A stretch of DNA of 64,000 nucleotides, from positions 233,259 to 297,258 of the IMG/VR virus record IMGVR_UViG_3300023184_000026. One strand, given 5' to 3'. The translations under genes were made by a program, and so were the position numbers. Below the pieces are notes generated by a model that worked only from the letters and a program-made list of their open reading frames with translations, did not search any database and was not told the DNA's origin. Of the stretch, positions 1 to 64,000 are shown piece by piece. How positions within the stretch are numbered: the first letter of the stretch is position 1; the number at the start of each line of letters is the position of its first letter.

Positions 1-223
1 TGCAAAAAATCCAATCCTCAATCAGATTCTGAATGAAACTGTCGGTGGAGTTCCATATGAAGAAGAATCCGCACCATCGGCAATGGATGTCATCAAAACT
101 CTTCCAATTGAAACATTGAATGAAAATAAAGAAATGGCGGCAGTTGCGAATGCACTGTCGCGCGATTATTCCAAATTACTAAAGGCTGTTGACGCCAAGG
201 CAACAGCAAAACGTCAGGTATAA
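1..223 (+). CDS. 3' end of a hypothetical protein (runs off the window start)
   Basis: Open frame from position 2 (AKNPILNQILNETVGGVP...KRQV) ends at TAA 221-223, immediately before the gp25-like ATG. Confidence 0.7.
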   Translation, partial: AKNPILNQILNETVGGVPYEEESAPSAMDVIKTLPIETLNENKEMAAVANALSRDYSKLLKAVDAKATAKRQV

Positions 224-225
224 AA

Positions 226-636
226 ATGGTAACTCCGTCACAGACATATGGAATATTATTGCCTATAACTCATGGGCCGCAGGGATTTTTTAATTCAAGC
301 TATGACATTCTCGAACAGATAAAAAGCAACCTTAATGTACTTTTGAGAACGAGAAAAGGCGAGCGTAGAATGAATCCGGAATTTGGATCTGGTTTGTGGA
401 ACATCTTGTTTGAAAATTATACAGATGATATTACCCCTATGGTAAAAAATTCCATACAAAGAGATATTGCAAAATGGATGAGTTATGTAAAAATTCAAGA
501 CATTCAAATTTATACCAGTAGCGCGGAATACAAAGACAAAAACAAAGTTGGAGTAAAAGTATTATTCACGGTACCAAGTGCGGGTATCAACAAAACACAA
601 ACCATCGAAGTTGCCGTAAATTCTGGAAATATATGA
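226..636 (+). CDS. gp25: Baseplate wedge protein, GPW/gp25 family
   Basis: 136 aa; IKSNLNVLLRTRKGERRMNPEFGSGL is the typical gp25/GPW motif; overlaps the next baseplate gene (ATATGA). Confidence 0.88.
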   Translation: MVTPSQTYGILLPITHGPQGFFNSSYDILEQIKSNLNVLLRTRKGERRMNPEFGSGLWNILFENYTDDITPMVKNSIQRDIAKWMSYVKIQDIQIYTSSAEYKDKNKVGVKVLFTVPSAGINKTQTIEVAVNSGNI

Positions 637-2588
637 TACTAGATACACCAAAATCATTTCAGCCGGATAAAAAAGATGTAAAATATCTCAATAAAGATTT
701 CACTCAGTTGAAACAATCGTTGATGGATTTTGCTAAAACATACTATCCAAACACATACAAGGATTTTAGCGATGCTTCTGCGGGCATGATGTTTATTGAA
801 ATGGCTGCATATGTTGGAGATGTGTTGTCGTATTATATAGATTATCAATTTAAAGAATCTATGTTGGTTAATTCGGAAGAACGTAAGAACATAATCGATG
901 CCGCTAGATCGATGGGATATAAGATGAAGCCAATATCACCATCAGTCACAAAGTTGGATGTATATCAACTTGTGCCATCGAAGATGAACACAGGCGGTCA
1001 AATGGTTCCCGACCTAAACTATTCTCAAATCATAAAAGCTGGTATGTCAACTACCAGTGATAGCGGAATATCATTTTTAACAAATTCTCCTGTAGATTTT
1101 ACAGTGGATACAAAAAACGATCCACTGGAGGTATCCGTGTTTCAACGCAATGCAGCCGGTCAACCCGATTTTTTTGTGTTAAAAAAGACGGTTGATGCAT
1201 TTTCTGGTAGAATTGTTACAAAAACGGTGTCTATTGGAAATCCGTCTCCATTCTTAAAAGTATATTTGGACGAACCAAATGTAATTGAGGTAATGGATAT
1301 ATACGATTCCGATGGAAATCGCTGGCATGAAACGGATTATCTCGCACAAGATCTTGTACCGGTCAACTACGAGAACATTTATAAAAACGATAATACTCTA
1401 TCGGTATACAGAGATACTTCTCCGTTTTTGTTGAGATACTTGCGCACAGCAAAAAGATTCGTGACAGGAGTTGGTGCCGACAATACCACATTTTTGGAAT
1501 TTGGGTCTGGCACAAGTATCAAAGAAGACGAACTCATTGTTCCAAACGCATTCACCGTTAGTAAGCCTACCACATTCAGAGCTGAAAATATTGCATATGA
1601 TCCATCTAACTTTCTGTCGTCAAAGTCATTCGGCCAGGCTCCATCAAACACCACCCTGACAATTAGATATGTTGTTGGTGGAGGAATAACTAGCAATATA
1701 AATTCCAACTCCATAAAAAATATTAGCTCGGTGGAATTTTTCGGAGATTTGACCGAGATAGGAAAGCTTGAATTGGATCTTACAAATCTCGTGCGCCGTT
1801 CCGTCAAAGTAAATAATCCCATTTCCGCGTCGGGTGGAAGAAGCGCCGAAACAAACGATGAAATAAGAAATAACGCACTTGCTTATTTCGCCGCACAAAA
1901 CAGAGTTGTTACTCAGGGAGATTACGAGGTAAGAACATTTGCAATGCCATCAAAATATGGATCTATAGCAAAAGTTTATGCAGTAACTGATACGCAACTT
2001 GATATGGCAAACATACAAGCGACTCCGACGGAAACTCAATCGGGCCGTTTTTCTCCGGGCACAATTAACAAAGTCAACCCAAATAAAAATAATCAGTTCG
2101 CTATAAATCTTTATATATTATGTTATGACAACAACCAGCGGTTAATCACATCAAACGAAGCTATTCGCCAAAATTTGAAAAATTATCTAAATCAATATAG
2201 AATGTTGACAGACAGTGTAAATATGATTGATGGATATATCATAAATATAGGAATAGATTTTACGGTAATTGTATACAAGAATTATAATAAACGAGAAGTT
2301 CTGGCAAATTGTTTAACATTGGTTCAACAATTTTTTGATATTAATAACATTAAATTCTGTCAACCTATTAATTTAAGTCGCCTTCAATTGGAAATCGCAA
2401 AAGTGGATGGAGTACAATCTGTGACATATTTGAATGTCAAGAATTTAACCTTAAAAGATGGGGATTATTCTCCGCATGAGTATAATATAGGAAAAGCTAC
2501 TGTCGATGGAGTTATATATCCATCAATTGATCCAAGTGTATTTGAAGTCCGCTTTCCATCAAAAGATATAGTGGGGCGTGTAGCGTAA
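633..2588 (+). CDS. gp6: Baseplate wedge subunit, gp6/baseplate-J-like
   Basis: YLNKDF...YYPNTYKDFSDASAGMMFIEMAAYVGDVLSYYID N-terminus; GGRSAETNDEIR...AQNRVVTQGDY motif; follows gp25. Confidence 0.88.
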   Translation: MILDTPKSFQPDKKDVKYLNKDFTQLKQSLMDFAKTYYPNTYKDFSDASAGMMFIEMAAYVGDVLSYYIDYQFKESMLVNSEERKNIIDAARSMGYKMKPISPSVTKLDVYQLVPSKMNTGGQMVPDLNYSQIIKAGMSTTSDSGISFLTNSPVDFTVDTKNDPLEVSVFQRNAAGQPDFFVLKKTVDAFSGRIVTKTVSIGNPSPFLKVYLDEPNVIEVMDIYDSDGNRWHETDYLAQDLVPVNYENIYKNDNTLSVYRDTSPFLLRYLRTAKRFVTGVGADNTTFLEFGSGTSIKEDELIVPNAFTVSKPTTFRAENIAYDPSNFLSSKSFGQAPSNTTLTIRYVVGGGITSNINSNSIKNISSVEFFGDLTEIGKLELDLTNLVRRSVKVNNPISASGGRSAETNDEIRNNALAYFAAQNRVVTQGDYEVRTFAMPSKYGSIAKVYAVTDTQLDMANIQATPTETQSGRFSPGTINKVNPNKNNQFAINLYILCYDNNQRLITSNEAIRQNLKNYLNQYRMLTDSVNMIDGYIINIGIDFTVIVYKNYNKREVLANCLTLVQQFFDINNIKFCQPINLSRLQLEIAKVDGVQSVTYLNVKNLTLKDGDYSPHEYNIGKATVDGVIYPSIDPSVFEVRFPSKDIVGRVA

Positions 2589-2618
2589 ATATAGCTCAAA
2601 TTTATTTGAGGCGGCGTA

Positions 2619-2626
2619 TATTTATA
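2619..2626 (+). promoter_or_regulatory. TATTTATA putative late-promoter motif
   Basis: 18 nt before ATG 2645. Confidence 0.55.
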
Positions 2627-2644
2627 ATGTGAATAATATAGCAC

Positions 2645-3931
2645 ATGCACTACTTTTTATATCCAACTAAAGACGCATACATAAGCAATCTTCCAGCCTA
2701 TATGTATAAAAATACAGGATTGGACGAACTGCTTGAAGTGGAAAAGCGAATATCTACCAACGGATGCTCCAGCGTAGTTCAATATACGGAACTGGTCGGA
2801 TACACGGCATCAAGTTGCGAATTGTTGAGTGGTTCATTTTCGGGATCATTTAATCCGGAGTCAACCAGTTCTGTTGTCATTTCCAGTTCATACGAACCAA
2901 GATACACCAACACAATGAGTTCGGTTGTTTCAAGAGCACTACTTCGTTTTGATTTGGACGATGTTGCAACCGCAATAACAAATAACGAAATAATAAACCC
3001 TAAATTTTACCTCAATCTGAAAATATGTGAGTCCGTTGAAGTTCCAACAAAATACACATTATTTGCTTATCCAATTTCTCAATCTTGGGATATGGGCACC
3101 GGTTATAAATATGACGGATCAACCTCACCGGATGGTGTAAATTGGAAATTCAGTAGAGCGGATCAGATTGAAAAGTGGTGGAGTACAGGATCATTCACGG
3201 ATTGTGGTGGCGGCGGTGTGTGGTGGATAGACAGCAATACCAAAAAATCCGGTTCAGCCATTGACACACATATATATATTTCTGGAAGCTATAGTGCCAA
3301 ACAGGACTTTGATTATCAAACAAGCGATGTTAAAATGGAAGTAACTAGCATGGTGCTTGGGTGGTTAAATGAAGAAATTCAAAATAATGGTTTAATTTTG
3401 ATGCACAGCGATGAATCAAGTTCTGTTGAATATGGAACTTTGAAATTCTTCAGCAAAGAAACAAATACTATATATTCACCATATCTGGATGTTGCGTGGG
3501 ATGACTCTGTTTTAAGTTGGGAGTCACCAGGATTTGATACAGGAAGTGCCAGCCCAATTCAAATTCGAGATGCCGTAGTTGGCATAAAAAACATGGCCAC
3601 GGAATATAAGTTTGGATCAATCATCAGACTGGATGTTAGTCCCAGAAAAAGATATCCTCAAAAGACATTTACGAACAAACTTTCCGATTATTTATCACAG
3701 TACTATCTACCATCATCTAGTTTTTATCAAATAAAGGACGCCGAGAGCGAGGAAAATATATTGCCATATGATAATTTTACTCGTTTGAGCTTTGATTCAA
3801 ATGGAAATTATTTCATGCTAGACACAACTGGTCTACCGTCAGAAAGATACTACAAGGTTCAAATAAGAACAGAGCAAAGCGGGTCTATAATGACATTTGA
3901 TATCCCAACACCATTTAAGATTTCAAGATGA
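2645..3931 (+). CDS. Baseplate-associated structural protein (DNRLRE-like beta domain)
   Basis: YPTKDAYI...SRALLRFDL...QNNGLIL...FFSKE...SPYL pattern resembles DNRLRE-type domains; located in the baseplate operon. Confidence 0.55.
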   Translation: MHYFLYPTKDAYISNLPAYMYKNTGLDELLEVEKRISTNGCSSVVQYTELVGYTASSCELLSGSFSGSFNPESTSSVVISSSYEPRYTNTMSSVVSRALLRFDLDDVATAITNNEIINPKFYLNLKICESVEVPTKYTLFAYPISQSWDMGTGYKYDGSTSPDGVNWKFSRADQIEKWWSTGSFTDCGGGGVWWIDSNTKKSGSAIDTHIYISGSYSAKQDFDYQTSDVKMEVTSMVLGWLNEEIQNNGLILMHSDESSSVEYGTLKFFSKETNTIYSPYLDVAWDDSVLSWESPGFDTGSASPIQIRDAVVGIKNMATEYKFGSIIRLDVSPRKRYPQKTFTNKLSDYLSQYYLPSSSFYQIKDAESEENILPYDNFTRLSFDSNGNYFMLDTTGLPSERYYKVQIRTEQSGSIMTFDIPTPFKISR

Positions 3932-4149
3932 ATCCAAACCCAACTTTGCAAGGATACAATCAAACCGACATAGAAAAAATAACTCGCAGCGGTTCGATCA
4001 TTCCAAATATTGATAGTAGTGGAAATTTGATAATACAGAATGCTCCTGATCAGATATATAGTTCATCTATTACAATAGAGTTGATAAATGCTGTGTATAT
4101 TCCAACTAAAGTAGAAACGAAGATTGATCCTACATTTTACGAATTATAA
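3928..4149 (+). CDS. Small hypothetical protein in baseplate operon
   Basis: 73-aa ORF, 4-nt overlap with the upstream gene and 5-nt gap to the downstream gene. Confidence 0.6.
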   Translation: MNPNPTLQGYNQTDIEKITRSGSIIPNIDSSGNLIIQNAPDQIYSSSITIELINAVYIPTKVETKIDPTFYEL

Positions 4150-4154
4150 GTTAT

Positions 4155-7100
4155 ATGGAAAATTTGAATAATAGTTTGCAATTCATATCATATCCCTCGA
4201 AATCTTTGGGTCATGGATCTACATTGTCTCGGTCGGACATTATTTTTTACACAGAAAATCAAACTTCCAGTAATTTTCCGTTCGGTAAATCGGAAAAAGA
4301 CATCATAAATGTTGGCGTATATGAGCTAAGTGGTGAATTTGTTGCTTCCACAACCATTTATTCCAGTGGTTCTTACACAAAACACACCGCGTCATATTAT
4401 GATTCTTTTAATCAGTATAATCAATACTCATACAAGAAATATAATAGTGATTTTTTCATTGTTGGTAGCGACCAAAAGTCACTGCTATTTGATGTAAGCA
4501 GATGCTTGAATTCTATTGGAGTGCAGGATGGAAACTACAAGCTATATGTTGAATTAAATAGAAATATTGTTGGAAATGAAAAACAAAACGGCGAGAGACT
4601 TATCATCAATACTATTTCTACCGGAAGACAAGAAATAACATTGATACCTCAAACGCTGAGAGGTACCGATTCGGAAATAAATCGAGAATATGATATATTT
4701 TCCAACAGTCGACTTCAATTGAAAGATGTTGTTGAAGAAATATCAACGAATATTTCCAATCCCCAAATATACAACATTTATAATCTAGTGATGGAATCCA
4801 ATCCAAGTGGATCGGCTGCTCTGAAGTATAATTATGGACTCAAAACGGACGTTGACGTAATAAACTTTTTGACCGACATATATTACGGAGTATCAACCGG
4901 AAATTACAAATCAAATAGACAAATTGCCAACAATAATATTCTTGGAATATATAATCAGTTCAATAATTGGATGTATCAGAATTATGAAGCTGGAGTTACA
5001 TTCCAAATTATACAGGATTATTATTACAGTTTGTTTTTGTTTATTGTTGATAGAGAACTCAACAATATCACAAACAAACGTCCAGATAGTTTTCCCCAAA
5101 TTGTTGAATTTTTACAAACTATATTTTACAACGAAATATTTTATCCCGCGATTTATGAGGCAGAACTCAAGCGAAATATAGATTTATCCGGGTATTTTAA
5201 GTATTACTTAAATTTTACAAATGGTCAAAAAATATCGATAATCAATCAAAAATTGATTCCAACTCAAGATCCAAGGTTCTATGATTATTTAGCACTTAAA
5301 ATAATAGATCCATTGCCACAAAATTTTGACTTGGGTGCAGAGGCGTGGATCACATGTGATTTTGGATTCTTGCCAATTGTACAGAATTTATTTTATTTTT
5401 CAAAGACGGAAATTAAAACAATACCGTTGAGAGGACCAAATTTTCTTGTAAAAATAGAAAATGAGGGAAATTCCACGCAAGCTTTGTCGATGGATGAGCT
5501 AATTTCTGTCACCGGAAGTGCATACAATGAATTGGCAAAGAAGATAAGTTCGCGTGAAAACCAACTGATTGATACTACGAATTACAGAAACTTTGAAAAT
5601 TTTGTAAATTTTTCTTCGGCGGATATTAGACTTCAAGCATTTGGTGGTAAAAGAAAGCAAATCGATTCTTTGTATTATGAAATAGACACCGTTAACGCCA
5701 AACTTGTTTCGAATCCAAATGATGCATTTTATTTAAAAGAAAAATCCGATGCAAATTCTCAAATAGATGAGTTGGAGGCTGGAATGGATGGATATGAAAG
5801 ATTTTTGTATGAAAATCCCGGTTGGTATATAAAACATGGAGAGGGAGTTGATGGATACACGTCGGCATCATTCTATGATAAAAATAATGGAGGTTCATTG
5901 ATAAATAATTTGCCACAGTTCATTATAGAGGATGCAAGCAACAATGCCGATTATATAAAGTTTGTGGCCATGGTTGGTCATTTTTTTGATAATATTTCAT
6001 TGACTATAAAACAGTTAACTGAAAAAAATAATTATTCAAGTTCTCCAAATTTTGGAATATCCTTGGATATTGTTGGAGATATGCTTCGTTCACTTGGGTG
6101 GGATGCGGAAATATCAAAAGATAACCTTCCGCTTATTCTGGCGTCATTCTCAAAAAACGATTTTGACCCAGAATCTGAATTTTATTCTCAAGCCAGAAAT
6201 CTTTCCGAAGAACAAAGAAACCAAATAATATGGAAAAGATTATTGAATAGTCTTCCTTTCATATACAAAGCAAAGGGGACGGAAGCATCATTGAATGCAT
6301 TAATTTCATGCTTTGGCGTTCCAAAGAATATCATTAAAATAAAAGAATATGGCGGAATATTAAATACGAGCAATCTTACCGATACTACAGAACATATCGT
6401 GGAAGAAGTAAAATACGAGCCATATTTCAGCGGAAGTTTTGAGTATTTCGTTCTTAATTGGACCGGTAGTGCAAAGACAATTGAATTCAATTTCAGATTT
6501 GATCCAGCAAAAACAAGTGAATCTGGTACGGTTTTTAGATTGGCAAATTGTTCTGATAATTGGGTGGTTGGTGCTGTTCGCGACAGAGGAAATGATTGGG
6601 GGAAATTATTTTTCAGTATAGATGATGGGTATGGAAATGTTAAGACCGCAGTTACATCACGCGCCCCAATATTTGATGGAAATTCTTACCACGCAATGGT
6701 AAAGAGAAACGATGTTGATGTTCATTTCAATGCAACTATAAATTTGGATGAATATCCAACCAGATATGACCTACTTCTTCAAAAATCGGAAGATGATAGA
6801 ATAACTTACAGTGTAACTTCCAGTATGTTCGTGAGTGGAAGTTTCAATAATTCTTTTGGTACTGGTGAGTATCTGTATATAGGAAATTACAATCAAAGTA
6901 CTGCGTCTTTAAATATCGACCCAGAGGCTTTTTTTGGAAATATTGACGATATACGAGTATGGGAAACTCCATTATCGACCGCACGTTTTGAGGCACACAC
7001 ACTTCATAGAAATGCATATGACCTCGAAGATCCTATGGAAATGATTTCTGATAATTTGTATAGAATATCATTTGAGCGACCAGTCGATCTTTATAGTACC

Positions 7101-8885
7101 GAATCATACGCGGTGAACTTGAATAATTTATCATTTAGAAAAGATTTTCCAACATTTGGAGCCGCAAACTTTCCAGAATCTTTTGGTAAATTGGAGAGAT
7201 TGTCATATTGCGACCCATCCGAAGGCCCGTCGTTTCCATATCAGTTTTCTCGCAAGGACGTGCGAATGATAATGAAAATTCCCGATTATGGGTCCAGTAA
7301 ATTCAGAAGTAATAAAATTAATTATGTAGAACAAGAACTTTCCACAAATCTTTCTCCAGATACACGAGCGTCATATATGACGAGTGAACTGATAAGTACA
7401 GATTCAAACAAGCTCGGAATATTTTTCTCTCCGTCGGAAATGCAAAATACGGAAATCATTAAGTTCTTTGGTGAATTTCCATTGGGAGATTTGATTGGAG
7501 ATCCAGCATCCGTTTACAAAAATTCTTACGATAAATTTGAAAGATTTAGACAGATATATTATGACCAAGGATTTGGAAATATTGATTTCACATTCTTCAT
7601 GAATATTGTTCGATTCTATTTTGACAAGGCAATGTTCAAATATATAAAGGGGATAATTCCGGCCAGAGCAAAATTGGTGGACGGTATATTGATTGAACCG
7701 AGCATACTGGAAAGACCAAAGTTACAATTGAAGCCGCTGGTGAAAGAGAACATAGATCAAAAAACTGGCGAAACTTATTCAAAAAGTAAAATTAGCGTTG
7801 TAAAAGATCCGGATAGAGTTGGAATATTGAGACAGGAATACAGAGGAATTGCAACATATTCGGATGTAAATCAAGTATTTTTTCCGGCGGAACAAGATCA
7901 ATATGGTTTTGAAATTTATGGAAATAACGGATTGACATATTATAATGGAAATTATTATAGGGCGGATGTAATACCATACACGAAAAAATATCAAGTGTCG
8001 CAAAAATACGTTGCTCCATATTCTCAATTGAATGAAAACCAGATAGTGAATGATTTTTCGGGAAAAACGGAAACAATCACAAACACTTATTATAAGGTTA
8101 ATATTGCAAAATTGCCGGTTGTGGACAGATATCCAATGACTGCATCGGTTTCTCCAAGAGGCCAAGCTATACCAAAAACATATTTCAGCGGAAGTTTATA
8201 TTTTGATGCCGGTATGCGCGGTTGGCAAGATTATGCTACAACCAATTCTCACAAGCTTATGGGAATAATATCCGGTTCGGTAAATGGATTGGATGTAGTG
8301 CAGTATCCTTACATAGATCCAATATACGGTGCAATTACGAATGGTACGATTGTAAATCCAGGAATTATTATATCGGGAAGTATGTTCCAAAATGGATGTC
8401 CAGTTACATATTCTGGATATTTTGATGTTGATGGTGGTGTTCAATCGTTTGAAGGCTATATATACGGGCATTTCAGTGGAAGTTTTTTTGCTGGGAATTA
8501 TTCAAGTTCAATATATGAACGAACGGTGTATAATATTCAATTTATATCAGAAGCTCCCACATCGTCGATATTTAATATATTTTCCACACATGGTTCGGGC
8601 GATTTATTTGCGCCGCTGGCTTCTGGTCTAAATTATCGCAAGATTTACTCCATGGAATACTATCCAACAAGCTCCAAATTATTGAATGGTTACATGGAAA
8701 CTCATCACAAATATAGCAAATTGCAGTTTTCTCAAAAAGAAATTAACGCATATCAAACAAATCCAATAACCAAAGTCCAAACCAATTATAAATGGAAACG
8801 TAGTAGTCAAAATAAAAAAACTACTGTAGATCCAAAGACTGGATTGACCGACAATACTGATGCGGTTATTGTGAAAACTATATAA
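4155..8885 (+). CDS. Large baseplate/tail protein with P2 tail-I/gp7-like motif and LamG-like domain
   Basis: 1576 aa; IWKRLLNSLPFIYKAKGTEASLNALISCFG (~6230-6315) resembles the tail-I/gp7 KGT motif; TIEFNFRF...LYIGN...FFGNIDDIRVWETPLS (~6480-6980) is LamG/concanavalin-like. Confidence 0.65.
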   Translation: MENLNNSLQFISYPSKSLGHGSTLSRSDIIFYTENQTSSNFPFGKSEKDIINVGVYELSGEFVASTTIYSSGSYTKHTASYYDSFNQYNQYSYKKYNSDFFIVGSDQKSLLFDVSRCLNSIGVQDGNYKLYVELNRNIVGNEKQNGERLIINTISTGRQEITLIPQTLRGTDSEINREYDIFSNSRLQLKDVVEEISTNISNPQIYNIYNLVMESNPSGSAALKYNYGLKTDVDVINFLTDIYYGVSTGNYKSNRQIANNNILGIYNQFNNWMYQNYEAGVTFQIIQDYYYSLFLFIVDRELNNITNKRPDSFPQIVEFLQTIFYNEIFYPAIYEAELKRNIDLSGYFKYYLNFTNGQKISIINQKLIPTQDPRFYDYLALKIIDPLPQNFDLGAEAWITCDFGFLPIVQNLFYFSKTEIKTIPLRGPNFLVKIENEGNSTQALSMDELISVTGSAYNELAKKISSRENQLIDTTNYRNFENFVNFSSADIRLQAFGGKRKQIDSLYYEIDTVNAKLVSNPNDAFYLKEKSDANSQIDELEAGMDGYERFLYENPGWYIKHGEGVDGYTSASFYDKNNGGSLINNLPQFIIEDASNNADYIKFVAMVGHFFDNISLTIKQLTEKNNYSSSPNFGISLDIVGDMLRSLGWDAEISKDNLPLILASFSKNDFDPESEFYSQARNLSEEQRNQIIWKRLLNSLPFIYKAKGTEASLNALISCFGVPKNIIKIKEYGGILNTSNLTDTTEHIVEEVKYEPYFSGSFEYFVLNWTGSAKTIEFNFRFDPAKTSESGTVFRLANCSDNWVVGAVRDRGNDWGKLFFSIDDGYGNVKTAVTSRAPIFDGNSYHAMVKRNDVDVHFNATINLDEYPTRYDLLLQKSEDDRITYSVTSSMFVSGSFNNSFGTGEYLYIGNYNQSTASLNIDPEAFFGNIDDIRVWETPLSTARFEAHTLHRNAYDLEDPMEMISDNLYRISFERPVDLYSTESYAVNLNNLSFRKDFPTFGAANFPESFGKLERLSYCDPSEGPSFPYQFSRKDVRMIMKIPDYGSSKFRSNKINYVEQELSTNLSPDTRASYMTSELISTDSNKLGIFFSPSEMQNTEIIKFFGEFPLGDLIGDPASVYKNSYDKFERFRQIYYDQGFGNIDFTFFMNIVRFYFDKAMFKYIKGIIPARAKLVDGILIEPSILERPKLQLKPLVKENIDQKTGETYSKSKISVVKDPDRVGILRQEYRGIATYSDVNQVFFPAEQDQYGFEIYGNNGLTYYNGNYYRADVIPYTKKYQVSQKYVAPYSQLNENQIVNDFSGKTETITNTYYKVNIAKLPVVDRYPMTASVSPRGQAIPKTYFSGSLYFDAGMRGWQDYATTNSHKLMGIISGSVNGLDVVQYPYIDPIYGAITNGTIVNPGIIISGSMFQNGCPVTYSGYFDVDGGVQSFEGYIYGHFSGSFFAGNYSSSIYERTVYNIQFISEAPTSSIFNIFSTHGSGDLFAPLASGLNYRKIYSMEYYPTSSKLLNGYMETHHKYSKLQFSQKEINAYQTNPITKVQTNYKWKRSSQNKKTTVDPKTGLTDNTDAVIVKTI

Positions 8886-8914
8886 AAAAATAAGAAAAAA
8901 GAGAATGGCGTATA

Positions 8915-8922
8915 TATTTATT
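8915..8922 (+). promoter_or_regulatory. TATTTATT variant of the putative late motif
   Basis: 16 nt before ATG 8939. Confidence 0.45.
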
Positions 8923-8938
8923 AGGAAAGTAACACTAT

Positions 8939-9568
8939 ATGGCGTATATCAATAATCAGACAATCACTGTGGATGCGGTTCTCACAAAAAAGGGCAGAGA
9001 ATTGCTGGCGGCAAAAGGCGGTCTTAATATCACATCGTATGCTCTTTCGGATGATGAAATTGATTATAGTTTGTATCAACCAAATCACCCACAGGGATCG
9101 GCATATTATGACCTCGCCGTTCGTAATACTCCGGTGTTTGAAGCATTCACAGATGAAACTCAAGCTTTAAAATATAAGCTAGTAACATTGCCTTCTGGAC
9201 AGACTTCAATCCCAGTTATCAGTCTTGGTCAAAGTTCCATCAACGTTGACAATGATTACAAAGGAGAGGTTGTTGTTGTTCCAAGCACAAATCCAGCGTA
9301 CAACACCACACTTGGATACACTGCAATTTTAGCTAATAAAACCGTTGGCACTATTGTTGGAGAGCAGCTTCAGACCGCAACAACTGCAACAATTCCAACA
9401 TTCATTGGGGATGTTTCGTCCACAACTGCACAAGTAGCACTTGGATTAAGATTTAGATTTGTACCAAATATGTCATTGACCACTACAACTGGAACTACTC
9501 TAACAATCATTGGCAACGAGAGTGGTGGGTCAATTTCGATCCCAGTCACTGTTAACGTAAGAAATTAA
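8939..9568 (+). CDS. Virion structural protein (baseplate/tail)
   Basis: 209 aa, Thr/Val-rich; N-terminal DAVLTKKGRELLA...ITSYALSDDEIDY; late-type motif upstream. Confidence 0.6.
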   Translation: MAYINNQTITVDAVLTKKGRELLAAKGGLNITSYALSDDEIDYSLYQPNHPQGSAYYDLAVRNTPVFEAFTDETQALKYKLVTLPSGQTSIPVISLGQSSINVDNDYKGEVVVVPSTNPAYNTTLGYTAILANKTVGTIVGEQLQTATTATIPTFIGDVSSTTAQVALGLRFRFVPNMSLTTTTGTTLTIIGNESGGSISIPVTVNVRN

Positions 9569-9578
9569 TTAAAATCAT

Positions 9579-10688
9579 ATGATCTTCAAGCAATTTGATC
9601 AAACGGACATAGTGGCGGGAAGATCCCAGCCAGTGTCCACCGGAATGTGGAGCGACGGCGAAACGAACTGGTCTCAGTTTTATACCAGCAGTATTCAAAC
9701 GACGCAGTCATCATCGCTGTATGAACCGTTAAATGGACTGTATTATACCAACGTTTATGATTATCCAGTAGCGTCCGCCAGTTCCGACGTATATTTTTCG
9801 ATTACGTATGGTCACTCCGCAGGATCGGGTTCTTCAACATTCGACAAAAACGCGTCACAGGGAAGTTTGATATATCCAACAAAGGCAATATACAATCAAT
9901 ACCGAAATTTACTGTTGGCACCCGGTGATTCTAAATTTACATTTGTTAAATCGGATAATAACGGAAACCAGACACAGATTGATTCTGATGATATTTACGC
10001 AATTTCATTTAGAGGCACAAAATACAAAGATCGTTTAGATCCCGGCCAATTTGAATTTACACTAAGTGGGTCCAGTGGAGCAAATGGAAAAATTACACTG
10101 ATAGATGATTCCAGAATTAATCCGGAAACTGGTGTGCAGACTGGTGGAAAGCGTTATAATCTTATACGAGGTTCGATTGAAAGCGGATCTTTGTCCACGA
10201 CAAAAAATTACGAAGCAATTGGATCTATATACCCAGACTTGGGAATAATCATATTGAACCCGACAGTTCTTCAGTCGTTGGTTGGAAATGTTGGTGGAAT
10301 ATCCTTGAACGATTATACTTCAAACTATTGGGGTGATGGATTTGCACGAATGCAGAATGTTCTCTTCGCATCTATAAAACAGGGTGCGGCTGCGTTGCCA
10401 ATGAAAGCGAGAGTAACTGAATATGTTCCCGCTCGTCATTATTTTGTGAGAGTAAAGAACCAAGAGTATAATTACAGCAACAATCCAACATTTATTATAT
10501 CTGACAAATCTAGTTCGGAGTATGGTAAATTGAGATTCACCGATTTTTATACCAATCCAAAAGTATATGTAACCTCGGTTGGTCTATATAATGAAACAAA
10601 CGACTTGGTTGCTGTTGCAAAACTGAGTCAGCCGTTATTAAAAGACTTTACCAACGAGTGTCTTATAAAAATTAAGATAGATGTTTAA
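9579..10688 (+). CDS. Virion structural protein, paralog of 10819-14181
   Basis: C-terminal EYNYSNNPT...VTSVGLYNETNDLVAVAKLSQP matches EFNYSTNPT...ITTVGLYDGNELVAVGKLGRP of the next gene; similar N-termini (MIFKQF/MIKQF). Confidence 0.6.
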   Translation: MIFKQFDQTDIVAGRSQPVSTGMWSDGETNWSQFYTSSIQTTQSSSLYEPLNGLYYTNVYDYPVASASSDVYFSITYGHSAGSGSSTFDKNASQGSLIYPTKAIYNQYRNLLLAPGDSKFTFVKSDNNGNQTQIDSDDIYAISFRGTKYKDRLDPGQFEFTLSGSSGANGKITLIDDSRINPETGVQTGGKRYNLIRGSIESGSLSTTKNYEAIGSIYPDLGIIILNPTVLQSLVGNVGGISLNDYTSNYWGDGFARMQNVLFASIKQGAAALPMKARVTEYVPARHYFVRVKNQEYNYSNNPTFIISDKSSSEYGKLRFTDFYTNPKVYVTSVGLYNETNDLVAVAKLSQPLLKDFTNECLIKIKIDV

Positions 10689-10805
10689 CTAATAAAAGTT
10701 AAATTTTACATTGTTTAAGTAGTGTGTTTTGGGATGGGTTATAAAGAAATGTTGTCAATTGTAAAAACTCGCTCTATCGGCAAGTGAATACTCAAACATT
10801 GATTA

Positions 10806-10813
10806 TATTTATC
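10806..10813 (+). promoter_or_regulatory. TATTTATC variant of the putative late motif
   Basis: 5 nt before ATG 10819. Confidence 0.45.
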
Positions 10814-10818
10814 TATAT

Positions 10819-13800
10819 ATGATAAAGCAGTTCTCCGCAGGAGATATCACAGTAAGACCATTTAAGACTTTCAAACACTGGAGCGTTCAGAGTGTACATC
10901 TTGGTCATAAGGATGCATATGGATTTAATACTTATTATGATAATCTGTGTGAAGTTAATGAGGGAATAAAAAATACTTCCATATTTTATCCATCTGGGAG
11001 TTCATATTATACAGCGTCAGTTGAATTGATTAATCCATCTGGAAAATATGCCAGAAATATATACAGCCTCACAGACTCCATGTTTTATCGCAACAAGAAA
11101 AATTTTATGGAGTTGTTTGGTGTTGAAAGTATTGTAACGGACACGGCAACTGGAAAAAAGGAAGTAAGAAATATACACGATAGAGTTGTTACTTTGGCAC
11201 TAAATCAAACAAATTTTGGTGAAAAAATAAGACCGGAAACCGTTGAAATAGTGGACAATTCCAATCCACATGCCACATATATCATCAAAGATGATGGATA
11301 TACCAATCTTTATATCACGGGATCACATTTTTCTGAATACACATATTTGAGTGCAATGAGGAACATATATCCTCGACCGTATTGGAACACTTCAAGTGGG
11401 GAATTTCATTTGAATTTATTAGACGGAGAATCCAAGCATATAGATGTTGATACCGCAAAAGAATATCTTAAACTTGGCATGAATGTTTCGTATACCGGTA
11501 CATCCGATTATTTATACGATTCAAGTTCGTTGGTTGATACATTTCAATCGGATAATGAACATTTTGGAGAAGCAGTTAGCTCGTGGTATAAATATGTTGT
11601 GGCCGGTTCATCTATAGACAAATATAATTTGAATACGGGAAGTCAAGGCTATGCGGCCATATTCAAATATGATGATAATTTGGGAATTCACAGACCAATA
11701 AAGAAATTTACATCGCCGTTGAGAGACGTTGGATTCTTGCAAGACTTTGATATAGACAAGACATTTCCATACACTGTGGAGAATTTGCAAAATAGTGGTT
11801 CGTATTTTACTGACACATTTGGACAGTCTGTGTCTGTCCGTGATAACTTTTTGGCAGTTGGGTCATCGTCCGGTTCAATATGTTTTCCAACCGGTTCATA
11901 TCCAGGATATGTGTTTGTGTATGATAAATACAAAGGCGGAACCGATAATTGGGGGTTGATAAATATTATACAAGGAAATTCAAATGGAGATAATTTTGGT
12001 AAATCGGTTTCATTGGACAGAGATACCCTCGCCATAGGCGCACCGGGAGTCAGCGGTTCGGGTGCCGTGTATATCTTCAGACGAAAACAATACATGAGCG
12101 GTGGATGCGATGCAATTGAAACAAGTTCGTTTTGGCAAACATTATCTCCGGAAACGGACTTGTGCGACGAAATTATATCAGAATCCGGTTCTTTGATTAT
12201 ATACAGCGAAAGACCAATTCCTTGGACATACTCGTCGATGGCATATACAAGTTCAAGCATCGAACTTTTAAGCGGATCAATGTCGGCATCTTATGATCCA
12301 AATTCTACGGATACAAGAAGAGTATCAAGTTCATATTATCGAGTCGAAAATGGCGCTTGGTCTGGAAGTTATAGTTGGGAATATGAAGCCATCCTCACTT
12401 CCAGTGTTTTATCACTGGGAGACAACTTTGGATGGTGCGTTGCACTTGATTCTGGCAGCTTGTTTGTTGGAACAAACAAGACCGGAAATGGATATGCAAC
12501 ATTGTTTACATGCTCTTATTACTCATCTTCCGTCGGCGATTGTCCAACGGCTTCTTGGGGAGAAGCAAAAACATTCAGAAGAGATGGTACATATGGTGAC
12601 TTGGATATGTCTTCTCAATTCTATTCAATTGACGTGACGGGTGTATCAATATCGGACGATGGATTTGGTACGTCGGTTGCGATTGGTGGAAAAAACCTTG
12701 TAATTGGATGTCTTCGCGACAAGGCATTTATTCCATATGCGTCATATACAGGATCACCGACCAGTCTGGGTTCTGCGTATTTTTATAGAAATGACTATCG
12801 CTGCGGTTCTCTGGGATATTGGCAAGTGTTGAAAACATTTGGCGATAGAAAATATCAGTATAATAATAATTTTGGGAAATCCGTGTCTCTGGGAGGATTA
12901 TATAGCGCGATCACTTCTTGGTCCGACAAAGTTGGAAGAAATGTTGATTACTTCAATGGTGAATATATCATAGACGATTTATTATACCAAGCAAGTTCAT
13001 CGGATGATCCAAATGGAGTGCTGGGTAGAGTTGCCATATACAAATACAGTGATGTAAATGAAACATGGCAATTGACAGAAACCATACGACGCAACAAAGA
13101 AGCAAATAAGCCATCAAATATTTATGGATATTCAGTTTGCTTATGCTCAGATTTCATGGTTGTGGGTGCGCCGGTTGTTCATTTTGCAACTGCGAGTGCC
13201 ACGGCTTCGGTGTACGATCCAAACAACCTTGTTGATTTTCCGGCAAATTGCTCCGGTTCTGTGTATGTTTACAACGTCACAAATCTTGAGGACAATCCGC
13301 TTATAGGAAATGTATTTTACAAAAATGGATATTTTGCACTTACTCACACGGGATCAAATTATCGCGATATATTTACAAAAACCGGATCGGGTGGGTTTGA
13401 CCTAACGTATCAAGGATCACATACAATCTATGAACACGAATATCTGACATCTATTCGACCGGGCGAATTTAATTATAGTACAAATCCAACATCATTGGTA
13501 AAAACTCCATTAATGTTTGACGTAAACCAAGATGGTGTGTTTGATTTTCTTGACGTTGATTTGATAATGAGATTTTTTCAAAAAAGAAAATTCTTTGAAG
13601 AATTTATTTTCGACGATAATGGTGTAGTACTTGAACAAAGTTCAAACGCTGATAATAGTTGGTGGGGAGATGATATTCTACAACTTGAATCCGAAGACGT
13701 ACTGCTTCAGGAACAAACAGGCAGTGCAGCTTATATTGCAAGTTCTTCATTCAATGCTTTCACAAAAACTGCATATGACTATATTCAGAGCAATCTTATT

Positions 13801-14181
13801 GACACGGAATTGCTTGATATAGATGGTGACGGTAAAATCAACATGAATGATGCGAACATACTTGCATTATATTATTTAGAACGACTTGTTCCACAAAATC
13901 TGATACCTTTATTATCACCGGCCTCAACAAGAAAATATGTAAGGGATATAAATGATTATCTCAATCCATATTGCCATACTGATATTCACAAGGTCAATCC
14001 ACATTTCTTGGAATATGAATATAGTTCATCATATGATCCCACCGGTTCATATCTGGCACCATTTATAACAACTGTTGGATTATATGATGGAAATGAGCTT
14101 GTGGCGGTTGGAAAATTGGGCAGACCTGTTAAAAATTTAATAGATTGGCCCGTTAATATCATTGTTCGTTTTGATACATGA
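10819..14181 (+). CDS. Virion protein with seven FG-GAP repeats (beta-propeller) and two dockerin/EF-hand-like Ca-binding loops
   Basis: Seven F/Y-G-x-[SAC]-V repeats (EHFGEAVS, DTFGQSVS, DNFGKSVS..AIGAP, DNFGWCVA, DGFGTSVA, NNFGKSVS, NIYGYSVC..VVGAP); DVNQDGVFDFLD and DIDGDGKINMND loops. Confidence 0.7.
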   Translation: MIKQFSAGDITVRPFKTFKHWSVQSVHLGHKDAYGFNTYYDNLCEVNEGIKNTSIFYPSGSSYYTASVELINPSGKYARNIYSLTDSMFYRNKKNFMELFGVESIVTDTATGKKEVRNIHDRVVTLALNQTNFGEKIRPETVEIVDNSNPHATYIIKDDGYTNLYITGSHFSEYTYLSAMRNIYPRPYWNTSSGEFHLNLLDGESKHIDVDTAKEYLKLGMNVSYTGTSDYLYDSSSLVDTFQSDNEHFGEAVSSWYKYVVAGSSIDKYNLNTGSQGYAAIFKYDDNLGIHRPIKKFTSPLRDVGFLQDFDIDKTFPYTVENLQNSGSYFTDTFGQSVSVRDNFLAVGSSSGSICFPTGSYPGYVFVYDKYKGGTDNWGLINIIQGNSNGDNFGKSVSLDRDTLAIGAPGVSGSGAVYIFRRKQYMSGGCDAIETSSFWQTLSPETDLCDEIISESGSLIIYSERPIPWTYSSMAYTSSSIELLSGSMSASYDPNSTDTRRVSSSYYRVENGAWSGSYSWEYEAILTSSVLSLGDNFGWCVALDSGSLFVGTNKTGNGYATLFTCSYYSSSVGDCPTASWGEAKTFRRDGTYGDLDMSSQFYSIDVTGVSISDDGFGTSVAIGGKNLVIGCLRDKAFIPYASYTGSPTSLGSAYFYRNDYRCGSLGYWQVLKTFGDRKYQYNNNFGKSVSLGGLYSAITSWSDKVGRNVDYFNGEYIIDDLLYQASSSDDPNGVLGRVAIYKYSDVNETWQLTETIRRNKEANKPSNIYGYSVCLCSDFMVVGAPVVHFATASATASVYDPNNLVDFPANCSGSVYVYNVTNLEDNPLIGNVFYKNGYFALTHTGSNYRDIFTKTGSGGFDLTYQGSHTIYEHEYLTSIRPGEFNYSTNPTSLVKTPLMFDVNQDGVFDFLDVDLIMRFFQKRKFFEEFIFDDNGVVLEQSSNADNSWWGDDILQLESEDVLLQEQTGSAAYIASSSFNAFTKTAYDYIQSNLIDTELLDIDGDGKINMNDANILALYYLERLVPQNLIPLLSPASTRKYVRDINDYLNPYCHTDIHKVNPHFLEYEYSSSYDPTGSYLAPFITTVGLYDGNELVAVGKLGRPVKNLIDWPVNIIVRFDT

Positions 14182-14186
14182 CATTA

Positions 14187-14194
14187 TATTTATA
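14187..14194 (+). promoter_or_regulatory. TATTTATA putative late-promoter motif
   Basis: 24 nt before ATG 14219. Confidence 0.55.
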
Positions 14195-14218
14195 ATAAAC
14201 AAATAGGAGAATATCATT

Positions 14219-14545
14219 ATGCCAGAAATACTAGGACCAACGCCAAGACCATCATCAACAGAATCGCTGCTTGATCTATATAAAAATATTCGCACCAGTC
14301 AACCATTTGGTATACGCTCACATCTTACACGAAATACTATAAACAGTATGGCTTGGGGTCTGGGCAAACAGGCAGGTGCTCCAAATTATATGACAACACG
14401 TCGTAATGCAGATACGCAGTATGAACGCACATTCCAGCCAAGTCAATTTTTAGTATATGCTCCACTAAGAGTCACATCATTCAATGGATATTCACTGAAA
14501 TATGCTCAAAATGCATACAATCACGATAATCGTAATTATTATTAA
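14219..14545 (+). CDS. Hypothetical protein
   Basis: 108-aa ORF preceded by TATTTATA (14187) and an AGGAGA Shine-Dalgarno-like site. Confidence 0.65.
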   Translation: MPEILGPTPRPSSTESLLDLYKNIRTSQPFGIRSHLTRNTINSMAWGLGKQAGAPNYMTTRRNADTQYERTFQPSQFLVYAPLRVTSFNGYSLKYAQNAYNHDNRNYY

Positions 14546-14565
14546 TTAAAATAAAAAAAGGTTAT

Positions 14566-15057
14566 ATGAAAGTATTGGGATTGGATTTATCCACCACAAC
14601 TTGTGGTTGGGCTGTAGCAGAAAATAAGATTATTATTGGTGCTGGATTTGTTGATATTTCTGATGTGATTGAGTATGCTGCCAAAGCAGAACTTATTATA
14701 ACTGCTTTAAAAGGTCAAACTTTTGAGAAAATAATGATTGAAGAAAGCTTGTTTGGATTTGCTGGCGGAGGCACTTCGCAGCAAGTTATAATCAAACTTG
14801 TGAAAAACAAGGCAGTTGTTGGTTATATCTTAGAAAACCATTATAAATTGAAAGTAGAAAGCATACATGCTCAAACAGCACGAAAGAAAGCATTTGGAAT
14901 TGCAAGAATCAAAGGAATAAAGTCAAAAGTGTTTGTAAAAGAGCAAGTTGAGAAACTATATGACATGAAGCCTTGGACTATTCTTAATAAAAAGGGCAAT
15001 GAAGAAAAAAGAATGGAGGACGTAAGAGACGCTATAGTATTAAGTTTAGCGGGTTGA
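14566..15057 (+). CDS. ruvC: RuvC-like Holliday junction resolvase
   Basis: MKVLGLDLSTTTCGWAV, IMIEE and C-terminal EDVRDAIVL give the RNase H-fold D/E/D/D catalytic pattern. Confidence 0.8.
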   Translation: MKVLGLDLSTTTCGWAVAENKIIIGAGFVDISDVIEYAAKAELIITALKGQTFEKIMIEESLFGFAGGGTSQQVIIKLVKNKAVVGYILENHYKLKVESIHAQTARKKAFGIARIKGIKSKVFVKEQVEKLYDMKPWTILNKKGNEEKRMEDVRDAIVLSLAG

Positions 15058-15128
15058 TATATATTTCGTTTTTTTTTGATATTATCATATACTTATTGAT
15101 ATAAGATTTAACAGATAAACATAATATT

Positions 15129-15695
15129 ATGAAAAGAAGCGAACTAAAACAATTGATCAGAGAAACGATTGAAGAGCAAATGATCCAAGAATCAGAAGCC
15201 GTTGACAACTTGATAAAACATATCCAAGCATTGTCAAAAGAAGAACAGGGAATTCTTCAAAATAAATTGACCAACTTGTTCAAAACATCAAAGTCTGGTT
15301 CCTTGCAGGACGCATATAATGAGCTTGCAAAAAATGGTAAGATAGTTATCATGCGCAGCGAAAAAAATAGAAATCAATTGATGGGATTTTTACAGTATAA
15401 AGATCAATTTTTGAACGACGAAAAATGCATAACCAGTAAAGAATACGTAAAATATAATGCAAACGCATTTGCAGAAGAATATCCAAACCTTGCGTTTGCG
15501 TTTAAAAATAATCCAGAATTGATGATTCCGTCGGTAGGTCTTGATGACGAAAGAGTTCCCAGCCCGCTCAGAGGACATGGCACTTCTATGAAAGACCAAA
15601 TAAGGGGTATCACGGGGTCTTGGAAAAAAAGACTTGGTGGGGCAGACATAAAAGTGGAACTTGATAAAAATCTTGAGCGCGACATGCCGAAGTAA
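15129..15695 (+). CDS. Hypothetical protein with putative capsid-targeting leader
   Basis: N-terminus MKRSELKQLIRETIEE is nearly identical to that of 41129-41440 (MTKSQLKQLIRETIND); followed by its own terminator. Confidence 0.6.
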   Translation: MKRSELKQLIRETIEEQMIQESEAVDNLIKHIQALSKEEQGILQNKLTNLFKTSKSGSLQDAYNELAKNGKIVIMRSEKNRNQLMGFLQYKDQFLNDEKCITSKEYVKYNANAFAEEYPNLAFAFKNNPELMIPSVGLDDERVPSPLRGHGTSMKDQIRGITGSWKKRLGGADIKVELDKNLERDMPK

Positions 15696-15737
15696 AAGCG
15701 CCGATATTATAACTTCTTAACAGCATTATCGGTTCAT

Positions 15738-15765
15738 AAACCCGCCAAAATACGGCGGGTTTTTT
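15738..15765 (+). terminator. Rho-independent terminator
   Basis: AAACCCGCC-AAAATAC-GGCGGGTTT stem-loop followed by a T run, downstream of 15129-15695. Confidence 0.85.
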
Positions 15766-15770
15766 ATTGG

Positions 15771-15798
15771 TTGACTGATTGAATGTTTTGTGTATAGT
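15771..15798 (+). promoter_or_regulatory. Sigma70-like promoter for the primase/Mre11-Rad50 operon
   Basis: TTGACT (15771-15776), 16-nt spacer, TATAGT (15793-15798); right after a terminator and 10 nt before the primase ATG. Confidence 0.6.
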
Positions 15799-15808
15799 GA
15801 CTATGTAA

Positions 15809-16780
15809 ATGTCGTCGCTAAAAACATCAGAACTCACAATTTTAGTAAATAATGTTCTAAAAGACACAGGACGACTGCGTAAAGGAAATAATTTACAATA
15901 TCATTGTCCAAAATGTCATCATCGCAAGCGAAAATTGGAAGTGTGTCTTGATGCTCCAAATGCTTGGCATTGTTGGACATGTAATATAAAAGGCAGAGGA
16001 TTATATTGGTTGTTGAAACTTGCACAAGCCACGCAAGAACAGTTCAACAAGTTGGAATCTCTTGTAGGAGCACATGTTTCTAAAAATAGTTTATCAGAGT
16101 TTGATAAAAAAATTGCGTCACTAACTTCAAATAAAGTATATGAAGATTATAGTGAAATATTATGTTTGCCAGATGAGTTTAAAAGTTTGGCGGAAAATGA
16201 TGCTAGTATAGAATATCGCATTGCATTGAACTATGCAAAAAAACGCAAACTATCATTTTGTGATATTATAAAATACAACATTGGATATTGCAGCAAAGGA
16301 CCATTTGCCAATCGTATTGTATTTCCGTCATATGATAAAAACAATAACTTAAACTTTTATAGTTGTCGCAGTTATTATGATGATGGTTACAAATACAAAA
16401 ACAGCGAGTTTAGTAAAAATATTGTAGGATTTGAAAACCTTGTTGATTTTGATTTTCCAATTTATTTATGCGAGGGTGCTTTGGATGCCATCTCAATAAA
16501 AAGAAATGCAATTCCACTTTTTGGAAAAACTTTGAGCGCAAAACTAAAAGCAACAATTGTACAAAGCAAATGTCCAGAAGTGAATATTGTGTTGGATGAT
16601 GATGCATTGAATAATGCAATTCGCATCGCAGAATATATAAACTCTATTGGTAAAGTATCCAAGTTGATACAACTGCAAGGCAAAGATCCAAATGTTTTGG
16701 GTTTTGCTGCAACAATGGAAAAGATTAGAAAAACAGATGTGCTTGACTTTAGAGCACTGACCATGCTAAGATTGGAATAA
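15809..16780 (+). CDS. dnaG: DNA primase (Zn finger + TOPRIM)
   Basis: CPKCHH...HCWTC zinc-binding domain; LCEGALDAISI and VLDDDA TOPRIM motifs. Confidence 0.88.
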   Translation: MSSLKTSELTILVNNVLKDTGRLRKGNNLQYHCPKCHHRKRKLEVCLDAPNAWHCWTCNIKGRGLYWLLKLAQATQEQFNKLESLVGAHVSKNSLSEFDKKIASLTSNKVYEDYSEILCLPDEFKSLAENDASIEYRIALNYAKKRKLSFCDIIKYNIGYCSKGPFANRIVFPSYDKNNNLNFYSCRSYYDDGYKYKNSEFSKNIVGFENLVDFDFPIYLCEGALDAISIKRNAIPLFGKTLSAKLKATIVQSKCPEVNIVLDDDALNNAIRIAEYINSIGKVSKLIQLQGKDPNVLGFAATMEKIRKTDVLDFRALTMLRLE

Positions 16781-16783
16781 CAT

Positions 16784-19700
16784 ATGATAGATACATACGA
16801 AAAACTGAATACATCCCTTACTCGCGTAGATTATATTGTTCATGTATCCGACATTCATATTCGATTGACCAAACGGCATGTAGAATATAGAGAAGTGTTT
16901 GCCAAACTATATGAAGAAATCAAAAAGACACCAGCAAACACAATCATTATAAATACAGGAGATAGTTTTCATTCAAAATGTGACCTTTCACCCGAGGCTG
17001 TGCAGATTGCAAGTGAGTTCTTCAAGGGTTTGTCTGATTTGCGTCCTACGATTGTTATTGCTGGTAATCATGATTGTTTGCTCACAAACACAACGAGATT
17101 AGATAGTTTGACTCCTATTGTAGATAATCTGGCACATGACAATCTTTATTATCTAAAAGAAAGCAAGTTGTATTCATTTGCTAATATTCTTATAAATAAC
17201 ATGTCTATTTTCACTGACCATACTTCATTCATAAAAATGAAAGATGTGACCAAGAAAATCAAGACAGAGTTTGATACAAAGATTGCTTTATTTCATGGTG
17301 GTGTATTTGACGCCAAGACTGATGTAGGTTATACTGTGACCAACAAGAGTATCATGAATGATATGTTTGATGGTCATGACATGGCACTGCTTGGAGATAT
17401 ACACATGGCACAAAATCTGCAAATGTATGATCCGGCAGCAGAAAAGCCAATCATTCGTTATGCTGGTTCGTGCATACAACAAAATCACGGCGAAGCATTG
17501 CTTGGCCACGGTATTTGTTTGTGGGACGTAAAGAACAAAGCATACAAGCATGTAGAAATACCAAATGATTATGGTTATTTTACTATTGATATTGATGACG
17601 GCAAGTTGATGACTGATATAATCACAATGCCCAAGAAGCCAAAACTTCGTGTGCGTTGCAAAGAAACCATTGCTACTGAACTAAAAAAGGTAGTAAATGA
17701 AATCAAAAAGACGCATGAAATCAGCGATATTATTTATATGCGAGTTGATGGCGATGACGCTTCTAAAGTCGTAAGTGTTCAAGCTGCTGCCAACTTGAGT
17801 CAGATTGGCAATGTTGATTATCAAAATAAACTTATTAGTGAAGCACTCAAAGCTAAATATCCAGATATTATGGATGATGACACACTTGAGTCTGTTCATA
17901 AAATCAATAAAGAACTCAATGCGGATTTGAGCAAAGATGATGCTTCACGCAACATTCGTTGGAAGCCAATCAAGTTTGAGTTTAGCAATATGTTTAGTTA
18001 TGGTGAAAACAATGTTATTGACTTTACCAAACTAGAATCTGTGTATGGATTGTTCGCAAATAATGCGAGCGGAAAATCATCATTGATGGACGCATTATGC
18101 TTTACAGCATTTGATAAAAGTGCCAGAGCATTCAAAGCAACTCATGTGATGAACTCACAAAAAATGTCTTTTCATGGCAAGTTTACATTTGAGATAAATG
18201 ACATACAATATGTTATTGAGCGCAAAGGCATCAGAGATAAAAAGGGCAATGTCAAAGTTGATGTAAACTTCTATAAGATGGAGAAAGAAGAAAAGATTAG
18301 CCTCAATAGTGAAGCTCGCAGAAGCACAAACGAAATCATTCGTGATTATATCGGCGATTATGATGACTTTGTACTCACTTCTCTTGCATTACAAGGAAAT
18401 CAAGGGTCGTTTGTTGAAATGGGTCAAACTGAACGCAAGGATTTGTTGTGTCAGTTCATTGGTCTGAATGTGTTTGATAAACTTGTGGCCAAGGGCAATG
18501 ACAAACTAAAAGAACTAACAGGTGCTATCAAGTCATTCAACAAAGAAAACAATCAAGTCAAGATTGAGTCCAATAAAAATGATTTGGGATTGGCAGAGTC
18601 CAAACTTATTGATTTGACTGGTCAACGCGATCAATATTCATCAAAAAAGAATGAACTTGATAATAAAATCGTTGAACAACAAGCCAAGATTATAAAACTT
18701 GAAAATGTGCCAACAAATGTATTTGCTCTAAAAAAAGAGCGCGAAACTTTAGAAACAAAAAATAGTCAAGCTGTTGATGCCATTTCAGTTATTGACACAA
18801 ACACAGAGTCAAAGAAAAAAGAATATGTGGATGCGTCTAATAAACTATCTGCATTTCCAGATGATCTAAAAGAAAAATCAGACAAGCATGCAAGTTTTGT
18901 TCGTCAAAAAACTCGTCTTGAGCAAGAATTGGAAAAATTTAAGCTCGTGGTCAAAGAAAAACTCAAGAAGATAGAACATCTATCCAACCACAAATATGAT
19001 CCAAATTGTGAATATTGCTGTGATAATGCGTTTGTAAAAGATGCTATATCTGCAAAAAATAGTTTGGAATCCGACAAAACTGATGCAAGAGAATTGTTTG
19101 ACGCCATATCAACCATAAAAACACAGATTATAGAAGTTGAACCATTTGTAGCTCAATATGAACAAAGTGTGCTGCTCAAAGAAACTATCAATACACTCAC
19201 AGCATTCATTTCCAAGAAAGAATTGGAAAAGTCTAATCTCAATAATTTAATTTCTAAAAACTCTAATAGAATAGTTGATATTGACAATCTGGTTGAGTTG
19301 TATGAAAAATCCAAAGAAATTGTAGAAAGCAACAAGATTGTTGAGGTTGTTTTATCCAAACTAAAGGATGAAAATACTGTCATTGTGTCAAAGCTAAAGA
19401 ATATTGAGCGAGAATATGTGGATGCGTATAGCCGCAAAGTGTCATTGACAGACCAAATAAAAAACATCGAAGAACAAATCAAGAAAATAGAAGAGCATGA
19501 AAACGAACTTGCTGCTTATCAATATTATCTAACTTCTATTGGAAAAGACGGCGTGCCATATAAAATTATTTCGGACGCCATTCCAAGAATTGAGCAAGAA
19601 GTAAATAATATATTGTCTCAGATGGTTGAGTTTAGTATGGGTATTGAAACAGATGGTAAGAATGTCAATGTATATATCAAATATGATGACAAAAAATGGC

Positions 19701-19990
19701 CATTGGAACTATGTTCTGGTATGGAAAAGTTTGTTAGTGCTTTGGCTTTACGAGTATCTTTGATCAACATCAGCAATCTACCGCGTTCCAACTTTTTGGT
19801 AGTTGACGAAGGAATGTCGGCTTTGGATGCGTCAAATCTTCCTATGCTACATACATTGTTTGACTATCTAAAGAGCAGCTTCGATTTCATTATTATAATA
19901 AGTCATCTTGATGCCATGAGAGACATGGTAGACAAACAACTGGAAATCAAAAAAGAAAACGGTTTTAGCAAGATTGATAACAGCGTCTAA
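16784..19990 (+). CDS. Fused Mre11/SbcD nuclease - Rad50/SbcC ATPase (gp47-gp46-like in one chain)
   Basis: Phosphoesterase motifs VHVSDIH, GDSFH, GNHD, FHG, GDIH; then Walker A ANNASGKSS, coiled coil with CEYCC zinc hook (~19007), CSGME signature, Walker B FLVVDEG, IISH; no stop between the halves. Confidence 0.9.
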   Translation: MIDTYEKLNTSLTRVDYIVHVSDIHIRLTKRHVEYREVFAKLYEEIKKTPANTIIINTGDSFHSKCDLSPEAVQIASEFFKGLSDLRPTIVIAGNHDCLLTNTTRLDSLTPIVDNLAHDNLYYLKESKLYSFANILINNMSIFTDHTSFIKMKDVTKKIKTEFDTKIALFHGGVFDAKTDVGYTVTNKSIMNDMFDGHDMALLGDIHMAQNLQMYDPAAEKPIIRYAGSCIQQNHGEALLGHGICLWDVKNKAYKHVEIPNDYGYFTIDIDDGKLMTDIITMPKKPKLRVRCKETIATELKKVVNEIKKTHEISDIIYMRVDGDDASKVVSVQAAANLSQIGNVDYQNKLISEALKAKYPDIMDDDTLESVHKINKELNADLSKDDASRNIRWKPIKFEFSNMFSYGENNVIDFTKLESVYGLFANNASGKSSLMDALCFTAFDKSARAFKATHVMNSQKMSFHGKFTFEINDIQYVIERKGIRDKKGNVKVDVNFYKMEKEEKISLNSEARRSTNEIIRDYIGDYDDFVLTSLALQGNQGSFVEMGQTERKDLLCQFIGLNVFDKLVAKGNDKLKELTGAIKSFNKENNQVKIESNKNDLGLAESKLIDLTGQRDQYSSKKNELDNKIVEQQAKIIKLENVPTNVFALKKERETLETKNSQAVDAISVIDTNTESKKKEYVDASNKLSAFPDDLKEKSDKHASFVRQKTRLEQELEKFKLVVKEKLKKIEHLSNHKYDPNCEYCCDNAFVKDAISAKNSLESDKTDARELFDAISTIKTQIIEVEPFVAQYEQSVLLKETINTLTAFISKKELEKSNLNNLISKNSNRIVDIDNLVELYEKSKEIVESNKIVEVVLSKLKDENTVIVSKLKNIEREYVDAYSRKVSLTDQIKNIEEQIKKIEEHENELAAYQYYLTSIGKDGVPYKIISDAIPRIEQEVNNILSQMVEFSMGIETDGKNVNVYIKYDDKKWPLELCSGMEKFVSALALRVSLINISNLPRSNFLVVDEGMSALDASNLPMLHTLFDYLKSSFDFIIIISHLDAMRDMVDKQLEIKKENGFSKIDNSV

Positions 19991-19994
19991 GTCA

Positions 19995-20002
19995 TATTTA
20001 TA
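19995..20002 (+). promoter_or_regulatory. TATTTATA putative late-promoter motif
   Basis: 22 nt before ATG 20025. Confidence 0.55.
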
Positions 20003-20024
20003 GCCATAGGCGTATATATAACCT

Positions 20025-22154
20025 ATGTCACAAATATTAGATTCGGAATATAACTCAAATTCATATTTTTTCCTGACAAACATCAGCGAAACGTTGAATG
20101 CTGGGCGGAATTCGTTCACAATAAACCCCACAAATTTAATTGTTCCAAATAAACCTATATTTGTAAAAGCATATGATCCGAATGGAAACGAGCTTCATTG
20201 CGGTGAAATAAAACCCACAAATGCCAGGTTTTTTGAACAAACCAATACAGGAAAGCTTTATTTTGTAAATATAGAAAAAGCAACGTTAAATGGAATAGGA
20301 AATATAAAAATACGAGCTATTGGGGTAGATTTGGCTGATTACACGGGCAGTATTGCTTATTACAAAGATCAAGCATACAAAGTGAGCGTGGACCAAAAAC
20401 TCCCACTTGTGTCTGCACCGTCTATGGGATTGCTGACAACTTCCGAGGTAATTTGGAATAGAAATTTCTTGATAGACACAACAAGAAAAACTGACTCGGA
20501 AGTCAGATTTTTTGATTCTCCATATACCCGAATTCGTTCGGAAATATATGCAGTGGCAAAATATCCAACATTATCATACTCACTGGCATCCGGAAATTTT
20601 TCTTCTGTAGCAGTATCTCCAAAGCACAATGATAATGGAGATTATGATTATCAGTTTGATGAAGCCATATATCAACTTCATTGGAAATCGGGAACCAAGT
20701 TTAGTTCATCAATGGAAGGACAATCAATTCGTTTAAAAAATCCAACAATTACAAAATTTAAATATGACGAATATCAAGATCCATATCAAGGAACATTAAA
20801 TACAGACTTTATAGCCACAATAAAAAAAGTAGTTAATGAAAATTCATTGTTGATTAATATACCATTCATTACCGTATTTGAACTTATTAATAGAACAAAT
20901 GAAGATTCTCCGTATTCAAAAAATAATTTGGTAAAAATTAAAGGATTTGCAGTAAATGACAATCCTTATAAACAAACAGTTTTTCATAAAAATAATTTTT
21001 ATGCACTGAGTATTACTGATGGTGAATTTGAAATATTTTATAACAACATTCCCATAGAGCTTCCAAGAGCTACGATATCTGGTTCAACTTATATGGCATC
21101 GTTGGTAAATATAGAGTTTAACAATACCAGAGTTTTGTGTGGTGCATTGGATTCATACAAGATATATGGTAGAAAACTTGATACGCCAGAATCCAAGCGA
21201 CTTTTAACACAGGGTAGGATATATGCCGATAGTTCTATAATATCCAATAAATTTGATAATGCGGTCAGGGGAAATCCCGCTGGATTTTATAGTCAAGCGT
21301 TTATGAACAAGCACTGGTTTATTTCTGGTGGATGTACATTTTACCAGGACAATACTCTTTTGATAGATGGTGCTGTCATAGGACATGGTGATAATTCCAA
21401 TCTTTTCGATTATGTTATATACAAAGATAATACAGACGCCGCGTCTTTAAATTCTACATATGTTTCTTATAATCTACTGCCAAGTTCATATTGGTATGGC
21501 AACGCAGACGCCTTTATAAATTATGCGCCCATGCCAACGGCGTCATATATGGGAATAACTGGGATATCACCACTTTCTGCATATACCAATTCTCAAGAAA
21601 ATCTATTGAGTGGAACTGCGCATGACAGCAATTCTATCAAACTGCGTGCCAATTCACTTTATAAATTTAGTATGAAAGTGAAAGCATTTCCAACCAACGT
21701 GGATTCATCCAAACTTTATTTTTATTATATTAGTGGAAAAAACAAAACTTTGATTGGATATGTGGATAATTCATATAGTTATGGCGCAAATGAGCTGTAT
21801 GAGAATACGTTCTTTTCGGACACAGAAACTTTTGGAACAATAATACTGGTGCCTTCGTATGGAAATTGGTATATATCTTCAATTGATTTAAAACCACATA
21901 TGAATATCGATTATTCGGTGGACAGTTTTGCAATCAAGGTTCCTATAAAACCGTCCACGGCAAACGAATTGTATGAAATAGAAGCTGAGTTGTATGATGT
22001 CAAAGGTGGTCTAGCATATGGAGAAAATTCATATACATTTACTTATAATAAAAAATTCATGCCGCTCAAGAATAATGTATTTATTGATCCGACTGGATTG
22101 GTGACGAGCGGCACTTCATTCACGCCAAGTATTATTGACGGTGGATATCCATGA
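20025..22154 (+). CDS. Hypothetical, probably virion structural protein
   Basis: 709-aa ORF rich in aromatic/Ser/Asn residues; TATTTATA motif upstream; no recognisable catalytic motif. Confidence 0.55.
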   Translation: MSQILDSEYNSNSYFFLTNISETLNAGRNSFTINPTNLIVPNKPIFVKAYDPNGNELHCGEIKPTNARFFEQTNTGKLYFVNIEKATLNGIGNIKIRAIGVDLADYTGSIAYYKDQAYKVSVDQKLPLVSAPSMGLLTTSEVIWNRNFLIDTTRKTDSEVRFFDSPYTRIRSEIYAVAKYPTLSYSLASGNFSSVAVSPKHNDNGDYDYQFDEAIYQLHWKSGTKFSSSMEGQSIRLKNPTITKFKYDEYQDPYQGTLNTDFIATIKKVVNENSLLINIPFITVFELINRTNEDSPYSKNNLVKIKGFAVNDNPYKQTVFHKNNFYALSITDGEFEIFYNNIPIELPRATISGSTYMASLVNIEFNNTRVLCGALDSYKIYGRKLDTPESKRLLTQGRIYADSSIISNKFDNAVRGNPAGFYSQAFMNKHWFISGGCTFYQDNTLLIDGAVIGHGDNSNLFDYVIYKDNTDAASLNSTYVSYNLLPSSYWYGNADAFINYAPMPTASYMGITGISPLSAYTNSQENLLSGTAHDSNSIKLRANSLYKFSMKVKAFPTNVDSSKLYFYYISGKNKTLIGYVDNSYSYGANELYENTFFSDTETFGTIILVPSYGNWYISSIDLKPHMNIDYSVDSFAIKVPIKPSTANELYEIEAELYDVKGGLAYGENSYTFTYNKKFMPLKNNVFIDPTGLVTSGTSFTPSIIDGGYP

Positions 22155-22256
22155 TATGGCACCAAACCGACCAACCCACTCTATCCAACACGGAATCCGC
22201 TAAATTATTATCCTTACTAATATAACGTATCCTTTATTTTTGAAGCTATATTTGTG

Positions 22257-22264
22257 TATTTATA
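22257..22264 (+). promoter_or_regulatory. TATTTATA putative late-promoter motif
   Basis: 13 nt before ATG 22278. Confidence 0.55.
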
Positions 22265-22277
22265 TATACTTATAGGC

Positions 22278-25200
22278 ATGGACATTTCTATAAAAAACCT
22301 AAAAAAGTATATTTTTGAGCCAAAAACAGAGTCACTGCGTCTAAAAAGAGCCAATGAAATACTAAGTCAGAACATGGTCATCACCGAAAAGGTAGATGGA
22401 ACAAAACTAACATTGGTACGTACACAGCAAGTTGATAAAGCAGATTATACCAAGAATTGGGTTGTGGCATATAAAGGAACTGTATTGTATGCCAAAGAGT
22501 TTGCTCATTTAAATGATAAAGAAAAGGGTGATATATCTCAATCTTCTGTTGGCATTGGTCAATATTCCATGATATTTGATCATTTGTCCAAGATAAACAA
22601 TAAGATTAACAGTATTCCAAAGAGCACTGAGTTTAGCGTTGAGTTTGCTCAAAACAAAGACACATTAACTCGTACATATGTCAACAAGGGTGGCTTGTTC
22701 TTGAGAAGTTATGGTGAAGTGCAGTATCGTGTGGTTGGTGGAGATTTGCATACCATTCCGAAACAAGAAATAACAGACTACAAATCTGTGAAAAAGATGG
22801 CAGACTTGTTGGAAATATCATCATTTCCCATATTCTTTCAAGGAAAACTCAGCAAGGAAAATCTGCTGAAGAATCCTTTATTTGGATCAAAACTAACAAA
22901 TGTTGATTGGACCAATCCGACTGATGTTGTAACAAAATTTTCGGAGGCTATTCTGGCTGTTCCATCTACATTGGGTGGCACAACAGAAGGTGTGGTAATG
23001 AAGCTTGATAATGGAGAGTTCTTCAAGTTGGTGCAAGCCGATCAATATGATGCTGGAGTTCGTGGTGCAAAGAAGGACGCATATAAACTTGAACCAGAAG
23101 CCGCTTCAGCATACTTTCAACAAATCAGAGCATTGATACAAAATATTTTTGCTGCAATTGGTACTGAAGGAAAATCCGAAGAAGACGTTATTTCAGATTC
23201 AAATTTTTATGTTGCCAAGAATCAACCAAAGTTAAAAAAGTTCTTTGATGCTCTAAAACAGATTGCTGGTGACAAAAAGAATATTGTTCAAATCAAAGAT
23301 GATATTCATGATACAATTCGTTTGATGACATCCAAACAAGGTCTGTTGGGATCAACCAACAAAACGCTTGGTCTTATTCCAATTGCTGGCAAGCCATTGC
23401 ACATTGGTCATTGGAAGCTTATTGAAAAAGCAGCCAATGAAAATGATCGAGTCATTGTTTATACATCATCTTCCGACAGAATAAAGAAGGGTGAGTTTCC
23501 TATAAAGGGCGATGACTTTGTAAAACTATGGAGTGATGTGTTTATTCCATCTTTGCCAAAAAATGTAAAAGTAAAGTTTGTTGATTCTCCTGTTCGAGCT
23601 ATTATGCATGAACTTGGATGGTTGGAACAAAGATTGACTCAAGACGCCGCAGATATGCCAACCATAAATTTGTATTCTGACAAAGATGATGTTGAAATAA
23701 ACTTCAAAGACGAAGATTTAAAAAAGTATCCAGAGTTGTTGGCTGCTAATAAAATTAAAAAAATTGGTGTTGAAAGAACTACCACAGTGAATGTAAGTGG
23801 CACAAAAATGCGTGAATTTTTGATGAACAATGATAAAGAATTATTCTTGAAAAATCTTCCACCGGTCGGCAACAAAGACAAAGAAGAAATTTGGAATACT
23901 CTCATAGCAAACAAGCCAGAGCCGGTATCAGAAGTTAATCCATATATAAACTTTGCTGAGGAAGTTATAAATGAAATGGAAAAAGAAATGTTTAATGAAG
24001 GTGGTTGGAGATCTACTGCCACACAATCAACTATTATAACTCCAAAAAAAGTATCAAATATTTTGAGTGCAATGGATAAATTTGTATCAGAATTCAATTC
24101 ATATTCAAATCTTCCTCCAATAAAATCCAATGGACCGGTAGGTTCAGCAATGTATTATAAACAAGATTTGGAAAAAGATGATGTAGAATATGGTGATATA
24201 GATATTCAAATTATATTACCAGAAGAAACTAATGATAGAACATCACAACTAGCATCTAATAAAAAATATTCGGAAAAGATTATTCAATTTATTCAAGAAA
24301 AAAAACCAAGTTATATATATCCAAACTTTCAAGACGAAGACTTTGGTACGGGATATTTAATATTCAACGTTGGTGGTGAAAAAATTCAAGTTGATTTAGT
24401 TTTGTCATATAAAGTATCAGCAGAATGGACAAAAATTAGAACAACTCCGGAAAAAGGACTAAAAGGATTTGTTACTGGAAATCTATTGAGTGCATTATCC
24501 GATGCTCTTAATGTTGTGTTGGGATCAAACACCAATCCGTATGTAAATACGATAGATAATAAAGTTGCGTCATCTCTGATTAAAACAAACTCAAAGCATG
24601 TGTTCTTTAATCCAAATCAAGTATTTTTGGATATATTGAAGTTCTATGGCAATCTTGCTGGCGTTTCAAAAATAAATTCATCATTATTACAAGGTCATTA
24701 TGGATTGGATGCAAATGATCCATCATTAAAGAAAAAATGCGAAACCGTGGTTGCTTTGAGTAAAGCACTTGATAATAATAGAGCATTTGATAATGGAGTT
24801 GTTGTATCAAAAAATGGAACAACATTTAAATCCAGAGAAGAATTTGTAAAATATGTGCTGGATACATTCATAAAAAATATGAAATCGGCCAGCACTGCAA
24901 AAAAATTAGAAAAAGCAGAAACACCAGAAGCTATGAAAAATATTGAAAAGATAAAACGTGACGCAAATCTTGGTATAGAACTGGCCAAGCAACTTATTCG
25001 TGAAGAAATTGCATTATTGAATGAATCCGGTCAATCTGTTGCTGCTGTAGATGACAAAACGTCAAAGACCGTAAATGGTCAACCAGCCCAAGCCACCACC
25101 AAACTCAAGATTGTTGATCCACAAGGTAAAGACATTCGTTCTTCTGTATCTGCCGACATAAAAGAACTTATATATGCACTAAATAATAAGGTGGGTTTTT

Positions 25201-26198
25201 GGAAGAAAAATAATCCATATATTGAAAACGGATTTGTTTTCAATGGAAGTTCTCAATATCTAATGAGCGGCGATGAAAAATATAAAGATTTGTCCAAATA
25301 TAAATCTGGATTCGGTGATGTTGATGTGATTGTTCCAAAAGAAAAGTTGGACACAATGGAAGCATACCTAGATAGCATTGATGACAAGAAAGTTGAATGG
25401 AATGCAACATCAAAAAATAAAGTAAGCAAGAATTTTTATTATGTTGGTCGTACAAAAAATCAACGTGCCTTAGCCGGTCAAACAGTCACATTGTGGTATT
25501 ATGCTCCAGTAAAACAGGTTGTTCAAATTGACTTTGAAGGAGATGAAATGACATTGGACCCGCAAGGCTATGAAAAGCCATCTGAGTGGAACAAGTTTAT
25601 CAAAGATTCTCCATGGCAAGATTTGACAGCTGGCATCAAAGGATTGGCAGGAGCTATTTTATTACGCGGTTTGACACGAGCAGCAACCGCACTACCAAAT
25701 GCAGTGTATGTCACCAACTCAACTGCACTCAAGATACAATCTGGTCAGTTGAAGAGTTTGGTTGATGCCAAAGGCAAGAGTGTTGTATCAGTCAATGCTA
25801 CACATGCTCTACCAGCAGAATATACCCTCAATACAAGCGGTTCTGGTCATGCTGGTGTGCGCAAGGCATATCGTCTTGTAGCCAAGAATATGGACTATCA
25901 AGGTAAAAAAGTAGATGTTTATACCGACATTGCTGCCAGTGAAAGCAAACCAGAAGACCGTATCAACAGCGTAAATAAAGTATTTGAATTAATTTTTAAA
26001 CGCAAGCCAAGTGGTCAAGATATTGAAAATTTCAGAAGTTATGTTGGATTGCTAACACTCATGAAGACTCTACCAAAAGATGTTCAAGTAAAAGCACTGG
26101 AAAGAGCCAAAGAAGGTCTTGCTCAAGCGGGGTTGGAACCAGCAGAATATGCTCCAATTCAAAAAGCGGCTAAAACTATACTGGGAATATCCATATAA
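22278..26198 (+). CDS. Multi-domain nucleotidyltransferase: ligase/capping-like + HIGH cytidylyltransferase-like + two Pol-beta-type NTase domains
   Basis: TEKVDG (K at 22389) and EGVVMK..FKLV; PLHIGH (23400) and SGTKMR; GS...GDIDI (24141-24203)..QVD; GS...GDVDV (25245-25325)..QID. Start placed at ATG 22278 rather than the GTG at 22254. Confidence 0.75.
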   Translation: MDISIKNLKKYIFEPKTESLRLKRANEILSQNMVITEKVDGTKLTLVRTQQVDKADYTKNWVVAYKGTVLYAKEFAHLNDKEKGDISQSSVGIGQYSMIFDHLSKINNKINSIPKSTEFSVEFAQNKDTLTRTYVNKGGLFLRSYGEVQYRVVGGDLHTIPKQEITDYKSVKKMADLLEISSFPIFFQGKLSKENLLKNPLFGSKLTNVDWTNPTDVVTKFSEAILAVPSTLGGTTEGVVMKLDNGEFFKLVQADQYDAGVRGAKKDAYKLEPEAASAYFQQIRALIQNIFAAIGTEGKSEEDVISDSNFYVAKNQPKLKKFFDALKQIAGDKKNIVQIKDDIHDTIRLMTSKQGLLGSTNKTLGLIPIAGKPLHIGHWKLIEKAANENDRVIVYTSSSDRIKKGEFPIKGDDFVKLWSDVFIPSLPKNVKVKFVDSPVRAIMHELGWLEQRLTQDAADMPTINLYSDKDDVEINFKDEDLKKYPELLAANKIKKIGVERTTTVNVSGTKMREFLMNNDKELFLKNLPPVGNKDKEEIWNTLIANKPEPVSEVNPYINFAEEVINEMEKEMFNEGGWRSTATQSTIITPKKVSNILSAMDKFVSEFNSYSNLPPIKSNGPVGSAMYYKQDLEKDDVEYGDIDIQIILPEETNDRTSQLASNKKYSEKIIQFIQEKKPSYIYPNFQDEDFGTGYLIFNVGGEKIQVDLVLSYKVSAEWTKIRTTPEKGLKGFVTGNLLSALSDALNVVLGSNTNPYVNTIDNKVASSLIKTNSKHVFFNPNQVFLDILKFYGNLAGVSKINSSLLQGHYGLDANDPSLKKKCETVVALSKALDNNRAFDNGVVVSKNGTTFKSREEFVKYVLDTFIKNMKSASTAKKLEKAETPEAMKNIEKIKRDANLGIELAKQLIREEIALLNESGQSVAAVDDKTSKTVNGQPAQATTKLKIVDPQGKDIRSSVSADIKELIYALNNKVGFWKKNNPYIENGFVFNGSSQYLMSGDEKYKDLSKYKSGFGDVDVIVPKEKLDTMEAYLDSIDDKKVEWNATSKNKVSKNFYYVGRTKNQRALAGQTVTLWYYAPVKQVVQIDFEGDEMTLDPQGYEKPSEWNKFIKDSPWQDLTAGIKGLAGAILLRGLTRAATALPNAVYVTNSTALKIQSGQLKSLVDAKGKSVVSVNATHALPAEYTLNTSGSGHAGVRKAYRLVAKNMDYQGKKVDVYTDIAASESKPEDRINSVNKVFELIFKRKPSGQDIENFRSYVGLLTLMKTLPKDVQVKALERAKEGLAQAGLEPAEYAPIQKAAKTILGISI

Positions 26199-26255
26199 TA
26201 ATATTCTTGTCCAATTATTGTGCGAGTTTCCGCATATATATGTAAAAGGTTATAT

Positions 26256-26897
26256 ATGAAACACGCAAAAAATACATCAAACATAGATATAGTTCGCTCA
26301 TATTTGAATAATGAGCGACCATTTTTACAAGTCGGATATACCGGAGATCATGACAAATATATAATCCGTAAAGAGGGAGAAAAATGGTCCGATTCGAGCG
26401 GCAAGCAGTGGATACAAACTGCGACCGGCCCACGCTCTGTTACGCGAGTAATGGATATAATACGAGATGAGGTTGATGATAAATGCTCTTGCTGTGGAAG
26501 AGAAATACGATGGGGTACGAAGCAAGACAGAAAGATGTTTCATAAAACCAAAAAATGTCTTGATTGTGTTTCCGAAGAAGAAACATCTCTTAGAATAAAA
26601 GGACAATTCAAATTGTATGAAACTAAAAAAATGATTGAGAACGAAATTTCATATTTAGCCGACATTAAACAAAAACTACGAGAAAGTAAGGATTATCTCG
26701 AAAGCGATGATTCAAAAATTCTCACGTGGGCAAACCAAACCGGCATGGTGGAGGAATGGAGCAATGAAGCGAGAGGAGAATTGAAAGAACGTATTCAAAA
26801 AGATTGGTCCACTTGCCTTAAAAAAATAAAAACTGCCGAAAAAGAATTGAAAAAAGTGAACGAAAAAATAAATGAAATTTTAAAAGAAAAAAATTGA
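26256..26897 (+). CDS. Hypothetical protein with two CxxC pairs and C-terminal coiled coil
   Basis: KCSCCG...KKCLDC; start placed at ATG 26256 (MKHAK) rather than the GTG at 26220. Confidence 0.6.
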   Translation: MKHAKNTSNIDIVRSYLNNERPFLQVGYTGDHDKYIIRKEGEKWSDSSGKQWIQTATGPRSVTRVMDIIRDEVDDKCSCCGREIRWGTKQDRKMFHKTKKCLDCVSEEETSLRIKGQFKLYETKKMIENEISYLADIKQKLRESKDYLESDDSKILTWANQTGMVEEWSNEARGELKERIQKDWSTCLKKIKTAEKELKKVNEKINEILKEKN

Positions 26898-26927
26898 CAT
26901 AATAAATAAATATCTCAATATACGGTT

Positions 26928-28862
26928 ATGAAGATTCTTTATATAGCACCTCACCTTTCAACCGGTGGATGTCCCCAGTTCTTGCTCAAGAAAATACAAG
27001 TTTTACACAAAGATCATGAAATTTATTGTGTTGAATACTCAAATCATGGCGGCTTTACTGTTCAAAGAAACCAAATAAAGGAGATTCTTGGAAACAGATT
27101 CATAGAACTTGGTGAAGATAAAATGAATCTTCCGAATATCATAGACCGAATAAATCCGGAAATTGTTCATTTGGAAGAAATGCCAGAATATTTCATGGAT
27201 GGCAATTTGGCAGTAAAATTGTATGACAAAAACAGAAAATATAAAATAATTGAAACATCCCACGACAGCAGTTTCGACGCAAGAAATAAAACATTTTTCC
27301 CTGATAAGATACTGTTCGTAAGCAAGTATCAACTTGAATCTTTGAAATCATTGGATGTAGCAATGGATGTGTGTGAATATCCAATAGTAATTAAGCCAAG
27401 AAAGCCTCGGGCGGAAGCGTTGAAGGTACTTGGACTTGACCCAAATAAGAAACATATTATAAATGTTGGATTATTTACTCCAAGAAAAAATCAAGCTGAG
27501 ATAATTAGGTATGCTAAGATGTTGAAGGACTATCCAGTCCAGTTTCATTTCATCGGCAATCAGGCGGATAATTTTAAGTTTTATTGGGAACCATTGATGA
27601 AAGATTTTCCGAGCAATTGTGTGTGGTGGAACGAACGTAAAGACGTTGAAAATTTTTACCAAATTGCGGATCTTTTTCTATTCACTTCGCGAGGAACCAT
27701 ACATGATAAAGAAACAAGTCCTCTTGTGATTAGAGAAGCTATATCGTTCAATGTTACGTCGTTAATATATAATCTACCAGTGTATCTTGGAATGTATGAC
27801 AAATATGAAAATATAAACTATCTCAATTTTGAAAGTATGCAAGACAACTGCTCAAAAATACTAAACTCTCTGAAAATTAAACCAAACAATATTATGCCAG
27901 AATTTATAGAAAAACAAGAAGATATCAAGATAGGATACGACCGTTCAGAAAACAAGATTGAATATCTGTCCAAACACGATATTCCAAATGCAATCGTGTC
28001 GGTAAAGGACATAGACTCAAAAACGGTGTTGTATGCAGCACAACATGAAATTTTGAACGCCAATATAAATTATTGGATTATTCCCGTACACAAGAGTCAT
28101 AGAGATTTTGAAACAGATATCCTTTTTGGTGGAATGACTGTTGATGTATATAGTGGAGAAAATTTATTACACTCCAAAGATTTCAGAATACGGGTCGTCA
28201 ATGTAGAAAAGCCAGTACTGAAAACAAAGAATAATATCACTCCAACATATAATAACTATATGGAGTTTTTTGTTCACGGTGAATACAATGAATATTTGAA
28301 AGGAAAAGAGTTTAACACCGTTGTTGATGTTGGTGCCAACGCCGGTATCTGGGTTGAATATATCAAGTATGTAGCCAAATGCAAAAAGATATATGCAATA
28401 GAACCAAACACACAAGCATTAAAAACATTGAGAGATACATATACATCGGATGAATTGACCATAATAGACAAAGCATTGTGTGATAAAGATGGTGAATTGG
28501 AGTTTTTCATAGATCCCAGCAATTCTACCATAGGATCAATCAAGAAAAATCATCAAGACAGTTTGGTTGTTTCTCACAAAATACAAGGAATTTCATTTCG
28601 CACTTTTATCAAGGAAAATAATATTGATCATATAGATTTGATGAAAATGGACATAGAAGGTGGCGAATATCCATTTTTTGATAGCATGCAGAAAGAAGAT
28701 CTGGATAAAATTGGAACAATATTGGTTGAATATCACATGCAAGGTGGTCAAACCATAGACAAAGAAGTTGCAATATTATTGGCATTGTTGCGCGGGTCTG
28801 GATTCAAATACACCATAAAACATCAACACTCTGGCGGTGGGTTTATAGTTGCAACCAAATAA
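26928..28862 (+). CDS. GT4-family glycosyltransferase fused to FkbM-family methyltransferase
   Basis: GT-B: LYIAPHLSTGG, NVGLFTPRKNQ, ETSPLVIREA; C-terminal VVDVGANAG, YAIEPN, LMKMDIEGGE. Confidence 0.85.
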   Translation: MKILYIAPHLSTGGCPQFLLKKIQVLHKDHEIYCVEYSNHGGFTVQRNQIKEILGNRFIELGEDKMNLPNIIDRINPEIVHLEEMPEYFMDGNLAVKLYDKNRKYKIIETSHDSSFDARNKTFFPDKILFVSKYQLESLKSLDVAMDVCEYPIVIKPRKPRAEALKVLGLDPNKKHIINVGLFTPRKNQAEIIRYAKMLKDYPVQFHFIGNQADNFKFYWEPLMKDFPSNCVWWNERKDVENFYQIADLFLFTSRGTIHDKETSPLVIREAISFNVTSLIYNLPVYLGMYDKYENINYLNFESMQDNCSKILNSLKIKPNNIMPEFIEKQEDIKIGYDRSENKIEYLSKHDIPNAIVSVKDIDSKTVLYAAQHEILNANINYWIIPVHKSHRDFETDILFGGMTVDVYSGENLLHSKDFRIRVVNVEKPVLKTKNNITPTYNNYMEFFVHGEYNEYLKGKEFNTVVDVGANAGIWVEYIKYVAKCKKIYAIEPNTQALKTLRDTYTSDELTIIDKALCDKDGELEFFIDPSNSTIGSIKKNHQDSLVVSHKIQGISFRTFIKENNIDHIDLMKMDIEGGEYPFFDSMQKEDLDKIGTILVEYHMQGGQTIDKEVAILLALLRGSGFKYTIKHQHSGGGFIVATK

Positions 28863-28868
28863 AATATT

Positions 28869-29498
28869 ATGGCAAACGGAGTATACAGAATAACAGAAGA
28901 GTTTGAGGAAAAATTGGCAAAATATACTGGTGCTCCATATGTAGTCACCGTGGATAATCAAAGCAATGCTTTGTTTTTATCATTATATTATCAAAATATA
29001 AAAGGACAGTCTATTAGCATTCCTTCCCGCACGTACCCGAGTGTACCATGTGAGATCATACATGCTGGCGGAAAGGTAAACTTTGAACCGGTTGAAGGCA
29101 AGACCATCAAGGGTGCATATCAGCTCAAGCCCACGCGCACGTGGGACAGCGCATTGCGCTTTACTGCCAACATGTATATTCCAAATTCGTTCATGTGCAT
29201 ATCTTTTACCGGTCCATATAAGCACTTCAAATTAAGCAAGGGTGGTGCTATTCTTACAGACGATCTTCATGCATATCATTGGTTTAAGCGTGCCAGATAC
29301 AGCGGCAGAAGAGAATGTTCATATCATGATGACAATCTGGATATGCTAGGTTGGAATTTTTACATGATGCCGGAACTTGCTGCCAGAGGATTGTTGCTTA
29401 TGGGTCAGTTTTATAACATGGACGGCACACCAAAACATAATGAAGATTTGGAGCTACCATATCCAGACTTATCCAAATTTGATGTGTATAAGCAATGA
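28869..29498 (+). CDS. Short DegT/DnrJ/EryC1/StrS-type PLP sugar aminotransferase
   Basis: FEEKLAKYTGAPYVVTV..NALFLSL, IPSRTYPSV, WDSA, SFTGPYKHFKLSKGGAILTDD, GWNFYM; only 209 aa. Confidence 0.75.
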   Translation: MANGVYRITEEFEEKLAKYTGAPYVVTVDNQSNALFLSLYYQNIKGQSISIPSRTYPSVPCEIIHAGGKVNFEPVEGKTIKGAYQLKPTRTWDSALRFTANMYIPNSFMCISFTGPYKHFKLSKGGAILTDDLHAYHWFKRARYSGRRECSYHDDNLDMLGWNFYMMPELAARGLLLMGQFYNMDGTPKHNEDLELPYPDLSKFDVYKQ

Positions 29499-30052
29499 TT
29501 AGAAAATTCCAAAACTATACAGAGGATGAAATGAATGAGTCTGGTATGACTTTTGGTAAAAATGTATATATTGCCAATGATGTTATCATTCATAATGCCC
29601 AGAATATAATCATAGGAGACAATGTTCGCATAGATACTCAATGTGTATTGATTGCTGGAAAAAATCACAAAATAAAAATTGGAAATAGCGTACATATTTC
29701 GGCAGGATGCTATTTTTATGGCAATTCCGGAAATATAACTCTGGGAGATTGTTGTTGCACTTCCGGTCGCTGCATTCTTTATACCGCAAATGATGATTAT
29801 ACAGACGGCTATATGGCCAATTCTGTGATAGATGATAAGTACAAAAAGGTGGTTGCTGGAAACATAGAGTTAAAAAAACATGCGTTGGTTGGATGTTATA
29901 CAGTAATACTTCCAAATGTTGTTTTGGAGCATGCCACGTCTGTAGGCGCACACTCGCTGATTACAAAATCTACTTCTCATTTTGATGTTGTGGCGGGTTG
30001 CCCAGCTAAATTTATAAAGAAAAGAAAAAATGTTTATTTGACAGATGTATAA
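29495..30052 (+). CDS. Hexapeptide-repeat (left-handed beta-helix) acetyltransferase
   Basis: FGKNVYI, IGDNVRI, IGNSVHI, LGDCCC repeats; VGAHSLI..DVVAGCPAKFIKKR C-terminus. Confidence 0.85.
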   Translation: MIRKFQNYTEDEMNESGMTFGKNVYIANDVIIHNAQNIIIGDNVRIDTQCVLIAGKNHKIKIGNSVHISAGCYFYGNSGNITLGDCCCTSGRCILYTANDDYTDGYMANSVIDDKYKKVVAGNIELKKHALVGCYTVILPNVVLEHATSVGAHSLITKSTSHFDVVAGCPAKFIKKRKNVYLTDV

Positions 30053-30845
30053 AGGAAAAAAAGTCATACTTACTACGACAGCGTGCAAAAGAATAAATCT
30101 TCTTAAAGCCGCAATACAAAGTTTTAGTATATTCTGCCAAGATAAGAATATAATAGATGAAATACACTATTATGACGACTCTTCGCAGCCACACGAAAGA
30201 TCAACGGCGATTGAGTATTATCATAAGCATATACCAAGTGCCAATTTGATATTCAGATTTTTTGAGAAGGAGACATTTCCAGACAACTATAGACATGCGA
30301 GAGTATTGAACTTCTGGAGAAATGGTATAGAAAGTTCAAATGCCGATTATGTATTTCATCTGGAAGATGATCATCAGTTTTATAATATGTTTAATATAGG
30401 TGAAGCTATAGATATTATGGAACAATATCCAGAGTATGCTTATATGGGCTATTGTCAAAGTTGGAAAAATTTTCCAGTTGATATGATGCCAAAGAAAATA
30501 ATAGGGAACTTTTGGGAGACGATTTATCTTGACAACAGGCCAATGAATGATTTATTATTCTTGGATGATGTTATGGCTATGCATACTGGACTAGATTGGT
30601 GGATGTATTATATTAATTGGCCGTATTTTTCTTTGCGGCCTGGAGTACATCATGTCAAGAAGCTGCTTTCCGTGGGAGATTTTTCCACAACATATGATCG
30701 TGAAAAAACAAGCGTTGAGTTGGAGTTTGCCATACGATGGAAAAATATGGGGTACAAAAGCATGATGTGCAAGTATTTTACTTCTCTACACACTGGTCAA
30801 GATCCAGAACTTAGCGCATACAAAATCAACAACTCAGCAAGATGA
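30045..30845 (+). CDS. GT-A fold glycosyltransferase (GT2-like)
   Basis: ILTTTACKR, HYYDDSS and YVFHLEDD (DXD-like) motifs; inside the glycosylation island. Confidence 0.65.
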   Translation: MYKGKKVILTTTACKRINLLKAAIQSFSIFCQDKNIIDEIHYYDDSSQPHERSTAIEYYHKHIPSANLIFRFFEKETFPDNYRHARVLNFWRNGIESSNADYVFHLEDDHQFYNMFNIGEAIDIMEQYPEYAYMGYCQSWKNFPVDMMPKKIIGNFWETIYLDNRPMNDLLFLDDVMAMHTGLDWWMYYINWPYFSLRPGVHHVKKLLSVGDFSTTYDREKTSVELEFAIRWKNMGYKSMMCKYFTSLHTGQDPELSAYKINNSAR

Positions 30846-32149
30846 ACGAACAAACATTTCAAAATATATGGACAGAATGCCTTGGGTTCAATATTGAACA
30901 AAAGCCAGAAGAATATAAACAGCTGCTTTCACTGCTTGATGATAGAAAGAACAAGCGTTATGCTCTTGAAATAGGCTCAAATTATGGCGGAACCACTGCT
31001 GGATTTTGTCAGTTATTTGATACGGTAATAACAATAGACATCAAACACCATATCAATTTTGATAGACTTAAACGGAAGCATCCCACATACCAATATATTA
31101 TTTCGGATTCCAAGAGCAATGATACATTGGAATATATCAAAAGTCTTGGAATTAAATTTGATTTCATCTTTATTGATGGCGACCATTCATACAATGGGGC
31201 AAAAAATGATTATGACAAATATAAGCAATTTTTGGCATATGATGGGCATATAGGATTTCATGACATCATCTCAAGCGACCTTAATCGCCAATACGACATA
31301 AATGTGGACATTCTTTGGAAAGAAATAAAAGACACATATAACGATGTTCACGAATTTGTGGCTACATCAAAACACTCTGATTATAGCAGGCAGAATGAAT
31401 TTCATGAAATAGTTGGAAAAAACGATTATTCACAATGGGGAGGTATTGGAGTATTAAAAAATACACCAATTGGAGTTTTTTCTCATAACTATCTTACCAA
31501 TCATTGGTATGACATTGTTAATAGCCAGCTTTTAAAACTGAGCAATTCTGGTCTATACAAGCGAGCGGACAAAATTGTTTATGGAGTCAATGTTGATAAG
31601 GATGACGTATATCATAGTTTTATTGGGCTGTTGGACAAATATGATATAGACAGAAAGATAGAAGTATATCGTTATACAAAAAACATGTATGAGTTTCCCA
31701 CACTTATTCATCTACAGAATTATTGTGCCAACAATCCAAATGCATCCGTAGTGTATTATCACGCAAAAGGAACATCTCGCTCGTATGATCGCAACATAGA
31801 GTCTTGGAGAGAATGTCTTGAATATTTTAACATAGAACAATGGAAAAAATGTCACACTGAAATTATTACAGGAAAACACGATGTGTGTGGAGCATTGCAT
31901 GTTGATAAATTTGAGTTTTTGGATAAAGTACTTACAAACTATTATTCTGGCAATTTCTGGTGGGCAAGTGCAAAGTATATAAATACACTTGACAATATAA
32001 CCGCAAAAATGATAGAAGTAAATATGGAAAGAGCCGAAGCTGAAAGATGGATAGGTAGAAAACCACATCGCTGGGCCAGCCTATATAATGAAAATATATC
32101 GGATTGGTATATGCATTACTTTGATCCAAAATTATATAAACGACCATGA
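30842..32149 (+). CDS. Class I SAM methyltransferase fused to a putative glycosyltransferase-like domain
   Basis: ALEIGSNYGG, FDFIFIDGDHSY, IGFHD (Methyltransf_24-like); C-terminal VVYYHAKG...WRECLEYF...YSGNFWWA domain. Confidence 0.7.
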   Translation: MNEQTFQNIWTECLGFNIEQKPEEYKQLLSLLDDRKNKRYALEIGSNYGGTTAGFCQLFDTVITIDIKHHINFDRLKRKHPTYQYIISDSKSNDTLEYIKSLGIKFDFIFIDGDHSYNGAKNDYDKYKQFLAYDGHIGFHDIISSDLNRQYDINVDILWKEIKDTYNDVHEFVATSKHSDYSRQNEFHEIVGKNDYSQWGGIGVLKNTPIGVFSHNYLTNHWYDIVNSQLLKLSNSGLYKRADKIVYGVNVDKDDVYHSFIGLLDKYDIDRKIEVYRYTKNMYEFPTLIHLQNYCANNPNASVVYYHAKGTSRSYDRNIESWRECLEYFNIEQWKKCHTEIITGKHDVCGALHVDKFEFLDKVLTNYYSGNFWWASAKYINTLDNITAKMIEVNMERAEAERWIGRKPHRWASLYNENISDWYMHYFDPKLYKRP

Positions 32150-33909
32150 AACTATCCGTCATAATCACATCATATAAGTTTAAAGATTTCATTTCACAAT
32201 GTATTGATAGTATATTGTCACAAAAAACCGACTTTGGATTTGAAGTGTTGATCAGAGATGACGGCACAAATGATGGTACATTTGAATTGTTAAATGAGAA
32301 ATACAAAGCAAATACCAATATCAGAATATTGGACTCTTCCACGAATGTGGGTGCAGTCGAAAATCTTCTTATATTGGTCAATGAAGCCAAGGGTAAATAT
32401 ATCGCACATATAGATGGCGACGATTATCTCACAGACGATGGATATTATCAGCGTTCTATTAATTATTTGGATGAAAATCCATCATATGCCTTATACTGCT
32501 CCGGTTGTAGATATCTTGAAAATGGAGTTGTGTCGCCCGAAAACCATTGGATAGTGAGTGCCAAACCAGATATTGAGTTAAAAGATTTACTTGTTGAAAA
32601 CTATGTGTCATTTGCGCGAGTATTTAAAAAAACAGAATTTAGAAGAGAGATATTCAAAGACATTATATATCCCGACTGGGTTTTTAACTTTGAAATATTA
32701 AAATACGGTAAAGGTTATTGTGATACCAATCATTGTGCAGGAATGTATAGAATACATAAAAATGGAATGTTTTCTATGACGCCAGCCGAAGAAAAGTTGG
32801 AAAATAAAAATATTATTAAATCGGAGTTGAAAAAAAGATATGCAAGATTTCAACACAAGGTTATTACCATAGTTGATAGTTTTGTATACAACGACTCAAT
32901 TCGGTCCAAATTATTGAATACAATAAATTGGATGAAAGAAGATGGTCACGAAGTATTGCTTGTATCCAATACCATGGTAGACAAGGAGATTTTAAAATAT
33001 GTAAAGTTTTATTTGTATGATAGTCGCAATCAACTATTTCAAGAAAAGTATGACGATGTTGGTCTTGTAGATTTTTGGAAATCTCTCGCTGATGGATTTT
33101 ATATACACGACGTTGTTCCAGTATTACAAAAGCACGGACTGTCTGTGATGATAAATCTTTTTAATGCATTATTATACGCAAAGTCGCAAGGATATACACA
33201 TTTTCAAAGATTTGAAGTTGATGATCTATTTGGAGAAAAATCGAGAGAATATATAAAGCAGGTTCCATATGTGTGCGCAAATGAAAATAAACACGGGTTG
33301 TTCTATTACAACGAAGGTAATAATCCACCGGATATGTCGTTTCATTATTTTTATTGCAACATAGATGAATTTTTATCCAAAGTTCCGAGATTATCCAACG
33401 AGCAAGATTATGTGAATTATCTAAGACAATATCACGATGACAATAAGTTCCGTATAGTTGAGGTTTATGTATATGAAAGTTTAAAAAGAAATAATGACTC
33501 AAAGTTTTTAATAAAGTTTGATGAAAATGCCATGACATTGGACTTTCCAGACACACGTTGGAATACAGAAACATCTATCAGCAGTTTTGATCCCAAATAC
33601 GGAAAGTGTACTACTCGACTTTATTATATCAACGAACACAATAAAGAAACTAATACATTCAATCGCGGATCATCGTATGCCGTTTACACGCACTCATATC
33701 ACTCCGGATCTACGTTTAGAAAAATAGTTGTAGAAAAGATTGATGGTGGAAAATACGAATTTATTCACAATACAGAAGTAGCGAATGGCTGGGCGTGGAA
33801 TGAAGTTTTTTCGGATGTTAAATCCATTTCTGTATATGAAGATGATAAGTTTTTATATAGAGAGCATGTTGCGGATTGTATATCATATATCAATCTAATA
33901 AGAAAATGA
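32146..33909 (+). CDS. GT2-family glycosyltransferase with unknown C-terminal domain
   Basis: LSVIITSY..FISQCIDSILSQ..EVLIRDDGTND..YIAHIDGDD. Confidence 0.85.
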   Translation: MKLSVIITSYKFKDFISQCIDSILSQKTDFGFEVLIRDDGTNDGTFELLNEKYKANTNIRILDSSTNVGAVENLLILVNEAKGKYIAHIDGDDYLTDDGYYQRSINYLDENPSYALYCSGCRYLENGVVSPENHWIVSAKPDIELKDLLVENYVSFARVFKKTEFRREIFKDIIYPDWVFNFEILKYGKGYCDTNHCAGMYRIHKNGMFSMTPAEEKLENKNIIKSELKKRYARFQHKVITIVDSFVYNDSIRSKLLNTINWMKEDGHEVLLVSNTMVDKEILKYVKFYLYDSRNQLFQEKYDDVGLVDFWKSLADGFYIHDVVPVLQKHGLSVMINLFNALLYAKSQGYTHFQRFEVDDLFGEKSREYIKQVPYVCANENKHGLFYYNEGNNPPDMSFHYFYCNIDEFLSKVPRLSNEQDYVNYLRQYHDDNKFRIVEVYVYESLKRNNDSKFLIKFDENAMTLDFPDTRWNTETSISSFDPKYGKCTTRLYYINEHNKETNTFNRGSSYAVYTHSYHSGSTFRKIVVEKIDGGKYEFIHNTEVANGWAWNEVFSDVKSISVYEDDKFLYREHVADCISYINLIRK

Positions 33910-34004
33910 TAAGTTTTTGATTGAAATTGGGTCAAATAAGTTTCATCATGATAAATTAGAAATATTTGCAGATTCAAATAAAAGTTTTATAAAATTAAAA
34001 TAAT

Positions 34005-36125
34005 ATGAAAGTAATTAATGTAAATCCTGGCATACTTCCTATTCCACCAAATGGTTGGGGCGCTGTTGAAAAGATAATTTGGGACTATCACCAAGAAATT
34101 TTAAAAGTTGGCATTCGCAGCGAAATCAAATATCTCGATGATATAAAATATGACGAAAGTATGGTTGTTCATGTGCACGTCGCCAATTTGGCAATTATAT
34201 GCCATGAGCGCGGCATTCCTTATATTTTTAGTATTCATGATCATCATGCATATTTGTATGGTAAAGATTCCGATGTATTTAGAAAAAATTTACAAGCAAT
34301 TGAAAACAGCGTATTTTCATTGTCGCCTTGCAAATATCTTATTCCATATTTTGGAAGCAAGAAGCTTCGTTACTTCAGTCACGCTGTTAACACGGATATA
34401 TTTAAGTTCAATGGTCATCAGAGACGACATGTGCCAAGACTGTTGTGTGTTGCAAATAACGGATATGCATATGATCAAAGCATAGACCGAAAAGGTTTCA
34501 AAATAGCTATTGAGTCGGCAATGAAACTAGCGTTGCCTATTACTATAGCCGGACCCAGCAACAACAAGAATTTTTTTAAAACAATGTCTCCGGAAATTAA
34601 CGGATATACAGGTCTCACAAAGTTATTCGACCTTGATGAAAAATGGCTTGTTGATCTTTATAACGAAAATGATATATTCCTCCATTTTTCGGAATTAGAA
34701 GCCGGACATCCAAACCTAACACTGCTTGAGGCAATGTCATGCGGTTTGCCGGTTGTTGGTACGTTCGAAGAGGTATTGTATAAAGGAATGTATGTGACTG
34801 ATAGAAATCTTGATAATGCAGTCGCCGGAATAAAAACTGTCGTGGGTAGTTTTGACCAATATCGACAGGATGCTTTAAATACTGCAAATTCCAATTCATA
34901 TGGAATCAGAGTAAATGAACTTGCAAAATTGTATAGTGAATATCGCGAACAGATATTTGCCAATGGAATAATAAATCATTATCAAACTTCTCAACAAACA
35001 CTAAAAGAACCAAAAAATAAAATAAATATATCGTTTTTGCGTGGACCAAAAGTAGAAATACTTGGACCAGTCAATAAAAAATATAAAGTCAAGTTTTATG
35101 ATATGGATACAAATAGTGTCATATACGAAACGACACTCAGAAATAATATGTGGTCCGTTTCAAATAAAAGATATTTTGTAAAATGGAAAATTGAAGTTTA
35201 TGAAGTTGTGAATGAAAATTGGGAAATGCTTATTGAAACCCGCGTTTTGGATTTAGCTAAAAAGTCGATAAAAGTGGTATTTGATACCAATAGCTTGGGA
35301 GATATTATTTCATATATTGGCACAACCGATGCCTTCCAGAAAAAACACAATTGCGAACTTACGTGTGTTGTTTTTAATACGGAACTAGTTGAATTATTCA
35401 GCAAAAATTACAAAAATATAAAGTTCTCAAGAACAAACGACGGCGATGACAATTATTACTCCACGTATTATATTGGTTATTATGATCAAGAAAATTGGGA
35501 CGGTAATATGAAAAAAAATCCAAAGCATTTATCACTTGCGTTGGTGGCGGCAAATATACTGGGATTGCCAGAGGTGGAAATTCCACCATCTTTGAATATA
35601 ACCCCTTTGAAGCATAATAAAAAATATGTATGTATTGCAACACAAAGCACTACACAGGCAAAATATTGGAACAATCCAAATGGCTGGAACCTTGTTGTGG
35701 ATTATATCAAATCCAAAGGATATGAAGTGTGGTGCATAGATTTACACAACAGTTTTGGGTCTGGTGGTAAAATGAATTATATGCCAGCGGGTGCCATCGA
35801 TAAGACTGGAAAATTCCCGTTGGAAGAAAGAATGTCTCAGGTTGCAGGTGCGGAGTTTTTTATTGGACTTGGATCTGGATTATCTTGGCTGGCATGGGGA
35901 GTTCATCAAAAAGTTATACTTATCAGTGGATTTAGCGAGGAGTTTGCCGAATTCAAAAATCCTTATAGAGTTATCAATAAAAACGTGTGTCATGGATGTT
36001 GGAATGATGCAAGTTGTATATTTGACAAATCCGATTGGAACTGGTGCCCCAGAAATAAAGATTTTGAATGTACTAAAGAGATATATCCAGAGGATGTTAT
36101 AAAAATGATAGACAAAATAATTTGA
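34005..36125 (+). CDS. GT4 glycosyltransferase fused to a TibC/Aah-like (BAHT) protein O-heptosyltransferase
   Basis: N-terminal IPPNGWGAVE..EAGHPNLTLLEAMSCGLPVV (GT4); from ~35020 GPKVEI..YFVKWKI, SLGDI..FQKKHNC, YVCIATQST..KYWNNPNGW, FIGLGSGLSWLAW, ISGFS, CHGCWND..WCP..ECTK. Confidence 0.82.
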   Translation: MKVINVNPGILPIPPNGWGAVEKIIWDYHQEILKVGIRSEIKYLDDIKYDESMVVHVHVANLAIICHERGIPYIFSIHDHHAYLYGKDSDVFRKNLQAIENSVFSLSPCKYLIPYFGSKKLRYFSHAVNTDIFKFNGHQRRHVPRLLCVANNGYAYDQSIDRKGFKIAIESAMKLALPITIAGPSNNKNFFKTMSPEINGYTGLTKLFDLDEKWLVDLYNENDIFLHFSELEAGHPNLTLLEAMSCGLPVVGTFEEVLYKGMYVTDRNLDNAVAGIKTVVGSFDQYRQDALNTANSNSYGIRVNELAKLYSEYREQIFANGIINHYQTSQQTLKEPKNKINISFLRGPKVEILGPVNKKYKVKFYDMDTNSVIYETTLRNNMWSVSNKRYFVKWKIEVYEVVNENWEMLIETRVLDLAKKSIKVVFDTNSLGDIISYIGTTDAFQKKHNCELTCVVFNTELVELFSKNYKNIKFSRTNDGDDNYYSTYYIGYYDQENWDGNMKKNPKHLSLALVAANILGLPEVEIPPSLNITPLKHNKKYVCIATQSTTQAKYWNNPNGWNLVVDYIKSKGYEVWCIDLHNSFGSGGKMNYMPAGAIDKTGKFPLEERMSQVAGAEFFIGLGSGLSWLAWGVHQKVILISGFSEEFAEFKNPYRVINKNVCHGCWNDASCIFDKSDWNWCPRNKDFECTKEIYPEDVIKMIDKII

Positions 36126-36144
36126 TACGCAATATATATAGGAT

Positions 36145-36531
36145 ATGGAATTGCAGCAGTTTATACCGTCAGATCAAATTATTTTAGCTATTGCCGAAAA
36201 AGTTAAAAAAAAATTTCCGTCCTCAAATGGCAAGTGTGAATTTATGTCGCAAGAACTGGTTTCTGATTTGAATAAAAAAGGAATACGATCCAATCATGTA
36301 ATGGGAATATTCACACTTGATGAACCCGGTGCATGGAAATACAGATCAGAAGAGGATGAAGAATTTGATGAGTATCAAGTTAATCATGATTGGGTAAATG
36401 TGGAAGGAAAAATATTAGACATATCCGCCGATCAATTTAAAAAGTACGTAAATCAAAATATACCAAATGTAGTATATATAAGATACTCAGATCCATTATA
36501 TAAATATTACACGGAGATGGGTTATGTCTGA
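36145..36531 (+). CDS. Small transglutaminase/papain-like fold protein
   Basis: Candidate triad GKCEF (C 36235), NHDWV (H 36385), ILDIS (D 36418). Confidence 0.5.
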   Translation: MELQQFIPSDQIILAIAEKVKKKFPSSNGKCEFMSQELVSDLNKKGIRSNHVMGIFTLDEPGAWKYRSEEDEEFDEYQVNHDWVNVEGKILDISADQFKKYVNQNIPNVVYIRYSDPLYKYYTEMGYV

Positions 36532-38179
36532 GTCTAGCACTCAAAATTTAAAGGACATAATCAAGATAGAATATGTCAAGTGTTTGAAAGATCCGATATA
36601 CTTCATGAAGAAGTATGTGAAAATTCAACATCCTATTCGCGGTACACTATCATTTCTTACTTATCCATTTCAAGACAAAACTTTGGCCGACTTGATCAAG
36701 TATGACCAAAACATTATTCTCAAGAGTCGTCAGATGGGTATTACTACACTGGTTGCTGCGTATTCATTGTGGCTCATGACGTTTCATGAAAACAAAGAAA
36801 TCATTTGTTTGAGTATCACGCAAGAAACATCCAAAGCAATTGTAACCAAGGTTCGTTTTGCCAATGACAATCTACCAAGTTGGTTGAAACTGAAAGAATC
36901 GGAAGACAATCGACTATCATTGAAACTATCCAACGGTTCAAAGATTGTTGCTATTTCATCGGCAGGTACAGCGGGTCGTTCGGGTGCCGCATCTTTGTTG
37001 ATAATCGACGAAGCCGCGTTCATCGACAATATTGACGAAATATGGTTGTCTTCTCAATACACTTTGGCTACTGGTGGTAAAGCGGTTGTGCTATCTACAC
37101 CAAATGGCGTAGGTAATTGGTTTCACAAAATGTGGACAGAAAGCGAATCTGGACTAAACAACATGAATCGTATCAGTTTGCCTTGGCATCATCATCCAGA
37201 ACGCAACCAAAAATGGCGTGACGATCAAACAAAGTTGTCTGGAGAAAAAGGTGCAGCACAAGAATGCGATTGTGAATTTAGCACATCAGGTAATACCGTT
37301 ATTGATATTTCACTACTTCAATGGTATGAAAAAAATCACGCGATTGATCCAATAGAAAAGCGTGGAATCGACAAAGGTTATTGGATATTCAAGTATCCAG
37401 TTGCCGGTAAATCATATATGGTTAGTGCGGACGTTGCTCGTGGAGATGCATCGGACTTTAGTGCCGCCCAGATATTTGATATAGAAACAATGGAACAAGT
37501 TGCAGAATATAAAGGAAAAATTCCAACAAAGGAATATGCCAGAGCATTGATGACGATGGCAACCGAGTACAACAACGCGCTACTTGTTATAGAAAATGCC
37601 AATGTTGGATGGGCTGTGATACAAGAAGTGTTAGATAATAATTATCCAAACTTATTTTATAGTTCTTCAGATTTGCAATATGTCGATGTAGAAACGCAAA
37701 TGACCAACAAAATAAACGCGTTGGAGAAAAAAATGACTCCCGGATTTACGACATCAAATAAAACCAGACCACTTGTTATATCAAAGTTGGAAAGTTATTT
37801 TAGAAATAAAGAAGTTATCGTACACAGCAAGCGTCTTATTGAGGAACTTCAGGTCTTTATATGGAAGTCTGGTGCTGTTTCCGCAAAAGCCGAAGCAATG
37901 GACGGATATAATGACGATCTTGTAATGGCAATTGGAATTGGATTGTGGATCAGAGATGTTGCATTGCGTCTCAGAAAAGAATCAAATGCCGCAACCATGG
38001 CAATTGTTGATCGAATAGGCACCAGCCAAGCGCAACAGGCATACAATAACATAAAGCTTATAAATGCAGGAAAAAGTGTCAATCCATTTGGAGTATACAA
38101 CAATCCGTGGCAAATGCATATTGGCGGACCCAGTATTCATGGTTCAAAGGCAGAAGATCTCACATGGTTATTGCATTAA
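36524..38179 (+). CDS. terL: Terminase large subunit
   Basis: Walker A ILKSRQMGITT, Walker B LLIIDEAAFI, STPNG coupling motif, nuclease ADVARG..DFS and DDLVMA. Confidence 0.95.
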   Translation: MSESSTQNLKDIIKIEYVKCLKDPIYFMKKYVKIQHPIRGTLSFLTYPFQDKTLADLIKYDQNIILKSRQMGITTLVAAYSLWLMTFHENKEIICLSITQETSKAIVTKVRFANDNLPSWLKLKESEDNRLSLKLSNGSKIVAISSAGTAGRSGAASLLIIDEAAFIDNIDEIWLSSQYTLATGGKAVVLSTPNGVGNWFHKMWTESESGLNNMNRISLPWHHHPERNQKWRDDQTKLSGEKGAAQECDCEFSTSGNTVIDISLLQWYEKNHAIDPIEKRGIDKGYWIFKYPVAGKSYMVSADVARGDASDFSAAQIFDIETMEQVAEYKGKIPTKEYARALMTMATEYNNALLVIENANVGWAVIQEVLDNNYPNLFYSSSDLQYVDVETQMTNKINALEKKMTPGFTTSNKTRPLVISKLESYFRNKEVIVHSKRLIEELQVFIWKSGAVSAKAEAMDGYNDDLVMAIGIGLWIRDVALRLRKESNAATMAIVDRIGTSQAQQAYNNIKLINAGKSVNPFGVYNNPWQMHIGGPSIHGSKAEDLTWLLH

Positions 38180-38207
38180 TATATTTTTATAAAATATAAT
38201 GGCTTTA

Positions 38208-38215
38208 TATTTATA
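38208..38215 (+). promoter_or_regulatory. TATTTATA putative late-promoter motif
   Basis: 25 nt before the portal ATG. Confidence 0.55.
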
Positions 38216-38240
38216 CTTTATGCTCTCATATATATAGACT

Positions 38241-40202
38241 ATGGCAAACACAAAAGATTTATTTGGTAGACTGAAGAAAATGTTCAGCACGGACGTTATC
38301 GTTCGTAATGTGGGTGGCAAGAAGCTTAAGATAATAGATACCGATGAAATTCAGTATGCAACGGATAGGAATAGTTTGCGTGATCGTTTTAATAGATTAA
38401 GAAGCAGTACATACAATTTGCATAATCGCGATATGTCTATGGCATATCAAGCAAGTCGTTTGGAACTGTTCAGAGATTATGATGTTATGGACATGGACCC
38501 AATCATTGCCTCTGCATTGGACATTTACTCAGATGAGTGCCTCGTCCCGTCAGAATATGGCAAAGTTCTCACCATTAAATCTAATAATGAAAATATTAAA
38601 AAGATTTTAGAAAATTTGTTTTATGATATTTTGAATGTTGAATTCAACATGTGGAGTTGGACAAGAAACATGTGTAAGTATGGAGATTTTTTCTTGAGGT
38701 TGGAAATATCACCAGAATATGGTGTATTTCTTGTACATCCAATCAGTCCATATGAATTGACTCGCATTGAAGGTAGCGATCCAAAAAATCTAAACTATGT
38801 CAAATATCAACATGATGGTATGGGTGGTGGTATGGAATATGAAAACTTTGAAATTGCTCATTTTAGATTATTGAGCGATAGTAATTTCTTACCATATGGT
38901 AAGAGTATGATTGAGCCAGCACGTCGTGTGTGGAAGCAATTGAGCCTCATGGAAGATGCCATGTTGATTCATCGTATCATGCGTGCGCCAGAAAAGCGTA
39001 TTTTTTCCATAGACGTAGGTAATATTCCACCGGCGGATATTGATGCCACGATGCAAAAAATAATGGGACAGGTAAAAAAGATGCCGTATATTGACGAGAG
39101 AACTGGAGATTATAATCTTCGTTTCAATTTAAACAACATGGTTGAAGATTTTTATCTACCGGTTCGTGGCAGCGACAGTGGAACAAAAATCGATACATTG
39201 CCAGGTATGGAATTTACTGGTATAGATGACTTGGAATATGTTCGTAATAAAATGATGGCGGCGCTAAAGATTCCAAAGGCGTTTCTGGGATATGAAGAAG
39301 GATTATCTGGCAAAGCCACGTTGGCTGCTGAAGATGTTCGATTCTCACGCACCATTGGTCGTATACAGCGCATTTTAGTTTCAGAACTTACTAAAATTGC
39401 CATTGTACATTTGTATGTACAAGGATATCAAGATTCATCGCTTGTTGATTTTGAACTAGAACTAAGTAATCCATCCACAATTTTTGAACAAGAAAAGTTG
39501 GAGATTTGGAAAAATAAAATTAATCTGTCCACGGACATGATGGAAAGTACCATGTTTAGTAGAAATTGGATATATGAAAATGTATTCAAACTGTCTGAGG
39601 ATGAGATTGAATATATCAAAAAAGATGTTGTGCAGGATAAAAAAGATATTTGGAGATTTAAACAAATTGAGGAAGAAGGAAGTGATCCAGCATTTGCCTC
39701 AAGTGAAGAAGGTGGTGGGGGTGACGGTGGAGATATGGGCGGTGGGGGTGGTGAACTTCCAGACCTCGGCGGTGGTGAAGACTCTGGTGGTGGAGGTGGA
39801 GACTCTGGCGGCGAAAACGCTGGTGGTGAAGAAGCCGGTGGTTTGCCACCTTTGGAAGAAGAAAAGAACGCAGATGAACCAGTTCTGGACGAAGAAACTC
39901 GCAAAGAGCGCGAACTCGGAATTCGTCCAAGTCAGGACGGAAAAAAAGAAGAATATAGTGACACATTCACAAAAACACGCGGCGAAGATATTCTTGGCAA
40001 CGGACAAAACAAAGAAAAGTCTAAATCTGATCGCAGAACGACTCATATATATAGAGGAGGCGCTTTGAGCATGGACGAAGATTTGAAACGTATAAAAAAG
40101 TCATTGATGGACAAGTATAATAATAAAAACAAGAAAATAATAACCGAAAAAAAATCTATTATGGATGAGTCTAATATAATTGATGATGATAAACCACTCT
40201 AA
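38241..40202 (+). CDS. gp20: Portal protein, T4 gp20-like, with acidic Gly-rich C-terminal tail
   Basis: YGKSMIEPARRVWKQLSLMEDAMLIHRIMRAPEKRIFSIDVGNIP; EDFYLPVRG..IDTLPG; LKIPKAFL. Confidence 0.95.
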   Translation: MANTKDLFGRLKKMFSTDVIVRNVGGKKLKIIDTDEIQYATDRNSLRDRFNRLRSSTYNLHNRDMSMAYQASRLELFRDYDVMDMDPIIASALDIYSDECLVPSEYGKVLTIKSNNENIKKILENLFYDILNVEFNMWSWTRNMCKYGDFFLRLEISPEYGVFLVHPISPYELTRIEGSDPKNLNYVKYQHDGMGGGMEYENFEIAHFRLLSDSNFLPYGKSMIEPARRVWKQLSLMEDAMLIHRIMRAPEKRIFSIDVGNIPPADIDATMQKIMGQVKKMPYIDERTGDYNLRFNLNNMVEDFYLPVRGSDSGTKIDTLPGMEFTGIDDLEYVRNKMMAALKIPKAFLGYEEGLSGKATLAAEDVRFSRTIGRIQRILVSELTKIAIVHLYVQGYQDSSLVDFELELSNPSTIFEQEKLEIWKNKINLSTDMMESTMFSRNWIYENVFKLSEDEIEYIKKDVVQDKKDIWRFKQIEEEGSDPAFASSEEGGGGDGGDMGGGGGELPDLGGGEDSGGGGGDSGGENAGGEEAGGLPPLEEEKNADEPVLDEETRKERELGIRPSQDGKKEEYSDTFTKTRGEDILGNGQNKEKSKSDRRTTHIYRGGALSMDEDLKRIKKSLMDKYNNKNKKIITEKKSIMDESNIIDDDKPL

Positions 40203-40229
40203 AATATGAGTTTTTATTACCCACACACA

Positions 40230-40237
40230 TATTTATA
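40230..40237 (+). promoter_or_regulatory. TATTTATA putative late-promoter motif
   Basis: 14 nt before ATG 40252; part of the palindrome TATTTATAAATA. Confidence 0.55.
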
Positions 40238-40251
40238 AATAATAAAACCGT

Positions 40252-41127
40252 ATGAAGAAGCTGAAACACTCTAAGTATAAGAATGCCGGAATACTATTTG
40301 AACTGTTGGTGCGTCAAGTAACCGCCGACATTCTTAACGGTCAGGGGGATTCAAAAGCCAACGCAATATTGCGTGATTATTTTTCAGAATCTACTGAACT
40401 TGGTAGAGAAAATAGATTATATCGCATAATCATGGAAGATAAGACCAAGGATCAAACTTCCGCTGATAGATTGCTTGAACAAATTATTCGCACTCGCAAA
40501 AAATTGGATGAACGCGCATTAAATTTACAAAAGTATAATTTGATAAAAGAAATTCGTGAAAACTATCCATTGGATGATTTTCTCAAAGGTAGTATTTCAA
40601 ACTATAAATTGCTTGCTAGTATTTATAAAGTATTTGAAGAAAGTGTAAATTCGGTTGATTGTGATCCTCGTGAAATTTTTAAAGCACGCACATGTATTGT
40701 AGAAAGCATTGCCGCACCAAAAACACCAACTCGTTTGGTTAGTGAAGATGAAAAGAAAGATTTGGTCAAAGTATATCAGCAACAAAATGAAGATGTTCGT
40801 TTGCTTGCTTATAAATTGCTTGTTGATTCATTCAATGAAAAATATAAAGGATTGGATGAAAAGCAAAAAATTCTTATTCGCGAATATATCAATAATATCA
40901 GCAACACAAACTCGTTGCGTCAATATATCAACAATGAAGTTCCTTTGGTTCGCAAAGAAATCAATGAACTCAAATCATATGTGAACAATGATGTTGTTCG
41001 CATCAAATTGGATGAAACATTGAATCAATTGGACAAGATATCCAAGGGTACATTGGTCAAAGAAAATCAAATCATGGCTCTCATGTTGAGTTATGAACTT
41101 GTAAAAGAACTAAAAAACCTAAAGTAA
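40252..41127 (+). CDS. Hypothetical helical head-morphogenesis protein
   Basis: 291 aa, immediately downstream of portal; TATTTATA upstream. Confidence 0.6.
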   Translation: MKKLKHSKYKNAGILFELLVRQVTADILNGQGDSKANAILRDYFSESTELGRENRLYRIIMEDKTKDQTSADRLLEQIIRTRKKLDERALNLQKYNLIKEIRENYPLDDFLKGSISNYKLLASIYKVFEESVNSVDCDPREIFKARTCIVESIAAPKTPTRLVSEDEKKDLVKVYQQQNEDVRLLAYKLLVDSFNEKYKGLDEKQKILIREYINNISNTNSLRQYINNEVPLVRKEINELKSYVNNDVVRIKLDETLNQLDKISKGTLVKENQIMALMLSYELVKELKNLK

Positions 41128-41128
41128 T

Positions 41129-41440
41129 ATGACAAAATCACAACTAAAACAACTAATCAGAGAAACAATAAATGATTATGAATCCACACAGCCACAAAAG
41201 GTTGTTGGAAAATACATCTATTTTGTTGATTCTAAAGAGTTGTATAGTTTAAAGCCGTATAAACTTGTCAAAGATGGTGGATGCGATATATCTCTGTCAA
41301 ATAATTGGACAAAAGCAACAGTGATGCAAGGACAAGATGTTAGAGATATGGGAATCGACAGCGTTACAGACATATCGGCTTGGTATATTGTAAACAATGC
41401 TCCATCAGATCATGCATATACTGCATATATTGGAAAATAA
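41129..41440 (+). CDS. Small protein with putative capsid-targeting leader
   Basis: MTKSQLKQLIRETIND N-terminus; in the head operon. Confidence 0.6.
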   Translation: MTKSQLKQLIRETINDYESTQPQKVVGKYIYFVDSKELYSLKPYKLVKDGGCDISLSNNWTKATVMQGQDVRDMGIDSVTDISAWYIVNNAPSDHAYTAYIGK

Positions 41441-41443
41441 AAA

Positions 41444-41935
41444 ATGAACGACACCAAGCAAATCATCCGTGAATTAGTTGAAGAAGTCATTGAAGAAATG
41501 ACATCAACGGGTGCTGTTGCTGGTTATCAAACACCAGCAGCATTTCGTGGTCATAAAAGCAAAAAGAAATCAGCAGAACGTAGTATGCCAGGTGGCAAAG
41601 TTGTAGGCAAAGAAGACACAGATAATACAACAGTTGGCGAAGGTGAAACACTAACATTGCGTCGTGATATTGGTATTATGGAAGGTCGCAGCCGCTATCG
41701 TAATTTTAAAGATAGTGACATGATGAAAAATCATGCTAAAATTTCGTATGGTATCAATCAAGCAAAAAAAATGCTTGGTGAAGTTGAATATCTATTAAAC
41801 ATCTGTGAACGTCTCAAGACCGAAGCAGATGTTCCAGCCACAAGTTTGTGGGCACGTACTCAACCAGACATGAAAGAAATTCATGGTCGATTGAAAGAAA
41901 TTGCCAAAAGAATCAACAGAATGGGAAAAAAATAA
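41444..41935 (+). CDS. Putative prohead core/internal protein
   Basis: MNDTKQIIRELVEEVIEE N-terminus; internal IME-GR site; in the head operon. Confidence 0.6.
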   Translation: MNDTKQIIRELVEEVIEEMTSTGAVAGYQTPAAFRGHKSKKKSAERSMPGGKVVGKEDTDNTTVGEGETLTLRRDIGIMEGRSRYRNFKDSDMMKNHAKISYGINQAKKMLGEVEYLLNICERLKTEADVPATSLWARTQPDMKEIHGRLKEIAKRINRMGKK

Positions 41936-41940
41936 AATTT

Positions 41941-42489
41941 ATGAATCTAACAGACATTGCTAAAAAGATTTTGAAAGAGGACAGCTGGGGGAACAAAACG
42001 TCCGATGCTGGTGGTATGTCACTTGGACGAACACCAACTGCCGTTCAACCACCACCGGCTCAAAGTGGAAATATTGTTGATATTTCTCAATCGTTCAGAA
42101 ACTTCAAACTTGAATTAGAAAAGCAAGAAGATGTCACTATCAAGAAGTTTACCGAACAACTCAAGAAACAATTTCTAAAAAAAATAGCTACCGTAAAAGC
42201 CTCCAAAGGCAGTATTGGTCAAATTGAGAAAGAATATACTATCACAGTCACCAACGTCGAGACTCGTTATATGAAAGATAAGTACTATGTAGTATTTGTC
42301 GGAAAAGAAGGCAATGCTGGCGAGTCTGAATATTATCTAGATGATTCACAAATTAAAGTAAATCCGGCAACATCGCAGACCTCTGCGGGGGCGCAACAGT
42401 CTGCACTGAAGAATGTTGGTGGCGTTATTCCAATGCAGCCAAGCAATCAACCGGTACAAACCGCAAAAAACATTCTTCCACAAGGATAA
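41941..42489 (+). CDS. Putative internal head protein
   Basis: Start placed at ATG 41941 (MNLTDIAKKILKE-DS) to avoid a long overlap with the upstream gene. Confidence 0.6.
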   Translation: MNLTDIAKKILKEDSWGNKTSDAGGMSLGRTPTAVQPPPAQSGNIVDISQSFRNFKLELEKQEDVTIKKFTEQLKKQFLKKIATVKASKGSIGQIEKEYTITVTNVETRYMKDKYYVVFVGKEGNAGESEYYLDDSQIKVNPATSQTSAGAQQSALKNVGGVIPMQPSNQPVQTAKNILPQG

Positions 42490-42494
42490 TACAC

Positions 42495-43121
42495 ATGAGC
42501 AAACAACTATTAGTAGATTTTATTCCATTTGACATCACTCCGCAGATGCTTACAGAAGCAAAAGCAAATACTGGTGGTCCATTGGTTCTCAAAGGTCCAT
42601 TACAAAAAGCCGGTGAAAAGAATCACAATGGTCGTGTATATCCACGCGAAGTATTGGAGCGTGAAGTTGAAAAATATCAACAAATCATCAAAGAACGTCG
42701 TGCTTTGGGTGAACTTGATCATCCAGAATCCAGTATCATCAATCTAAAGAATGTATGTCACAATGTTACAGAATGTCACTGGGAAGGTGATACTGTGGTT
42801 GGTACTATTGAAATTCTAACCACACCAAGTGGTAATATTGCAAGAGATTTGATTAAAAACAATATTCGCATTGGTATTAGCAGTCGCGGTTTGGGAAGTG
42901 TTCGCAATGTGAATGAAAATACTGTTGAAGTACAAGATGACTTTGAACTATTGTGTTTTGACCTTGTATCTTCACCAAGCACACGTGGTGCTTATATGAA
43001 TCTTGCCGAAGGCATAAATCGTGAAAAACAATTGATTGGTGGCAATCAAGATCGCAAAGACATCAACAAATATTTAAAAATTGAAAATATCATTCGTGAT
43101 ATATTATCAGAAACCCGTTAA
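42495..43121 (+). CDS. gp21: Prohead core protease, T4 gp21-like
   Basis: KNHNGRVYP, ALGELDHP (His), GISSRGLGS (Ser), FDLVSSPS (Asp). Confidence 0.93.
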   Translation: MSKQLLVDFIPFDITPQMLTEAKANTGGPLVLKGPLQKAGEKNHNGRVYPREVLEREVEKYQQIIKERRALGELDHPESSIINLKNVCHNVTECHWEGDTVVGTIEILTTPSGNIARDLIKNNIRIGISSRGLGSVRNVNENTVEVQDDFELLCFDLVSSPSTRGAYMNLAEGINREKQLIGGNQDRKDINKYLKIENIIRDILSETR

Positions 43122-43127
43122 AAAATT

Positions 43128-44255
43128 ATGAACGAAGCAACAATACCAAACGAAACAGAAATCAAGAAAATTGTGCAATATCTTGCTATAGAAGCCACCA
43201 AGTACCAAGATATGATTGGTCTTGATGCTGCACACGACATTGATATTTCTGGGCTAGAATCTGCAATTGAAGATTCCAACAACAAGAAGATTCTAAATTT
43301 TTGGAACAAATTGAGCAGCAAGCAGAAGAACGAAATACATGATATGGTGTCAACATATTTGTATAATAAAGCACTGAAAGCAGACCCAGATTATTATGGT
43401 GACGACCAACCAACTCCAGTAAATTACAAACTTTCATCAAAAACAACAACTCCAACCAAGGCTCCTGCTGGTGGTAATGAAGCCAAGTTGATAAAATCTC
43501 TTGCAAAAAAAGCAGAAGATTGGATGAACTATGTTGATGTAGATTCTCCAGAAAACATATCTTATGATGATTTCGAGGAATTTGTCATAAACGATCCAAA
43601 AAACAAAAAGCTTCAAGCATTTTGGAATTCAATGGGAAATAAAAAACAAGAAAATTTGTTCTATAAAGTAGTTGATGTTTTGGAAAAAAAATATGGAGAT
43701 GGCGATGACATGTATGAGGGTCGCAATCTTTCCAACATCGCAAAGAAGATGATCAAAGAAAATAAATCAACACCTCTTATGCTAAATGGCAAAGAAGTTG
43801 ATGAAAAATCAATTGAAATTGACGGAGTTGATCGTAGAGATTATCCAGATTTTTCTGATGCTTATATCTCTGCTGCAAATTATATGGACGGTACACCACT
43901 CAGCGATAAAGAAATTGAAGAGTTGGATGCTCAAAATAATGAATTGGTTCATGAAAAAATTCAAGACGATCAATTGTATATGCAAGAAGGTGAAGAAGAA
44001 AAACTTGGCAGTTCTGCATATGACAAAGAAGACAAAGAAGAAAGAGGGCAATACTCCAACAAACCAAAGATGGCTGGTATTACATTTTTCAATGTTCCGT
44101 CTGGTAAAGAATCAATTGCTACACAATATGGTTTGACTCAATTCAAGAGTGGCAAATGGGGAATCAAACATAAAATTGGTAGAGACTATACTAGTGCAGT
44201 TTCTGCGGCTGAAAGAATACTTGGTAAAGGTCGTTATTGGCAACCAAATAACTAA
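43128..44255 (+). CDS. Modular hypothetical protein with an internal ~70-aa duplication; putative internal head protein
   Basis: NKKILNFWNKLSSKQK vs NKKLQAFWNSMGNKKQ; internal MYE-G, IAKKMIKE-N and MQE-G sites; DYPDFSDAYI module. Confidence 0.6.
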   Translation: MNEATIPNETEIKKIVQYLAIEATKYQDMIGLDAAHDIDISGLESAIEDSNNKKILNFWNKLSSKQKNEIHDMVSTYLYNKALKADPDYYGDDQPTPVNYKLSSKTTTPTKAPAGGNEAKLIKSLAKKAEDWMNYVDVDSPENISYDDFEEFVINDPKNKKLQAFWNSMGNKKQENLFYKVVDVLEKKYGDGDDMYEGRNLSNIAKKMIKENKSTPLMLNGKEVDEKSIEIDGVDRRDYPDFSDAYISAANYMDGTPLSDKEIEELDAQNNELVHEKIQDDQLYMQEGEEEKLGSSAYDKEDKEERGQYSNKPKMAGITFFNVPSGKESIATQYGLTQFKSGKWGIKHKIGRDYTSAVSAAERILGKGRYWQPNN

Positions 44256-44275
44256 TTTTTATACCACCGCATATA

Positions 44276-44283
44276 TATTTATA
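44276..44283 (+). promoter_or_regulatory. TATTTATA putative late-promoter motif
   Basis: 5 nt before ATG 44289. Confidence 0.55.
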
Positions 44284-44288
44284 ACAAT

Positions 44289-45158
44289 ATGAGCAACAAA
44301 ATCACAAATCCATTTCTAAAACAACTTATCTCTGGTATATCTCAAAAAGCTACTCAAGGTCGTATAACAGGTGTTGACTGGAATATTCTTGAAGAAGCCA
44401 AGAAAAATAAAAAAGTTGCAAAGAAAACTTTGAAAAAAGAAAGTGATGAAAAAAAACCATCACAACAACCAGAAGACAGATATGAATGGGAAAATGATCC
44501 ATATCATTCAAGACAATTTGAAAAGTCTGATGTGTCTTGGAAAGAATATGACAAGAAAATGAATCCTGAAAGCTATCGTGTAAAAGAAGCAGATGAAAAA
44601 AAGAATCCAGAGGATGATGCTGGTAAAGAAGATGCTGGCGGATTACCACCACTGGGAGGCAAAGATGAAGCACCGGCTGGCGACCAAGATTCCAAAAAAT
44701 CTCTACCACCATTGAACAAAAAGTCCGGTGGAATTGAAAAAAAACCAAATCCTGTTGCAGAACCATCCGAGAAGCCAGTTGACGATACTTCCCCAGAAGA
44801 TGTTGAAAAAGCAAAGCAGGACGCAACAAAGGCAAAGGCCGAACTTGAAAAATCAAAAGCCGAAACTTCCGCCGCTGAAAAAGAGCTTAAAAAACATGGA
44901 TATATAAGACTTGCATCTCAAGGTGGAATAACATTTTTATTAAACAAACTTGTAGCACCGGCGGTTATGAAAAATACTCTTGATGCTCTTGTTCCAGAGA
45001 TGATGGCGGGGCTCAATATCAAAACAAAAAAAGATGTTGATGCATTCAAAGCAGACTCTGCGCTTCATATGACAGTTGATGGCATGCCAGAACTAATTGA
45101 AAAGATGGAATTATTGGCTGAAGAAACTCCCGAAAATACAGAAGAAGTTCCTGAATAA
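44289..45158 (+). CDS. Highly charged hypothetical protein (putative prohead core)
   Basis: Lys/Glu/Asp/Pro-rich centre; TATTTATA 5 nt upstream of the ATG. Confidence 0.6.
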   Translation: MSNKITNPFLKQLISGISQKATQGRITGVDWNILEEAKKNKKVAKKTLKKESDEKKPSQQPEDRYEWENDPYHSRQFEKSDVSWKEYDKKMNPESYRVKEADEKKNPEDDAGKEDAGGLPPLGGKDEAPAGDQDSKKSLPPLNKKSGGIEKKPNPVAEPSEKPVDDTSPEDVEKAKQDATKAKAELEKSKAETSAAEKELKKHGYIRLASQGGITFLLNKLVAPAVMKNTLDALVPEMMAGLNIKTKKDVDAFKADSALHMTVDGMPELIEKMELLAEETPENTEEVPE

Positions 45159-45167
45159 TATATAATT

Positions 45168-45617
45168 ATGAATACACTCAAACTCAAATATTTAATTGAA
45201 AGAATTGTTGACGAGCAATCAAATAGTGTTCATCAAGAAACCGAATGGAGTAATGAAGAGAAGAAAGTCGCACTTGAGGCTATTGGTCGATATAATGAAT
45301 ATGGTGGTCAACTTCGCCGCGAATATAATTTAATGGAAATTGCGCACACTCTGGCAAAAATTACAGAATCTGCTGAAAAATTTACTATGACCGAAACCGA
45401 GGACTGGTTTGATAAACGAACTGTTTCTGAAAATATGAAACAACTTCGCAAAGTTTCAGATGAATTTAATAAGTTGGCCAAAGATGCACATGTTATGCAG
45501 CAGCGCATGGAGTCTTTGTATGAAGATGCTGGGCATTTACTGGGTCGTTATTTTGAGATTAATGATCTCAATGAGGGACTTGCACCTGCAATTTCCAAAA
45601 TTAAAAAGGCTGAATAA
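45168..45617 (+). CDS. Helical hypothetical head protein
   Basis: MNTLKLKYLIERIVDE N-terminus; C-terminal LNE-G. Confidence 0.6.
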   Translation: MNTLKLKYLIERIVDEQSNSVHQETEWSNEEKKVALEAIGRYNEYGGQLRREYNLMEIAHTLAKITESAEKFTMTETEDWFDKRTVSENMKQLRKVSDEFNKLAKDAHVMQQRMESLYEDAGHLLGRYFEINDLNEGLAPAISKIKKAE

Positions 45618-45662
45618 ATTATAAAATAAGTAAATAATTTATATTTTTCGTACATATCTATA

Positions 45663-45670
45663 TATTTATT
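45663..45670 (+). promoter_or_regulatory. TATTTATT variant upstream of the scaffold-MCP operon
   Basis: 91 nt before ATG 45762, followed by hairpins. Confidence 0.45.
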
Positions 45671-45761
45671 TATTATAAAATGCGTCATTCTTTGATGCGA
45701 AGATAATAACAACCATCTTGAAACTCTAATAGTTTCATCAACCAAAAAGATAAAAACTATT

Positions 45762-47147
45762 ATGTCAGATCTATTAAAACAAGCTATCGCAGACGCAAAA
45801 GCGGTGCGTGCTACTGCCCTAGCCAATGCCAAAGCTGCATTGGAAGAAGCATTCACACCAAAAATACAAAGCATGCTGGCTGAAAAGCTAAAGCAAGAAA
45901 TTGAAGGGGACGAAGAAGCTCCCGAAACCACACAAGCCCCAGCACCGGAAGCTCCATTGCCAACCGACGATATGGGTGGCGAAGAAGTTCACGCCGATGC
46001 CGCGCAAGATATGGCTATGGCAGCGGGCGGCGCACCAGAAGGTCACGCCGATGCTGCTCAAGACGCAGCTATGGGTGCTCCAGTTGAAGAACCATCGGCT
46101 GAGATGTCGTCCACACCTGTTGGTGACGAAGCTGAATTGTCCGAACTGGAAGGCGAAATTGGCGAAGACGCTGGATATATGGCTGAAGGCGAAAAGGCTT
46201 CTGGTGATTACAAGAAGACCACCAAGGGTCACAATACCGAAGATCCGGGTAAAAATATGGTAAAGTCGGTTGGAACCGCAATCGGCGGAACCAAGGGTTC
46301 TTTATCAGCTACCAAGAAAAACGCAAAAGCGTCTTCAGACTACACCAAGACCACAACTGGTCACAAGACTGATGACCCACAAGGTCAAGGAAATGAAGTA
46401 TCCAAAGGTGGATATGACAATGACACAGCAGCCTTGAAGGAAAACGAAGAAGTTGATGAAGCTTCTTTAGATGAAATCCTAAAGGAATTGGAAGACGGCT
46501 TAAATAACGATAATGACATGCAAGAAATGCACGGTGTAGAAACCACAGAAGCCCACGAAACGGGGGCCGAAGAAGAAATTGACCTAAACGAACTTCTATC
46601 CGAAACGGACGACGATGACGATGACGAAGAAATCGAAGAAGGCAAACTTCCAAAAGGTCTGGCCGATTACCAAGCTAAGAAAGCTGGTAAATCAAAAGAC
46701 GACGATGAAGAAAAAGAAACCGTCAAAGAAAATATTTCGTTGAAAAAGGAACTAGCAGAATACCGTAGCGCAGTCGAATATCTACGGACCCAGATCAATG
46801 AAGTGAATCTGCTCAATGCAAAGCTTCTCTACACGAACAAATTGTTCAAACAGACTAGCCTAAACAATGCGCAGAAAATGAAAGTAATCGAAAGCTTTGA
46901 TCTCACGAAATCAATTCGTGAAGCAAAGCTTGTTTATGCTACACTGGCCGAATCATTTAATTTCGGTGGAAAAAAGACCGTACAAGCTGCTCCTGTAAAG
47001 AAGCAAATGTCTGGTACAGTCAAAACCATCACCGAAGGACTTGCCAGCAAACCAATTGCATCAACAAAGCCTACAAAACCAATAGTTCTTACAGAAGGTG
47101 CCGAAATGGCCAACCGCTTTAAGAAGTTGGCGGGTATTCGCAGTTAA
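45762..47147 (+). CDS. gp22: Prohead scaffold protein, T4 gp22-like
   Basis: Acidic low-complexity centre, C-terminal coiled coil (EVNLLNAKLLYTNKLFK), directly upstream of the MCP; many L/I-x-E sites. Confidence 0.8.
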   Translation: MSDLLKQAIADAKAVRATALANAKAALEEAFTPKIQSMLAEKLKQEIEGDEEAPETTQAPAPEAPLPTDDMGGEEVHADAAQDMAMAAGGAPEGHADAAQDAAMGAPVEEPSAEMSSTPVGDEAELSELEGEIGEDAGYMAEGEKASGDYKKTTKGHNTEDPGKNMVKSVGTAIGGTKGSLSATKKNAKASSDYTKTTTGHKTDDPQGQGNEVSKGGYDNDTAALKENEEVDEASLDEILKELEDGLNNDNDMQEMHGVETTEAHETGAEEEIDLNELLSETDDDDDDEEIEEGKLPKGLADYQAKKAGKSKDDDEEKETVKENISLKKELAEYRSAVEYLRTQINEVNLLNAKLLYTNKLFKQTSLNNAQKMKVIESFDLTKSIREAKLVYATLAESFNFGGKKTVQAAPVKKQMSGTVKTITEGLASKPIASTKPTKPIVLTEGAEMANRFKKLAGIRS

Positions 47148-47179
47148 AAAATCAACAACAAAAATTACAGGATAATATT

Positions 47180-48793
47180 ATGTCAATTAAATCATTACTA
47201 ACTGAGACAACCAATCCAATGGTTAAGCTCATGACCGAAACTCGCGGTCTTGTCTCCAAGTGGGAAAAGACCGGACTTCTAGAAGGCATCAAGAGCGACA
47301 TGGAAAAGTCACACATGTCCATCCTTCTGGAAAATCAAGCAAAACAACTGATCGACGAAGCAACCCGCACGGGTACTTCATCGAACTCCGAACAATGGGC
47401 TGGCGTTGCTCTCCCACTAGTTCGCCGTGTTTTCGCAGAAATCGCCGCGAAGGAATTCGTGTCGGTTCAACCAATGAATCTTCCTTCTGGTCTGGTGTTC
47501 TATCTGGACTTCAAGTATGGTTCTGGCCAATCTGGCAAGCCAAGTTTCAAGGACAATTCTTTGTTCGGTGGAACAGGTACTAAATTGGGTTCTACCGACA
47601 GCGCAACCAACGGTCTATATGGCCAAGGTCGTTTCGGTTACACCATCAATGATGTTCTCGCAACACCAGCTATGGTCACAGGTTCTCTTAGCACAGCAAA
47701 TGCTCCAACTTGGGAAAACATCAACTTCACTGAAGAACTGAGTGCTTCATTGTCAAACGGCGGAATCCAATCCGTTACTGTATCGTTGAGTGGAACAAAC
47801 TTCGACGCCAATGGCGCTCGTGCGTTTACCGTTTCTGGTTCGGGCATCGTCGATTTCTATCCTGCGTTTACACGAGTTTCTGGTACAAGCGTAATCTTTT
47901 ACGTTTCTGGATCAGCCATCAGTGGAAACTCTCTGGTTGGATATCACAAACAACCGGGCGACGCAAGTCGTGGCGACTTCGAAGATAAAGGTGACGGATT
48001 GCCAAACACCACGGGTGTTGCGGACGACATCGGAATTCCAGAAGTTAACTTGGAACTGAAGAGCGAAGCTATTGTAGCTAAGACCCGCAAGCTGAAAGCC
48101 GTCTGGACACCAGAATTGGCCCAAGACTTGAATGCATACCACAGCATCGATGCTGAAGCCGAATTGACGGCTCTTCTATCGGAATACGTTTCAATGGAAA
48201 TCGACCTAGAAATCCTTGACATGTTGATCACCAATGCTCCGGCGACCACAACCGACTTCTGGTCTGCACGCATTGGATCTGAATATGACGTGACAACCCG
48301 TCTGTTCAAGGACACAGCTGCTAACCGCACTGCATATGTCAAGAGCACATGGTTCCAAACCTTGGGCAACAAGATCCAAAAGGTCTCGAACAAGATTCAC
48401 CAATTGACACTGCGCGGTGGTGCAAACTTCCTAGTTTGCTCCCCAGACGTTGCTACAATCATTGAATCCATTCCAGGCTTCAGCACCAACACGGACGGCG
48501 ACCAAGCCAAGTTCGCAATGGGTGTGGCCAAAGTTGGCGCTCTGAGCAACCGTTGGACAGTATACAAGAACCCATACATGACAGACAATGTTATGTTGGT
48601 AGGTTTCCGTGGAACAAACTTCCTAGAAACCGGCGCTGTGTACGCTCCATACATCCCACTGATTCAAACACCGTTGGTGTATGACCCAGTGAACTTTACA
48701 CCACGTCGTGGCGTAATGACACGTTATGCCAAGAAGATGATAAGACCTGAGTTCTACGGCAAGATCATCATTGGCAACTTAAACGAAGTCTAA
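47180..48793 (+). CDS. gp23: Major capsid protein, T4 gp23-like
   Basis: FVSVQPMNLPSGLVFYLDFKY; AKTRKLKAVWTPELAQDL..H.IDAEAEL; YAPYIPL..FTPRRGVMTRYA. Confidence 0.97.
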   Translation: MSIKSLLTETTNPMVKLMTETRGLVSKWEKTGLLEGIKSDMEKSHMSILLENQAKQLIDEATRTGTSSNSEQWAGVALPLVRRVFAEIAAKEFVSVQPMNLPSGLVFYLDFKYGSGQSGKPSFKDNSLFGGTGTKLGSTDSATNGLYGQGRFGYTINDVLATPAMVTGSLSTANAPTWENINFTEELSASLSNGGIQSVTVSLSGTNFDANGARAFTVSGSGIVDFYPAFTRVSGTSVIFYVSGSAISGNSLVGYHKQPGDASRGDFEDKGDGLPNTTGVADDIGIPEVNLELKSEAIVAKTRKLKAVWTPELAQDLNAYHSIDAEAELTALLSEYVSMEIDLEILDMLITNAPATTTDFWSARIGSEYDVTTRLFKDTAANRTAYVKSTWFQTLGNKIQKVSNKIHQLTLRGGANFLVCSPDVATIIESIPGFSTNTDGDQAKFAMGVAKVGALSNRWTVYKNPYMTDNVMLVGFRGTNFLETGAVYAPYIPLIQTPLVYDPVNFTPRRGVMTRYAKKMIRPEFYGKIIIGNLNEV

Positions 48794-48821
48794 TCTTTAG
48801 ACTGAAAATCAATGCTATCAG

Positions 48822-48852
48822 AGGGGCCACTCTTTCGAGTGGCCCCTTTTTT
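48822..48852 (+). terminator. Rho-independent terminator after the MCP gene
   Basis: AGGGGCCACTC-TTTC-GAGTGGCCCCT perfect 11-bp stem followed by a T run. Confidence 0.92.
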
Positions 48853-48906
48853 GTCAAAATATTTTGATGTTTGAGATTTATGATTGATATATATAGATAT
48901 AATTCT

Positions 48907-49659
48907 ATGGATAAATCAGGCATATATAAAATAACAAACATCATAAATGGCAAATTCTACATCGGATCTTCTATTGATATATCACGCAGATTAAATGCTC
49001 ACAAATCAATGTTGATAAATAACACACATCGAAACCCGATATTGCAGCGGGCATGGAATAAATATGGCTCTGACAAATTTACATTTGAGATAATAGAAGA
49101 ATGTGCCAATGACCAAAAAATTTGTTTTGAACGAGAACAATATTACTTGGATTTGTTGAAACCATATTTGGCAATTGGATATAATATAGAAACGAAGGCT
49201 TCGGGGGGTGATACTTTTACTCTCAATCCAAACAAAGAAGCTATACGAGAAAAGATGCGTATATTGAACGCGGGTGATAAGAATGGAATGTTTGGCAGAA
49301 CTCACAATGATTCTACAAAAAATGGAATGAAAAACAAAGCAAAGGGTCGTTTTTCTCTTGAATGGTTTGTAGAACGAAATGGTCAAGAATTTGGTACTCA
49401 AAAATATCAAGAACGTCGTAAAATGCTATCATCTCGTAAAATCAATTATAAACACGATAATGGGCTAAAAGGAAAATCACGTGTGGTTGAATCTACCAGA
49501 GGTTCTAGTGTAAGTCGTGGAAGAAATGCACTAAAAGGTAGAAAAGAAGAATTTTTACTTGATATATCTAATCAAGAAATATCCAGTAAACAGATTGCTG
49601 ATAAATATACAATATCAACTGCGGCAGTAAAGTATCACAGAAACAAGTTGAAAAAGTAA
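48907..49659 (+). mobile_element. Free-standing GIY-YIG homing endonuclease (Seg-like) with NUMOD3-like and HTH segments
   Basis: SGIYKITNIINGKFYIGSS..RL..H..REQYYLD; NGMFGRTH; C-terminal KQIADKYTISTAAV; start placed at ATG 48907. Confidence 0.85.
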
Positions 49660-49684
49660 CCGTATATATAATATATATTGTACC

Positions 49685-50479
49685 ATGCTTATGAAGAAAA
49701 TATATTACTATTCATTGTGTTTGTTAACATTGGTTACTGTTTTGGTTGCCAATCCAATTGATGACAAGGCATCTCAATTTGTTGTGAATGGTGCGCCAAT
49801 CAGCAAAATTGTAAAAGATACTCAGTATATAATCAAAAAGAATTATGCTATACATTATCGCTATGATACCAAAACAGCTGAGTATGTTGTAGAACATCCA
49901 ACACTTGAAAAGATTAATGGAAAATCAAAACGTAAAGATGATTTTAGACCAGATCCAGAAATAGCAAAGCAACATCAATCATTATTAAGTGATTATTCCG
50001 GTCAACCATTTGATCGCGGCCATCTTGTGCCTGCTGGAGACAATACTCAAAATGATGATGTTATGAGTGAAAGTTTTTTTCTTTCTAATATGGTTCCTCA
50101 AGTTCCAAATCATAATAGAGGAATTTGGAAACAATTGGAAACTGCTGTCAGAAACTGGGTAATTGAAGGCAAAGATGTGTATGTTATAACTGGCACATTT
50201 TATAACAAAGGATATAAAGAAATTGGTAATAACAAAGTTGGTATTCCAGATTATATGTGGAAAGTTATTGTAGATGCAAAGTCAAATAAAGCTATTGCAT
50301 TTATGTTTCCCAATGCTCCACTACCCGTTGAAGACCTTCATAAATATATTGTATCCATATCAGAGATAGAAGTCAAGACTGGAATAAATTTCAATCCAAA
50401 ATTATCAGAAAAACAACAAAATGAATTGGAAAAGTCAAAAGCAGATCAAAAAGATTGGTCTAGCTTAACAAAGAAATAA
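49685..50479 (+). CDS. DNA/RNA non-specific endonuclease (NucA/Serratia family) with N-terminal signal peptide
   Basis: FDRGHLVPAGD, SFFLSNMVPQ, NRGIWKQLE motifs; MKKIYYYSLCLLTLVTVLVA leader. Confidence 0.9.
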   Translation: MLMKKIYYYSLCLLTLVTVLVANPIDDKASQFVVNGAPISKIVKDTQYIIKKNYAIHYRYDTKTAEYVVEHPTLEKINGKSKRKDDFRPDPEIAKQHQSLLSDYSGQPFDRGHLVPAGDNTQNDDVMSESFFLSNMVPQVPNHNRGIWKQLETAVRNWVIEGKDVYVITGTFYNKGYKEIGNNKVGIPDYMWKVIVDAKSNKAIAFMFPNAPLPVEDLHKYIVSISEIEVKTGINFNPKLSEKQQNELEKSKADQKDWSSLTKK

Positions 50480-50480
50480 T

Positions 50481-51140
50481 TTAACCAGCTGCTTTAAATA
50501 CAGCAGCGTTCCAGTCCATACGTTTTTTTACACCACGATTGTTTGTGCTGCGATATTCTCCGTGGTTTAAATATTCCTTTGCAGCATCAGCAAACTTGTT
50601 TTGGTTCAACAACTTTATTGTTTTTGGTCCTATATCACCGCGATATAATGCATTGATTGTTGCAATTCTCACGGTCAATGGCAAACTATCAAATTTTTCT
50701 ATATGTTTTTTAGCAACATCAATCTTTTTATTAGCGTCTTTTTCAAGTAATTTCAATGCATCATCGTCAGTTATTCCCTTGCTAAAATCTTCATTTGGTT
50801 GAATTTTGTGACCATAAGCAATTGTGTCACTGCCACCTTCAACACTTTTATGTGGAAACCACAATTTCTTGACTTTATTATATCCACCTTTTGGATTGTT
50901 GATGTTGTTTTCAAATTGCTTGATTATATTCACAGCGCGAGTATTTAAGTTGCCTGTGTCTCCAGTATCGCTAAAATCAATATTATGCTGAGTATATGGC
51001 TTTCCTGCACCATCCCCTGCTGGCTGTGCATATGCATGTTGTGCGGGTGGCATAACAAACGTTACTGGAGGCGGTTGGTCTGCCATGGCTTCTTTTAATT
51101 GAATTTCATGCAACAAATCTCTCAGCTTTATTATACTCAT
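50481..51140 (-). CDS. GH24/T4-lysozyme-like muramidase with N-terminal extension
   Basis: IIKQFE...EGGSDTIAYGH..GITDDDALKLLEKD..FADAAKEY; N-terminus MSIIKLRDLLHEIQLKE-A; the only substantial minus-strand gene. Confidence 0.75.
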   Translation of the reverse strand: MSIIKLRDLLHEIQLKEAMADQPPPVTFVMPPAQHAYAQPAGDGAGKPYTQHNIDFSDTGDTGNLNTRAVNIIKQFENNINNPKGGYNKVKKLWFPHKSVEGGSDTIAYGHKIQPNEDFSKGITDDDALKLLEKDANKKIDVAKKHIEKFDSLPLTVRIATINALYRGDIGPKTIKLLNQNKFADAAKEYLNHGEYRSTNNRGVKKRMDWNAAVFKAAG

Positions 51141-51144
51141 ATAT

Positions 51145-51152
51145 TATAAATA
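51145..51152 (-). promoter_or_regulatory. TATTTATA putative late motif on the minus strand
   Basis: 4 nt before the lysozyme start codon (51140). Confidence 0.55.
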
Positions 51153-51214
51153 TAAGCCAGCCGGTTATTATCCTTCTATAATAAATATTGCGGCACAAAC
51201 ACACAGCATCTACA

Positions 51215-51222
51215 TATTTATA
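51215..51222 (+). promoter_or_regulatory. TATTTATA putative late-promoter motif
   Basis: 4 nt before ATG 51227. Confidence 0.55.
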
Positions 51223-51226
51223 TAAT

Positions 51227-52444
51227 ATGGCAGATACATCGATTAATTACAATATTGACCAAGATAGAAACCGCTGGCCCGGTTCTGGTTCCTTAATCAC
51301 AACCGGCAGCACTCCATTTGGTTTTTATGAAACCGACTTGCAGTTCAAAATAGAAGCACCAAATGCTGCAAAATGGGCAGCAACTCGTTTGGGCTATCCT
51401 ATTGTTGATATTGAAATGATAGATGTAAATTTTTATGCATGTTTTGAAGAAGCTGTGAATGAATATGGCGCACAAGTAAATCAATTTAATATTCGTAATA
51501 ATATTGGTGTATTACAGGGTAGTAATGCAAATGTAAATCTTACTCAAACAAATGTGGCTGGAAGCGGATTGCCACAACTCATAAAATTGACACAAGGTTA
51601 TGGTACAGAATTTGGTGTGGGTGGAAATGTTGATTGGAAAAAAGGTTATGTTCATGTGCAACAAGGACAACAATCATATGACCTGCAAGCATTGTGGGGA
51701 GATGTGAGTGAAAGTTTTGATAGAATTGAAATTCGCAGAATTTTTCACAATGCTCCTCCGGCGGCTGCTCGTATATATGATCCATTCAGCATGACAGGCA
51801 TGAGCTATAGTAATGTTCTTAATGAAATGGGATTTGCTGGTTATTCTCCCGCTACTCAATTCTTGATGACTCCAATCTTTGAAGACTTGCTGCGCATGCA
51901 AGCAATTGAATTCAATGACTTGGTACGTAAATCCGGATATGGATTTGAACTTGTAAATAATAAAGTTAAAATATTTCCAATTCCTACATATGATTTTAAG
52001 ATGTATTTTGAATATCTGCTTGTTAAAGACAGAGATAGTCAGGGCATTTATAACTCCGGTTCATTTTACAATTCAAGTGGATCGTATATTGGCTCAAATA
52101 CTATTGGTGATTATAGTAATGTTCCGTATAATAATATTCCATACAGTGGCATCAACAGTGTTGGCAAGCAATGGATTCGTAAATACTTTTTAGCATTGTG
52201 CAAAGAACTGCTGGGAAGTGTTCGTCAAAAATATTCAACCATTCCAATACCTGGTGCAGAAGTTACATTGGATGGTGCCGAATTGAGACAAGAAGCATCT
52301 GCTGAAAAAACAGATTTGATTACACAGTTGAGAGAGAATTTGGAAGCAACAGGTCGCAAAGCTCAAATGGAATTGCGTGCAGAAGAGTCTCGACAAATTC
52401 AAGAAACACTTACGCGCGTTCCAATGGGAATTTATATTGGTTAA
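51227..52444 (+). CDS. gp13: Neck protein, T4 gp13-like
   Basis: RLGYPIVDIEM..ACFEEAV; WIRKYFLALCKELLGSVRQKY..GAEVTLDG..L; start placed at ATG 51227 (MADTS), 4 nt after TATTTATA. Confidence 0.8.
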   Translation: MADTSINYNIDQDRNRWPGSGSLITTGSTPFGFYETDLQFKIEAPNAAKWAATRLGYPIVDIEMIDVNFYACFEEAVNEYGAQVNQFNIRNNIGVLQGSNANVNLTQTNVAGSGLPQLIKLTQGYGTEFGVGGNVDWKKGYVHVQQGQQSYDLQALWGDVSESFDRIEIRRIFHNAPPAAARIYDPFSMTGMSYSNVLNEMGFAGYSPATQFLMTPIFEDLLRMQAIEFNDLVRKSGYGFELVNNKVKIFPIPTYDFKMYFEYLLVKDRDSQGIYNSGSFYNSSGSYIGSNTIGDYSNVPYNNIPYSGINSVGKQWIRKYFLALCKELLGSVRQKYSTIPIPGAEVTLDGAELRQEASAEKTDLITQLRENLEATGRKAQMELRAEESRQIQETLTRVPMGIYIG

Positions 52445-52447
52445 AAA

Positions 52448-52855
52448 ATGAAACCTTTTTCTATATTAGATCAGATATTTTCTAAAAATGAACGAAGACA
52501 TCTCAAGCATGTTGGTATAAAAAAAACATTAAAGCCAAGTTCAAATTTCACATCTCTTGAAATAAAATATTACGCTATGCTCAAAGAAATTGGAGTTTAT
52601 TATGTTCCTCAATATCCAATGGGTGGTAGATTTTATGATGCTTATTTACCAGATGAAAATATTTTATTTGAATTTGATGGATCTTTTTGGCATCCAAAGA
52701 ATGAAGCGGCGTGTAAATATCCATTTCAAAAAAGAAGTATTGTGGTTGATAAGTTGAAGAATGAAATGGCACTTAAAAAAGGAATCAAAATAATTCGCAT
52801 CCGAGAAGATGAGCCTATTACAACAGAACAAATGAAGGGTCTTATATGGGATTAA
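52448..52855 (+). CDS. Vsr/DUF559-like PD-(D/E)xK endonuclease
   Basis: SLEIKYYAML..QY..FYDAYLPDENILFEFDGSFWH..DKLKN..GIKIIRIRE. Confidence 0.8.
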   Translation: MKPFSILDQIFSKNERRHLKHVGIKKTLKPSSNFTSLEIKYYAMLKEIGVYYVPQYPMGGRFYDAYLPDENILFEFDGSFWHPKNEAACKYPFQKRSIVVDKLKNEMALKKGIKIIRIREDEPITTEQMKGLIWD

Positions 52856-53319
52856 GAGGTAGATATTTCTCACAAAGAGATTTAAACTTGATTGCACAGT
52901 TCAACGGTGAACTCATGGGCGATATTATTGAAAATCTAATTCAGATATTTAAAATTGCGCCAAATGAAACAAAAACAAATATATATGGTGAAACTGCCGC
53001 AGAAACTGGTAAATGGTATTTTCCAGCTATTCAAATATCCGCACTTATAGAAAGATCCGAAATGACTGCTGAGATGGACGACTTTGGACCAAGTCGTAAT
53101 CAAGATCATATATTCAAAATGCGTGAAAAAATGCTGCGTCAATTGGAATTTTATCCAGAAATTGGCGACGTAGTATCTTGGAATGATAGATATTATGAAA
53201 TTGATAATGTAATACAAGAACAACTACTTGGCGGTCAGGCTGAAAAGAGTCATAGCATTATTTGCAATACTCACTACACAAAATATACATCACTCAATAT
53301 AATGGAGAGAAATAATTAA
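52846..53319 (+). CDS. gp14: Head-completion/neck protein, T4 gp14-like
   Basis: TNIYGE..D.FG..YPEIGDVV..YYEI; position between gp13-like and gp15-like genes. Confidence 0.6.
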   Translation: MGLRGRYFSQRDLNLIAQFNGELMGDIIENLIQIFKIAPNETKTNIYGETAAETGKWYFPAIQISALIERSEMTAEMDDFGPSRNQDHIFKMREKMLRQLEFYPEIGDVVSWNDRYYEIDNVIQEQLLGGQAEKSHSIICNTHYTKYTSLNIMERNN

Positions 53320-53324
53320 TATTT

Positions 53325-54641
53325 ATGGCATGGCGTGGACCAACAGTTAAACCGATACTAAATAGACCACCGAACAAAGTAAGTTCTGGTCCAGAAATGT
53401 CGGACAAGAAACAGGAAGTTTCATCAATTTCCGGACCACCTATATTTGGTCCAGAAGCAAATCGTGGCAGAGAACATAATATTCGAAGAGACACTGATGA
53501 TAGAAAAGATTTTGCCATCAAACTCATAGATATTGATGCGGCCATACTTGGTCATATGGACAATGTTATAAGTCCAACGATAGTAGATTCTGGCAGACAG
53601 ATAAAAGTTCCTATAAATTATGCTTCTCCGGAACGCTGGAAAGCTATTCGCAAAGATGGCTCACTTCGCGACAAAAATGGAAAAGTACAAACTCCTGCTA
53701 TTGCATTTCGTCGCAGCACTGTGCAAAGAAACGACAATTTGATAACATTAAATCGCTATCTTCAATATCCAGTGATGAGAAAGTTCAGCGAAAAAAATAA
53801 ATATGACAAATTTTCAGTAATGAACGGATTTGCGCCACGAAAAGAAATTTATAGTGTGGCAATGCCAGATCATGTGATAATAAATTACGAATTTATCATC
53901 TGGACAGAATTGGTTGAACAATGCAACTCAGTCATAGAAGCAATAAATTTTGCTACTGAAGATTACTGGGGAGATAAAAATAGATTTAAATTCAGAACAA
54001 GCATCAGCGATTATAATTTTGAAACAACAAATGATGCTGGTCAAGACAGAATTGTCAAAGCTACTTTTGGTTTAATATGCAATGCATATCTACTTCCGGA
54101 AAAATTTGAGAATTATAAATCTACTACACAAAAAGCATTTACACCAAGAAAAGTTGTATTTGATGTTCATGAAAAGATTATGAATGGAACAGCCGAAAGA
54201 GCCGTCGGTGCAGCTGTTTCTATTAATGATGGTAATACAATTCCGGCTGTGATATCACCAACCATAACTTATAATATTATAAATCAAAACAGTACATTGG
54301 AAGTATTGAATATTGTTGGTGGAGGAGATGGTGGAGCTACTGGATCATTCACCGCAAACTCTGTAACAATTTCTGGTTCTGCTGATATAGATTCTCAATT
54401 GATTGGTGATGGAAATGCAGCAAGATGGTTGGTTTCTATTTCTAATGGATCTGACATCAAAGTTAATGAAGTTATGTCAAGTTGGAACAATGTGTCTTCC
54501 AGTTTTTATGTAACAGAAGTAAGTCAAATTGGATATGTGCCAGTATCATTATCTGTAAATAATGTGGGTGGTAGCATACACTTGTTGGCCACTCCTTTAT
54601 CTGGAACATGGACACTTAAATATATAAAGATGGTTGTATGA
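53325..54641 (+). CDS. gp15: Tail completion/sheath stabiliser (gp15-like) with C-terminal beta-rich extension
   Basis: IKVPINYASPERW..TPAIAFRR..INYEFIIWT..QCNSVIEAI; extension from ~54230. Confidence 0.6.
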   Translation: MAWRGPTVKPILNRPPNKVSSGPEMSDKKQEVSSISGPPIFGPEANRGREHNIRRDTDDRKDFAIKLIDIDAAILGHMDNVISPTIVDSGRQIKVPINYASPERWKAIRKDGSLRDKNGKVQTPAIAFRRSTVQRNDNLITLNRYLQYPVMRKFSEKNKYDKFSVMNGFAPRKEIYSVAMPDHVIINYEFIIWTELVEQCNSVIEAINFATEDYWGDKNRFKFRTSISDYNFETTNDAGQDRIVKATFGLICNAYLLPEKFENYKSTTQKAFTPRKVVFDVHEKIMNGTAERAVGAAVSINDGNTIPAVISPTITYNIINQNSTLEVLNIVGGGDGGATGSFTANSVTISGSADIDSQLIGDGNAARWLVSISNGSDIKVNEVMSSWNNVSSSFYVTEVSQIGYVPVSLSVNNVGGSIHLLATPLSGTWTLKYIKMVV

Positions 54642-57600
54642 TTCAAAACGCATTTATAGCTTCAAATGGCTTGATTGTAAATGGAAATGCCGAAATTAAC
54701 GGAGATTTGACCGTGAGCGGCTTTGCATATGCTTCATCAAGTTATGCTATCACAGCATCATATGCACTAAATTTTTCAGGAACTAGCGGCATAAATGGTA
54801 CTGATGGAACTTCCGGAACGAGCGGTCAAAATGGTACAAGTGGTACAGGTGGAAATTCTGGCACAGATGGCACGTCCGGATCAAGTGGAGAATCTGGCAC
54901 CAGTGGAACAAACGGCTTGTCGGGAACAAGTGGTACGAGTGGAGAAAGTGGTACCAGTGGAACAACTGGCACAAGCGGAACGAGTGGAGCGACTGGCTCA
55001 TCTGGTCAATCTGGTAGCGATGGTACCAGTGGTACAAGTGGTACGAGTGGGGTAAGCGGGGCGACTGGTTCTTCTGGCACGAGTGGTACTGATGGCACGA
55101 GCGGCTCTTCTGGTTCTACAGGAATAAGTGGCACAAGCGGAACGAGCGGAGCGACTGGCTCATCTGGTCAATCTGGTAGCGATGGTACCAGTGGTACGAG
55201 TGGTACAAACGGTGCCAGTGGCACGAGCGGAATAAATGGTACATCCGGTTCTTCCGGAACAAGCGGAACGAGTGGAGAAACAGGTACAAGTGGTACAAGT
55301 GGCGCTACTGGTTCTTCTGGCACGAGTGGCACGGATGGCATTAGCGGTACAACGGGTGCAAGTGGCACATCAGGTTCAAGTGGCACCAGCGGTGCAACAG
55401 GCTCAAGTGGCACAAGCGGTGCAACTGGCGCATCAGGTTCAAGTGGCACAAGCGGTGCAACTGGCGCATCAGGTTCAAGTGGCACAAGCGGTGCAACTGG
55501 CGCATCAGGTTCAAGTGGCACCAGCGGTGTAACGGGTGCAAGTGGCACATCGGGTTCAAGTGGCACCAGCGGTGCAACTGGCGCATCAGGTTCAAGTGGC
55601 ACCAGCGGCACATCAGGTTCAAGTGGCACCAGCGGCACATCAGGCTCAAGTGGCACCAGCGGTGCAACTGGCGCATCAGGTTCAAGTGGCACCAGCGGTG
55701 TAACGGGTGCAAGTGGCACATCAGGTTCAAGTGGCACCAGCGGCACATCAGGTTCAAGTGGCACCAGCGGTGCATCGGGTTCAAGTGGCACCAGCGGCAC
55801 ATCAGGTTCAAGTGGCACCAGCGGTGCGGGAACCATTTCTGGCGGCACAGCAAATTATGTTGCAAGATTTACTGGCGCAACAACACTAACTACTGGTTCA
55901 ATATTTGACAATGCAACAAATGTGGGAATTGGAAAAGCAACGCCAAACGCAAATCTTGATGTATATGGTGATACAATAATTACAGGTAGTTTATCAGTGA
56001 CTGGTAACATTACTAATATAGGTAATGTCAGTGCAAACAGCATAACGGTTGCTGGGCAACCAACAACTTATGGTACAGTAAATCCTGATTATATTAACGC
56101 AGGTAGAATAACTTCCGACCAAACCGGTGCAGGTTCAGGTAGTGATATTATATTTAATTATGCACCTGTAAGTAGTGGTATATCTCTTAACACATCAACG
56201 GGTGTATTCACATTAACCGCAGGTAAAACATACAGTTTATTTGCAGAATTAAGTTTCAGCAATTTTAGTGATACAGCAAATGGTTATGAAATATACGATT
56301 GGGTAGATGCAACAACAAATACTAGATTAGTCACAACTGGTATAGGTGCTGGTATAGGTGAGAATATCAATAGAAATACAAATGAATTTAATGCAACATC
56401 TACTACTTTAATTTATACCCCAACTACAAACCAAACTGTAAAAGTTCGTATTGTAGAGGCGGCGGGAACAGTAACTGTCAGAGCAGGTATTGGAACAAAA
56501 GCAATTATTCAACAAATAAATCCCGTCATAGCGGTTCAAGCAACTGCTACTGGTACGGTTAGCACGAACTATGCAAAATACACAAGGTCTGCACAACAAA
56601 CTGGGTTATCAAATGGATCGGTTGTTGTTTGCAATGTAATAGAAAATACAGGTGGATCAGCAATATCAGTCAATACAGGAAGTGGTCAAGTTACATTGGC
56701 CGCTGGTAAAACTTATAGATTAAAAGGAATGATTCCCGGTTTCACTACTAGCGGTGCGAACGTAAGACCACAGTTCTGTTGGTATAATGAAACTACATTA
56801 ACATATATAGGTTCGTCTGCCGAATCGTACAGTCCGAGCGATGCTGTTGGATACGGAGCATTTGGCGGCGCAGCTGAAGCAATTATTACCACAGCTGCAA
56901 CAACCGTGACATCGTTTAGATTATTAGCAGGTGCGACCAATTTAGCAGGTATAGGCGGTAATACCGATTTTTCTACTACAGGAAGTTATCCGTGGATTGA
57001 CATACAAGAAATAGGAGCAACCTTCGCACTCAACGCACTTGACACAATGACTCTAACCGGCGCTGTTTCAGCCAGCGGTAATGTAACCGGACAAAACTTA
57101 ATATCATCAAACGCAAGTGGTAATGAAGGTGGAGAAATACAACTTGCTAAATCTCCAAATAGTACCTTATCTGGAAGTAATGTTGTCATTGATCAATACA
57201 TTGATAGAATTAGATTTTTTGAAAGCGGCGGTAGCTCAAGAGGTGCATATATTGATCTATCAACAGCACCGGCGGGGGTAGGTTTTTTAATTAATAATAG
57301 AGCAAGTGGCATTGTTGATGCCGGTACAGACGTTACATTAGGAAATTTGAAAGTAAGATTATCAACATCGGGAAATAGAAGTTTGCAAGTATCAACTGTT
57401 TCAGGAACATATTCAGTTTATGGCAGTAGTGTATATAGTACGGGAGGTCCAGGCGGTACATCAATAACAGACAATGCGCCATTAACAATTACAACCACGC
57501 CCACATATATTAATGCGGCATATAGTTTTGGTCTGGGAGGATATACTGATACTTGGTTGCTTATGTCCACGGCCAGTAACATTGCTTGGAGAATAACATT

Positions 57601-57655
57601 GATAGTTGGTAGTAGTTACAACAACAATATGATATGTATTGAAAGATTGGTATAA
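54638..57655 (+). CDS. Fibre protein with a proline-free Gly-X-Y collagen-like stalk and Thr/Gly-rich head domains
   Basis: SASYA-type leader, ~116 G-X-Y triplets, then two related beta domains (VFTLTAGKTYSL / QVTLAAGKTYRL). Confidence 0.8.
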   Translation: MIQNAFIASNGLIVNGNAEINGDLTVSGFAYASSSYAITASYALNFSGTSGINGTDGTSGTSGQNGTSGTGGNSGTDGTSGSSGESGTSGTNGLSGTSGTSGESGTSGTTGTSGTSGATGSSGQSGSDGTSGTSGTSGVSGATGSSGTSGTDGTSGSSGSTGISGTSGTSGATGSSGQSGSDGTSGTSGTNGASGTSGINGTSGSSGTSGTSGETGTSGTSGATGSSGTSGTDGISGTTGASGTSGSSGTSGATGSSGTSGATGASGSSGTSGATGASGSSGTSGATGASGSSGTSGVTGASGTSGSSGTSGATGASGSSGTSGTSGSSGTSGTSGSSGTSGATGASGSSGTSGVTGASGTSGSSGTSGTSGSSGTSGASGSSGTSGTSGSSGTSGAGTISGGTANYVARFTGATTLTTGSIFDNATNVGIGKATPNANLDVYGDTIITGSLSVTGNITNIGNVSANSITVAGQPTTYGTVNPDYINAGRITSDQTGAGSGSDIIFNYAPVSSGISLNTSTGVFTLTAGKTYSLFAELSFSNFSDTANGYEIYDWVDATTNTRLVTTGIGAGIGENINRNTNEFNATSTTLIYTPTTNQTVKVRIVEAAGTVTVRAGIGTKAIIQQINPVIAVQATATGTVSTNYAKYTRSAQQTGLSNGSVVVCNVIENTGGSAISVNTGSGQVTLAAGKTYRLKGMIPGFTTSGANVRPQFCWYNETTLTYIGSSAESYSPSDAVGYGAFGGAAEAIITTAATTVTSFRLLAGATNLAGIGGNTDFSTTGSYPWIDIQEIGATFALNALDTMTLTGAVSASGNVTGQNLISSNASGNEGGEIQLAKSPNSTLSGSNVVIDQYIDRIRFFESGGSSRGAYIDLSTAPAGVGFLINNRASGIVDAGTDVTLGNLKVRLSTSGNRSLQVSTVSGTYSVYGSSVYSTGGPGGTSITDNAPLTITTTPTYINAAYSFGLGGYTDTWLLMSTASNIAWRITLIVGSSYNNNMICIERLV
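54779..55825 (+). repeat. Coding 9-nt-period repeat (GTS/GSS/GAT/GAS) with 27- and 36-bp higher-order units
   Basis: 1044 nt between the first Gly (54779) and Gly 55823; near-identical TCAGGTTCAAGTGGCAC(C/A)AGCGG units from ~55370 to 55825. Confidence 0.95.
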
Positions 57656-57770
57656 TCAAACATATTCAAATACTGAGAACATTCTCAGTTAAATAACTGA
57701 CGCCACATTGTTTGTATAATTTCTTCGTAATATTATAAATAATTTCCAGAGCATATGTGTTTCTTGGAGA

Positions 57771-57778
57771 TATTTATA
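57771..57778 (+). promoter_or_regulatory. TATTTATA putative late-promoter motif
   Basis: 13 nt before ATG 57792. Confidence 0.55.
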
Positions 57779-57791
57779 TAATATAAAACTT

Positions 57792-60155
57792 ATGCCTACT
57801 TCACTTCCAACAAAAATGTCCATGTTTGAGAATGCAGTTTCACTCTCAACTTCGAGTTATATAATAGGATTGGATATGTATGGTGGGCAACTATCCAACG
57901 TAAAAGTTTCTGCATCAATTGCTGGATATGAACTTTCAAGAAAAAGATGGATACTTAATCCACCGGTAACATCATCAAACGATGTTCGCGGAGATGATGG
58001 TGCGGAATCGTATAATAGTGGTCAATATTGGATAAAATCTGGCAGTGTTTGGTTGGAGCTTGTTGTGACTGGTTCGAACAGTAGCGGCACAATTTCAAGC
58101 AGTTATCAGCTGTCAGATGGTGGTGGAGAAGAATTTGGAGCGGGAAATAATGTAACTTTTGGTAGAGCAAATATTGGTGCCATAACTGGCTCAAAAATCA
58201 ACATTGTAGCACAGGCAAATATCGGCACTAGTATATTAGATGAACATTTTGTTACTGGCAGCTTGAACGTTTCTGGTTCGTTGAGAACCACTGGAACAGC
58301 AACCATACGAGCAAAAACATATATAAAATTTGACGCTGCTGCCGACGGAATATATTTCATAAGTGGCAGCGGTTTTACTCAGGCTGCGTCCATAATCTTG
58401 GCAAATTCAAGAGTAAACTTCAGTTCCACTGCGGGTACTACGCCAAATGGTTTCACGTTCAATACAGGTACTGTTAGCAATGCAGTTTTGGTACGAGACA
58501 ACGGTTCGTTGAATGTTTTTGGTAGCGGAAGTTTTGGTAAAACTACATCAAATGCGGTATTGGATGTTAATGGAAATACAATAGTAACAGGGTCATTGAC
58601 TGTGACTACCGGAAGTATTGTAATAACCGGTTCTTCTGTATATCCTTTGGATATAACATCTACAACCGGTAACGCTAATTTTAGAGTCATAGACACCAAT
58701 AACTCAACTGCGTTTGGATATTTTACAAATGGATTTGGTACTGGAAGAGTTGGCGTGGGTAATCTGAGTATGTTTGTCGGTGGGCAAGCTGGTATGTCAA
58801 CGATAATACAAGCTGGCAACATCATTTCCATGATAATCAATACATCTGGCAGCGTTGTCATTGGAAACGCGGCATCAAGTGCAAGATTGAACATAAGCGG
58901 AAGTGCTGTTGTTACGGGTTCAATATACATAAATAACGGAACATTAATTGGAACTGCGTCATATGCATTAAATGCAAAATCAAATAATGTATATAATGTT
59001 AAAGATTATGGAGCCGTTGGAGATGGAACAACTAATGACACGACCGCAATACAAACTGCAATTAACGCAGTCAAAGTTGCTGGCTTTGGAACAGTATATT
59101 TTCCGGATGGTACATTTGTAATAACCGGTTCATTGACCATTCCATCAAATCCACAATGTGATATTTCTTTGGAAGGTGAAGGTTCAAACATATCTATTAT
59201 CAAACAAACATCAAATGCAAATGCAATTTACTTTGATATGAATGATGGTAGTGGTTGGGCGAATGATTATCAAGTAGCAATAAAGAGTCTTGCATTCAAA
59301 ACTTCTGGACAAGCCAGCACAGCAATACATGTTACATATGGCACTTTACAGTACTCACAGCACTCAAATATATCAGTTGATATAAATGATGTTCATATCT
59401 ATTCCGATGGTTCAAATTATTGGAACAATGGAATTGTTCTTGAGTCGGCATGGAATTTTAGAATTTCAAACACGATGGTGATTGGAAAAACGGGATCGTC
59501 TCCATATAATGGCACAGGGTTGGAAATACGCAGAATGTGCGTAAATGGATCAATTAATCAATCGCAGTTCAATTTTTGGAAAACTGGAATATTTGTAAAT
59601 ACTGTAGATTATACATCAGCTGGAATGAACACAGAAGGATTGTTCCTTGATCAAATATATATGGTGCCTGTTAATTATGGGGTGTATGTAAAAGGCAATA
59701 AAACATTCTACAATGCTCCATTTAATTCAAATGATTGGGCGGGCAGACCAATTGCTGGAAGAATGGTGTTGTTTTCGTTCAATGACAGTCACATCGATTC
59801 GCGAGATTCTGGTAATGCACTGTTGCTTGAAAACGTACAAAGCCATTATATATCAAATAATCTTATGATATCAGATGGTACTGGTTCCGTGGTTTATGGT
59901 TCAAATGCATATGAAGGAACATTTACCGGAAATACATTATTTAATGCAGGCAGTGCGCCGTCAATTTATATTGGTGGATACAGCGGATCTGCTAATATAG
60001 TAACAGGAAATGTATTTCGCGGAGGATCTACACATGTATTACTTGAATCAAGTTCAATATACAATAAAGTGTATGGAAATATTGCATATGATGCTCTTAA
60101 TATTTCCGTGACCAATGCTGGTTCAAATAATTTGGTTGGAAGTGTAGGCAACTAA
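57792..60155 (+). CDS. Tail fibre/tailspike with pectate-lyase-like beta-helix (putative depolymerase)
   Basis: VYNVKDYGAVGDGTTNDTTAIQTAI..TVYFPDGTF (~58990) followed by right-handed beta-helix-like repeats. Confidence 0.8.
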   Translation: MPTSLPTKMSMFENAVSLSTSSYIIGLDMYGGQLSNVKVSASIAGYELSRKRWILNPPVTSSNDVRGDDGAESYNSGQYWIKSGSVWLELVVTGSNSSGTISSSYQLSDGGGEEFGAGNNVTFGRANIGAITGSKINIVAQANIGTSILDEHFVTGSLNVSGSLRTTGTATIRAKTYIKFDAAADGIYFISGSGFTQAASIILANSRVNFSSTAGTTPNGFTFNTGTVSNAVLVRDNGSLNVFGSGSFGKTTSNAVLDVNGNTIVTGSLTVTTGSIVITGSSVYPLDITSTTGNANFRVIDTNNSTAFGYFTNGFGTGRVGVGNLSMFVGGQAGMSTIIQAGNIISMIINTSGSVVIGNAASSARLNISGSAVVTGSIYINNGTLIGTASYALNAKSNNVYNVKDYGAVGDGTTNDTTAIQTAINAVKVAGFGTVYFPDGTFVITGSLTIPSNPQCDISLEGEGSNISIIKQTSNANAIYFDMNDGSGWANDYQVAIKSLAFKTSGQASTAIHVTYGTLQYSQHSNISVDINDVHIYSDGSNYWNNGIVLESAWNFRISNTMVIGKTGSSPYNGTGLEIRRMCVNGSINQSQFNFWKTGIFVNTVDYTSAGMNTEGLFLDQIYMVPVNYGVYVKGNKTFYNAPFNSNDWAGRPIAGRMVLFSFNDSHIDSRDSGNALLLENVQSHYISNNLMISDGTGSVVYGSNAYEGTFTGNTLFNAGSAPSIYIGGYSGSANIVTGNVFRGGSTHVLLESSSIYNKVYGNIAYDALNISVTNAGSNNLVGSVGN

Positions 60156-60162
60156 TATTATT

Positions 60163-60873
60163 ATGGGTGCAAGAACAGACGAATTCAATAAAAAATTTTT
60201 ATACACGGAAACTAATCCGGAAGGAATAATTGCGGGCAAAAAAGGAATATTCTTTTTTAGAAAAGGTAACGAATTTTTTGTAAATTATAGTGGAAATCTT
60301 GAATCCGGTGCTTGGGAAAAATTATCATATCGAACAGTCATTATACCCGTTCCACCAGCTTCTAAAGTCATACAATATAAGAAACCGCATGAAATATGGT
60401 TAAAAACCACTGATGGATTTTATAGTAATGAAACTAATAAAATCATGCCAAAAACTGGCTGGAAGTTTTTTTCGTACGATGATGCATTTGCAATGTTGGT
60501 GTTCAGAAAAATTACTTGGCACTTTCCAGTACCAACATCTTCATATTATTTGGGTGGAGTGGATGGAAACAGAAGCTACGATGATGACTTCTTTTATGCT
60601 AAAATAGGCGGAATATGGTATAGAACTCCAGTTACACTATGGAATTTTTTAGACACTCCTGCTCCTGTCGAAGATCCAAGTATATCAACAAGTCTTCCTT
60701 TTGTTGATCTTCCCCTCGCTGGTATTGGTTTGAATTCATATGACACGGGGTGTTCTCAAGTGGGCGACCAAACATACGACGTTGGATTTTTCTACATAAA
60801 AGTAAATAAAACAAACTGGAAAAGATCTAGACTAAGTTTATACAAAATATTACCGAAAATGGCTTTATTCTAA
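60163..60873 (+). CDS. Tail-fibre-associated protein
   Basis: NPEGIIAGKKG..FFRK..TGW motif and two YD..FFY.K....W.R repeats of the type common in phage tail proteins. Confidence 0.5.
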   Translation: MGARTDEFNKKFLYTETNPEGIIAGKKGIFFFRKGNEFFVNYSGNLESGAWEKLSYRTVIIPVPPASKVIQYKKPHEIWLKTTDGFYSNETNKIMPKTGWKFFSYDDAFAMLVFRKITWHFPVPTSSYYLGGVDGNRSYDDDFFYAKIGGIWYRTPVTLWNFLDTPAPVEDPSISTSLPFVDLPLAGIGLNSYDTGCSQVGDQTYDVGFFYIKVNKTNWKRSRLSLYKILPKMALF

Positions 60874-60890
60874 TAATTATATAAAACTAA

Positions 60891-63104
60891 ATGAGCATTA
60901 ATCCAAAAGATATTTATTTTACACAGAGAAATGCAGCAAATACTGCATTTACCGAAGTGTATGTCAGTGGAAGTAATTTATTAATACAGACCAATGCTGA
61001 TGGTATAATAACCGGTTCTAACGTATTACCGGCCAACATAAGCGCAGTCAGTGCTTCATATGCTCTCACGGCATCGTATGTTTTGGGTGGATCAATTTCT
61101 GGATCTATTGATTCGGCATCATATGCAGTAAGTGCGTCGTATTCTGCGTATGCACTAACTGCGTCGTATGTTTTGGGTGGATCAATTTCCGGTTCTGTTG
61201 ATTCGGCTTCATATGCGTTAAGTGCATCGTATGCATCAACTGCATCAAAAGCCGAGTCGTTGATTGCTGGAATAAATATAAATGTTGGCCAAATAACTGC
61301 GTCTTCAATATTGGTTGATAAATTGACCGTAAATATTGTCACCAGCAGCATTGCATATATAACTGGCAGTACAATTTTTGGAAGTAGTCTTTCTGATACT
61401 CATCGATTCACAGGCAGTGTGTCAATCACTGGATCAATTTCATTTGCGGGTTTGCTTGAGGGAGATGGTAGTAAATTGCGCAATGTTGGTGAAATTGATA
61501 AAATATTTTATGTGGCAGAAGATGGCAGCGATTCCAACGATGGAAAAACATTAAATACTCCATTCAGAACAATCAAACACGCATCTATTGTAGTGTCTTC
61601 GTCAATTGTGCTATATGGAACTGGGTCGGCTCCTTGGAGAAGCACAATCAGAATACAAAGCGGATATTATATTGAAGAGGCTCCGGTAATTATTCCACAA
61701 TGGACTTCTATTGTTGGAAATGATCTTAGAACAACAGTTATTCGCCCAACCGCCGGTACAAAAACTGAAAATATGTTTTTGATGAATAACGGAACATACG
61801 CATATAATCTGCGCTTTGAAGGTTCAACAATTGACAATCTTGAAGATCCGCGCAAAGGATTTTTCTTTGCATTTCAACCCGGAGCATTCATAACAACATC
61901 CCCGTATATTCAAAACTGCTCTTGTATCAACACTCCGTTTGATAAGTTTTATGTACCATTAAGTCCAAATTCAAGTCCTCCAAATTATCTAGTTGGAAAT
62001 GGTCCAGGTGGCATGATCGTGGATGACAGCGTACTAGATCCATATAGTCCATTGAAATCAATGATTGTTGACGCATACACACAAGTTGCGTTCAATGGTA
62101 TTGGATTGTGTGTTCGCGGCAGAGGTTATGCACAACAAGTTTCGTTCTTCACAAATTTTAGCAGAGTAGGTATATTTGCCATGGATGGCGGTCATGCTTC
62201 TTTGCTGAACTCCAATACAACATTTGGTGATTATGGATTAAGAGCATCTGGTTCTCGTATAATAATTGTACCTAATATAAATCCTATAAGCTCTTCTGTG
62301 GACGCTTCTGCATCTGTTCTTCTTTTGTCAAATGCGTCGGCCATTCAAGATTATATGATGGACCAGCTTAAAATTCATGGCTGGTATAGTTCATCATATC
62401 TTATACCAACATCATCGGCATATCTTTCTACAATTAAAGACAGCAGTATTCTTATATCATCTCTTGCATCAGACTTGCTTGTTGAAAAAGCTGCTTTAAC
62501 ATCTACATTCCTTCAAGGACAATTTAAAGGACAAGATATATCGGGCGACAAAAGATATACGCTTCCCACGGCATCTGCTGACTTTAGAAAAGGTGCTATA
62601 GCTGCCTTTAGAGTCAACGATGGCAAAAAGATGGCAATGGACTATACATCATCATATCTGTATATAAAGGAATATATCAACAGTGATCCAGATATACTTT
62701 TTGCAACCATGACTTCTCAAGCCAAGGATAAAGTAAATCAAATGCTTGATCTTGCCATTGATGTTATAAGAAGCGTTGCTATTGATGTTGAGCCTACATA
62801 TCTACAAGAATTTGGTTCACTTATTACAGCAACTTCTCAAGATCTTTCATACGCAGGATCTGGAGTCAATTTTCTTGGATTGCCTGTGAATCAGGGCGGC
62901 ATAGGTCAAACAAACTATGATATTCGCATATATGAAGAAGCAGGTGGAAGAGTATATCATACAGCAGGAGATGAAACAGGAGACTTTTTTGCTGGTACGG
63001 ATTTTGTAATAAGACAAGCAACTGGTACAATAGAAGGCAGAACATTTGATAAAGCGATGGCCGCGAGAATTGTTCCATTAAATTTAGCGTTGGAGAGCGT
63101 TTAA
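60891..63104 (+). CDS. Fibre/spike protein with SASYA repeats and beta-helix domain
   Basis: Repeated [ST]ASY[AV]; IFYVAEDGSDSNDGKTLNTPFRTIKHA (DUF1565-like start of a beta-helix). Confidence 0.7.
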   Translation: MSINPKDIYFTQRNAANTAFTEVYVSGSNLLIQTNADGIITGSNVLPANISAVSASYALTASYVLGGSISGSIDSASYAVSASYSAYALTASYVLGGSISGSVDSASYALSASYASTASKAESLIAGININVGQITASSILVDKLTVNIVTSSIAYITGSTIFGSSLSDTHRFTGSVSITGSISFAGLLEGDGSKLRNVGEIDKIFYVAEDGSDSNDGKTLNTPFRTIKHASIVVSSSIVLYGTGSAPWRSTIRIQSGYYIEEAPVIIPQWTSIVGNDLRTTVIRPTAGTKTENMFLMNNGTYAYNLRFEGSTIDNLEDPRKGFFFAFQPGAFITTSPYIQNCSCINTPFDKFYVPLSPNSSPPNYLVGNGPGGMIVDDSVLDPYSPLKSMIVDAYTQVAFNGIGLCVRGRGYAQQVSFFTNFSRVGIFAMDGGHASLLNSNTTFGDYGLRASGSRIIIVPNINPISSSVDASASVLLLSNASAIQDYMMDQLKIHGWYSSSYLIPTSSAYLSTIKDSSILISSLASDLLVEKAALTSTFLQGQFKGQDISGDKRYTLPTASADFRKGAIAAFRVNDGKKMAMDYTSSYLYIKEYINSDPDILFATMTSQAKDKVNQMLDLAIDVIRSVAIDVEPTYLQEFGSLITATSQDLSYAGSGVNFLGLPVNQGGIGQTNYDIRIYEEAGGRVYHTAGDETGDFFAGTDFVIRQATGTIEGRTFDKAMAARIVPLNLALESV
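61059..61238 (+). repeat. Imperfect 90-bp tandem duplication (YALTASYVLGGSISGS[IV]DSASYA[VL]SASY)
   Basis: Units start at 61059 and 61149; mostly synonymous differences. Confidence 0.85.
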
Positions 63105-63108
63105 AGTA

Positions 63109-63116
63109 TATTTATA
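63109..63116 (+). promoter_or_regulatory. TATTTATA putative late-promoter motif
   Basis: 6 nt before ATG 63123. Confidence 0.55.
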
Positions 63117-63122
63117 TAAACC

Positions 63123-63479
63123 ATGCCTACAAATCCTATACCACTTAATAAATTTCGTTTGATTGCAAAAACATTAGATAGCGGAAGCAATCTTATATAC
63201 AGAGAAAATCTGGAAGTTGCTTCTATTTTACTTTCAGCACAAATTACTAATACAACGTCCAGTATCATGAGCACAGATGTGAAAATATTAAAGAGTGGCT
63301 CATTGTCAGATAGTGATGCTATTGCATTATTAAAAGATGCAAAAATTCCACCGGGTGATTCACTAAATCCAATATCTGGAAAAATAGTTCTTGAAAAATA
63401 CGATGCTTTTATAATTACATCTACTGAATCAGGATCATTACAAGTAATATTATCTATATTAGAAAACGCAATTAATTAA
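63123..63479 (+). CDS. Small beta-rich virion protein
   Basis: 118 aa; ILLSAQITN..IPPGDSL..IVLEKYD..LQVILSILE; TATTTATA 6 nt upstream. Confidence 0.6.
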   Translation: MPTNPIPLNKFRLIAKTLDSGSNLIYRENLEVASILLSAQITNTTSSIMSTDVKILKSGSLSDSDAIALLKDAKIPPGDSLNPISGKIVLEKYDAFIITSTESGSLQVILSILENAIN

Positions 63480-63499
63480 CCTCATAGTATCCATACACA

Positions 63500-64000
63500 A
63501 TGTCCAAACTAGTAGGCAGACAACCAATAGAAGTAAAGTTAATTGACAAGGTACATGGATATGTACCAATATATGACAGCGCGTCTGGATATTGGACAAC
63601 AACCGACCTTTATGCTGCTATAACAAGCAGTGTGTCTTCCACCGCAAGTTTTGCAATCAGTGCTTCATATGCACTTACAGCAAGTTATGCATTGAGTTTT
63701 AGCGGAACAAGTGGAACATCTGGTACAAGTGGAACATCCGGTGCCAATGGATCGTCTGGCACAAGTGGAACCAGTGGCACAAGTGGTTCAAGCGGCACAG
63801 CGGGAACAAGTGGCTCTTCTGGTACATCAGGCACGTCTGGTATAGACGGCACAAGCGGTTCAAGTGGAACCAGTGGCACAAGTGGTTCAAGCGGCACAGC
63901 GGGAACAAGTGGCTCTTCTGGTACATCAGGCACGTCTGGTATAGACGGCACAAGCGGTTCAAGTGGAACCAGTGGCACAAGTGGTTCAAGCGGCACAGCG
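63500..64000 (+). CDS. Second Gly-Thr-Ser collagen-like fibre protein (5' part; runs off the window; absent from the ORF track)
   Basis: ATG 63500 MSKLVGRQ..ISASYALTASYALSFSGTSGTSG..; frame stays open to the window end; G-X-Y starts at 63704. Confidence 0.85.
   Translation, partial: MSKLVGRQPIEVKLIDKVHGYVPIYDSASGYWTTTDLYAAITSSVSSTASFAISASYALTASYALSFSGTSGTSGTSGTSGANGSSGTSGTSGTSGSSGTAGTSGSSGTSGTSGIDGTSGSSGTSGTSGSSGTAGTSGSSGTSGTSGIDGTSGSSGTSGTSGSSGTA
63764..64000 (+). repeat. Perfect 99-bp tandem repeat (33 codons)
   Basis: Identical units start at 63764, 63863 and 63962. Confidence 0.92.

What the first reader, a model, noticed from the sequence alone, without database searches (positions are those of the whole stretch)
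2801..12336. The same 31-aa Ser-rich cassette sits inside two unrelated baseplate proteins
Seen: 2801-2893 encodes YTASSCELLSGSFSGSFNPESTSSVVISSSY and 12244-12336 encodes YTSSSIELLSGSMSASYDPNSTDTRRVSSSY. They align without gaps at 19/31 identities, yet the host proteins (DNRLRE-like vs FG-GAP propeller) share nothing else I can see. In the propeller the cassette lies between blades 3 and 4. Codons have diverged, so conservation acts at protein level. Inference: a portable surface tag, either a glycan-acceptor loop for the phage glycosyltransferases or a docking motif for a common partner.
Basis: partly seen in the sequence, partly recalled or inferred. Interest (0 to 1): 0.62.

Follow-up and report, generated by a model that had tools for sequence, protein, structure and literature searches.

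The report
Serine-rich hairpin copied between baseplate proteins
A 31-residue serine-rich hairpin tip native to one baseplate protein family of freshwater jumbo phages has, in this one phage species, also been pasted into a floppy loop of an unrelated baseplate protein; it may be a sugar-attachment tag for the phage's own TibC-type protein glycosyltransferase, but that is untested.

Summary
The two 31-aa segments share 19 identities (BLASTP E 2e-6). A profile built from other phages' cassettes finds exactly these two sites in the 297-kb genome (E 3e-16 and 8e-14; next best E 0.4).

The cassette is native to the DNRLRE/CBM96-like baseplate protein (2645-3931). There it is the conserved tip of a 51-residue strand-loop-strand insertion. 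It was gained in one crown clade and lost a few times.

The copy in the FG-GAP propeller (10819-14181) is a 42-codon insertion. It is present only in this phage species and absent from 96 orthologues, including the nearest relative at 78% identity. It resembles other phages' cassettes (up to 84% nt, 27-28/31 aa) far more than the resident copy (59% nt). It lies in a loop that AlphaFold2 models with low confidence. It is fixed in lake metagenomes from 2017 to 2024, where it carries only synonymous variants.

No third host protein was found.

Function is not shown. The window also encodes an equivalog-level Aah/TibC "strand-loop-strand" serine O-heptosyltransferase (34005-36125), which makes the glycan-acceptor idea concrete. 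That enzyme also occurs in cassette-less relatives, so the link is not specific.

The parts
2645..3931 (+). Gene of the DNRLRE/CBM96-like baseplate protein (P0003, 428 aa), the native host family of the cassette. It follows the gp25-like and gp6/J-like wedge genes.
   Evidence: NF033679 scores 39.7 bits against a cut-off of 34. PF24517 scores 20.8 bits, below its cut-off. The AF2 model has pLDDT 88 and its N-domain matches CBM structures 8wab and 7vbo. The gene order matches phage immuto and Mel-JY01.
2765..2917 (+). 51-codon insertion (residues 41-91) relative to cassette-less orthologues. It is modelled as a long beta-hairpin (strands 44-53 and 80-89) with a structured tip.
   Evidence: Alignment with the immuto and Mel-JY01 orthologues and with 120 metagenomic orthologues. 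AF2 secondary structure, with pLDDT 84-94 over residues 51-90.
2801..2893 (+). Resident copy of the 31-aa cassette. It is unusually diverged from the family consensus; for example, the near-invariant Asp-Pro is replaced by Ser-Ser.
   Evidence: It sits on a long branch (1.8) in the cassette nucleotide tree.
10819..14181 (+). Gene of the FG-GAP seven-blade-propeller baseplate protein (P0004, 1120 aa), with dockerin-like loops near the C-terminus. It is the second host.
   Evidence: PF14312 scores 84.4 bits and PF00404 scores 27.4 bits. The AF2 model matches integrin alpha propellers at E about 1e-10.
12220..12345 (+). 42-codon lineage-specific insertion (residues 468-509): 8 unrelated codons, the cassette, then 3 unrelated codons. 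It lies inside a low-confidence loop (residues 436-515).
   Evidence: It is absent from 96 orthologues, including the nearest relative L018 at 78% aa and 74% nt identity. There is no target-site duplication and there are no terminal repeats. pLDDT is 24-35. It is present without gaps in 4 lake metagenomes and in 5 IMG/VR contigs.
12244..12336 (+). Second, consensus-like copy of the cassette.
   Evidence: 57.1 bits against the family HMM, higher than the resident copy. It shares 78/93 nt with L005, 75/93 with L182 and L055, 72/93 with L179, and 55/93 with the resident copy. Its three population variants are all synonymous.
34005..36125 (+). Candidate modifying enzyme (inference only). The 706-aa protein has a GT1-like N-domain and a full Aah/TibC-type autotransporter strand-loop-strand O-heptosyltransferase module (residues 335-705).
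   Evidence: TIGR04414 equivalog, 352.9 bits against a cut-off of 200. TibC 4RB4 matches at E 1.3e-74. The residues aligned to TibC Cys339/342/358/370, Thr226, Lys230, Arg286 and Trp305 are conserved, and Asp aligns with TibC position 110 (with PMC4358343).
26928..33909 (+). Sugar-modification gene cluster upstream of the heptosyltransferase: GT1+FkbM methyltransferase, DegT-like aminotransferase, hexapeptide acyltransferase, CmcI-like methyltransferase and GT2. This is context for the glycosylation hypothesis.
   Evidence: Pfam hits.
226..2588 (+). gp25-like (226-636) and gp6/J-like (633-2588) wedge genes. They identify the module as a baseplate.
   Evidence: PF04965 scores 47 bits; phrog_261, phrog_43 and phrog_219 are baseplate wedge subunit families.

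Best explanation
SHOWN (about 0.85-0.9).
- The cassette is one homologous module, not a chance match.
- It arose as the conserved tip of a roughly 50-residue strand-loop-strand excursion. The excursion sits in a loop of the DNRLRE/CBM96-like baseplate protein of a clade of freshwater jumbo phages.
- In that family it is kept by purifying selection and was secondarily lost a few times.
- In the window's phage species alone, a second copy was inserted in frame, with 11 unrelated flanking codons, into a long loop of the FG-GAP propeller protein that is modelled with low confidence.
- That copy is consensus-like. It is much closer to the cassettes of other phage lineages than to the present resident copy.
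- It is therefore not a recent duplicate of the resident copy.

INFERRED, origin.
- The copy arose by illegitimate recombination with a P0003-type gene, most simply one from a co-infecting relative, because this baseplate module is visibly mosaic.
- An older copy of the lineage's own ancestral cassette, followed by faster divergence of the resident copy, is not excluded.

INFERRED, function (about 0.35, the largest single share).
- The cassette is a self-contained surface strand-loop-strand element that displays nine near-invariant serines.
- It serves as an acceptor motif for the phage's own Aah/TibC-type serine O-heptosyltransferase (34005-36125).
- The transplant would then add a glycan-bearing loop to a second peripheral baseplate protein.
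For: Homology.
- Family HMM: E 3.3e-16 and 7.6e-14, with exactly two hits in the genome. BLASTP E 2e-6.

Native family.
- 53 of about 120 orthologues carry the cassette. It is a conserved island, 0.83 against flanks of 0.56 and 0.51.
- A tree built without the insert columns places it in a crown clade, 50 of 57 rows. The tree needs at least 5 changes, 2 of them forced by well-supported branches.
- Cassette-less relatives keep the same gene module.

Transplant.
- Only the window's own protein among 98 FG-GAP orthologues has the cassette. The nearest relative, L018, lacks it.
- IMG/VR: 70 cassettes in the first family and 5 in the second, all 5 from this species.
- The representative search found only a fragment of a P0003 orthologue.

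Not from the present resident copy.
- 55/93 nt and 6/19 shared codons with the resident copy. By comparison: 78/93 and 20/26 with L005, 72/93 and 17/23 with L179, 75/93 with L182.
- The background same-codon rate between distant family members is 0.43.
- Flanks are at random identity, 13/60 and 14/60.

Mosaic module.
- L018 is the nearest relative for the propeller (78% aa), but its P0003 orthologue belongs to another clade (63% aa).

Fixed and constrained.
- Four lake metagenomes carry it with no gaps, and all 3 variants in the cassette are synonymous.

Structure.
- Hairpin at pLDDT 84-94 in P0003. Low-confidence loop in P0004.

Glycan link.
- TIGR04414 352.9 bits and TibC E 1.3e-74, with catalytic, sugar-binding and iron-finger residues conserved.
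- These enzymes modify Ser but not Thr, and they recognise a strand-loop-strand motif (PMC4358343; PMC3835316).
- In 66 distinct cassettes the nine positions that are at least 95% Ser never show Thr.
- In another BAHT-positive lineage the same loop holds a much longer Ser-rich insert: the ORF is 557-632 aa against about 375 aa in cassette-less orthologues.
Against: Function.
- No modification has been shown.
- The heptosyltransferase is not specific to cassette-bearing phages. It is present in the cassette-less L148 record (54% identity) and in Mel-JY01 (46%), and absent from immuto.
- Non-serine positions (Glu, Leu-Leu, Gly, Asp-Pro, Val, Tyr) are as conserved as the serines. A loose acceptor motif would not need that; it suits a fold or an interface.
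- No ADP-heptose pathway genes (CTP_transf_like, SIS_2) were found in the phage genome.

Origin.
- With only 93 homologous bases the donor cannot be resolved. The cassette nucleotide tree is a polytomy.
- An own-clade relative, L179, is nearly as close as L005.
- In the propeller the cassette is modelled without alignment information, so its local fold is unknown.
Confidence: 0.45

Rival explanations
1. Docking motif. The hairpin tip is a protein-protein interface that binds a common baseplate or fibre partner. Copying it into the propeller gave that protein a second attachment point for the same partner.
For: It is a conserved island between variable linkers. Hydrophobic and aromatic positions are as conserved as the serines. 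The tip is modelled with high confidence in P0003. The transplanted copy kept the consensus sequence and shows only synonymous variation in the population.
Against: No gene, and no indel of 4 or more residues, in gp25, gp6, the 73-aa, 209-aa or 369-aa proteins, the roughly 1580-aa protein or the propeller co-varies with cassette presence. Only two cassette-less genomes were available for this test. In another lineage the same loop holds a much longer Ser-rich insert, which is hard to reconcile with a defined interface. No partner was identified.
Confidence: 0.25
2. Structural element in the first protein, neutral passenger in the second. The hairpin merely stabilises or decorates the CBM-like domain. 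The copy in the propeller is a tolerated product of illegitimate recombination in a permissive loop and has no function of its own.
For: The insertion site is a pre-existing variable, low-confidence loop. Only one lineage has the insertion. The cassette was lost at least twice in its native family without loss of the protein, so it is dispensable.
Against: The insert stays in frame and consensus-like, with 27-28/31 identities to other lineages. It is fixed in lakes sampled from 2017 to 2024, with 3 synonymous and 0 non-synonymous variants. Meanwhile the resident copy has drifted. These numbers are small.
Confidence: 0.25
3. Recent intragenomic duplication. The resident copy was copied directly into the propeller gene within this genome.
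For: Both copies lie 9.4 kb apart in one module on the same strand.
Against: The two copies share 59% nt, third positions at the random level, and the same codon at 6 of 19 identical residues. That is less than the resident gene shares with any orthologue of its clade (0.42-0.57). The second copy is closer to foreign cassettes.
Confidence: 0.05
4. Chance or convergent similarity of two Ser-rich low-complexity stretches.
For: Both proteins are Ser-rich (14% and 11%), and SGS-hydrophobic turns are common in them.
Against: HMM E 3e-16, with the next genome hit at E 0.37. 84% nt identity to a cassette from another phage, with 20/26 shared codons. Sharp homology boundaries.
Confidence: 0.01

Closest known systems
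Acceptor motifs of the bacterial autotransporter heptosyltransferases Aah/TibC (AIDA-I, TibA, Ag43)
   Same: Both are Ser-containing strand-loop-strand elements. In the known cases they are recognised by structure rather than by a sequon, and only Ser is modified, not Thr (PMC4358343, PMC3835316). The window encodes an equivalog-level member of this enzyme family.
   Different: The known substrates are repeats of a beta-helical secreted passenger domain in bacteria. Here the candidate is a single hairpin in phage baseplate proteins. No modification is shown, and the enzyme also occurs in phages without the cassette.
Virion O-glycosylation in mycobacteriophages (Freeman et al. 2023, as cited in PMC12619734)
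   Same: Phage-encoded glycosyltransferases decorate virion proteins on Ser/Thr-rich segments.
   Different: There the acceptors are C-terminal tails of capsid and tail-tube subunits, and the enzymes are of other families. Here the candidate is an internal hairpin of baseplate proteins and the enzyme is TibC-type. This comparison is drawn from the literature and was not tested here.
Mosaic exchange of modules among phage tail, fibre and baseplate genes (my own knowledge; for example Ig-like accessory domains appearing in different virion proteins)
   Same: A small accessory module appears in non-homologous virion proteins through recombination among related phages. The module lies at the periphery and is dispensable.
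   Different: The unit is only 31 residues (93 nt), smaller than a domain. It was inserted into the middle of a domain loop, and only one transfer is documented.
Integrin alpha-subunit FG-GAP propellers with an inserted I domain
   Same: Both are seven-blade FG-GAP propellers (Foldseek E about 1e-10) that accept an inserted module in a loop between blades.
   Different: The integrin insert is a 200-residue ligand-binding domain between blades 2 and 3 (my own knowledge). Here the insert is a 42-residue segment of unknown fold, later in the propeller.
DNRLRE / CBM96 carbohydrate-binding jelly rolls (8wab, 7vbo)
   Same: The N-domain of the first host passes NF033679 and matches these folds with TM-score (normalised by target) 0.67 and 0.58.
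   Different: The solved modules lack the 51-residue hairpin insertion. Sugar binding by the phage protein is untested.

Membership tests
DNRLRE domain / CBM96 (first host, 2645-3931) | Match to the curated family model above its cut-off | tested here: met
   NF033679 scores 39.7 bits against a cut-off of 34, over residues 90-283, starting just after the insertion. Pfam PF24517 reaches only 20.8 bits against a cut-off of 26, but cassette-less orthologues carry precomputed PF24517 hits.
DNRLRE domain / CBM96 (first host, 2645-3931) | Beta-sandwich jelly-roll fold like solved CBM96 modules | tested here: met
   The AF2 model has pLDDT 88. Foldseek matches 8wab at E 1e-5 and TMt 0.67, and 7vbo at TMt 0.58.
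DNRLRE domain / CBM96 (first host, 2645-3931) | Binds an acidic polysaccharide | not testable with these tools
   Needs binding assays.
FG-GAP beta-propeller (second host, 10819-14181) | FG-GAP repeats above the Pfam cut-off and a seven-blade propeller fold | tested here: met
   PF14312 scores 84.4 bits against a cut-off of 23. The model's strands span residues 252-833. Integrin alpha propellers are the top Foldseek hits, at E 2e-10 and TMt up to 0.59.
Aah/TibC autotransporter heptosyltransferase (BAHT) family (34005-36125) | Match to the equivalog model TIGR04414 above its cut-off | tested here: met
   352.9 bits against a cut-off of 200, E 1.8e-105, residues 335-705 over profile positions 7-374 of 374.
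Aah/TibC autotransporter heptosyltransferase (BAHT) family (34005-36125) | Four iron-finger cysteines, a catalytic Asp, and the sugar-binding Thr, Lys, Arg and Trp | tested here: met
   In the alignment to 4RB4, Cys aligns with TibC 339, 342, 358 and 370. Asp aligns with position 110, which is Ala in that chain; the paper names Asp-110 as the catalytic base. Thr226, Lys230, Arg286 and Trp305 are conserved. Residue roles are taken from PMC4358343.
Aah/TibC autotransporter heptosyltransferase (BAHT) family (34005-36125) | Transfers heptose to Ser of a protein substrate; dodecameric ring | not testable with these tools
   Needs an enzyme assay and mass spectrometry. The complex prediction with the P0004 loop gave no verdict.
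BAHT acceptor motif (the cassette itself) | [quoted passage not shown] | tested here: inconclusive
   In P0003 the insertion is modelled as strands 44-53 and 80-89 around a Ser-rich tip. In P0004 the region is modelled with low confidence. Which serines would be acceptors is unknown.
BAHT acceptor motif (the cassette itself) | Co-occurrence of the acceptor with the enzyme | tested here: not met
   The enzyme is present in many cassette-bearing contigs. It is also present in the cassette-less L148 record and in Mel-JY01. There is no specific association.
Mobile genetic element (MITE, intron or intein-like insert) | Terminal repeats, a target-site duplication, or many copies | tested here: not met
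   No flanking direct or inverted repeats beyond 8-12 nt chance matches. There are two copies in the genome and two host families in all collections searched.

The most novel reading that the evidence does not exclude
The cassette is a transplantable strand-loop-strand glycosylation tag. A phage-encoded Aah/TibC-type serine O-heptosyltransferase is conserved across this lineage of freshwater jumbo phages and sits in a sugar-modification cluster next to the morphogenesis genes. On this reading it glycosylates serines in the cassette and in the SGS-hydrophobic turns of the peripheral baseplate and fibre proteins. Copying the tag into the propeller would then re-pattern the glycan coat of the baseplate. 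This would be the first case of virion O-heptosylation by a BAHT enzyme, and of a glycosylation tag moving between virion proteins.
Probability: 0.22. Interest if true: 0.8.

Novelty: new variant of a known kind. Interest (0 to 1): 0.5.

Why it matters
The case shows phage mosaicism working below the domain level. A 93-nt coding patch moved in frame into an unrelated virion gene and was then fixed in a natural population.

It also gives a clean natural experiment:
- one phage species with the cassette in two hosts;
- close relatives with it in one host;
- other relatives with it in none.

The enzyme lead matters too. Autotransporter-type serine O-heptosyltransferases are known from bacterial adhesins. 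I found no paper describing a phage one, though that search covers only open-access papers and preprints. If the cassette is its substrate, the family gains a 31-residue acceptor tag that can be tested and grafted, and phage baseplates gain a glycan coat that could affect adsorption or evasion of host defences. If it is a docking motif instead, it marks a partner still to be found in an uncharacterised baseplate architecture.

Tried and rejected
1. Phage GenBank records. A near-DNA search of 2645-14181 found nothing. tblastn of the propeller found nothing. PHROGs found nothing for the three large proteins.

2. A third copy. The C-terminus of the 1576-aa protein (4155-8885) looked cassette-like by eye, but the family HMM does not hit it.

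Two degenerate DNA patterns had too few fixed bases. The corrected patterns worked.

4. The profile search of 1.84 billion representatives returned only one fragment. Representatives at 50% identity hide indels inside clusters, so this result has limited power.

5. Nucleotide-level constraint. The same-codon rate in the cassette (0.43) barely exceeds that of the rest of the gene (0.39), so a DNA or RNA element is rejected.

6. Partner by co-variation. No gene or indel co-varies with the cassette; only two cassette-less genomes were available.

7. Donor identification. The tree of the 93 nt is unresolved. Own-clade DNA (L179-L182) did not settle a foreign against an ancestral-own origin. No DNA was available for P0012.

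8. Mobile-element signatures at the insertion: none.

9. Complex prediction of the heptosyltransferase module with the P0004 loop gave no verdict (score 0.00). It is not evidence either way.

10. SGS-hydrophobic enrichment as a BAHT signature. It is 16-22x over shuffles here, 11x in Mel-JY01 (which has the enzyme) and 6x in immuto (which lacks it). With three genomes this is inconclusive.

11. ADP-heptose pathway genes in the phage: none found.

12. Sequence searches of solved structures found no relative of either host protein.

13. Literature searches found no paper on Mel-JY01 and none on phage BAHTs.

Full report
**The observation**

They lie in ORF 2645-3931 (428 aa, residues 53-83) and ORF 10819-14181 (1120 aa, residues 476-506).

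BLASTP of the two proteins gives one significant, gapless alignment: 19/33 identities, E 2e-6 with compositional adjustment. Nothing else scores below E 6.9. At the DNA level the copies share 55/93 bases, 11/31 third positions, and the same codon at only 6 of 19 identical residues.

**Context**

The window is the last 64 kb of a 297,258-bp phage record with 37% G+C. CheckV rates the record complete.

- Genes 226-636 and 633-2588 are gp25-like and gp6/J-like wedge proteins.
- Next come the first host, a 73-aa ORF, a 1576-aa protein, a 209-aa protein, a 369-aa protein, and then the second host.
- The same gene order occurs in Flavobacterium phage immuto and Microcystis phage Mel-JY01 and in many metagenomic contigs.

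The first host passes the NCBIfam DNRLRE-domain model. Its AlphaFold2 model (pLDDT 88) has a CBM96-like jelly roll. The second host is a seven-blade FG-GAP propeller of the integrin-alpha type, with dockerin-like loops.

The phage is found in lake and freshwater metagenomes from 19 studies. It resembles the recently described 'moraphages' in genome size, habitat and glycosyltransferase content (PMC12619734). Membership of that lineage was not tested.

**It is true homology, and there are only two copies**

An HMM built from the cassettes of orthologues of the first host finds exactly two sites in the six-frame translation of the genome:

| Site | Score | E-value |
|---|---|---|
| Copy in the propeller | 57.1 bits | 3.3e-16 |
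| Resident copy | 49.6 bits | 7.6e-14 |
| Next best hit | - | 0.37 |

The propeller copy fits the family consensus better than the resident copy does.

**Native family**

Of about 120 orthologues of the first host, 53 carry the cassette. Relative to the immuto and Mel-JY01 proteins it lies inside a 51-residue insertion.

Among cassette-bearing orthologues the 31 residues form a conserved island, with a mean majority fraction of 0.83. The linkers on either side score 0.56 and 0.51. The protein's best core segments score 0.85-0.89.

On a tree built without the insert columns, the cassette is confined to a crown clade (50 of 57 rows). A few cassette-less lineages are nested inside it. The tree needs at least 5 changes, 2 of which are forced by well-supported branches. 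This pattern fits one gain followed by several losses.

Synonymous sites in the cassette are about as saturated as in the rest of the gene (same-codon rate 0.43 against 0.39). Selection therefore acts on the peptide, not on a DNA or RNA element.

The AlphaFold2 model shows the insertion as a long hairpin (strands 44-53 and 80-89) with a structured, partly helical tip. pLDDT is 84-94 over residues 51-90.

**The second copy is a single, lineage-specific transplant**

Among 98 aligned orthologues of the propeller protein (32-81% identity), only the window's own protein and its 99%-identical cluster carry the cassette. In them it lies within a 42-residue insertion. The nearest relative, L018 (78% aa, 74% nt), lacks the insertion, although its first-host orthologue has a cassette.

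Two degenerate-pattern scans of IMG/VR recovered 75 cassettes. Seventy are in orthologues of the first host. Five are in the propeller, and all five come from contigs 99% identical to the window.

A profile search of 1.84 billion cluster representatives returned only a fragment of a first-host orthologue. Representatives at 50% identity can hide indels, so this result is supporting evidence, not proof.

In four lake metagenomes from different studies (2017-2024), contigs cross the site without gaps or joints. The three variant sites inside the cassette (12268, 12309, 12315) are all synonymous by my reading of the codons.

The insertion has no flanking repeats or target-site duplication. It lies in an 80-residue stretch that AlphaFold2 models with pLDDT 24-35. 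The alignment given to the model holds no information on the insert, so its local fold is unknown.

**Where the second copy came from**

| Compared with the propeller copy | nt identity (of 93) | Same codon at identical residues |
|---|---|---|
| L005 | 78 (84%) | 20/26 |
| L182 | 75 | 14/27 |
| L055 | 75 | 17/23 |
| L179 (closest known relative of the resident gene) | 72 | 17/23 |
| Resident copy | 55 | 6/19 |

- Homology stops sharply at the cassette borders. Flank identity is 13/60 and 14/60, the random level.
- The 93-nt tree is a polytomy, so the donor cannot be named.
- The present resident copy is excluded as a recent source. It sits on a very long branch. It has lost the extra conservation the cassette enjoys elsewhere, including the near-invariant Asp-Pro.
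- The module is mosaic. The propeller's nearest relative, L018, carries a first-host gene of a different clade.

I therefore favour recombination with a co-infecting relative. An older copy of the lineage's own ancestral cassette, followed by drift of the resident copy, remains possible. The coincidence of a consensus-like new copy with a drifting old copy suggests that the function may have moved to the new site. That is an inference from a single lineage.

**Function**

Nothing here shows a function. Three readings remain.

(a) Glycan acceptor (about 0.35)
- The window holds a sugar-modification cluster at 26928-36125.
- Its last gene (34005-36125) encodes a GT1-like domain fused to a full Aah/TibC-type module. 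TIGR04414 'autotransporter strand-loop-strand O-heptosyltransferase' scores 352.9 bits against a cut-off of 200. TibC 4RB4 matches at E 1.3e-74 over residues 351-704.
- The four iron-finger cysteines, the sugar-binding Thr, Lys, Arg and Trp, and an Asp at the catalytic-base position are all conserved. The residue roles come from PMC4358343.
- These enzymes modify Ser but not Thr (PMC4358343). [quoted passage not shown]
- The cassette is modelled as such an element. Across 66 distinct cassettes, its nine positions that are at least 95% Ser never show Thr.
- In a more distant lineage that also has the enzyme, the same loop carries a much longer Ser-rich insert. The ORF is 557-632 aa, against about 375 aa for cassette-less orthologues.
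- Against this reading: the enzyme also occurs in cassette-less phages (the L148 record and Mel-JY01) and is absent from immuto. The non-serine positions are equally conserved. The phage lacks recognisable ADP-heptose genes.

(b) Docking motif (about 0.25)
- The conservation pattern fits an interface.
- However, no gene or indel in the neighbouring baseplate proteins co-varies with the cassette, on only two cassette-less genomes.

(c) Structural in the first host and a neutral passenger in the second (about 0.25)

A complex prediction of the enzyme module with the propeller loop gave no verdict.

**Comparison with what is known, and novelty**

The event is a small-scale case of the well-known mosaicism of phage tail genes. 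The unit is a 31-residue sub-domain placed inside a domain loop, which is unusual but not a new kind of phenomenon.

The cassette matches no described family. The most novel element is the possible pairing with a phage-encoded BAHT enzyme. I found no paper describing one in phages, though that search covers only open-access papers and preprints.

I rate the finding a new variant of a known kind, with interest 0.5. The glycosylation-tag reading has probability about 0.22 and would deserve about 0.8 if true.

Noticed in passing
window 34005-36125 (+): The 706-aa protein combines a GT1-like domain with a complete Aah/TibC-type autotransporter serine O-heptosyltransferase module (TIGR04414 352.9 bits; TibC 4RB4 E 1.3e-74; key residues conserved). 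Homologues at 51-99% identity occur on 61 IMG/VR contigs and in Microcystis phage Mel-JY01. I found no literature on phage members of this family.
   Followed up: partly
window 26928-33909 (+): A sugar-modification cluster lies just upstream of the terminase (36524-38179), portal (38241-40202) and gp23-like capsid (47180-48793) genes. It holds a GT1+FkbM methyltransferase fusion, a DegT-like aminotransferase fragment, a hexapeptide acyltransferase, a CmcI-like methyltransferase and a GT2.
   Followed up: no
window 2645-3931, 4155-8885, 10819-14181, 51188-52444, 57792-60155: The tetrapeptide Ser-Gly-Ser-hydrophobic is over-represented in these ORFs relative to shuffles: 16-22x in the three baseplate proteins, about 50x in 51188-52444 and about 8x in 57792-60155. 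It is absent from the gp6-like, portal, capsid, SbcCD and glycosyltransferase proteins. Enrichment is 11x in the Mel-JY01 baseplate genes and 6x in those of immuto. Its meaning is unknown; it may be a beta-turn motif or an acceptor site.
   Followed up: partly
L142:1036-2706 (+) and L145 (- strand ORF, 632 aa): In a more distant lineage, the orthologue of the first host carries a long Ser/Gly/Thr-rich insert at the same loop where the cassette sits. The ORFs are 557 and 632 aa, against about 375 aa for cassette-less orthologues. This loop is a hot spot for Ser-rich expansions.
   Followed up: partly
L018:1888-3228 versus L018:10001-13234: The baseplate module is mosaic. L018 has the propeller closest to the window's (78% aa), but its first-host gene belongs to a different clade (63% aa). 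The window's first-host gene is closest to P0008-P0010 (70-71% aa).
   Followed up: partly
window 3248-3298 (+): There is a second, 17-residue Ser-rich insertion in the first host (residues 202-218) relative to the immuto and Mel-JY01 orthologues.
   Followed up: no
window 11725-11808 (+) (residues 303-330 of the propeller protein): A second low-confidence excursion (pLDDT 31-44) lies between the first and second blades of the propeller model.
   Followed up: no
window 13795-13866 (+): A dockerin type I-like calcium-binding loop (PF00404, 27.4 bits against a cut-off of 22.9) lies in the helical C-terminal region of the propeller protein.
   Followed up: no
window 54638-57655 (+): This 1005-aa ORF has 18% serine, the most Ser-rich large protein in the window. 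It would be an obvious alternative substrate for a serine glycosyltransferase. It has not been annotated.
   Followed up: no
window 48871-49659 and 49685-50479 (+): A GIY-YIG endonuclease and a DNA/RNA non-specific endonuclease lie directly after the major capsid gene. The former may be a homing endonuclease.
   Followed up: no
window 16784-19990 (+): A single 1068-aa ORF fuses SbcD-like (Metallophos) and SbcC-like (SMC_N) parts. A RuvC-like resolvase (14566-15057) and a primase (15809-16780) lie immediately after the baseplate module.
   Followed up: no
L078:9057-9998 and L179:4863-5741: Some relatives have an extra 292-313-aa gene (faint MTES_1575 hit) between the gp6-like gene and the first host. 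The window lacks it.
   Followed up: no
Membership was not tested.
   Followed up: no

Follow-up and report, generated by a model that had tools for sequence, protein, structure and literature searches.

The window analysed here is a stretch of 64,000 nucleotides from a large aquatic phage (IMG/VR record IMGVR_UViG_3300023184_000026, positions 233,259 to 297,258), and the baseplate, head, fibre and sugar-island genes described below lie on its (+) strand. It begins with the gp25-like (226-636) and gp6-like (633-2588) inner baseplate genes, followed by genes for baseplate-peripheral proteins of 428, 73 and 1,576 aa (2645-8885), which are syntenic with Mel-JY01 and immuto, and, after 8939-9568, by genes for a 369-aa protein and a 1,120-aa FG-GAP beta-propeller protein (9579-14181). 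The head and tail genes further downstream comprise the major capsid protein (47180-48793); the neck and adaptor-like proteins 51188-52444 and 53325-54641, with an HNH endonuclease gene between them; a collagen-like fibre with 117 Gly-X-Y triplets, in which X is mostly T/S/A and Y mostly S (54638-57655); a tailspike with a pectate-lyase-type beta-helix (57792-60155); a 737-aa fibre and a 118-aa protein (60891-63479); and the start of a second collagen-like fibre gene, which runs off the end of the window (63500-64000).

A sugar-modification island is also present. Pfam and NCBIfam searches identified a 644-aa GT4 glycosyltransferase fused to an FkbM-family methyltransferase (26928-28862); a half-length DegT/PseC-like aminotransferase (28869-29498), 75% identical to immuto 56735-57379, and a hexapeptide-repeat sugar acetyltransferase (29495-30052); a CmcI-like methyltransferase (30842-32149) and a GT2 glycosyltransferase (32146-33909); and a 706-aa fusion protein (34005-36125), whose N-terminal part is a GT4-type glycosyltransferase domain (about residues 160-255) and whose C-terminal part (residues 335-705) is a TibC/Aah-family (BAHT) O-heptosyltransferase domain. 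For protein 22254-26198, a PDB search found nothing and family scans gave only nucleotidyltransferase hits below all curated cutoffs; no heptose-nucleotide pathway gene was identified in the window.

Enrichment of the motif in outer virion proteins

The tripeptide [ST]GS is concentrated in the outward-facing proteins of the particle. The outer set, assigned by annotation and synteny, consists of 14 baseplate, neck, fibre and capsid proteins, about 7,700 aa after removal of the Gly-X-Y run of 54638-57655, and holds 82 sites (SGS 48, TGS 34) against 13.4 expected from each protein's own composition (6.1x). The inner set of enzymes and internal head proteins holds 6 sites in 12,538 aa against 6.1 expected (1.0x). 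The raw density ratio is about 22-fold, thus confirming the roughly 20-fold enrichment claimed in the initial annotation. Proteins 10819-14181 and 57792-60155 each carry exactly 17 sites, whereas the gp25-like and gp6-like proteins and 8939-9568 carry none.

The enrichment was tested against several composition-matched nulls. In 2,000 within-protein shuffles, P<=0.0005 was obtained for 2645-3931 (7 vs 0.8 expected), 4155-8885 (10 vs 1.5), 10819-14181 (17 vs 1.9), 57792-60155 (17 vs 2.6), 60891-63104 (9 vs 1.7) and 63123-63479 (3 vs 0.16). The 73-aa protein within 2645-8885 has 1 site against 0.05 expected, the 369-aa protein 3 against 0.7, the capsid protein 3 against 0.7, and the neck and adaptor-like proteins 51188-52444 and 53325-54641 have 4 against 0.3 and 2 against 0.4; a further 6 lie in the C-terminal part of 54638-57655. 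The three capsid sites (residues 167, 219 and 243 of 537) are all in the segment not covered by the conserved capsid profile. Among all 8,000 tripeptides, SGS (6.3x; P 1e-22) and TGS (P 8e-16) are the two most over-represented in the outer set, while SGT is 1.05x, SGG 0.8x, SGA 0.9x, AGS 1.5x and NGS 0.8x. A first-order Markov null that conditions on the observed [ST]G and GS dipeptides still gives 82 vs 40.3 (P 5e-9). It is true that the outer proteins are richer in S, T and G than the inner ones, and that one pair of sites in 60891-63104 lies in a duplicated 19-residue segment; however, the sequence contexts of the sites are otherwise diverse, and an artefact of composition, low-complexity sequence or recent internal duplication is rejected by every null applied. 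Serine codons at the sites mix AGY and TCN, so this is not a DNA-level motif and selection acts on the protein. Inside the Gly-X-Y run there is no excess once the repeat frame is respected (24 vs 21.2), and the initial annotation was right to exclude it.

The motif is better written as [S/T]-[G/A/S]-S. Enrichment by middle residue is 6.1x for G, 3.0x for A and 2.4x for S, and every other residue is <=1.4x; the third position accepts only Ser and the first only Ser or Thr. The preceding residue is most often I or V, and hydrophobic residues are enriched and charged residues depleted at positions -3..-1 and +3..+5. In the AlphaFold model of the tailspike, all 4 sites of the confident beta-helix lie in inter-strand loops, although the N-terminal half, with the other 13 sites, was modelled at low confidence (pLDDT below 50 for much of residues 1-400). 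In the propeller model, 14 of 18 confident sites start in coil against a 45% background (P 0.005); in the two models together, 18 of 22 confident sites do so (P 5e-4). This matches the strand-loop-strand acceptor described for Aah (PMC3835316).

The motif occurs in unrelated folds, namely an FG-GAP propeller, a pectate-lyase beta-helix, the capsid protein, neck proteins and unknown baseplate proteins. For 10819-14181, which has 34 generalised [ST][GAS]S sites, 89 full-length phage homologues show 6.9x, but 19 distant FG-GAP proteins show 1.2x. Similarly, close tailspike homologues show 5-9x, while distant proteins of the same fold are near 1.4x. Orthologue alignments at first suggested rapid turnover of sites; however, in the 10819-14181 family, 15 alignment columns keep [ST][GAS]S in at least 80% of 88 sequences while the middle residue toggles G/S/A, and both hydroxyl positions are therefore under selection.

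The TibC-type enzyme and its genomic neighbourhood

Protein 34005-36125 belongs, by sequence, to the TibC/Aah family. It scores 352.9 bits against the NCBIfam equivalog TIGR04414 (cutoff 200), over model positions 7-374 of 374, and Pfam gives Glycos_transf_1 together with TibC_1st and Glyco_transf_9, the last two just above their cutoffs. The TibC crystal-structure sequences 4RB4 and 4RAP match at E 1e-74 over residues 351-704. The query has Asp where wild-type TibC (4RAP) has the catalytic D110 and the D110A crystal form (4RB4) has Ala, and the four Cys of the TibC iron finger (C339, C342, C358 and C370) all align with Cys; the D110A mutant is inactive, and the roles of these residues are taken from PMC4358343. 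The beta-hairpin thumb aligns without gaps, but the tip residues F265 and V266, which form the dodecamer contact in TibC, are G588 and K589 in the query. The neighbours of the gene are the GT2 gene and the terminase, and no autotransporter domain appeared in any Pfam scan of window proteins.

In IMG/VR, at least 129 viral stretches encode the enzyme. In 18 of 34 non-redundant clusters, a collagen-like and/or [ST]G[ST]-enriched large ORF lies within 3.5 kb, often 57-120 bp downstream, and those checked are tail fibres with Collagen and Peptidase_S74 domains. In one of these loci, L086, the orthologues of 60891-63104 and 63123-63479 lie directly downstream of the TibC-like gene. Homologues of the GT4-FkbM protein (26928-28862) lie beside the TibC-like gene in most of the 34 representative viral loci and in the distant TibC-positive phage LR756501, making it the usual partner of this gene. 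In LR756501, however, the neighbouring proteins are collagen-like but not [ST]GS-enriched.

Distribution in related phages

Megablast of both halves of the window against the phage collection found nothing, and relatives were found by protein search. The motif is present in Microcystis phage Mel-JY01, which has the TibC type. Flavobacterium phage immuto and Rhodothermus phage RM378 have no TibC homologue, yet show comparable enrichment, about 4.7x and 5.5x in their baseplate/fibre clusters, with SGS and TGS among the top tripeptides. The motif therefore appears to be a clade-wide trait that was not seeded for this phage's own island, contrary to the inference of the initial annotation. Nevertheless, immuto and RM378 carry other glycosyltransferases, as does every clade member examined, so that no truly island-less relative was found for comparison. 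LR756508, the closest relative without a TibC hit, was uninformative, because the 89 kb around its capsid gene holds head and neck genes but no fibres.

The motif is not generic. T4 baseplate, fibre and sheath regions give 15 vs 17.4 expected, and no other x-G-x tripeptide takes its place there. Pelagiphage HTVC008M, which shows no island in the 95 kb examined, gives TGS 1.06x, with only mild S-G-small enrichment (about 2x) in its fibre proteins. In 780 non-structural proteins of immuto-like contigs, SGS is 0.84x and TGS 0.28x.

Discussion

Considering the strength and specificity of the motif, its loop context, its concentration in outer proteins of unrelated folds and the presence of a TibC-family enzyme, we propose that [S/T]-[G/A/S]-S, lying in the loop after a beta-strand, may be an acceptor site for O-glycosylation of the outward-facing virion proteins. 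The proteins would be modified in the host cytoplasm, before or during assembly, by phage-encoded transferases. In this phage the most likely first enzyme is the TibC/Aah-type transferase of 34005-36125; the fused GT4 domain, the GT4-FkbM protein, the GT2, the methyltransferases and the amino-sugar acetylation genes would then extend or decorate the sugar. Related phages without the TibC-type enzyme would use another transferase on the same motif. This proposal is plausible but unproven, and we hold it tentatively, as there is no direct evidence that any site is modified. Known TibC/Aah enzymes have no sequence consensus; TibC was found to modify Ser but not Thr, and the mapped TibA sites, NS*GG and TS*AA, are not [ST]GS, while SGG is not enriched here. 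The TibC-type dodecamer ring is built to take a beta-helix, and it is doubtful, by inference from PMC4358343, whether it could act on capsid or large baseplate proteins. The island could instead act on DNA or on host surface glycans.

The main alternative is that the motif is a purely structural loop element, the preferred way in this clade of ending a beta-strand and starting a tight turn in exposed beta-rich virion proteins, inherited and re-invented within the lineage without being modified; the sugar island would then serve something else, or only the collagen-like fibres. The equal enrichment in relatives without a TibC homologue is in line with this, as is the mild enrichment in HTVC008M. 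Many sites are strongly conserved in position across homologues of 42-99% identity, which is equally expected for a structural element, and several are exact two- or three-residue hairpin turns (residues 167 and 545 of 10819-14181 and residue 445 of 57792-60155). However, the residue specificity is far sharper than normal turn propensities, the same folds outside the clade and T4 do not show the enrichment, and the motif appears in unrelated folds at once. We consider this explanation less likely than glycosylation, but it remains possible.

It is also possible, although unlikely, that the motif is a recognition site for a different enzyme shared across the clade, or for a non-glycan modification or an assembly factor, and that the TibC-type enzyme is an accessory whose real substrates are the Ser/Thr-rich collagen-like fibres encoded next to it in many phages. 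Indeed, a GT4 protein is conserved in immuto (49172-50614), RM378 (9165-10619) and Mel-JY01 (83441-84932, split into two ORFs); 13 of the 34 TibC-type clusters, plus LR756501, have a collagen-like neighbour; and the window itself encodes two collagen-like fibres whose Y position is mostly Ser. On the other hand, the GT4 could not be shown in the window's own 297-kb genome, which was not among the best 80 hits; in RM378 the GT4 gene lies next to a DNA polymerase gene, so it may act on DNA; and TibC-adjacent fibres are also enriched in [ST]GS outside their collagen parts (168 vs 54.3 expected).

Virion glycosylation is documented for only a few phages, and no short O-linked acceptor motif has been described for any in the papers searched, nor did we find a prior description of phage-encoded autotransporter heptosyltransferases. 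If the motif is a sequon, glycosylated surfaces could be predicted from sequence across many environmental phages, which bears on adsorption, particle stability, grazing and immune recognition, and the TibC/Aah family would be extended from a handful of bacterial adhesins to at least 129 viral loci, with tail fibres and collagen-like fibres as new substrates. Three relatives are in culture (immuto, Mel-JY01 and RM378). More speculatively, a whole clade of large aquatic myoviruses may write a sequence-defined O-glycan code on its outer surface, read by phage-borne TibC-type and other transferases; phages would then be a major natural home of an enzyme family known so far only from autotransporter adhesins of pathogenic bacteria. 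If the motif is only structural, it is still an unusually sharp, lineage-specific loop signature that marks exposed virion proteins in unannotated genomes.

The closest known systems are TibC-TibA and Aah-AIDA-I of E. coli. The enzyme domain is about 45% identical by eye over some 350 residues, and the E. coli system, like the one proposed here, is cytoplasmic and puts many sugars on Ser residues of beta-rich surface proteins. In many viral contigs the enzyme gene sits directly upstream of a large surface-fibre gene, which mirrors the tibC-tibA and aah-aidA operons (PMC3835316). However, no autotransporter was found here, and the candidate substrates are phage virion proteins of several folds; the enzyme is fused to a GT4 domain and travels with a GT4-FkbM protein; the thumb-tip residues used for the dodecamer contact are not conserved; and the putative acceptor is a sharp tripeptide in which Thr is allowed at the first position, whereas the E. 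coli enzymes have no sequence consensus. In mycobacteriophages, phage-encoded glycosyltransferases decorate structural proteins of the virion, with a proposed role in surface shielding (Freeman et al. 2023, as cited in PMC12619734). There the glycans sit at the C-termini of the capsid and tail-tube subunits and the enzymes are not of the TibC family; here the capsid sites are not at the C-terminus, and the candidate sites are dispersed loop motifs in baseplate, fibre, neck and capsid proteins.

Gene content of the window

All real genes in the window lie on the + strand, apart from one lysozyme-like gene. The window opens with gp25-like and gp6-like baseplate genes and six large unknown proteins, followed by a RuvC-like resolvase, a primase and an SbcCD fusion, a 16-kb block of sugar-related genes, then terminase, portal, prohead protease and major capsid protein, two homing endonucleases and neck proteins, and finally a collagen-like fibre, a tailspike and further fibres. 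A second collagen-like fibre gene starts at 63500 (63500-64000, +) and runs off the end of the window; the minus-strand ORF at 63685-63996 with PLVPLE-type repeats is its shadow and not a gene. In the SbcCD protein (16784-19990), SbcD-like and SbcC-like parts are fused into 1,068 aa, and Microcystis phage Mel-JY01 has the same fusion at 38% identity. The late module is peppered with mobile endonucleases: a GIY-YIG homing endonuclease (48871-49659) and a nuclease (49685-50479) follow the capsid gene, and an HNH endonuclease (52448-52855) lies between the neck genes.

No nucleotide-level match was found in the phage collection. By capsid protein, the nearest relatives are Mel-JY01 (58.6% identity), the metagenomic phage LR756508 (57%), Flavobacterium phage vB_FspM_immuto (55%) and Rhodothermus phage RM378 (38%). 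The window is identical to the terminal 64 kb (positions 233,259-297,258) of the 297,258-bp contig IMGVR_UViG_3300023184_000026; the phage is therefore jumbo-sized, although its nearest cultured relatives are 130-190 kb.

Enrichment of [ST]GS in the outer proteins

The initial annotation had claimed that [S/T]-G-S is strongly enriched in outer virion proteins, and this observation is confirmed. The FG-GAP beta-propeller protein 10819-14181 and the tailspike 57792-60155 each contain 17 [ST]GS, whereas gp25, gp6 and 8939-9568 contain none. With the Gly-X-Y run masked, the outer proteins (about 7,700 aa) hold 82 sites against 13.4 expected from their own composition (6.1x), while the inner proteins (12,538 aa) hold 6 against 6.1 expected (1.0x). 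The only clear outlier among the proteins classed as non-structural is a small 188-aa protein of unknown function between the resolvase and the primase (15129-15695), with 2 [ST]GS against 0.07 expected.

Within-protein shuffles give P<=0.0005 for six of the outer proteins. In a scan of all 8,000 tripeptides, SGS (48 vs 7.6, P 1e-22) and TGS (34 vs 5.7, P 8e-16) are the top two, and near neighbours are flat: SGT 1.05x, SGG 0.8x, SGA 0.9x, AGS 1.5x and NGS 0.8x. Conditioning on the observed dipeptides still leaves a two-fold excess, 82 vs 40.3 (P 5e-9). Ser codons at the sites mix AGY and TCN; thus, the signal is in the protein and not the DNA. Inside the collagen-like run, the count matches the in-frame expectation, 24 vs 21.2.

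The motif is sharper and slightly wider than the initial annotation described. When each position was varied in turn, the first position accepted S (6.3x) and T (5.9x); other residues were not consistently enriched there, and the highest apparent ratios (H 3.6x, C 2.9x) rest on 1-2 counts. The middle position accepted G (6.1x), A (3.0x) and S (2.4x), with all others at <=1.4x, and the third position accepted S only, with T at 1.3x and others up to 1.7x. Residues -3 to -1 and +3 to +5 are 45-57% hydrophobic against a 34% background, and charged residues are depleted there. The picture is strand, then [S/T]-small-S, then strand.

Distribution across folds and phages

The motif is not tied to one fold, and it is not generic to phage fibres. 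The motif-rich proteins include an FG-GAP beta-propeller, a pectate-lyase-type beta-helix, a gp15-like neck protein, the capsid protein and several proteins with no family match. Among 89 full-length homologues of 10819-14181 (42-99% identity), 1,089 [ST]GS were observed vs 157 expected (6.9x), with [ST]GT at 1.06x, but 19 distant FG-GAP proteins show only 1.2x. Close homologues of the tailspike show 5-9x each, and distant members of the tailspike fold about 1.4x. The T4 baseplate, fibre, sheath and head regions give 15 vs 17.4 expected. Pelagiphage HTVC008M gives SGS 2.3x, SGT 2.0x, SGA 2.6x and TGS 1.06x, and therefore shows only a mild, unspecific S-G-small excess. In 780 non-structural proteins of immuto-like contigs, SGS is at 0.84x and TGS at 0.28x. 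Indeed, TGS is under-represented relative to composition both in these proteins (12 vs 42.7) and in T4 (2 vs 8.0), which makes its six-fold excess in the outer proteins more striking.

The enrichment is a trait of the clade. In Mel-JY01, immuto and RM378, SGS and TGS are again among the most enriched tripeptides, and the signal is concentrated in baseplate, fibre and sheath proteins and absent from portal, terminase and tape-measure proteins. Although orthologue alignments at first suggested that sites turn over quickly, the 88-sequence alignment of the 10819-14181 family does not bear this out. Each protein carries about 25.6 generalised sites, 15 alignment columns keep [ST][GAS]S in at least 80% of sequences, and in those columns the middle residue switches among G, S and A. 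Both hydroxyl positions are therefore under purifying selection.

Location of the sites in predicted structures

The AlphaFold model of the tailspike is confident only for the C-terminal beta-helix. All four sites there fall in inter-strand loops, and residues 445-447 form the whole three-residue loop between two strands. The model of 10819-14181 has a mean pLDDT of 73; of its 18 confident generalised sites, 14 begin in coil against a 45% background (P 0.005). They typically occupy the first residues after a strand, and residues 167 and 545 are two-residue hairpin turns.

A TibC-type transferase and the possible role of the motif

The 706-aa protein at 34005-36125 carries a genuine TibC-type transferase domain. 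Its residues 351-704 align with E. coli TibC (PDB 4RB4 and 4RAP) at E 1e-74, and the NCBIfam equivalog model for the "autotransporter strand-loop-strand O-heptosyltransferase" scores 352.9 bits against a cutoff of 200. The catalytic Asp110 and the four iron-finger cysteines named in the TibC structure paper (PMC4358343) are all conserved; the thumb-tip residues are not. Around this gene lie a GT4-FkbM fusion, a half-length DegT-like aminotransferase, a hexapeptide acetyltransferase, a CmcI-like methyltransferase and a GT2. We infer that this is the gene set expected for a small, methylated, amino-sugar-containing glycan. The DegT/PseC-like protein (28869-29498) is only half the usual length (209 aa), yet it is 75% identical to immuto 56735-57379 and 78-79% identical to ORFs in two of the loci compared (L037 and L084), far above the 55% identity of the capsid proteins; either it has been exchanged recently or it is under strong constraint as a half-size protein. 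The 1,314-aa protein at 22254-26198 has weak RNA-ligase-like and nucleotidyltransferase-like regions and no PDB relative. It lies at the start of the sugar block, so it could make a sugar nucleotide or act in NAD metabolism.

The initial annotation had inferred that the phage seeded its exposed surface with acceptor sites for its own transferases, and this interpretation is partly supported. We tentatively propose that the motif is an O-glycosylation acceptor on exposed virion proteins, with the TibC-type enzyme as the likely first transferase of this phage, although nothing in the present data shows that any site is modified. The main rival, which we consider somewhat less likely, is an unmodified, lineage-specific loop element. 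Immuto and RM378 have no TibC homologue by tblastn or phmmer, yet they are as enriched as the window. However, neither relative is free of glycosyltransferases, and we found no island-less relative against which the proposal could be tested. Immuto has a separate island with five glycosyltransferases plus amino-sugar genes, and RM378 has a GT4 and a UDP-galactopyranose mutase. A GT4 family is shared by immuto, RM378 and Mel-JY01; in Mel-JY01 (83441-84932; 34441-35932 of locus L002) the gene is split into two adjacent ORFs, which could be a frameshift, a sequencing error or a real split. In addition, the characterised enzymes have no sequence consensus, and the mapped TibA sites (NS*GG and TS*AA) are not [ST]GS. 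In the literature that could be searched, we found no earlier description of phage TibC-type enzymes or of this motif.

Genomic neighbourhood of TibC-type genes in viral contigs

A scan of IMG/VR found at least 129 viral stretches encoding the TibC-type domain, and the 80 loci kept fall into 34 clusters at 85% identity. In 18 clusters, a collagen-like and/or [ST]G[ST]-enriched ORF of more than 300 aa lies within 3.5 kb, often 57-120 bp downstream, and those examined are tail fibres with Collagen and Peptidase_S74 domains. In one viral locus (L086), the neighbour is the 61%-identical orthologue of the window fibre 60891-63104. The GT4-FkbM partner accompanies the enzyme in most clusters and in the 735-kb phage LR756501. 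Giant collagen-like proteins also lie next to TibC-type genes in viral contigs (L091:11426-20779, L056:5418-12425 and L037:11677-20841), the largest being 3,117 aa with 2,547 residues in Gly-X-Y repeats. Tail-fibre proteins of 2,255-2,341 aa near TibC-type genes (L046:338-7363 and L061:176-6943) give weak matches to Hint/intein splicing domains, with all scores below the curated cutoffs.

Outside their collagen parts, the neighbouring fibres show [ST]GS at 3.1x and [ST]AS at 2.6x. A few carry [ST]GT instead (L081:328-6771, 23 vs 8.0; L041-L043:11167-13326, 7 vs 1.4), which could reflect a variant acceptor preference. The arrangement of enzyme and fibre genes recalls tibC-tibA and aah-aidA, where the transferase gene sits in an operon with its substrate.

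What the first reader, a model, noticed from the sequence alone, without database searches (positions are those of the whole stretch)
15129..51140. Shared K-x-L-I-x-E leader and hydrophobic-x-E sites mark a set of putative capsid-packaged, protease-matured proteins
Seen: MKRSELKQLIRETIEE (15129), MTKSQLKQLIRETIND (41129), MNDTKQIIRELVEEVIEE (41444), MNLTDIAKKILKE (41941), MNTLKLKYLIERIVDE (45168), MSIIKLRDLLHEIQLKE (51140, minus strand) and MSIKSLLTE (MCP). Internal copies: LAKQLIREEIALLNE (24981-25025) and LSNIAKKMIKE (43128 gene). Established: T4 gp21 cleaves after (L/I)-x-E, and T4 internal proteins carry an N-terminal capsid-targeting sequence. Inference: this amphipathic helix is the equivalent address label, recruiting unrelated cargo genes scattered over 36 kb, including one (15129) that sits between RuvC and primase.
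Basis: partly seen in the sequence, partly recalled or inferred. Interest (0 to 1): 0.7.

Follow-up and report, generated by a model that had tools for sequence, protein, structure and literature searches.

The report
Shared capsid-address leader on phage proteins
An uncultured 297-kb freshwater phage with a T4-type head puts the same short N-terminal peptide on about two dozen unrelated proteins; the peptide follows the rules of phage T4's capsid-targeting sequence and recurs in hundreds of related environmental phages, so it probably marks proteins that are loaded into the head and trimmed by the head protease, though this is not proven.

Summary
The 297-kb genome (the window is its last 64 kb) has at least 13 A-type leaders (MKKSELKxLIKE...), about 5 B-type leaders (MIKLKDLLxE) and several head-module variants. 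They are attached to bodies that share no similarity.

All 22 fit one grammar, hydrophobic(P7)-x-x-hydrophobic(P4)-hydrophobic(P3)-x-Glu(P1), with P1 at residues 9-16. This is the layout of T4's tested capsid-targeting sequence MKTYQEFIAE.

- The phage encodes a T4 gp21-type (S77) protease, a gp20-type portal and a gp23-type capsid protein.
- The capsid protein carries the same KQLIxE|A motif at its likely maturation site.
Those contigs are fragments of large S77-encoding phages.
- Some cargo bodies are cell-wall hydrolases. The window's 50481-51140 gene is a T4-lysozyme-fold enzyme.
- In lake metagenomes the 15129 body is swapped, and two breakpoints fall at the end of the leader.

Packaging and cleavage are inferred, not shown.

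Verdict: a new variant of a known kind (T4 capsid-targeting sequence and propeptide).

The parts
15129..15695 (+). A-type leader protein (188 aa). The leader is residues 1-12/16 (15129-15176), MKRSELKQLIRE|TIEE|. The body is an ORFan and varies between strains.
   Evidence: 42.9 bits. The body has one homologue cluster only, no Pfam or PHROG hit and no atlas lead. The body is absent from 4 lake metagenomes while the flanks are present; joints lie at 15164 and 15175.
41129..41440 (+). A-type leader protein (103 aa), MTKSQLKQLIRE|T. It sits in the portal-to-protease gap, where T4 has gp67 and gp68.
   Evidence: 36.9 bits. Close relatives in IMG/VR loci L039, L078 and L102 start MKKSELKQLIRETIN.
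41444..41935 (+). Head-module protein (163 aa) with a variant leader, MNDTKQIIRELVEE|VIEE|MTSTGAV. Likely a prohead core protein.
   Evidence: The orthologue in Flavobacterium phage immuto (L001 8445-8666) keeps the leader and the ...EEM|STTGAVGGY junction.
41941..42489 (+). Head-module protein (182 aa) with a variant leader, MNLTDIAKKILKE|D.
   Evidence: It has the highest hydrophobic moment of the set.
42495..43121 (+). Prohead protease, Peptidase_S77 (T4 gp21 family). Its C-terminus ends in a grammar-conforming site, IIRDILSE|TR.
   Evidence: Pfam E 3.3e-25. PDB 5JBL, E 3e-12. T4 gp21's His (in ELNHP) and Ser (in GVSSRG) are conserved. C-terminal site.
43725..43763 (+). Internal string NLSNIAKKMIKEN inside the 43128-44255 gene. 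At best a possible internal cleavage site.
   Evidence: It shares only 13 residues with the 41941 N-terminus (E 0.02) and nothing beyond that.
45168..45617 (+). Head-module protein (149 aa) with a variant leader, MNTLKLKYLIERIVDE|Q.
   Evidence: The orthologue in Microcystis phage Mel-JY01 (L002 5706-6170) keeps ...YQKIVQEVVREVIAE and the body motif EAI.R.NEYG.
45762..47147 (+). Acidic scaffold-like protein (461 aa) between the protease and the capsid protein. Presumed docking partner for the leaders.
   Evidence: Synteny and N-terminal similarity with immuto and Mel-JY01. Three grammar sites, at residues 41, 242 and 281. No Pfam or PHROG hit. The role is inferred.
47180..48793 (+). Major capsid protein (gp23 family). 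It has a leader-like N-terminus, MSIKSLLTE| (47180-47206), and a probable maturation site, KQLIDE|A, at residues 55-60 (47342-47359).
   Evidence: Pfam Gp23 E 1.8e-77. T4 gp23* aligns from residue 71. NQAKQ[LI][IV]xE|A is conserved in Mel-JY01 and immuto.
50481..51140 (-). B-type leader (MSIIKLRDLLHE|) followed by a roughly 45-residue disordered linker and a T4-lysozyme-fold (GH24) domain.
   Evidence: 144 homologues, nearly all with the leader. The leader is as conserved as the catalytic domain. AF2: helix 7-13, disordered to about residue 60, fold at 62-219. Foldseek finds T4 lysozyme, probability 1.00. PHROG tail-lysozyme hit.
24981..25025 (+). Internal string LAKQLIREEIALLNE in the 1306-aa protein 22278-26198. 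Judged to be a chance match.
   Evidence: The number of internal regex hits is close to the shuffle expectation. It is not above 8 bits on the PSSM.
1..223 (+). 3' part of a leader-bearing gene that starts 229 bases before the window (genome 233029; MKKNELVDIIRTIVKEEV).
38241..40202 (+). T4 gp20-type portal. Context that defines the T4-type head module.
   Evidence: Pfam Portal_T4 E 1.9e-70.

Best explanation
The leaders are T4-type capsid-targeting propeptides. A short N-terminal helix with hydrophobic residues at P7, P4 and P3 and Glu at P1 docks the newly made protein onto the scaffold core of the assembling prohead. The capsid protein's own N-terminus and propeptide end carry the same motif. 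After shell assembly the gp21-family protease (42495-43121) cuts after the Glu at residue 9-12, often with a back-up site at 16 or 20. The leader peptide leaves the head and the body stays inside, to be ejected with the DNA.

Because the label is short and self-contained, bodies are exchanged freely behind it. That gives about two dozen unrelated cargo genes scattered through the genome.

Shown here: the leader families, the grammar, the protease family, the association with S77 phages and the body swapping.
Inferred: docking, cleavage, packaging and ejection.
For: 1. Leader families are far above chance and sit at true ORF starts.
2. With the first 20 residues removed, no two bodies are similar. 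Three tandem genes share an identical first 38 nt but have unrelated bodies.
3. The constraint is on the peptide. Synonymous sites vary, upstream DNA is not conserved, and host-contig GC ranges from 23 to 54%.
4. T4 facts: gp21 cuts after L/I-X-E. The capsid-targeting sequence is MKTYQEFIAE, with residues 4 and 7 needed for targeting and 8 and 10 for processing. All 22 leaders have hydrophobic residues at the equivalent P7, P4 and P3 and Glu at P1.
5. Controls for the grammar within the first 16 residues:
   - This genome: 25 observed against 6.7 expected (p 3e-8).
   - immuto: 20 against 4.2.
   - G025: 16 against 4.9.
   - T4: 17 against 3.7, recovering IPII, IPIII, Alt and gp24.
   - Staphylococcus phage K, which has no S77 protease: 8 against 5.3, not significant.
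6. In 98 non-redundant IMG/VR A-type proteins the unconstrained positions 14, 17, 18 and 20 are conserved (I/V, V/I, L, E). Information content then falls to background, which marks where the leader ends.
7. S77 protease occurs in 16 of 37 A-type records (3 of 3 complete) and 13 of 25 B-type records. That is more than expected even if every fragment came from an S77 phage. The apparent exceptions are fragments that lack or truncate the head module.
8. KQLIxE|A lies at the conserved capsid-protein propeptide end.
9. Bodies include virion-type cell-wall enzymes: GH24 here, and Hydrolase_2, M23 plus tail lysozyme and OmpA elsewhere.
10. The 15129 body is replaced in related lake strains, with breakpoints at leader codons 12-16.
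11. About 10 leader genes carry the TATATTTATA-like upstream motif that also precedes the portal, adaptor and tail genes.
Against: - There is no virion proteomics, N-terminal sequencing or expression-timing data for this phage or any relative.
- Some leader-bearing bodies are NUDIX, DEDD exonuclease, zeta/AAA_33 kinase or RimK ATP-grasp enzymes. No T4 precedent exists for packaging these.
- The grammar alone is not specific. Most of its T4 hits are not known head proteins.
- Mel-JY01 shows no significant enrichment.
- The leaders have no sequence homology to the T4 sequence, only the same layout.
- Protease-plus-leader co-folding gave no answer.
- The upstream motif is not restricted to structural genes.
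Confidence: 0.6

Rival explanations
1. The leaders are protease-removable propeptides, but they are not a head-packaging address. The S77 protease, or another late protease, trims them to switch late enzymes on or off. Alternatively, the proteins go to another virion part (tail or baseplate) or to the membrane-bound assembly site rather than into the head.
For: - Every leader contains L/I-x-E sites.
- Several bodies are enzymes that would plausibly act in the cytoplasm or periplasm.
- The lysozyme body's best PHROG match is a baseplate-hub tail lysozyme.
Against: - In T4 the residues equivalent to P7 and P4 are needed for targeting, not for cutting. They are the most conserved leader positions here.
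- gp21-type proteases are active inside proheads.
- The capsid protein and the head-module proteins share the same N-terminal layout.
Confidence: 0.15
2. The leader is a general N-terminal helix with a role unrelated to the head protease. Possible roles are oligomerisation, binding to a phage or host chaperone or protease (a stability tag), or a favoured translation start in an A+T-rich host that does not use Shine-Dalgarno sequences.
For: - The leaders are Lys-rich and A/T-rich at the 5' end, and the upstream regions are A/T-rich with no Shine-Dalgarno motif.
- Metabolic-type bodies carry the leader.
- T4 N-termini match the loose grammar more often than the known head proteins can explain.
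Against: - A translation effect cannot explain 12-20 conserved residues, including fixed hydrophobic and Glu positions, when synonymous sites vary freely and GC ranges from 23 to 54%.
- It does not explain the link with S77 phages.
- It does not explain the identity with the capsid-protein maturation motif.
- It does not explain the sharp end of conservation at Glu20.
Confidence: 0.2
3. The resemblance is a compositional or chance artefact of Lys/Glu/Leu/Ile-rich N-termini.
For: The short regex alone has about 17 chance matches in the genome.
Against: - 18 N-terminal matches against 0.58 expected.
- 34-45 bits against a 15-bit control maximum.
Confidence: 0.01

Closest known systems
[quoted passage not shown]
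   Same: - An N-terminal leader of 10-16 residues shared by otherwise unrelated, fast-evolving proteins.
- Hydrophobic residues at P7 and P4, hydrophobic P3 and Glu at P1.
- A gp21-family protease and a T4-type head module in the same genome.
- A hypervariable cargo locus with the leader retained.
   Different: - No sequence homology to MKTYQEFIAE.
- Two distinct leader families (A, 12-20 residues with tandem sites; B, 10 residues).
- About 25 candidate cargo genes rather than 3-4, dispersed over 297 kb.
- Bodies are not uniformly small and basic (pI 4.8-9.9) and include enzymes.
- The same leaders are conserved across hundreds of uncultured phages.
- Function is untested.
Short N-terminal propeptides of T4 gp24 and Alt, and the 65-residue gp23 propeptide, all removed by gp21
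   Same: The T4 control scan recovers gp24 (MAKINELLRE|) and Alt with the same grammar. The window's capsid protein has a leader-like N-terminus and a conserved [LI][IV]xE|A site just before the gp23 core.
   Different: The exact cleavage positions here are predicted, not measured.
Propeptide processing in giant phages phiKZ, 201phi2-1 and SPN3US
   Same: Many head and ejection proteins are processed after Glu by a distant gp21 relative, and propeptides carry redundant sites.
   Different: The giant-phage sequence logos are separate from T4's. From my own recollection their consensus is S/A/G-x-E, not L/I-x-E. They also have an inner body and a non-gp23 capsid protein. Here P3 is Leu/Ile and the head module is plainly T4-type.
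Encapsulin cargo-loading peptides
   Same: A short portable peptide that recruits unrelated cargo into a shell with an HK97-type fold.
   Different: From my own knowledge, encapsulin peptides are usually C-terminal, are not cleaved, and there is no protease or DNA packaging. No encapsulin shell gene is involved here.

Membership tests
T4-type capsid-targeting sequence / gp21 propeptide system | The genome encodes a gp21-family (Peptidase_S77) prohead protease with its catalytic residues | tested here: met
   Pfam PF03420 E 3.3e-25. The His and Ser of T4 gp21 are conserved in the alignment.
T4-type capsid-targeting sequence / gp21 propeptide system | T4-type head module (gp20 portal, gp23 capsid protein, T4-type terminase) | tested here: met
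   Portal_T4 E 1.9e-70 and Terminase_6N E 2e-14. Gp23 E 1.8e-77.
T4-type capsid-targeting sequence / gp21 propeptide system | The same short N-terminal leader on proteins that are otherwise unrelated | tested here: met
   PSSM 34-45 bits against a 15-bit control. No body-to-body similarity at E<0.01.
T4-type capsid-targeting sequence / gp21 propeptide system | The leader ends in the gp21 cleavage motif L/I-x-E | tested here: met
   All 22 leaders have it, with P1 at residues 9-16. The motif definition comes from PMC9026906.
T4-type capsid-targeting sequence / gp21 propeptide system | Hydrophobic residues at the targeting positions (T4 residues 4 and 7, that is P7 and P4) | tested here: met
   These positions are nearly invariant in 35 aligned lysozyme-family homologues: I4, L6, L10.
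T4-type capsid-targeting sequence / gp21 propeptide system | Sequence homology to the T4 sequence MKTYQEFIAE | tested here: not met
   Only the positional pattern is shared. No residue identity beyond Met1 and Glu at P1.
T4-type capsid-targeting sequence / gp21 propeptide system | The leader is sufficient for encapsidation and is removed in mature heads | not testable with these tools
   This needs virion proteomics or reporter fusions. Co-folding of the protease with the leader gave no answer.
T4 internal proteins (IPI-III) as a protein class | Small, highly basic DNA-associated bodies | tested here: inconclusive
   Body lengths are about 60-340 aa and pI is 4.8-9.9. Some are basic and small (139632, pI 9.2), while many are acidic or are enzymes.
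GH24 / T4-lysozyme fold (body of 50481-51140) | T4-lysozyme fold and membership of a lysozyme sequence family | tested here: met
   Foldseek against T4 lysozyme: probability 1.00, target-normalised TM-score 0.57-0.64. Distant homologues carry PF00959. Pfam does not hit the window protein directly.
phiKZ-type propeptide system | Small residue (S/A/G) at P3 before Glu (consensus from my own recollection; one search shows only that separate logos exist); inner-body proteins | tested here: not met
   P3 is Leu, Ile, Val or Met in all leaders.

The most novel reading that the evidence does not exclude
Two leader peptides (MKKSELKxLIKE... and MIKLKDLLxE) may form a shared capsid-address code across a large, mostly uncultured branch of T4-superfamily phages. 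If so, they mark a large and rapidly exchanged set of head-packaged, host-injected proteins that can be read straight from sequence. That set would include cell-wall hydrolases, NUDIX hydrolases, DEDD exonucleases, zeta-like kinases and many ORFans, some of them likely counter-defence or takeover factors delivered together with the DNA.
Probability: 0.4. Interest if true: 0.8.

Novelty: new variant of a known kind. Interest (0 to 1): 0.62.

Why it matters
Injected head proteins are a phage's first weapons. T4 IPI*, for example, blocks a restriction system. They are almost impossible to recognise from sequence because they evolve so fast.

A leader that is conserved across hundreds of environmental T4-like phages would let these proteins be listed directly from metagenomes. 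It would point to new anti-defence and takeover enzymes. It would also offer ready-made tags for loading foreign proteins into non-coli phage heads.

In the paper library I could search I found no description of these leader families.

Tried and rejected
- Co-folding the protease with residues 1-30 of the 15129 protein gave score 0.01, 'no answer'. It is not evidence either way.
- tblastn of the 25-residue leader against cultured phages found nothing, probably because the query is short and low in complexity.
- Full-text searches for MKKSEL, MIKLKD, Mel-JY01, and capsid targeting plus cyanophage found no description and no proteomics. Papers that mention phage immuto exist, but none looked like a virion proteomics study from its title and abstract.
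- Pfam and PHROG on the window's leader bodies found nothing except the lysozyme. The Atlas search on the 15129 body gave no lead.
- G054 (207 kb, called complete) has B-type leaders but no S77 or gp23. It also lacks any T4-type (Terminase_6N) terminase or T4-type portal, so it is a fragment without the head module and not a counterexample.
- A DNA-level or regulatory-cassette explanation is rejected because synonymous sites vary and the upstream DNA is not conserved.
- Metatranscriptome contigs were too sparse, and came from diverged strains, so they say nothing about expression timing.
- The hydrophobic moment gives only moderate support for an amphipathic helix.

Full report
**What the window is.** The window is the last 64 kb of a single 297,258-bp contig. 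The same sequence is held by three freshwater or lake DNA metagenomes in full and in part by eleven more, dated 2017-2024. It is therefore an uncultured freshwater jumbo phage.

Its head module is plainly T4-type:
- Terminase_6N at 36524-38179 and Portal_T4 at 38241-40202.
- Peptidase_S77, the T4 gp21 family, at 42495-43121, E 3.3e-25.
- Gp23 major capsid protein at 47180-48793, E 1.8e-77.

The protease aligns with T4 gp21 and keeps its His (ELNHP in T4, ELDHP here) and Ser (GVSSRG in T4, GISSRG here). By capsid protein, the nearest cultured phages are Microcystis phage Mel-JY01 (58.6%), Flavobacterium phage immuto (55%) and Rhodothermus phage RM378 (38%).

Across my 380 ORF calls for the genome, the pattern [KR]x[LIM][LI]xE occurs 43 times. 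Eighteen of these start within the first eight residues. Within-protein shuffles give 0.58 on average and never more than 5.

A position matrix built from nine leaders finds further, unseeded copies at 34-45 bits, while the reversed proteome peaks at 15 bits.

The set is therefore genome-wide. At least 13 genes have A-type leaders (MKKSELKxLIKE[VIM]...) and about five have B-type leaders (MIKLKD[LI]LxE; the window's 51140(-) gene belongs here). The head-module variants at 41444, 41941 and 45168 and the capsid protein's own N-terminus add to this. A B-type matrix trained only on other genomes recovers this genome's B-type genes.

The number of internal regex hits is close to the shuffle expectation. 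The 24981 string fails the matrix. The 43128 string shares only 13 residues with the 41941 N-terminus (E 0.02).

**The leader is a module, and it is selected as a peptide.** With the first 20 residues removed, none of 22 leader proteins resembles another at E<0.01. Three tandem genes (genome 139632, 139859, 140143) share an identical first 38 nt and then diverge completely.

Across 108 distinct leader DNAs from IMG/VR, synonymous positions vary freely. For example Leu9 is CTT, TTA, CTA or TTG, and Ile10 is ATT, ATC or ATA. There is no conserved upstream sequence, and the GC content of the host contigs ranges from 23 to 54%. This excludes a DNA-level cassette or a simple translation-start effect.

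**The grammar matches T4's tested targeting sequence.** T4 gp21 cuts after L/I-X-E. The T4 internal-protein capsid-targeting sequence is MKTYQEFIAE. Residues 4 and 7 are needed for targeting and residues 8 and 10 for processing (PMC9026906; 10.1101/2021.01.19.427310). Counted back from the cut, these are hydrophobic P7, P4 and P3 and Glu at P1.

All 22 leaders of this genome fit that layout, with P1 at residue 9-16. The B-type leader is the same length as the T4 sequence and has an acidic residue at position 6 as well.

Results for the grammar within the first 16 residues, with internal 16-residue windows as the null:

| Genome | Observed | Expected | p |
|---|---|---|---|
| This genome | 25 | 6.7 | 3e-8 |
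| immuto | 20 | 4.2 | 1.5e-8 |
| G025, complete IMG/VR genome | 16 | 4.9 | 4e-5 |
| Mel-JY01 | 8 | 4.5 | not significant |
| T4 (positive control) | 17 | 3.7 | 2.5e-7 |
| Staphylococcus phage K (no S77 protease) | 8 | 5.3 | not significant |

The T4 hits include IPII, IPIII, Alt and gp24. Most of the remaining T4 hits are not known head proteins, so the loose grammar alone is not specific. The weight of the argument rests on the two specific leader families.

**The capsid protein carries the same motif.** Residues 55-60 of the capsid protein read KQLIDE|A, ten residues before the point where mature T4 gp23* begins to align. The block NQAKQ[LI][IV]xE|A is conserved in Mel-JY01 and immuto. I read this as the maturation site.

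The capsid protein also begins with a leader-like MSIKSLLTE. The protease ends with IIRDILSE|TR, which recalls the C-terminal self-processing reported for gp21.

**The leaders are widespread and travel with S77 phages.** My own rough estimate of the chance expectation is well under one. The B-type scan likewise gave 120 stretches, with arrays of up to four leader genes in a row.

In 98 non-redundant A-type proteins, positions the scan did not constrain are conserved: I/V at 14, V/I at 17, L at 18 and E at 20. This is a second copy of the same grammar. Information content then drops to background, which marks the end of the leader.

- Of 37 A-type records, 16 carry Peptidase_S77, including 3 of 3 that are at least 90% complete.
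- Among the fragments, 13 carry it, against about 6.9 expected from CheckV completeness even if every one came from an S77 phage.
- For B-type records the count is 13 of 25.

Two apparent exceptions dissolve on inspection. G047 ends just after a T4-type terminase and portal, so its protease would lie beyond the contig end. G054 lacks terminase, portal, capsid protein and protease altogether, so it is a fragment without the head module.

**What the bodies are.** The 15129 body is an ORFan. It has one 93%-identical cluster among 5.8 billion proteins, no Pfam or PHROG hit, and no lead from the Atlas.

The 50481-51140 protein has 144 homologues, and nearly all of them start with the B-type leader. 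Its leader residues carry 3.0-4.3 bits, as much as the catalytic domain and more than the linker. AlphaFold2 gives a short helix at residues 7-13, a disordered stretch to about residue 60, and a confident T4-lysozyme fold. Among cultured phages, its C-terminal part matches only the large virion-packaged proteins of N4-like Vibrio phages.

Elsewhere in the genome, B-type leaders precede a NUDIX domain and an RNase_T/DEDD exonuclease. In IMG/VR they precede Hydrolase_2, M23 plus tail lysozyme, OmpA, NUDIX, Zeta_toxin/AAA_33 kinases and a RimK ATP-grasp domain. Cell-wall enzymes fit the idea of virion cargo. The metabolic-type enzymes are the main reason for caution.

**Cargo swapping at the leader boundary.** In four lake DNA metagenomes that hold close relatives, the flanks of 15129 are covered at 95-99% identity but the body (15212-15716) has zero depth. 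The alternative forms are:
- 15164 joined to 15738 (run X5).
- 15175 joined to 15741 with 199 other letters in between (run X16).
- 15058 joined to 15786 with 346 other letters in between (run X7).

Two of the three breakpoints fall at leader codons 12-16. This is the behaviour reported for internal proteins among T4 relatives: the bodies differ while a targeting-like leader is kept. These are single contigs from metagenomes, so I treat them as supportive rather than conclusive.

**Expression hint.** A TATATTTATA-like motif lies 5-35 nt upstream of 50 genes. These include the portal, a head-tail adaptor homologue and tail or fibre genes, and also about ten leader genes, among them the NUDIX and exonuclease genes. 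It may be the late promoter. However, it also precedes non-structural genes, and no timing data exist.

**Conclusion.** The most likely reading (about 0.6) is a T4-type capsid-targeting and propeptide system. It would have two new, widely conserved leader families and an unusually large and mobile set of cargo genes. Docking, cleavage, packaging and ejection are all inferred.

The rivals are:
- Propeptides that are cut but are not a packaging address (0.15).
- An N-terminal helix with a function unrelated to the protease (0.2).
- Chance (0.01).

I found no description of these leaders in the searchable literature. I rate the finding as a new variant of a known kind.

Noticed in passing
G000 genome 225789-226397 (7.5 kb before the window): An A-type leader gene (IKKSELKQLIREVV...) begins with ATT where ATG is expected. 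A related IMG/VR contig (L118, 6083) has MKKSELKQLIREVV with ATG. This could be a non-canonical start, a start-codon mutation or a sequencing error.
   Followed up: partly
G000 genome 24101-25156, 50931-52307, 210870-212603: Three ORFs carry a full leader copy in frame in their interior: at residue 118 (MKKSELKALLKVIV), at residue 296 (MKKEQLKNLIREMIEE) and at about residue 301 (IKLKDLINE). They look like fused cargo genes or polyproteins that the protease could split.
   Followed up: no
whole genome; in the window e.g. upstream of 10819, 38241, 44289, 51140(-), 51227, 57792, 63123: A TATATTTATA-like motif lies 5-35 nt upstream of 50 genes and may be the late promoter. It recalls T4's TATAAATA (from my own knowledge). 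A separate TTGACT...TATAAA class lies upstream of other genes.
   Followed up: partly
window 48871-49659 and 49685-50479: Directly after the capsid gene sit a GIY-YIG (homing-type) endonuclease and a DNA/RNA non-specific endonuclease (Endonuclease_NS, E 1e-51) with a hydrophobic, signal-like N-terminus.
   Followed up: no
window 54638-57655: A 1005-aa protein with collagen triple-helix repeats (Pfam E 6.5e-48), in the tail or fibre region.
   Followed up: no
window 22278-26198: A 1306-aa protein with weak RNA-ligase, cytidylyltransferase and NMN-adenylyltransferase-like matches and a conserved C-terminal PHROG domain of unknown function.
   Followed up: no
window 14000-17000: The 15129 locus is hypervariable among lake strains. 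A 352-nt skip (14202 to 14555, removing the 108-aa gene 14219-14545) is also seen in two metagenomes.
   Followed up: partly
L122-L129 (Flavobacterium phage immuto, whole genome): immuto has its own leader families: MENFDLKKFLVENKLT on four genes, one of them annotated cob(I)alamin adenosyltransferase, and MKKQILSEQF.RMQ.LAGIITE on two genes. This suggests lineage-specific address peptides.
   Followed up: partly
L002 6185-6412 (Mel-JY01 head module): A ribosomal protein S21 gene is annotated inside the head module, between the protease and the scaffold-like gene.
   Followed up: no
The labels rest on N-terminal motifs only.
   Followed up: partly
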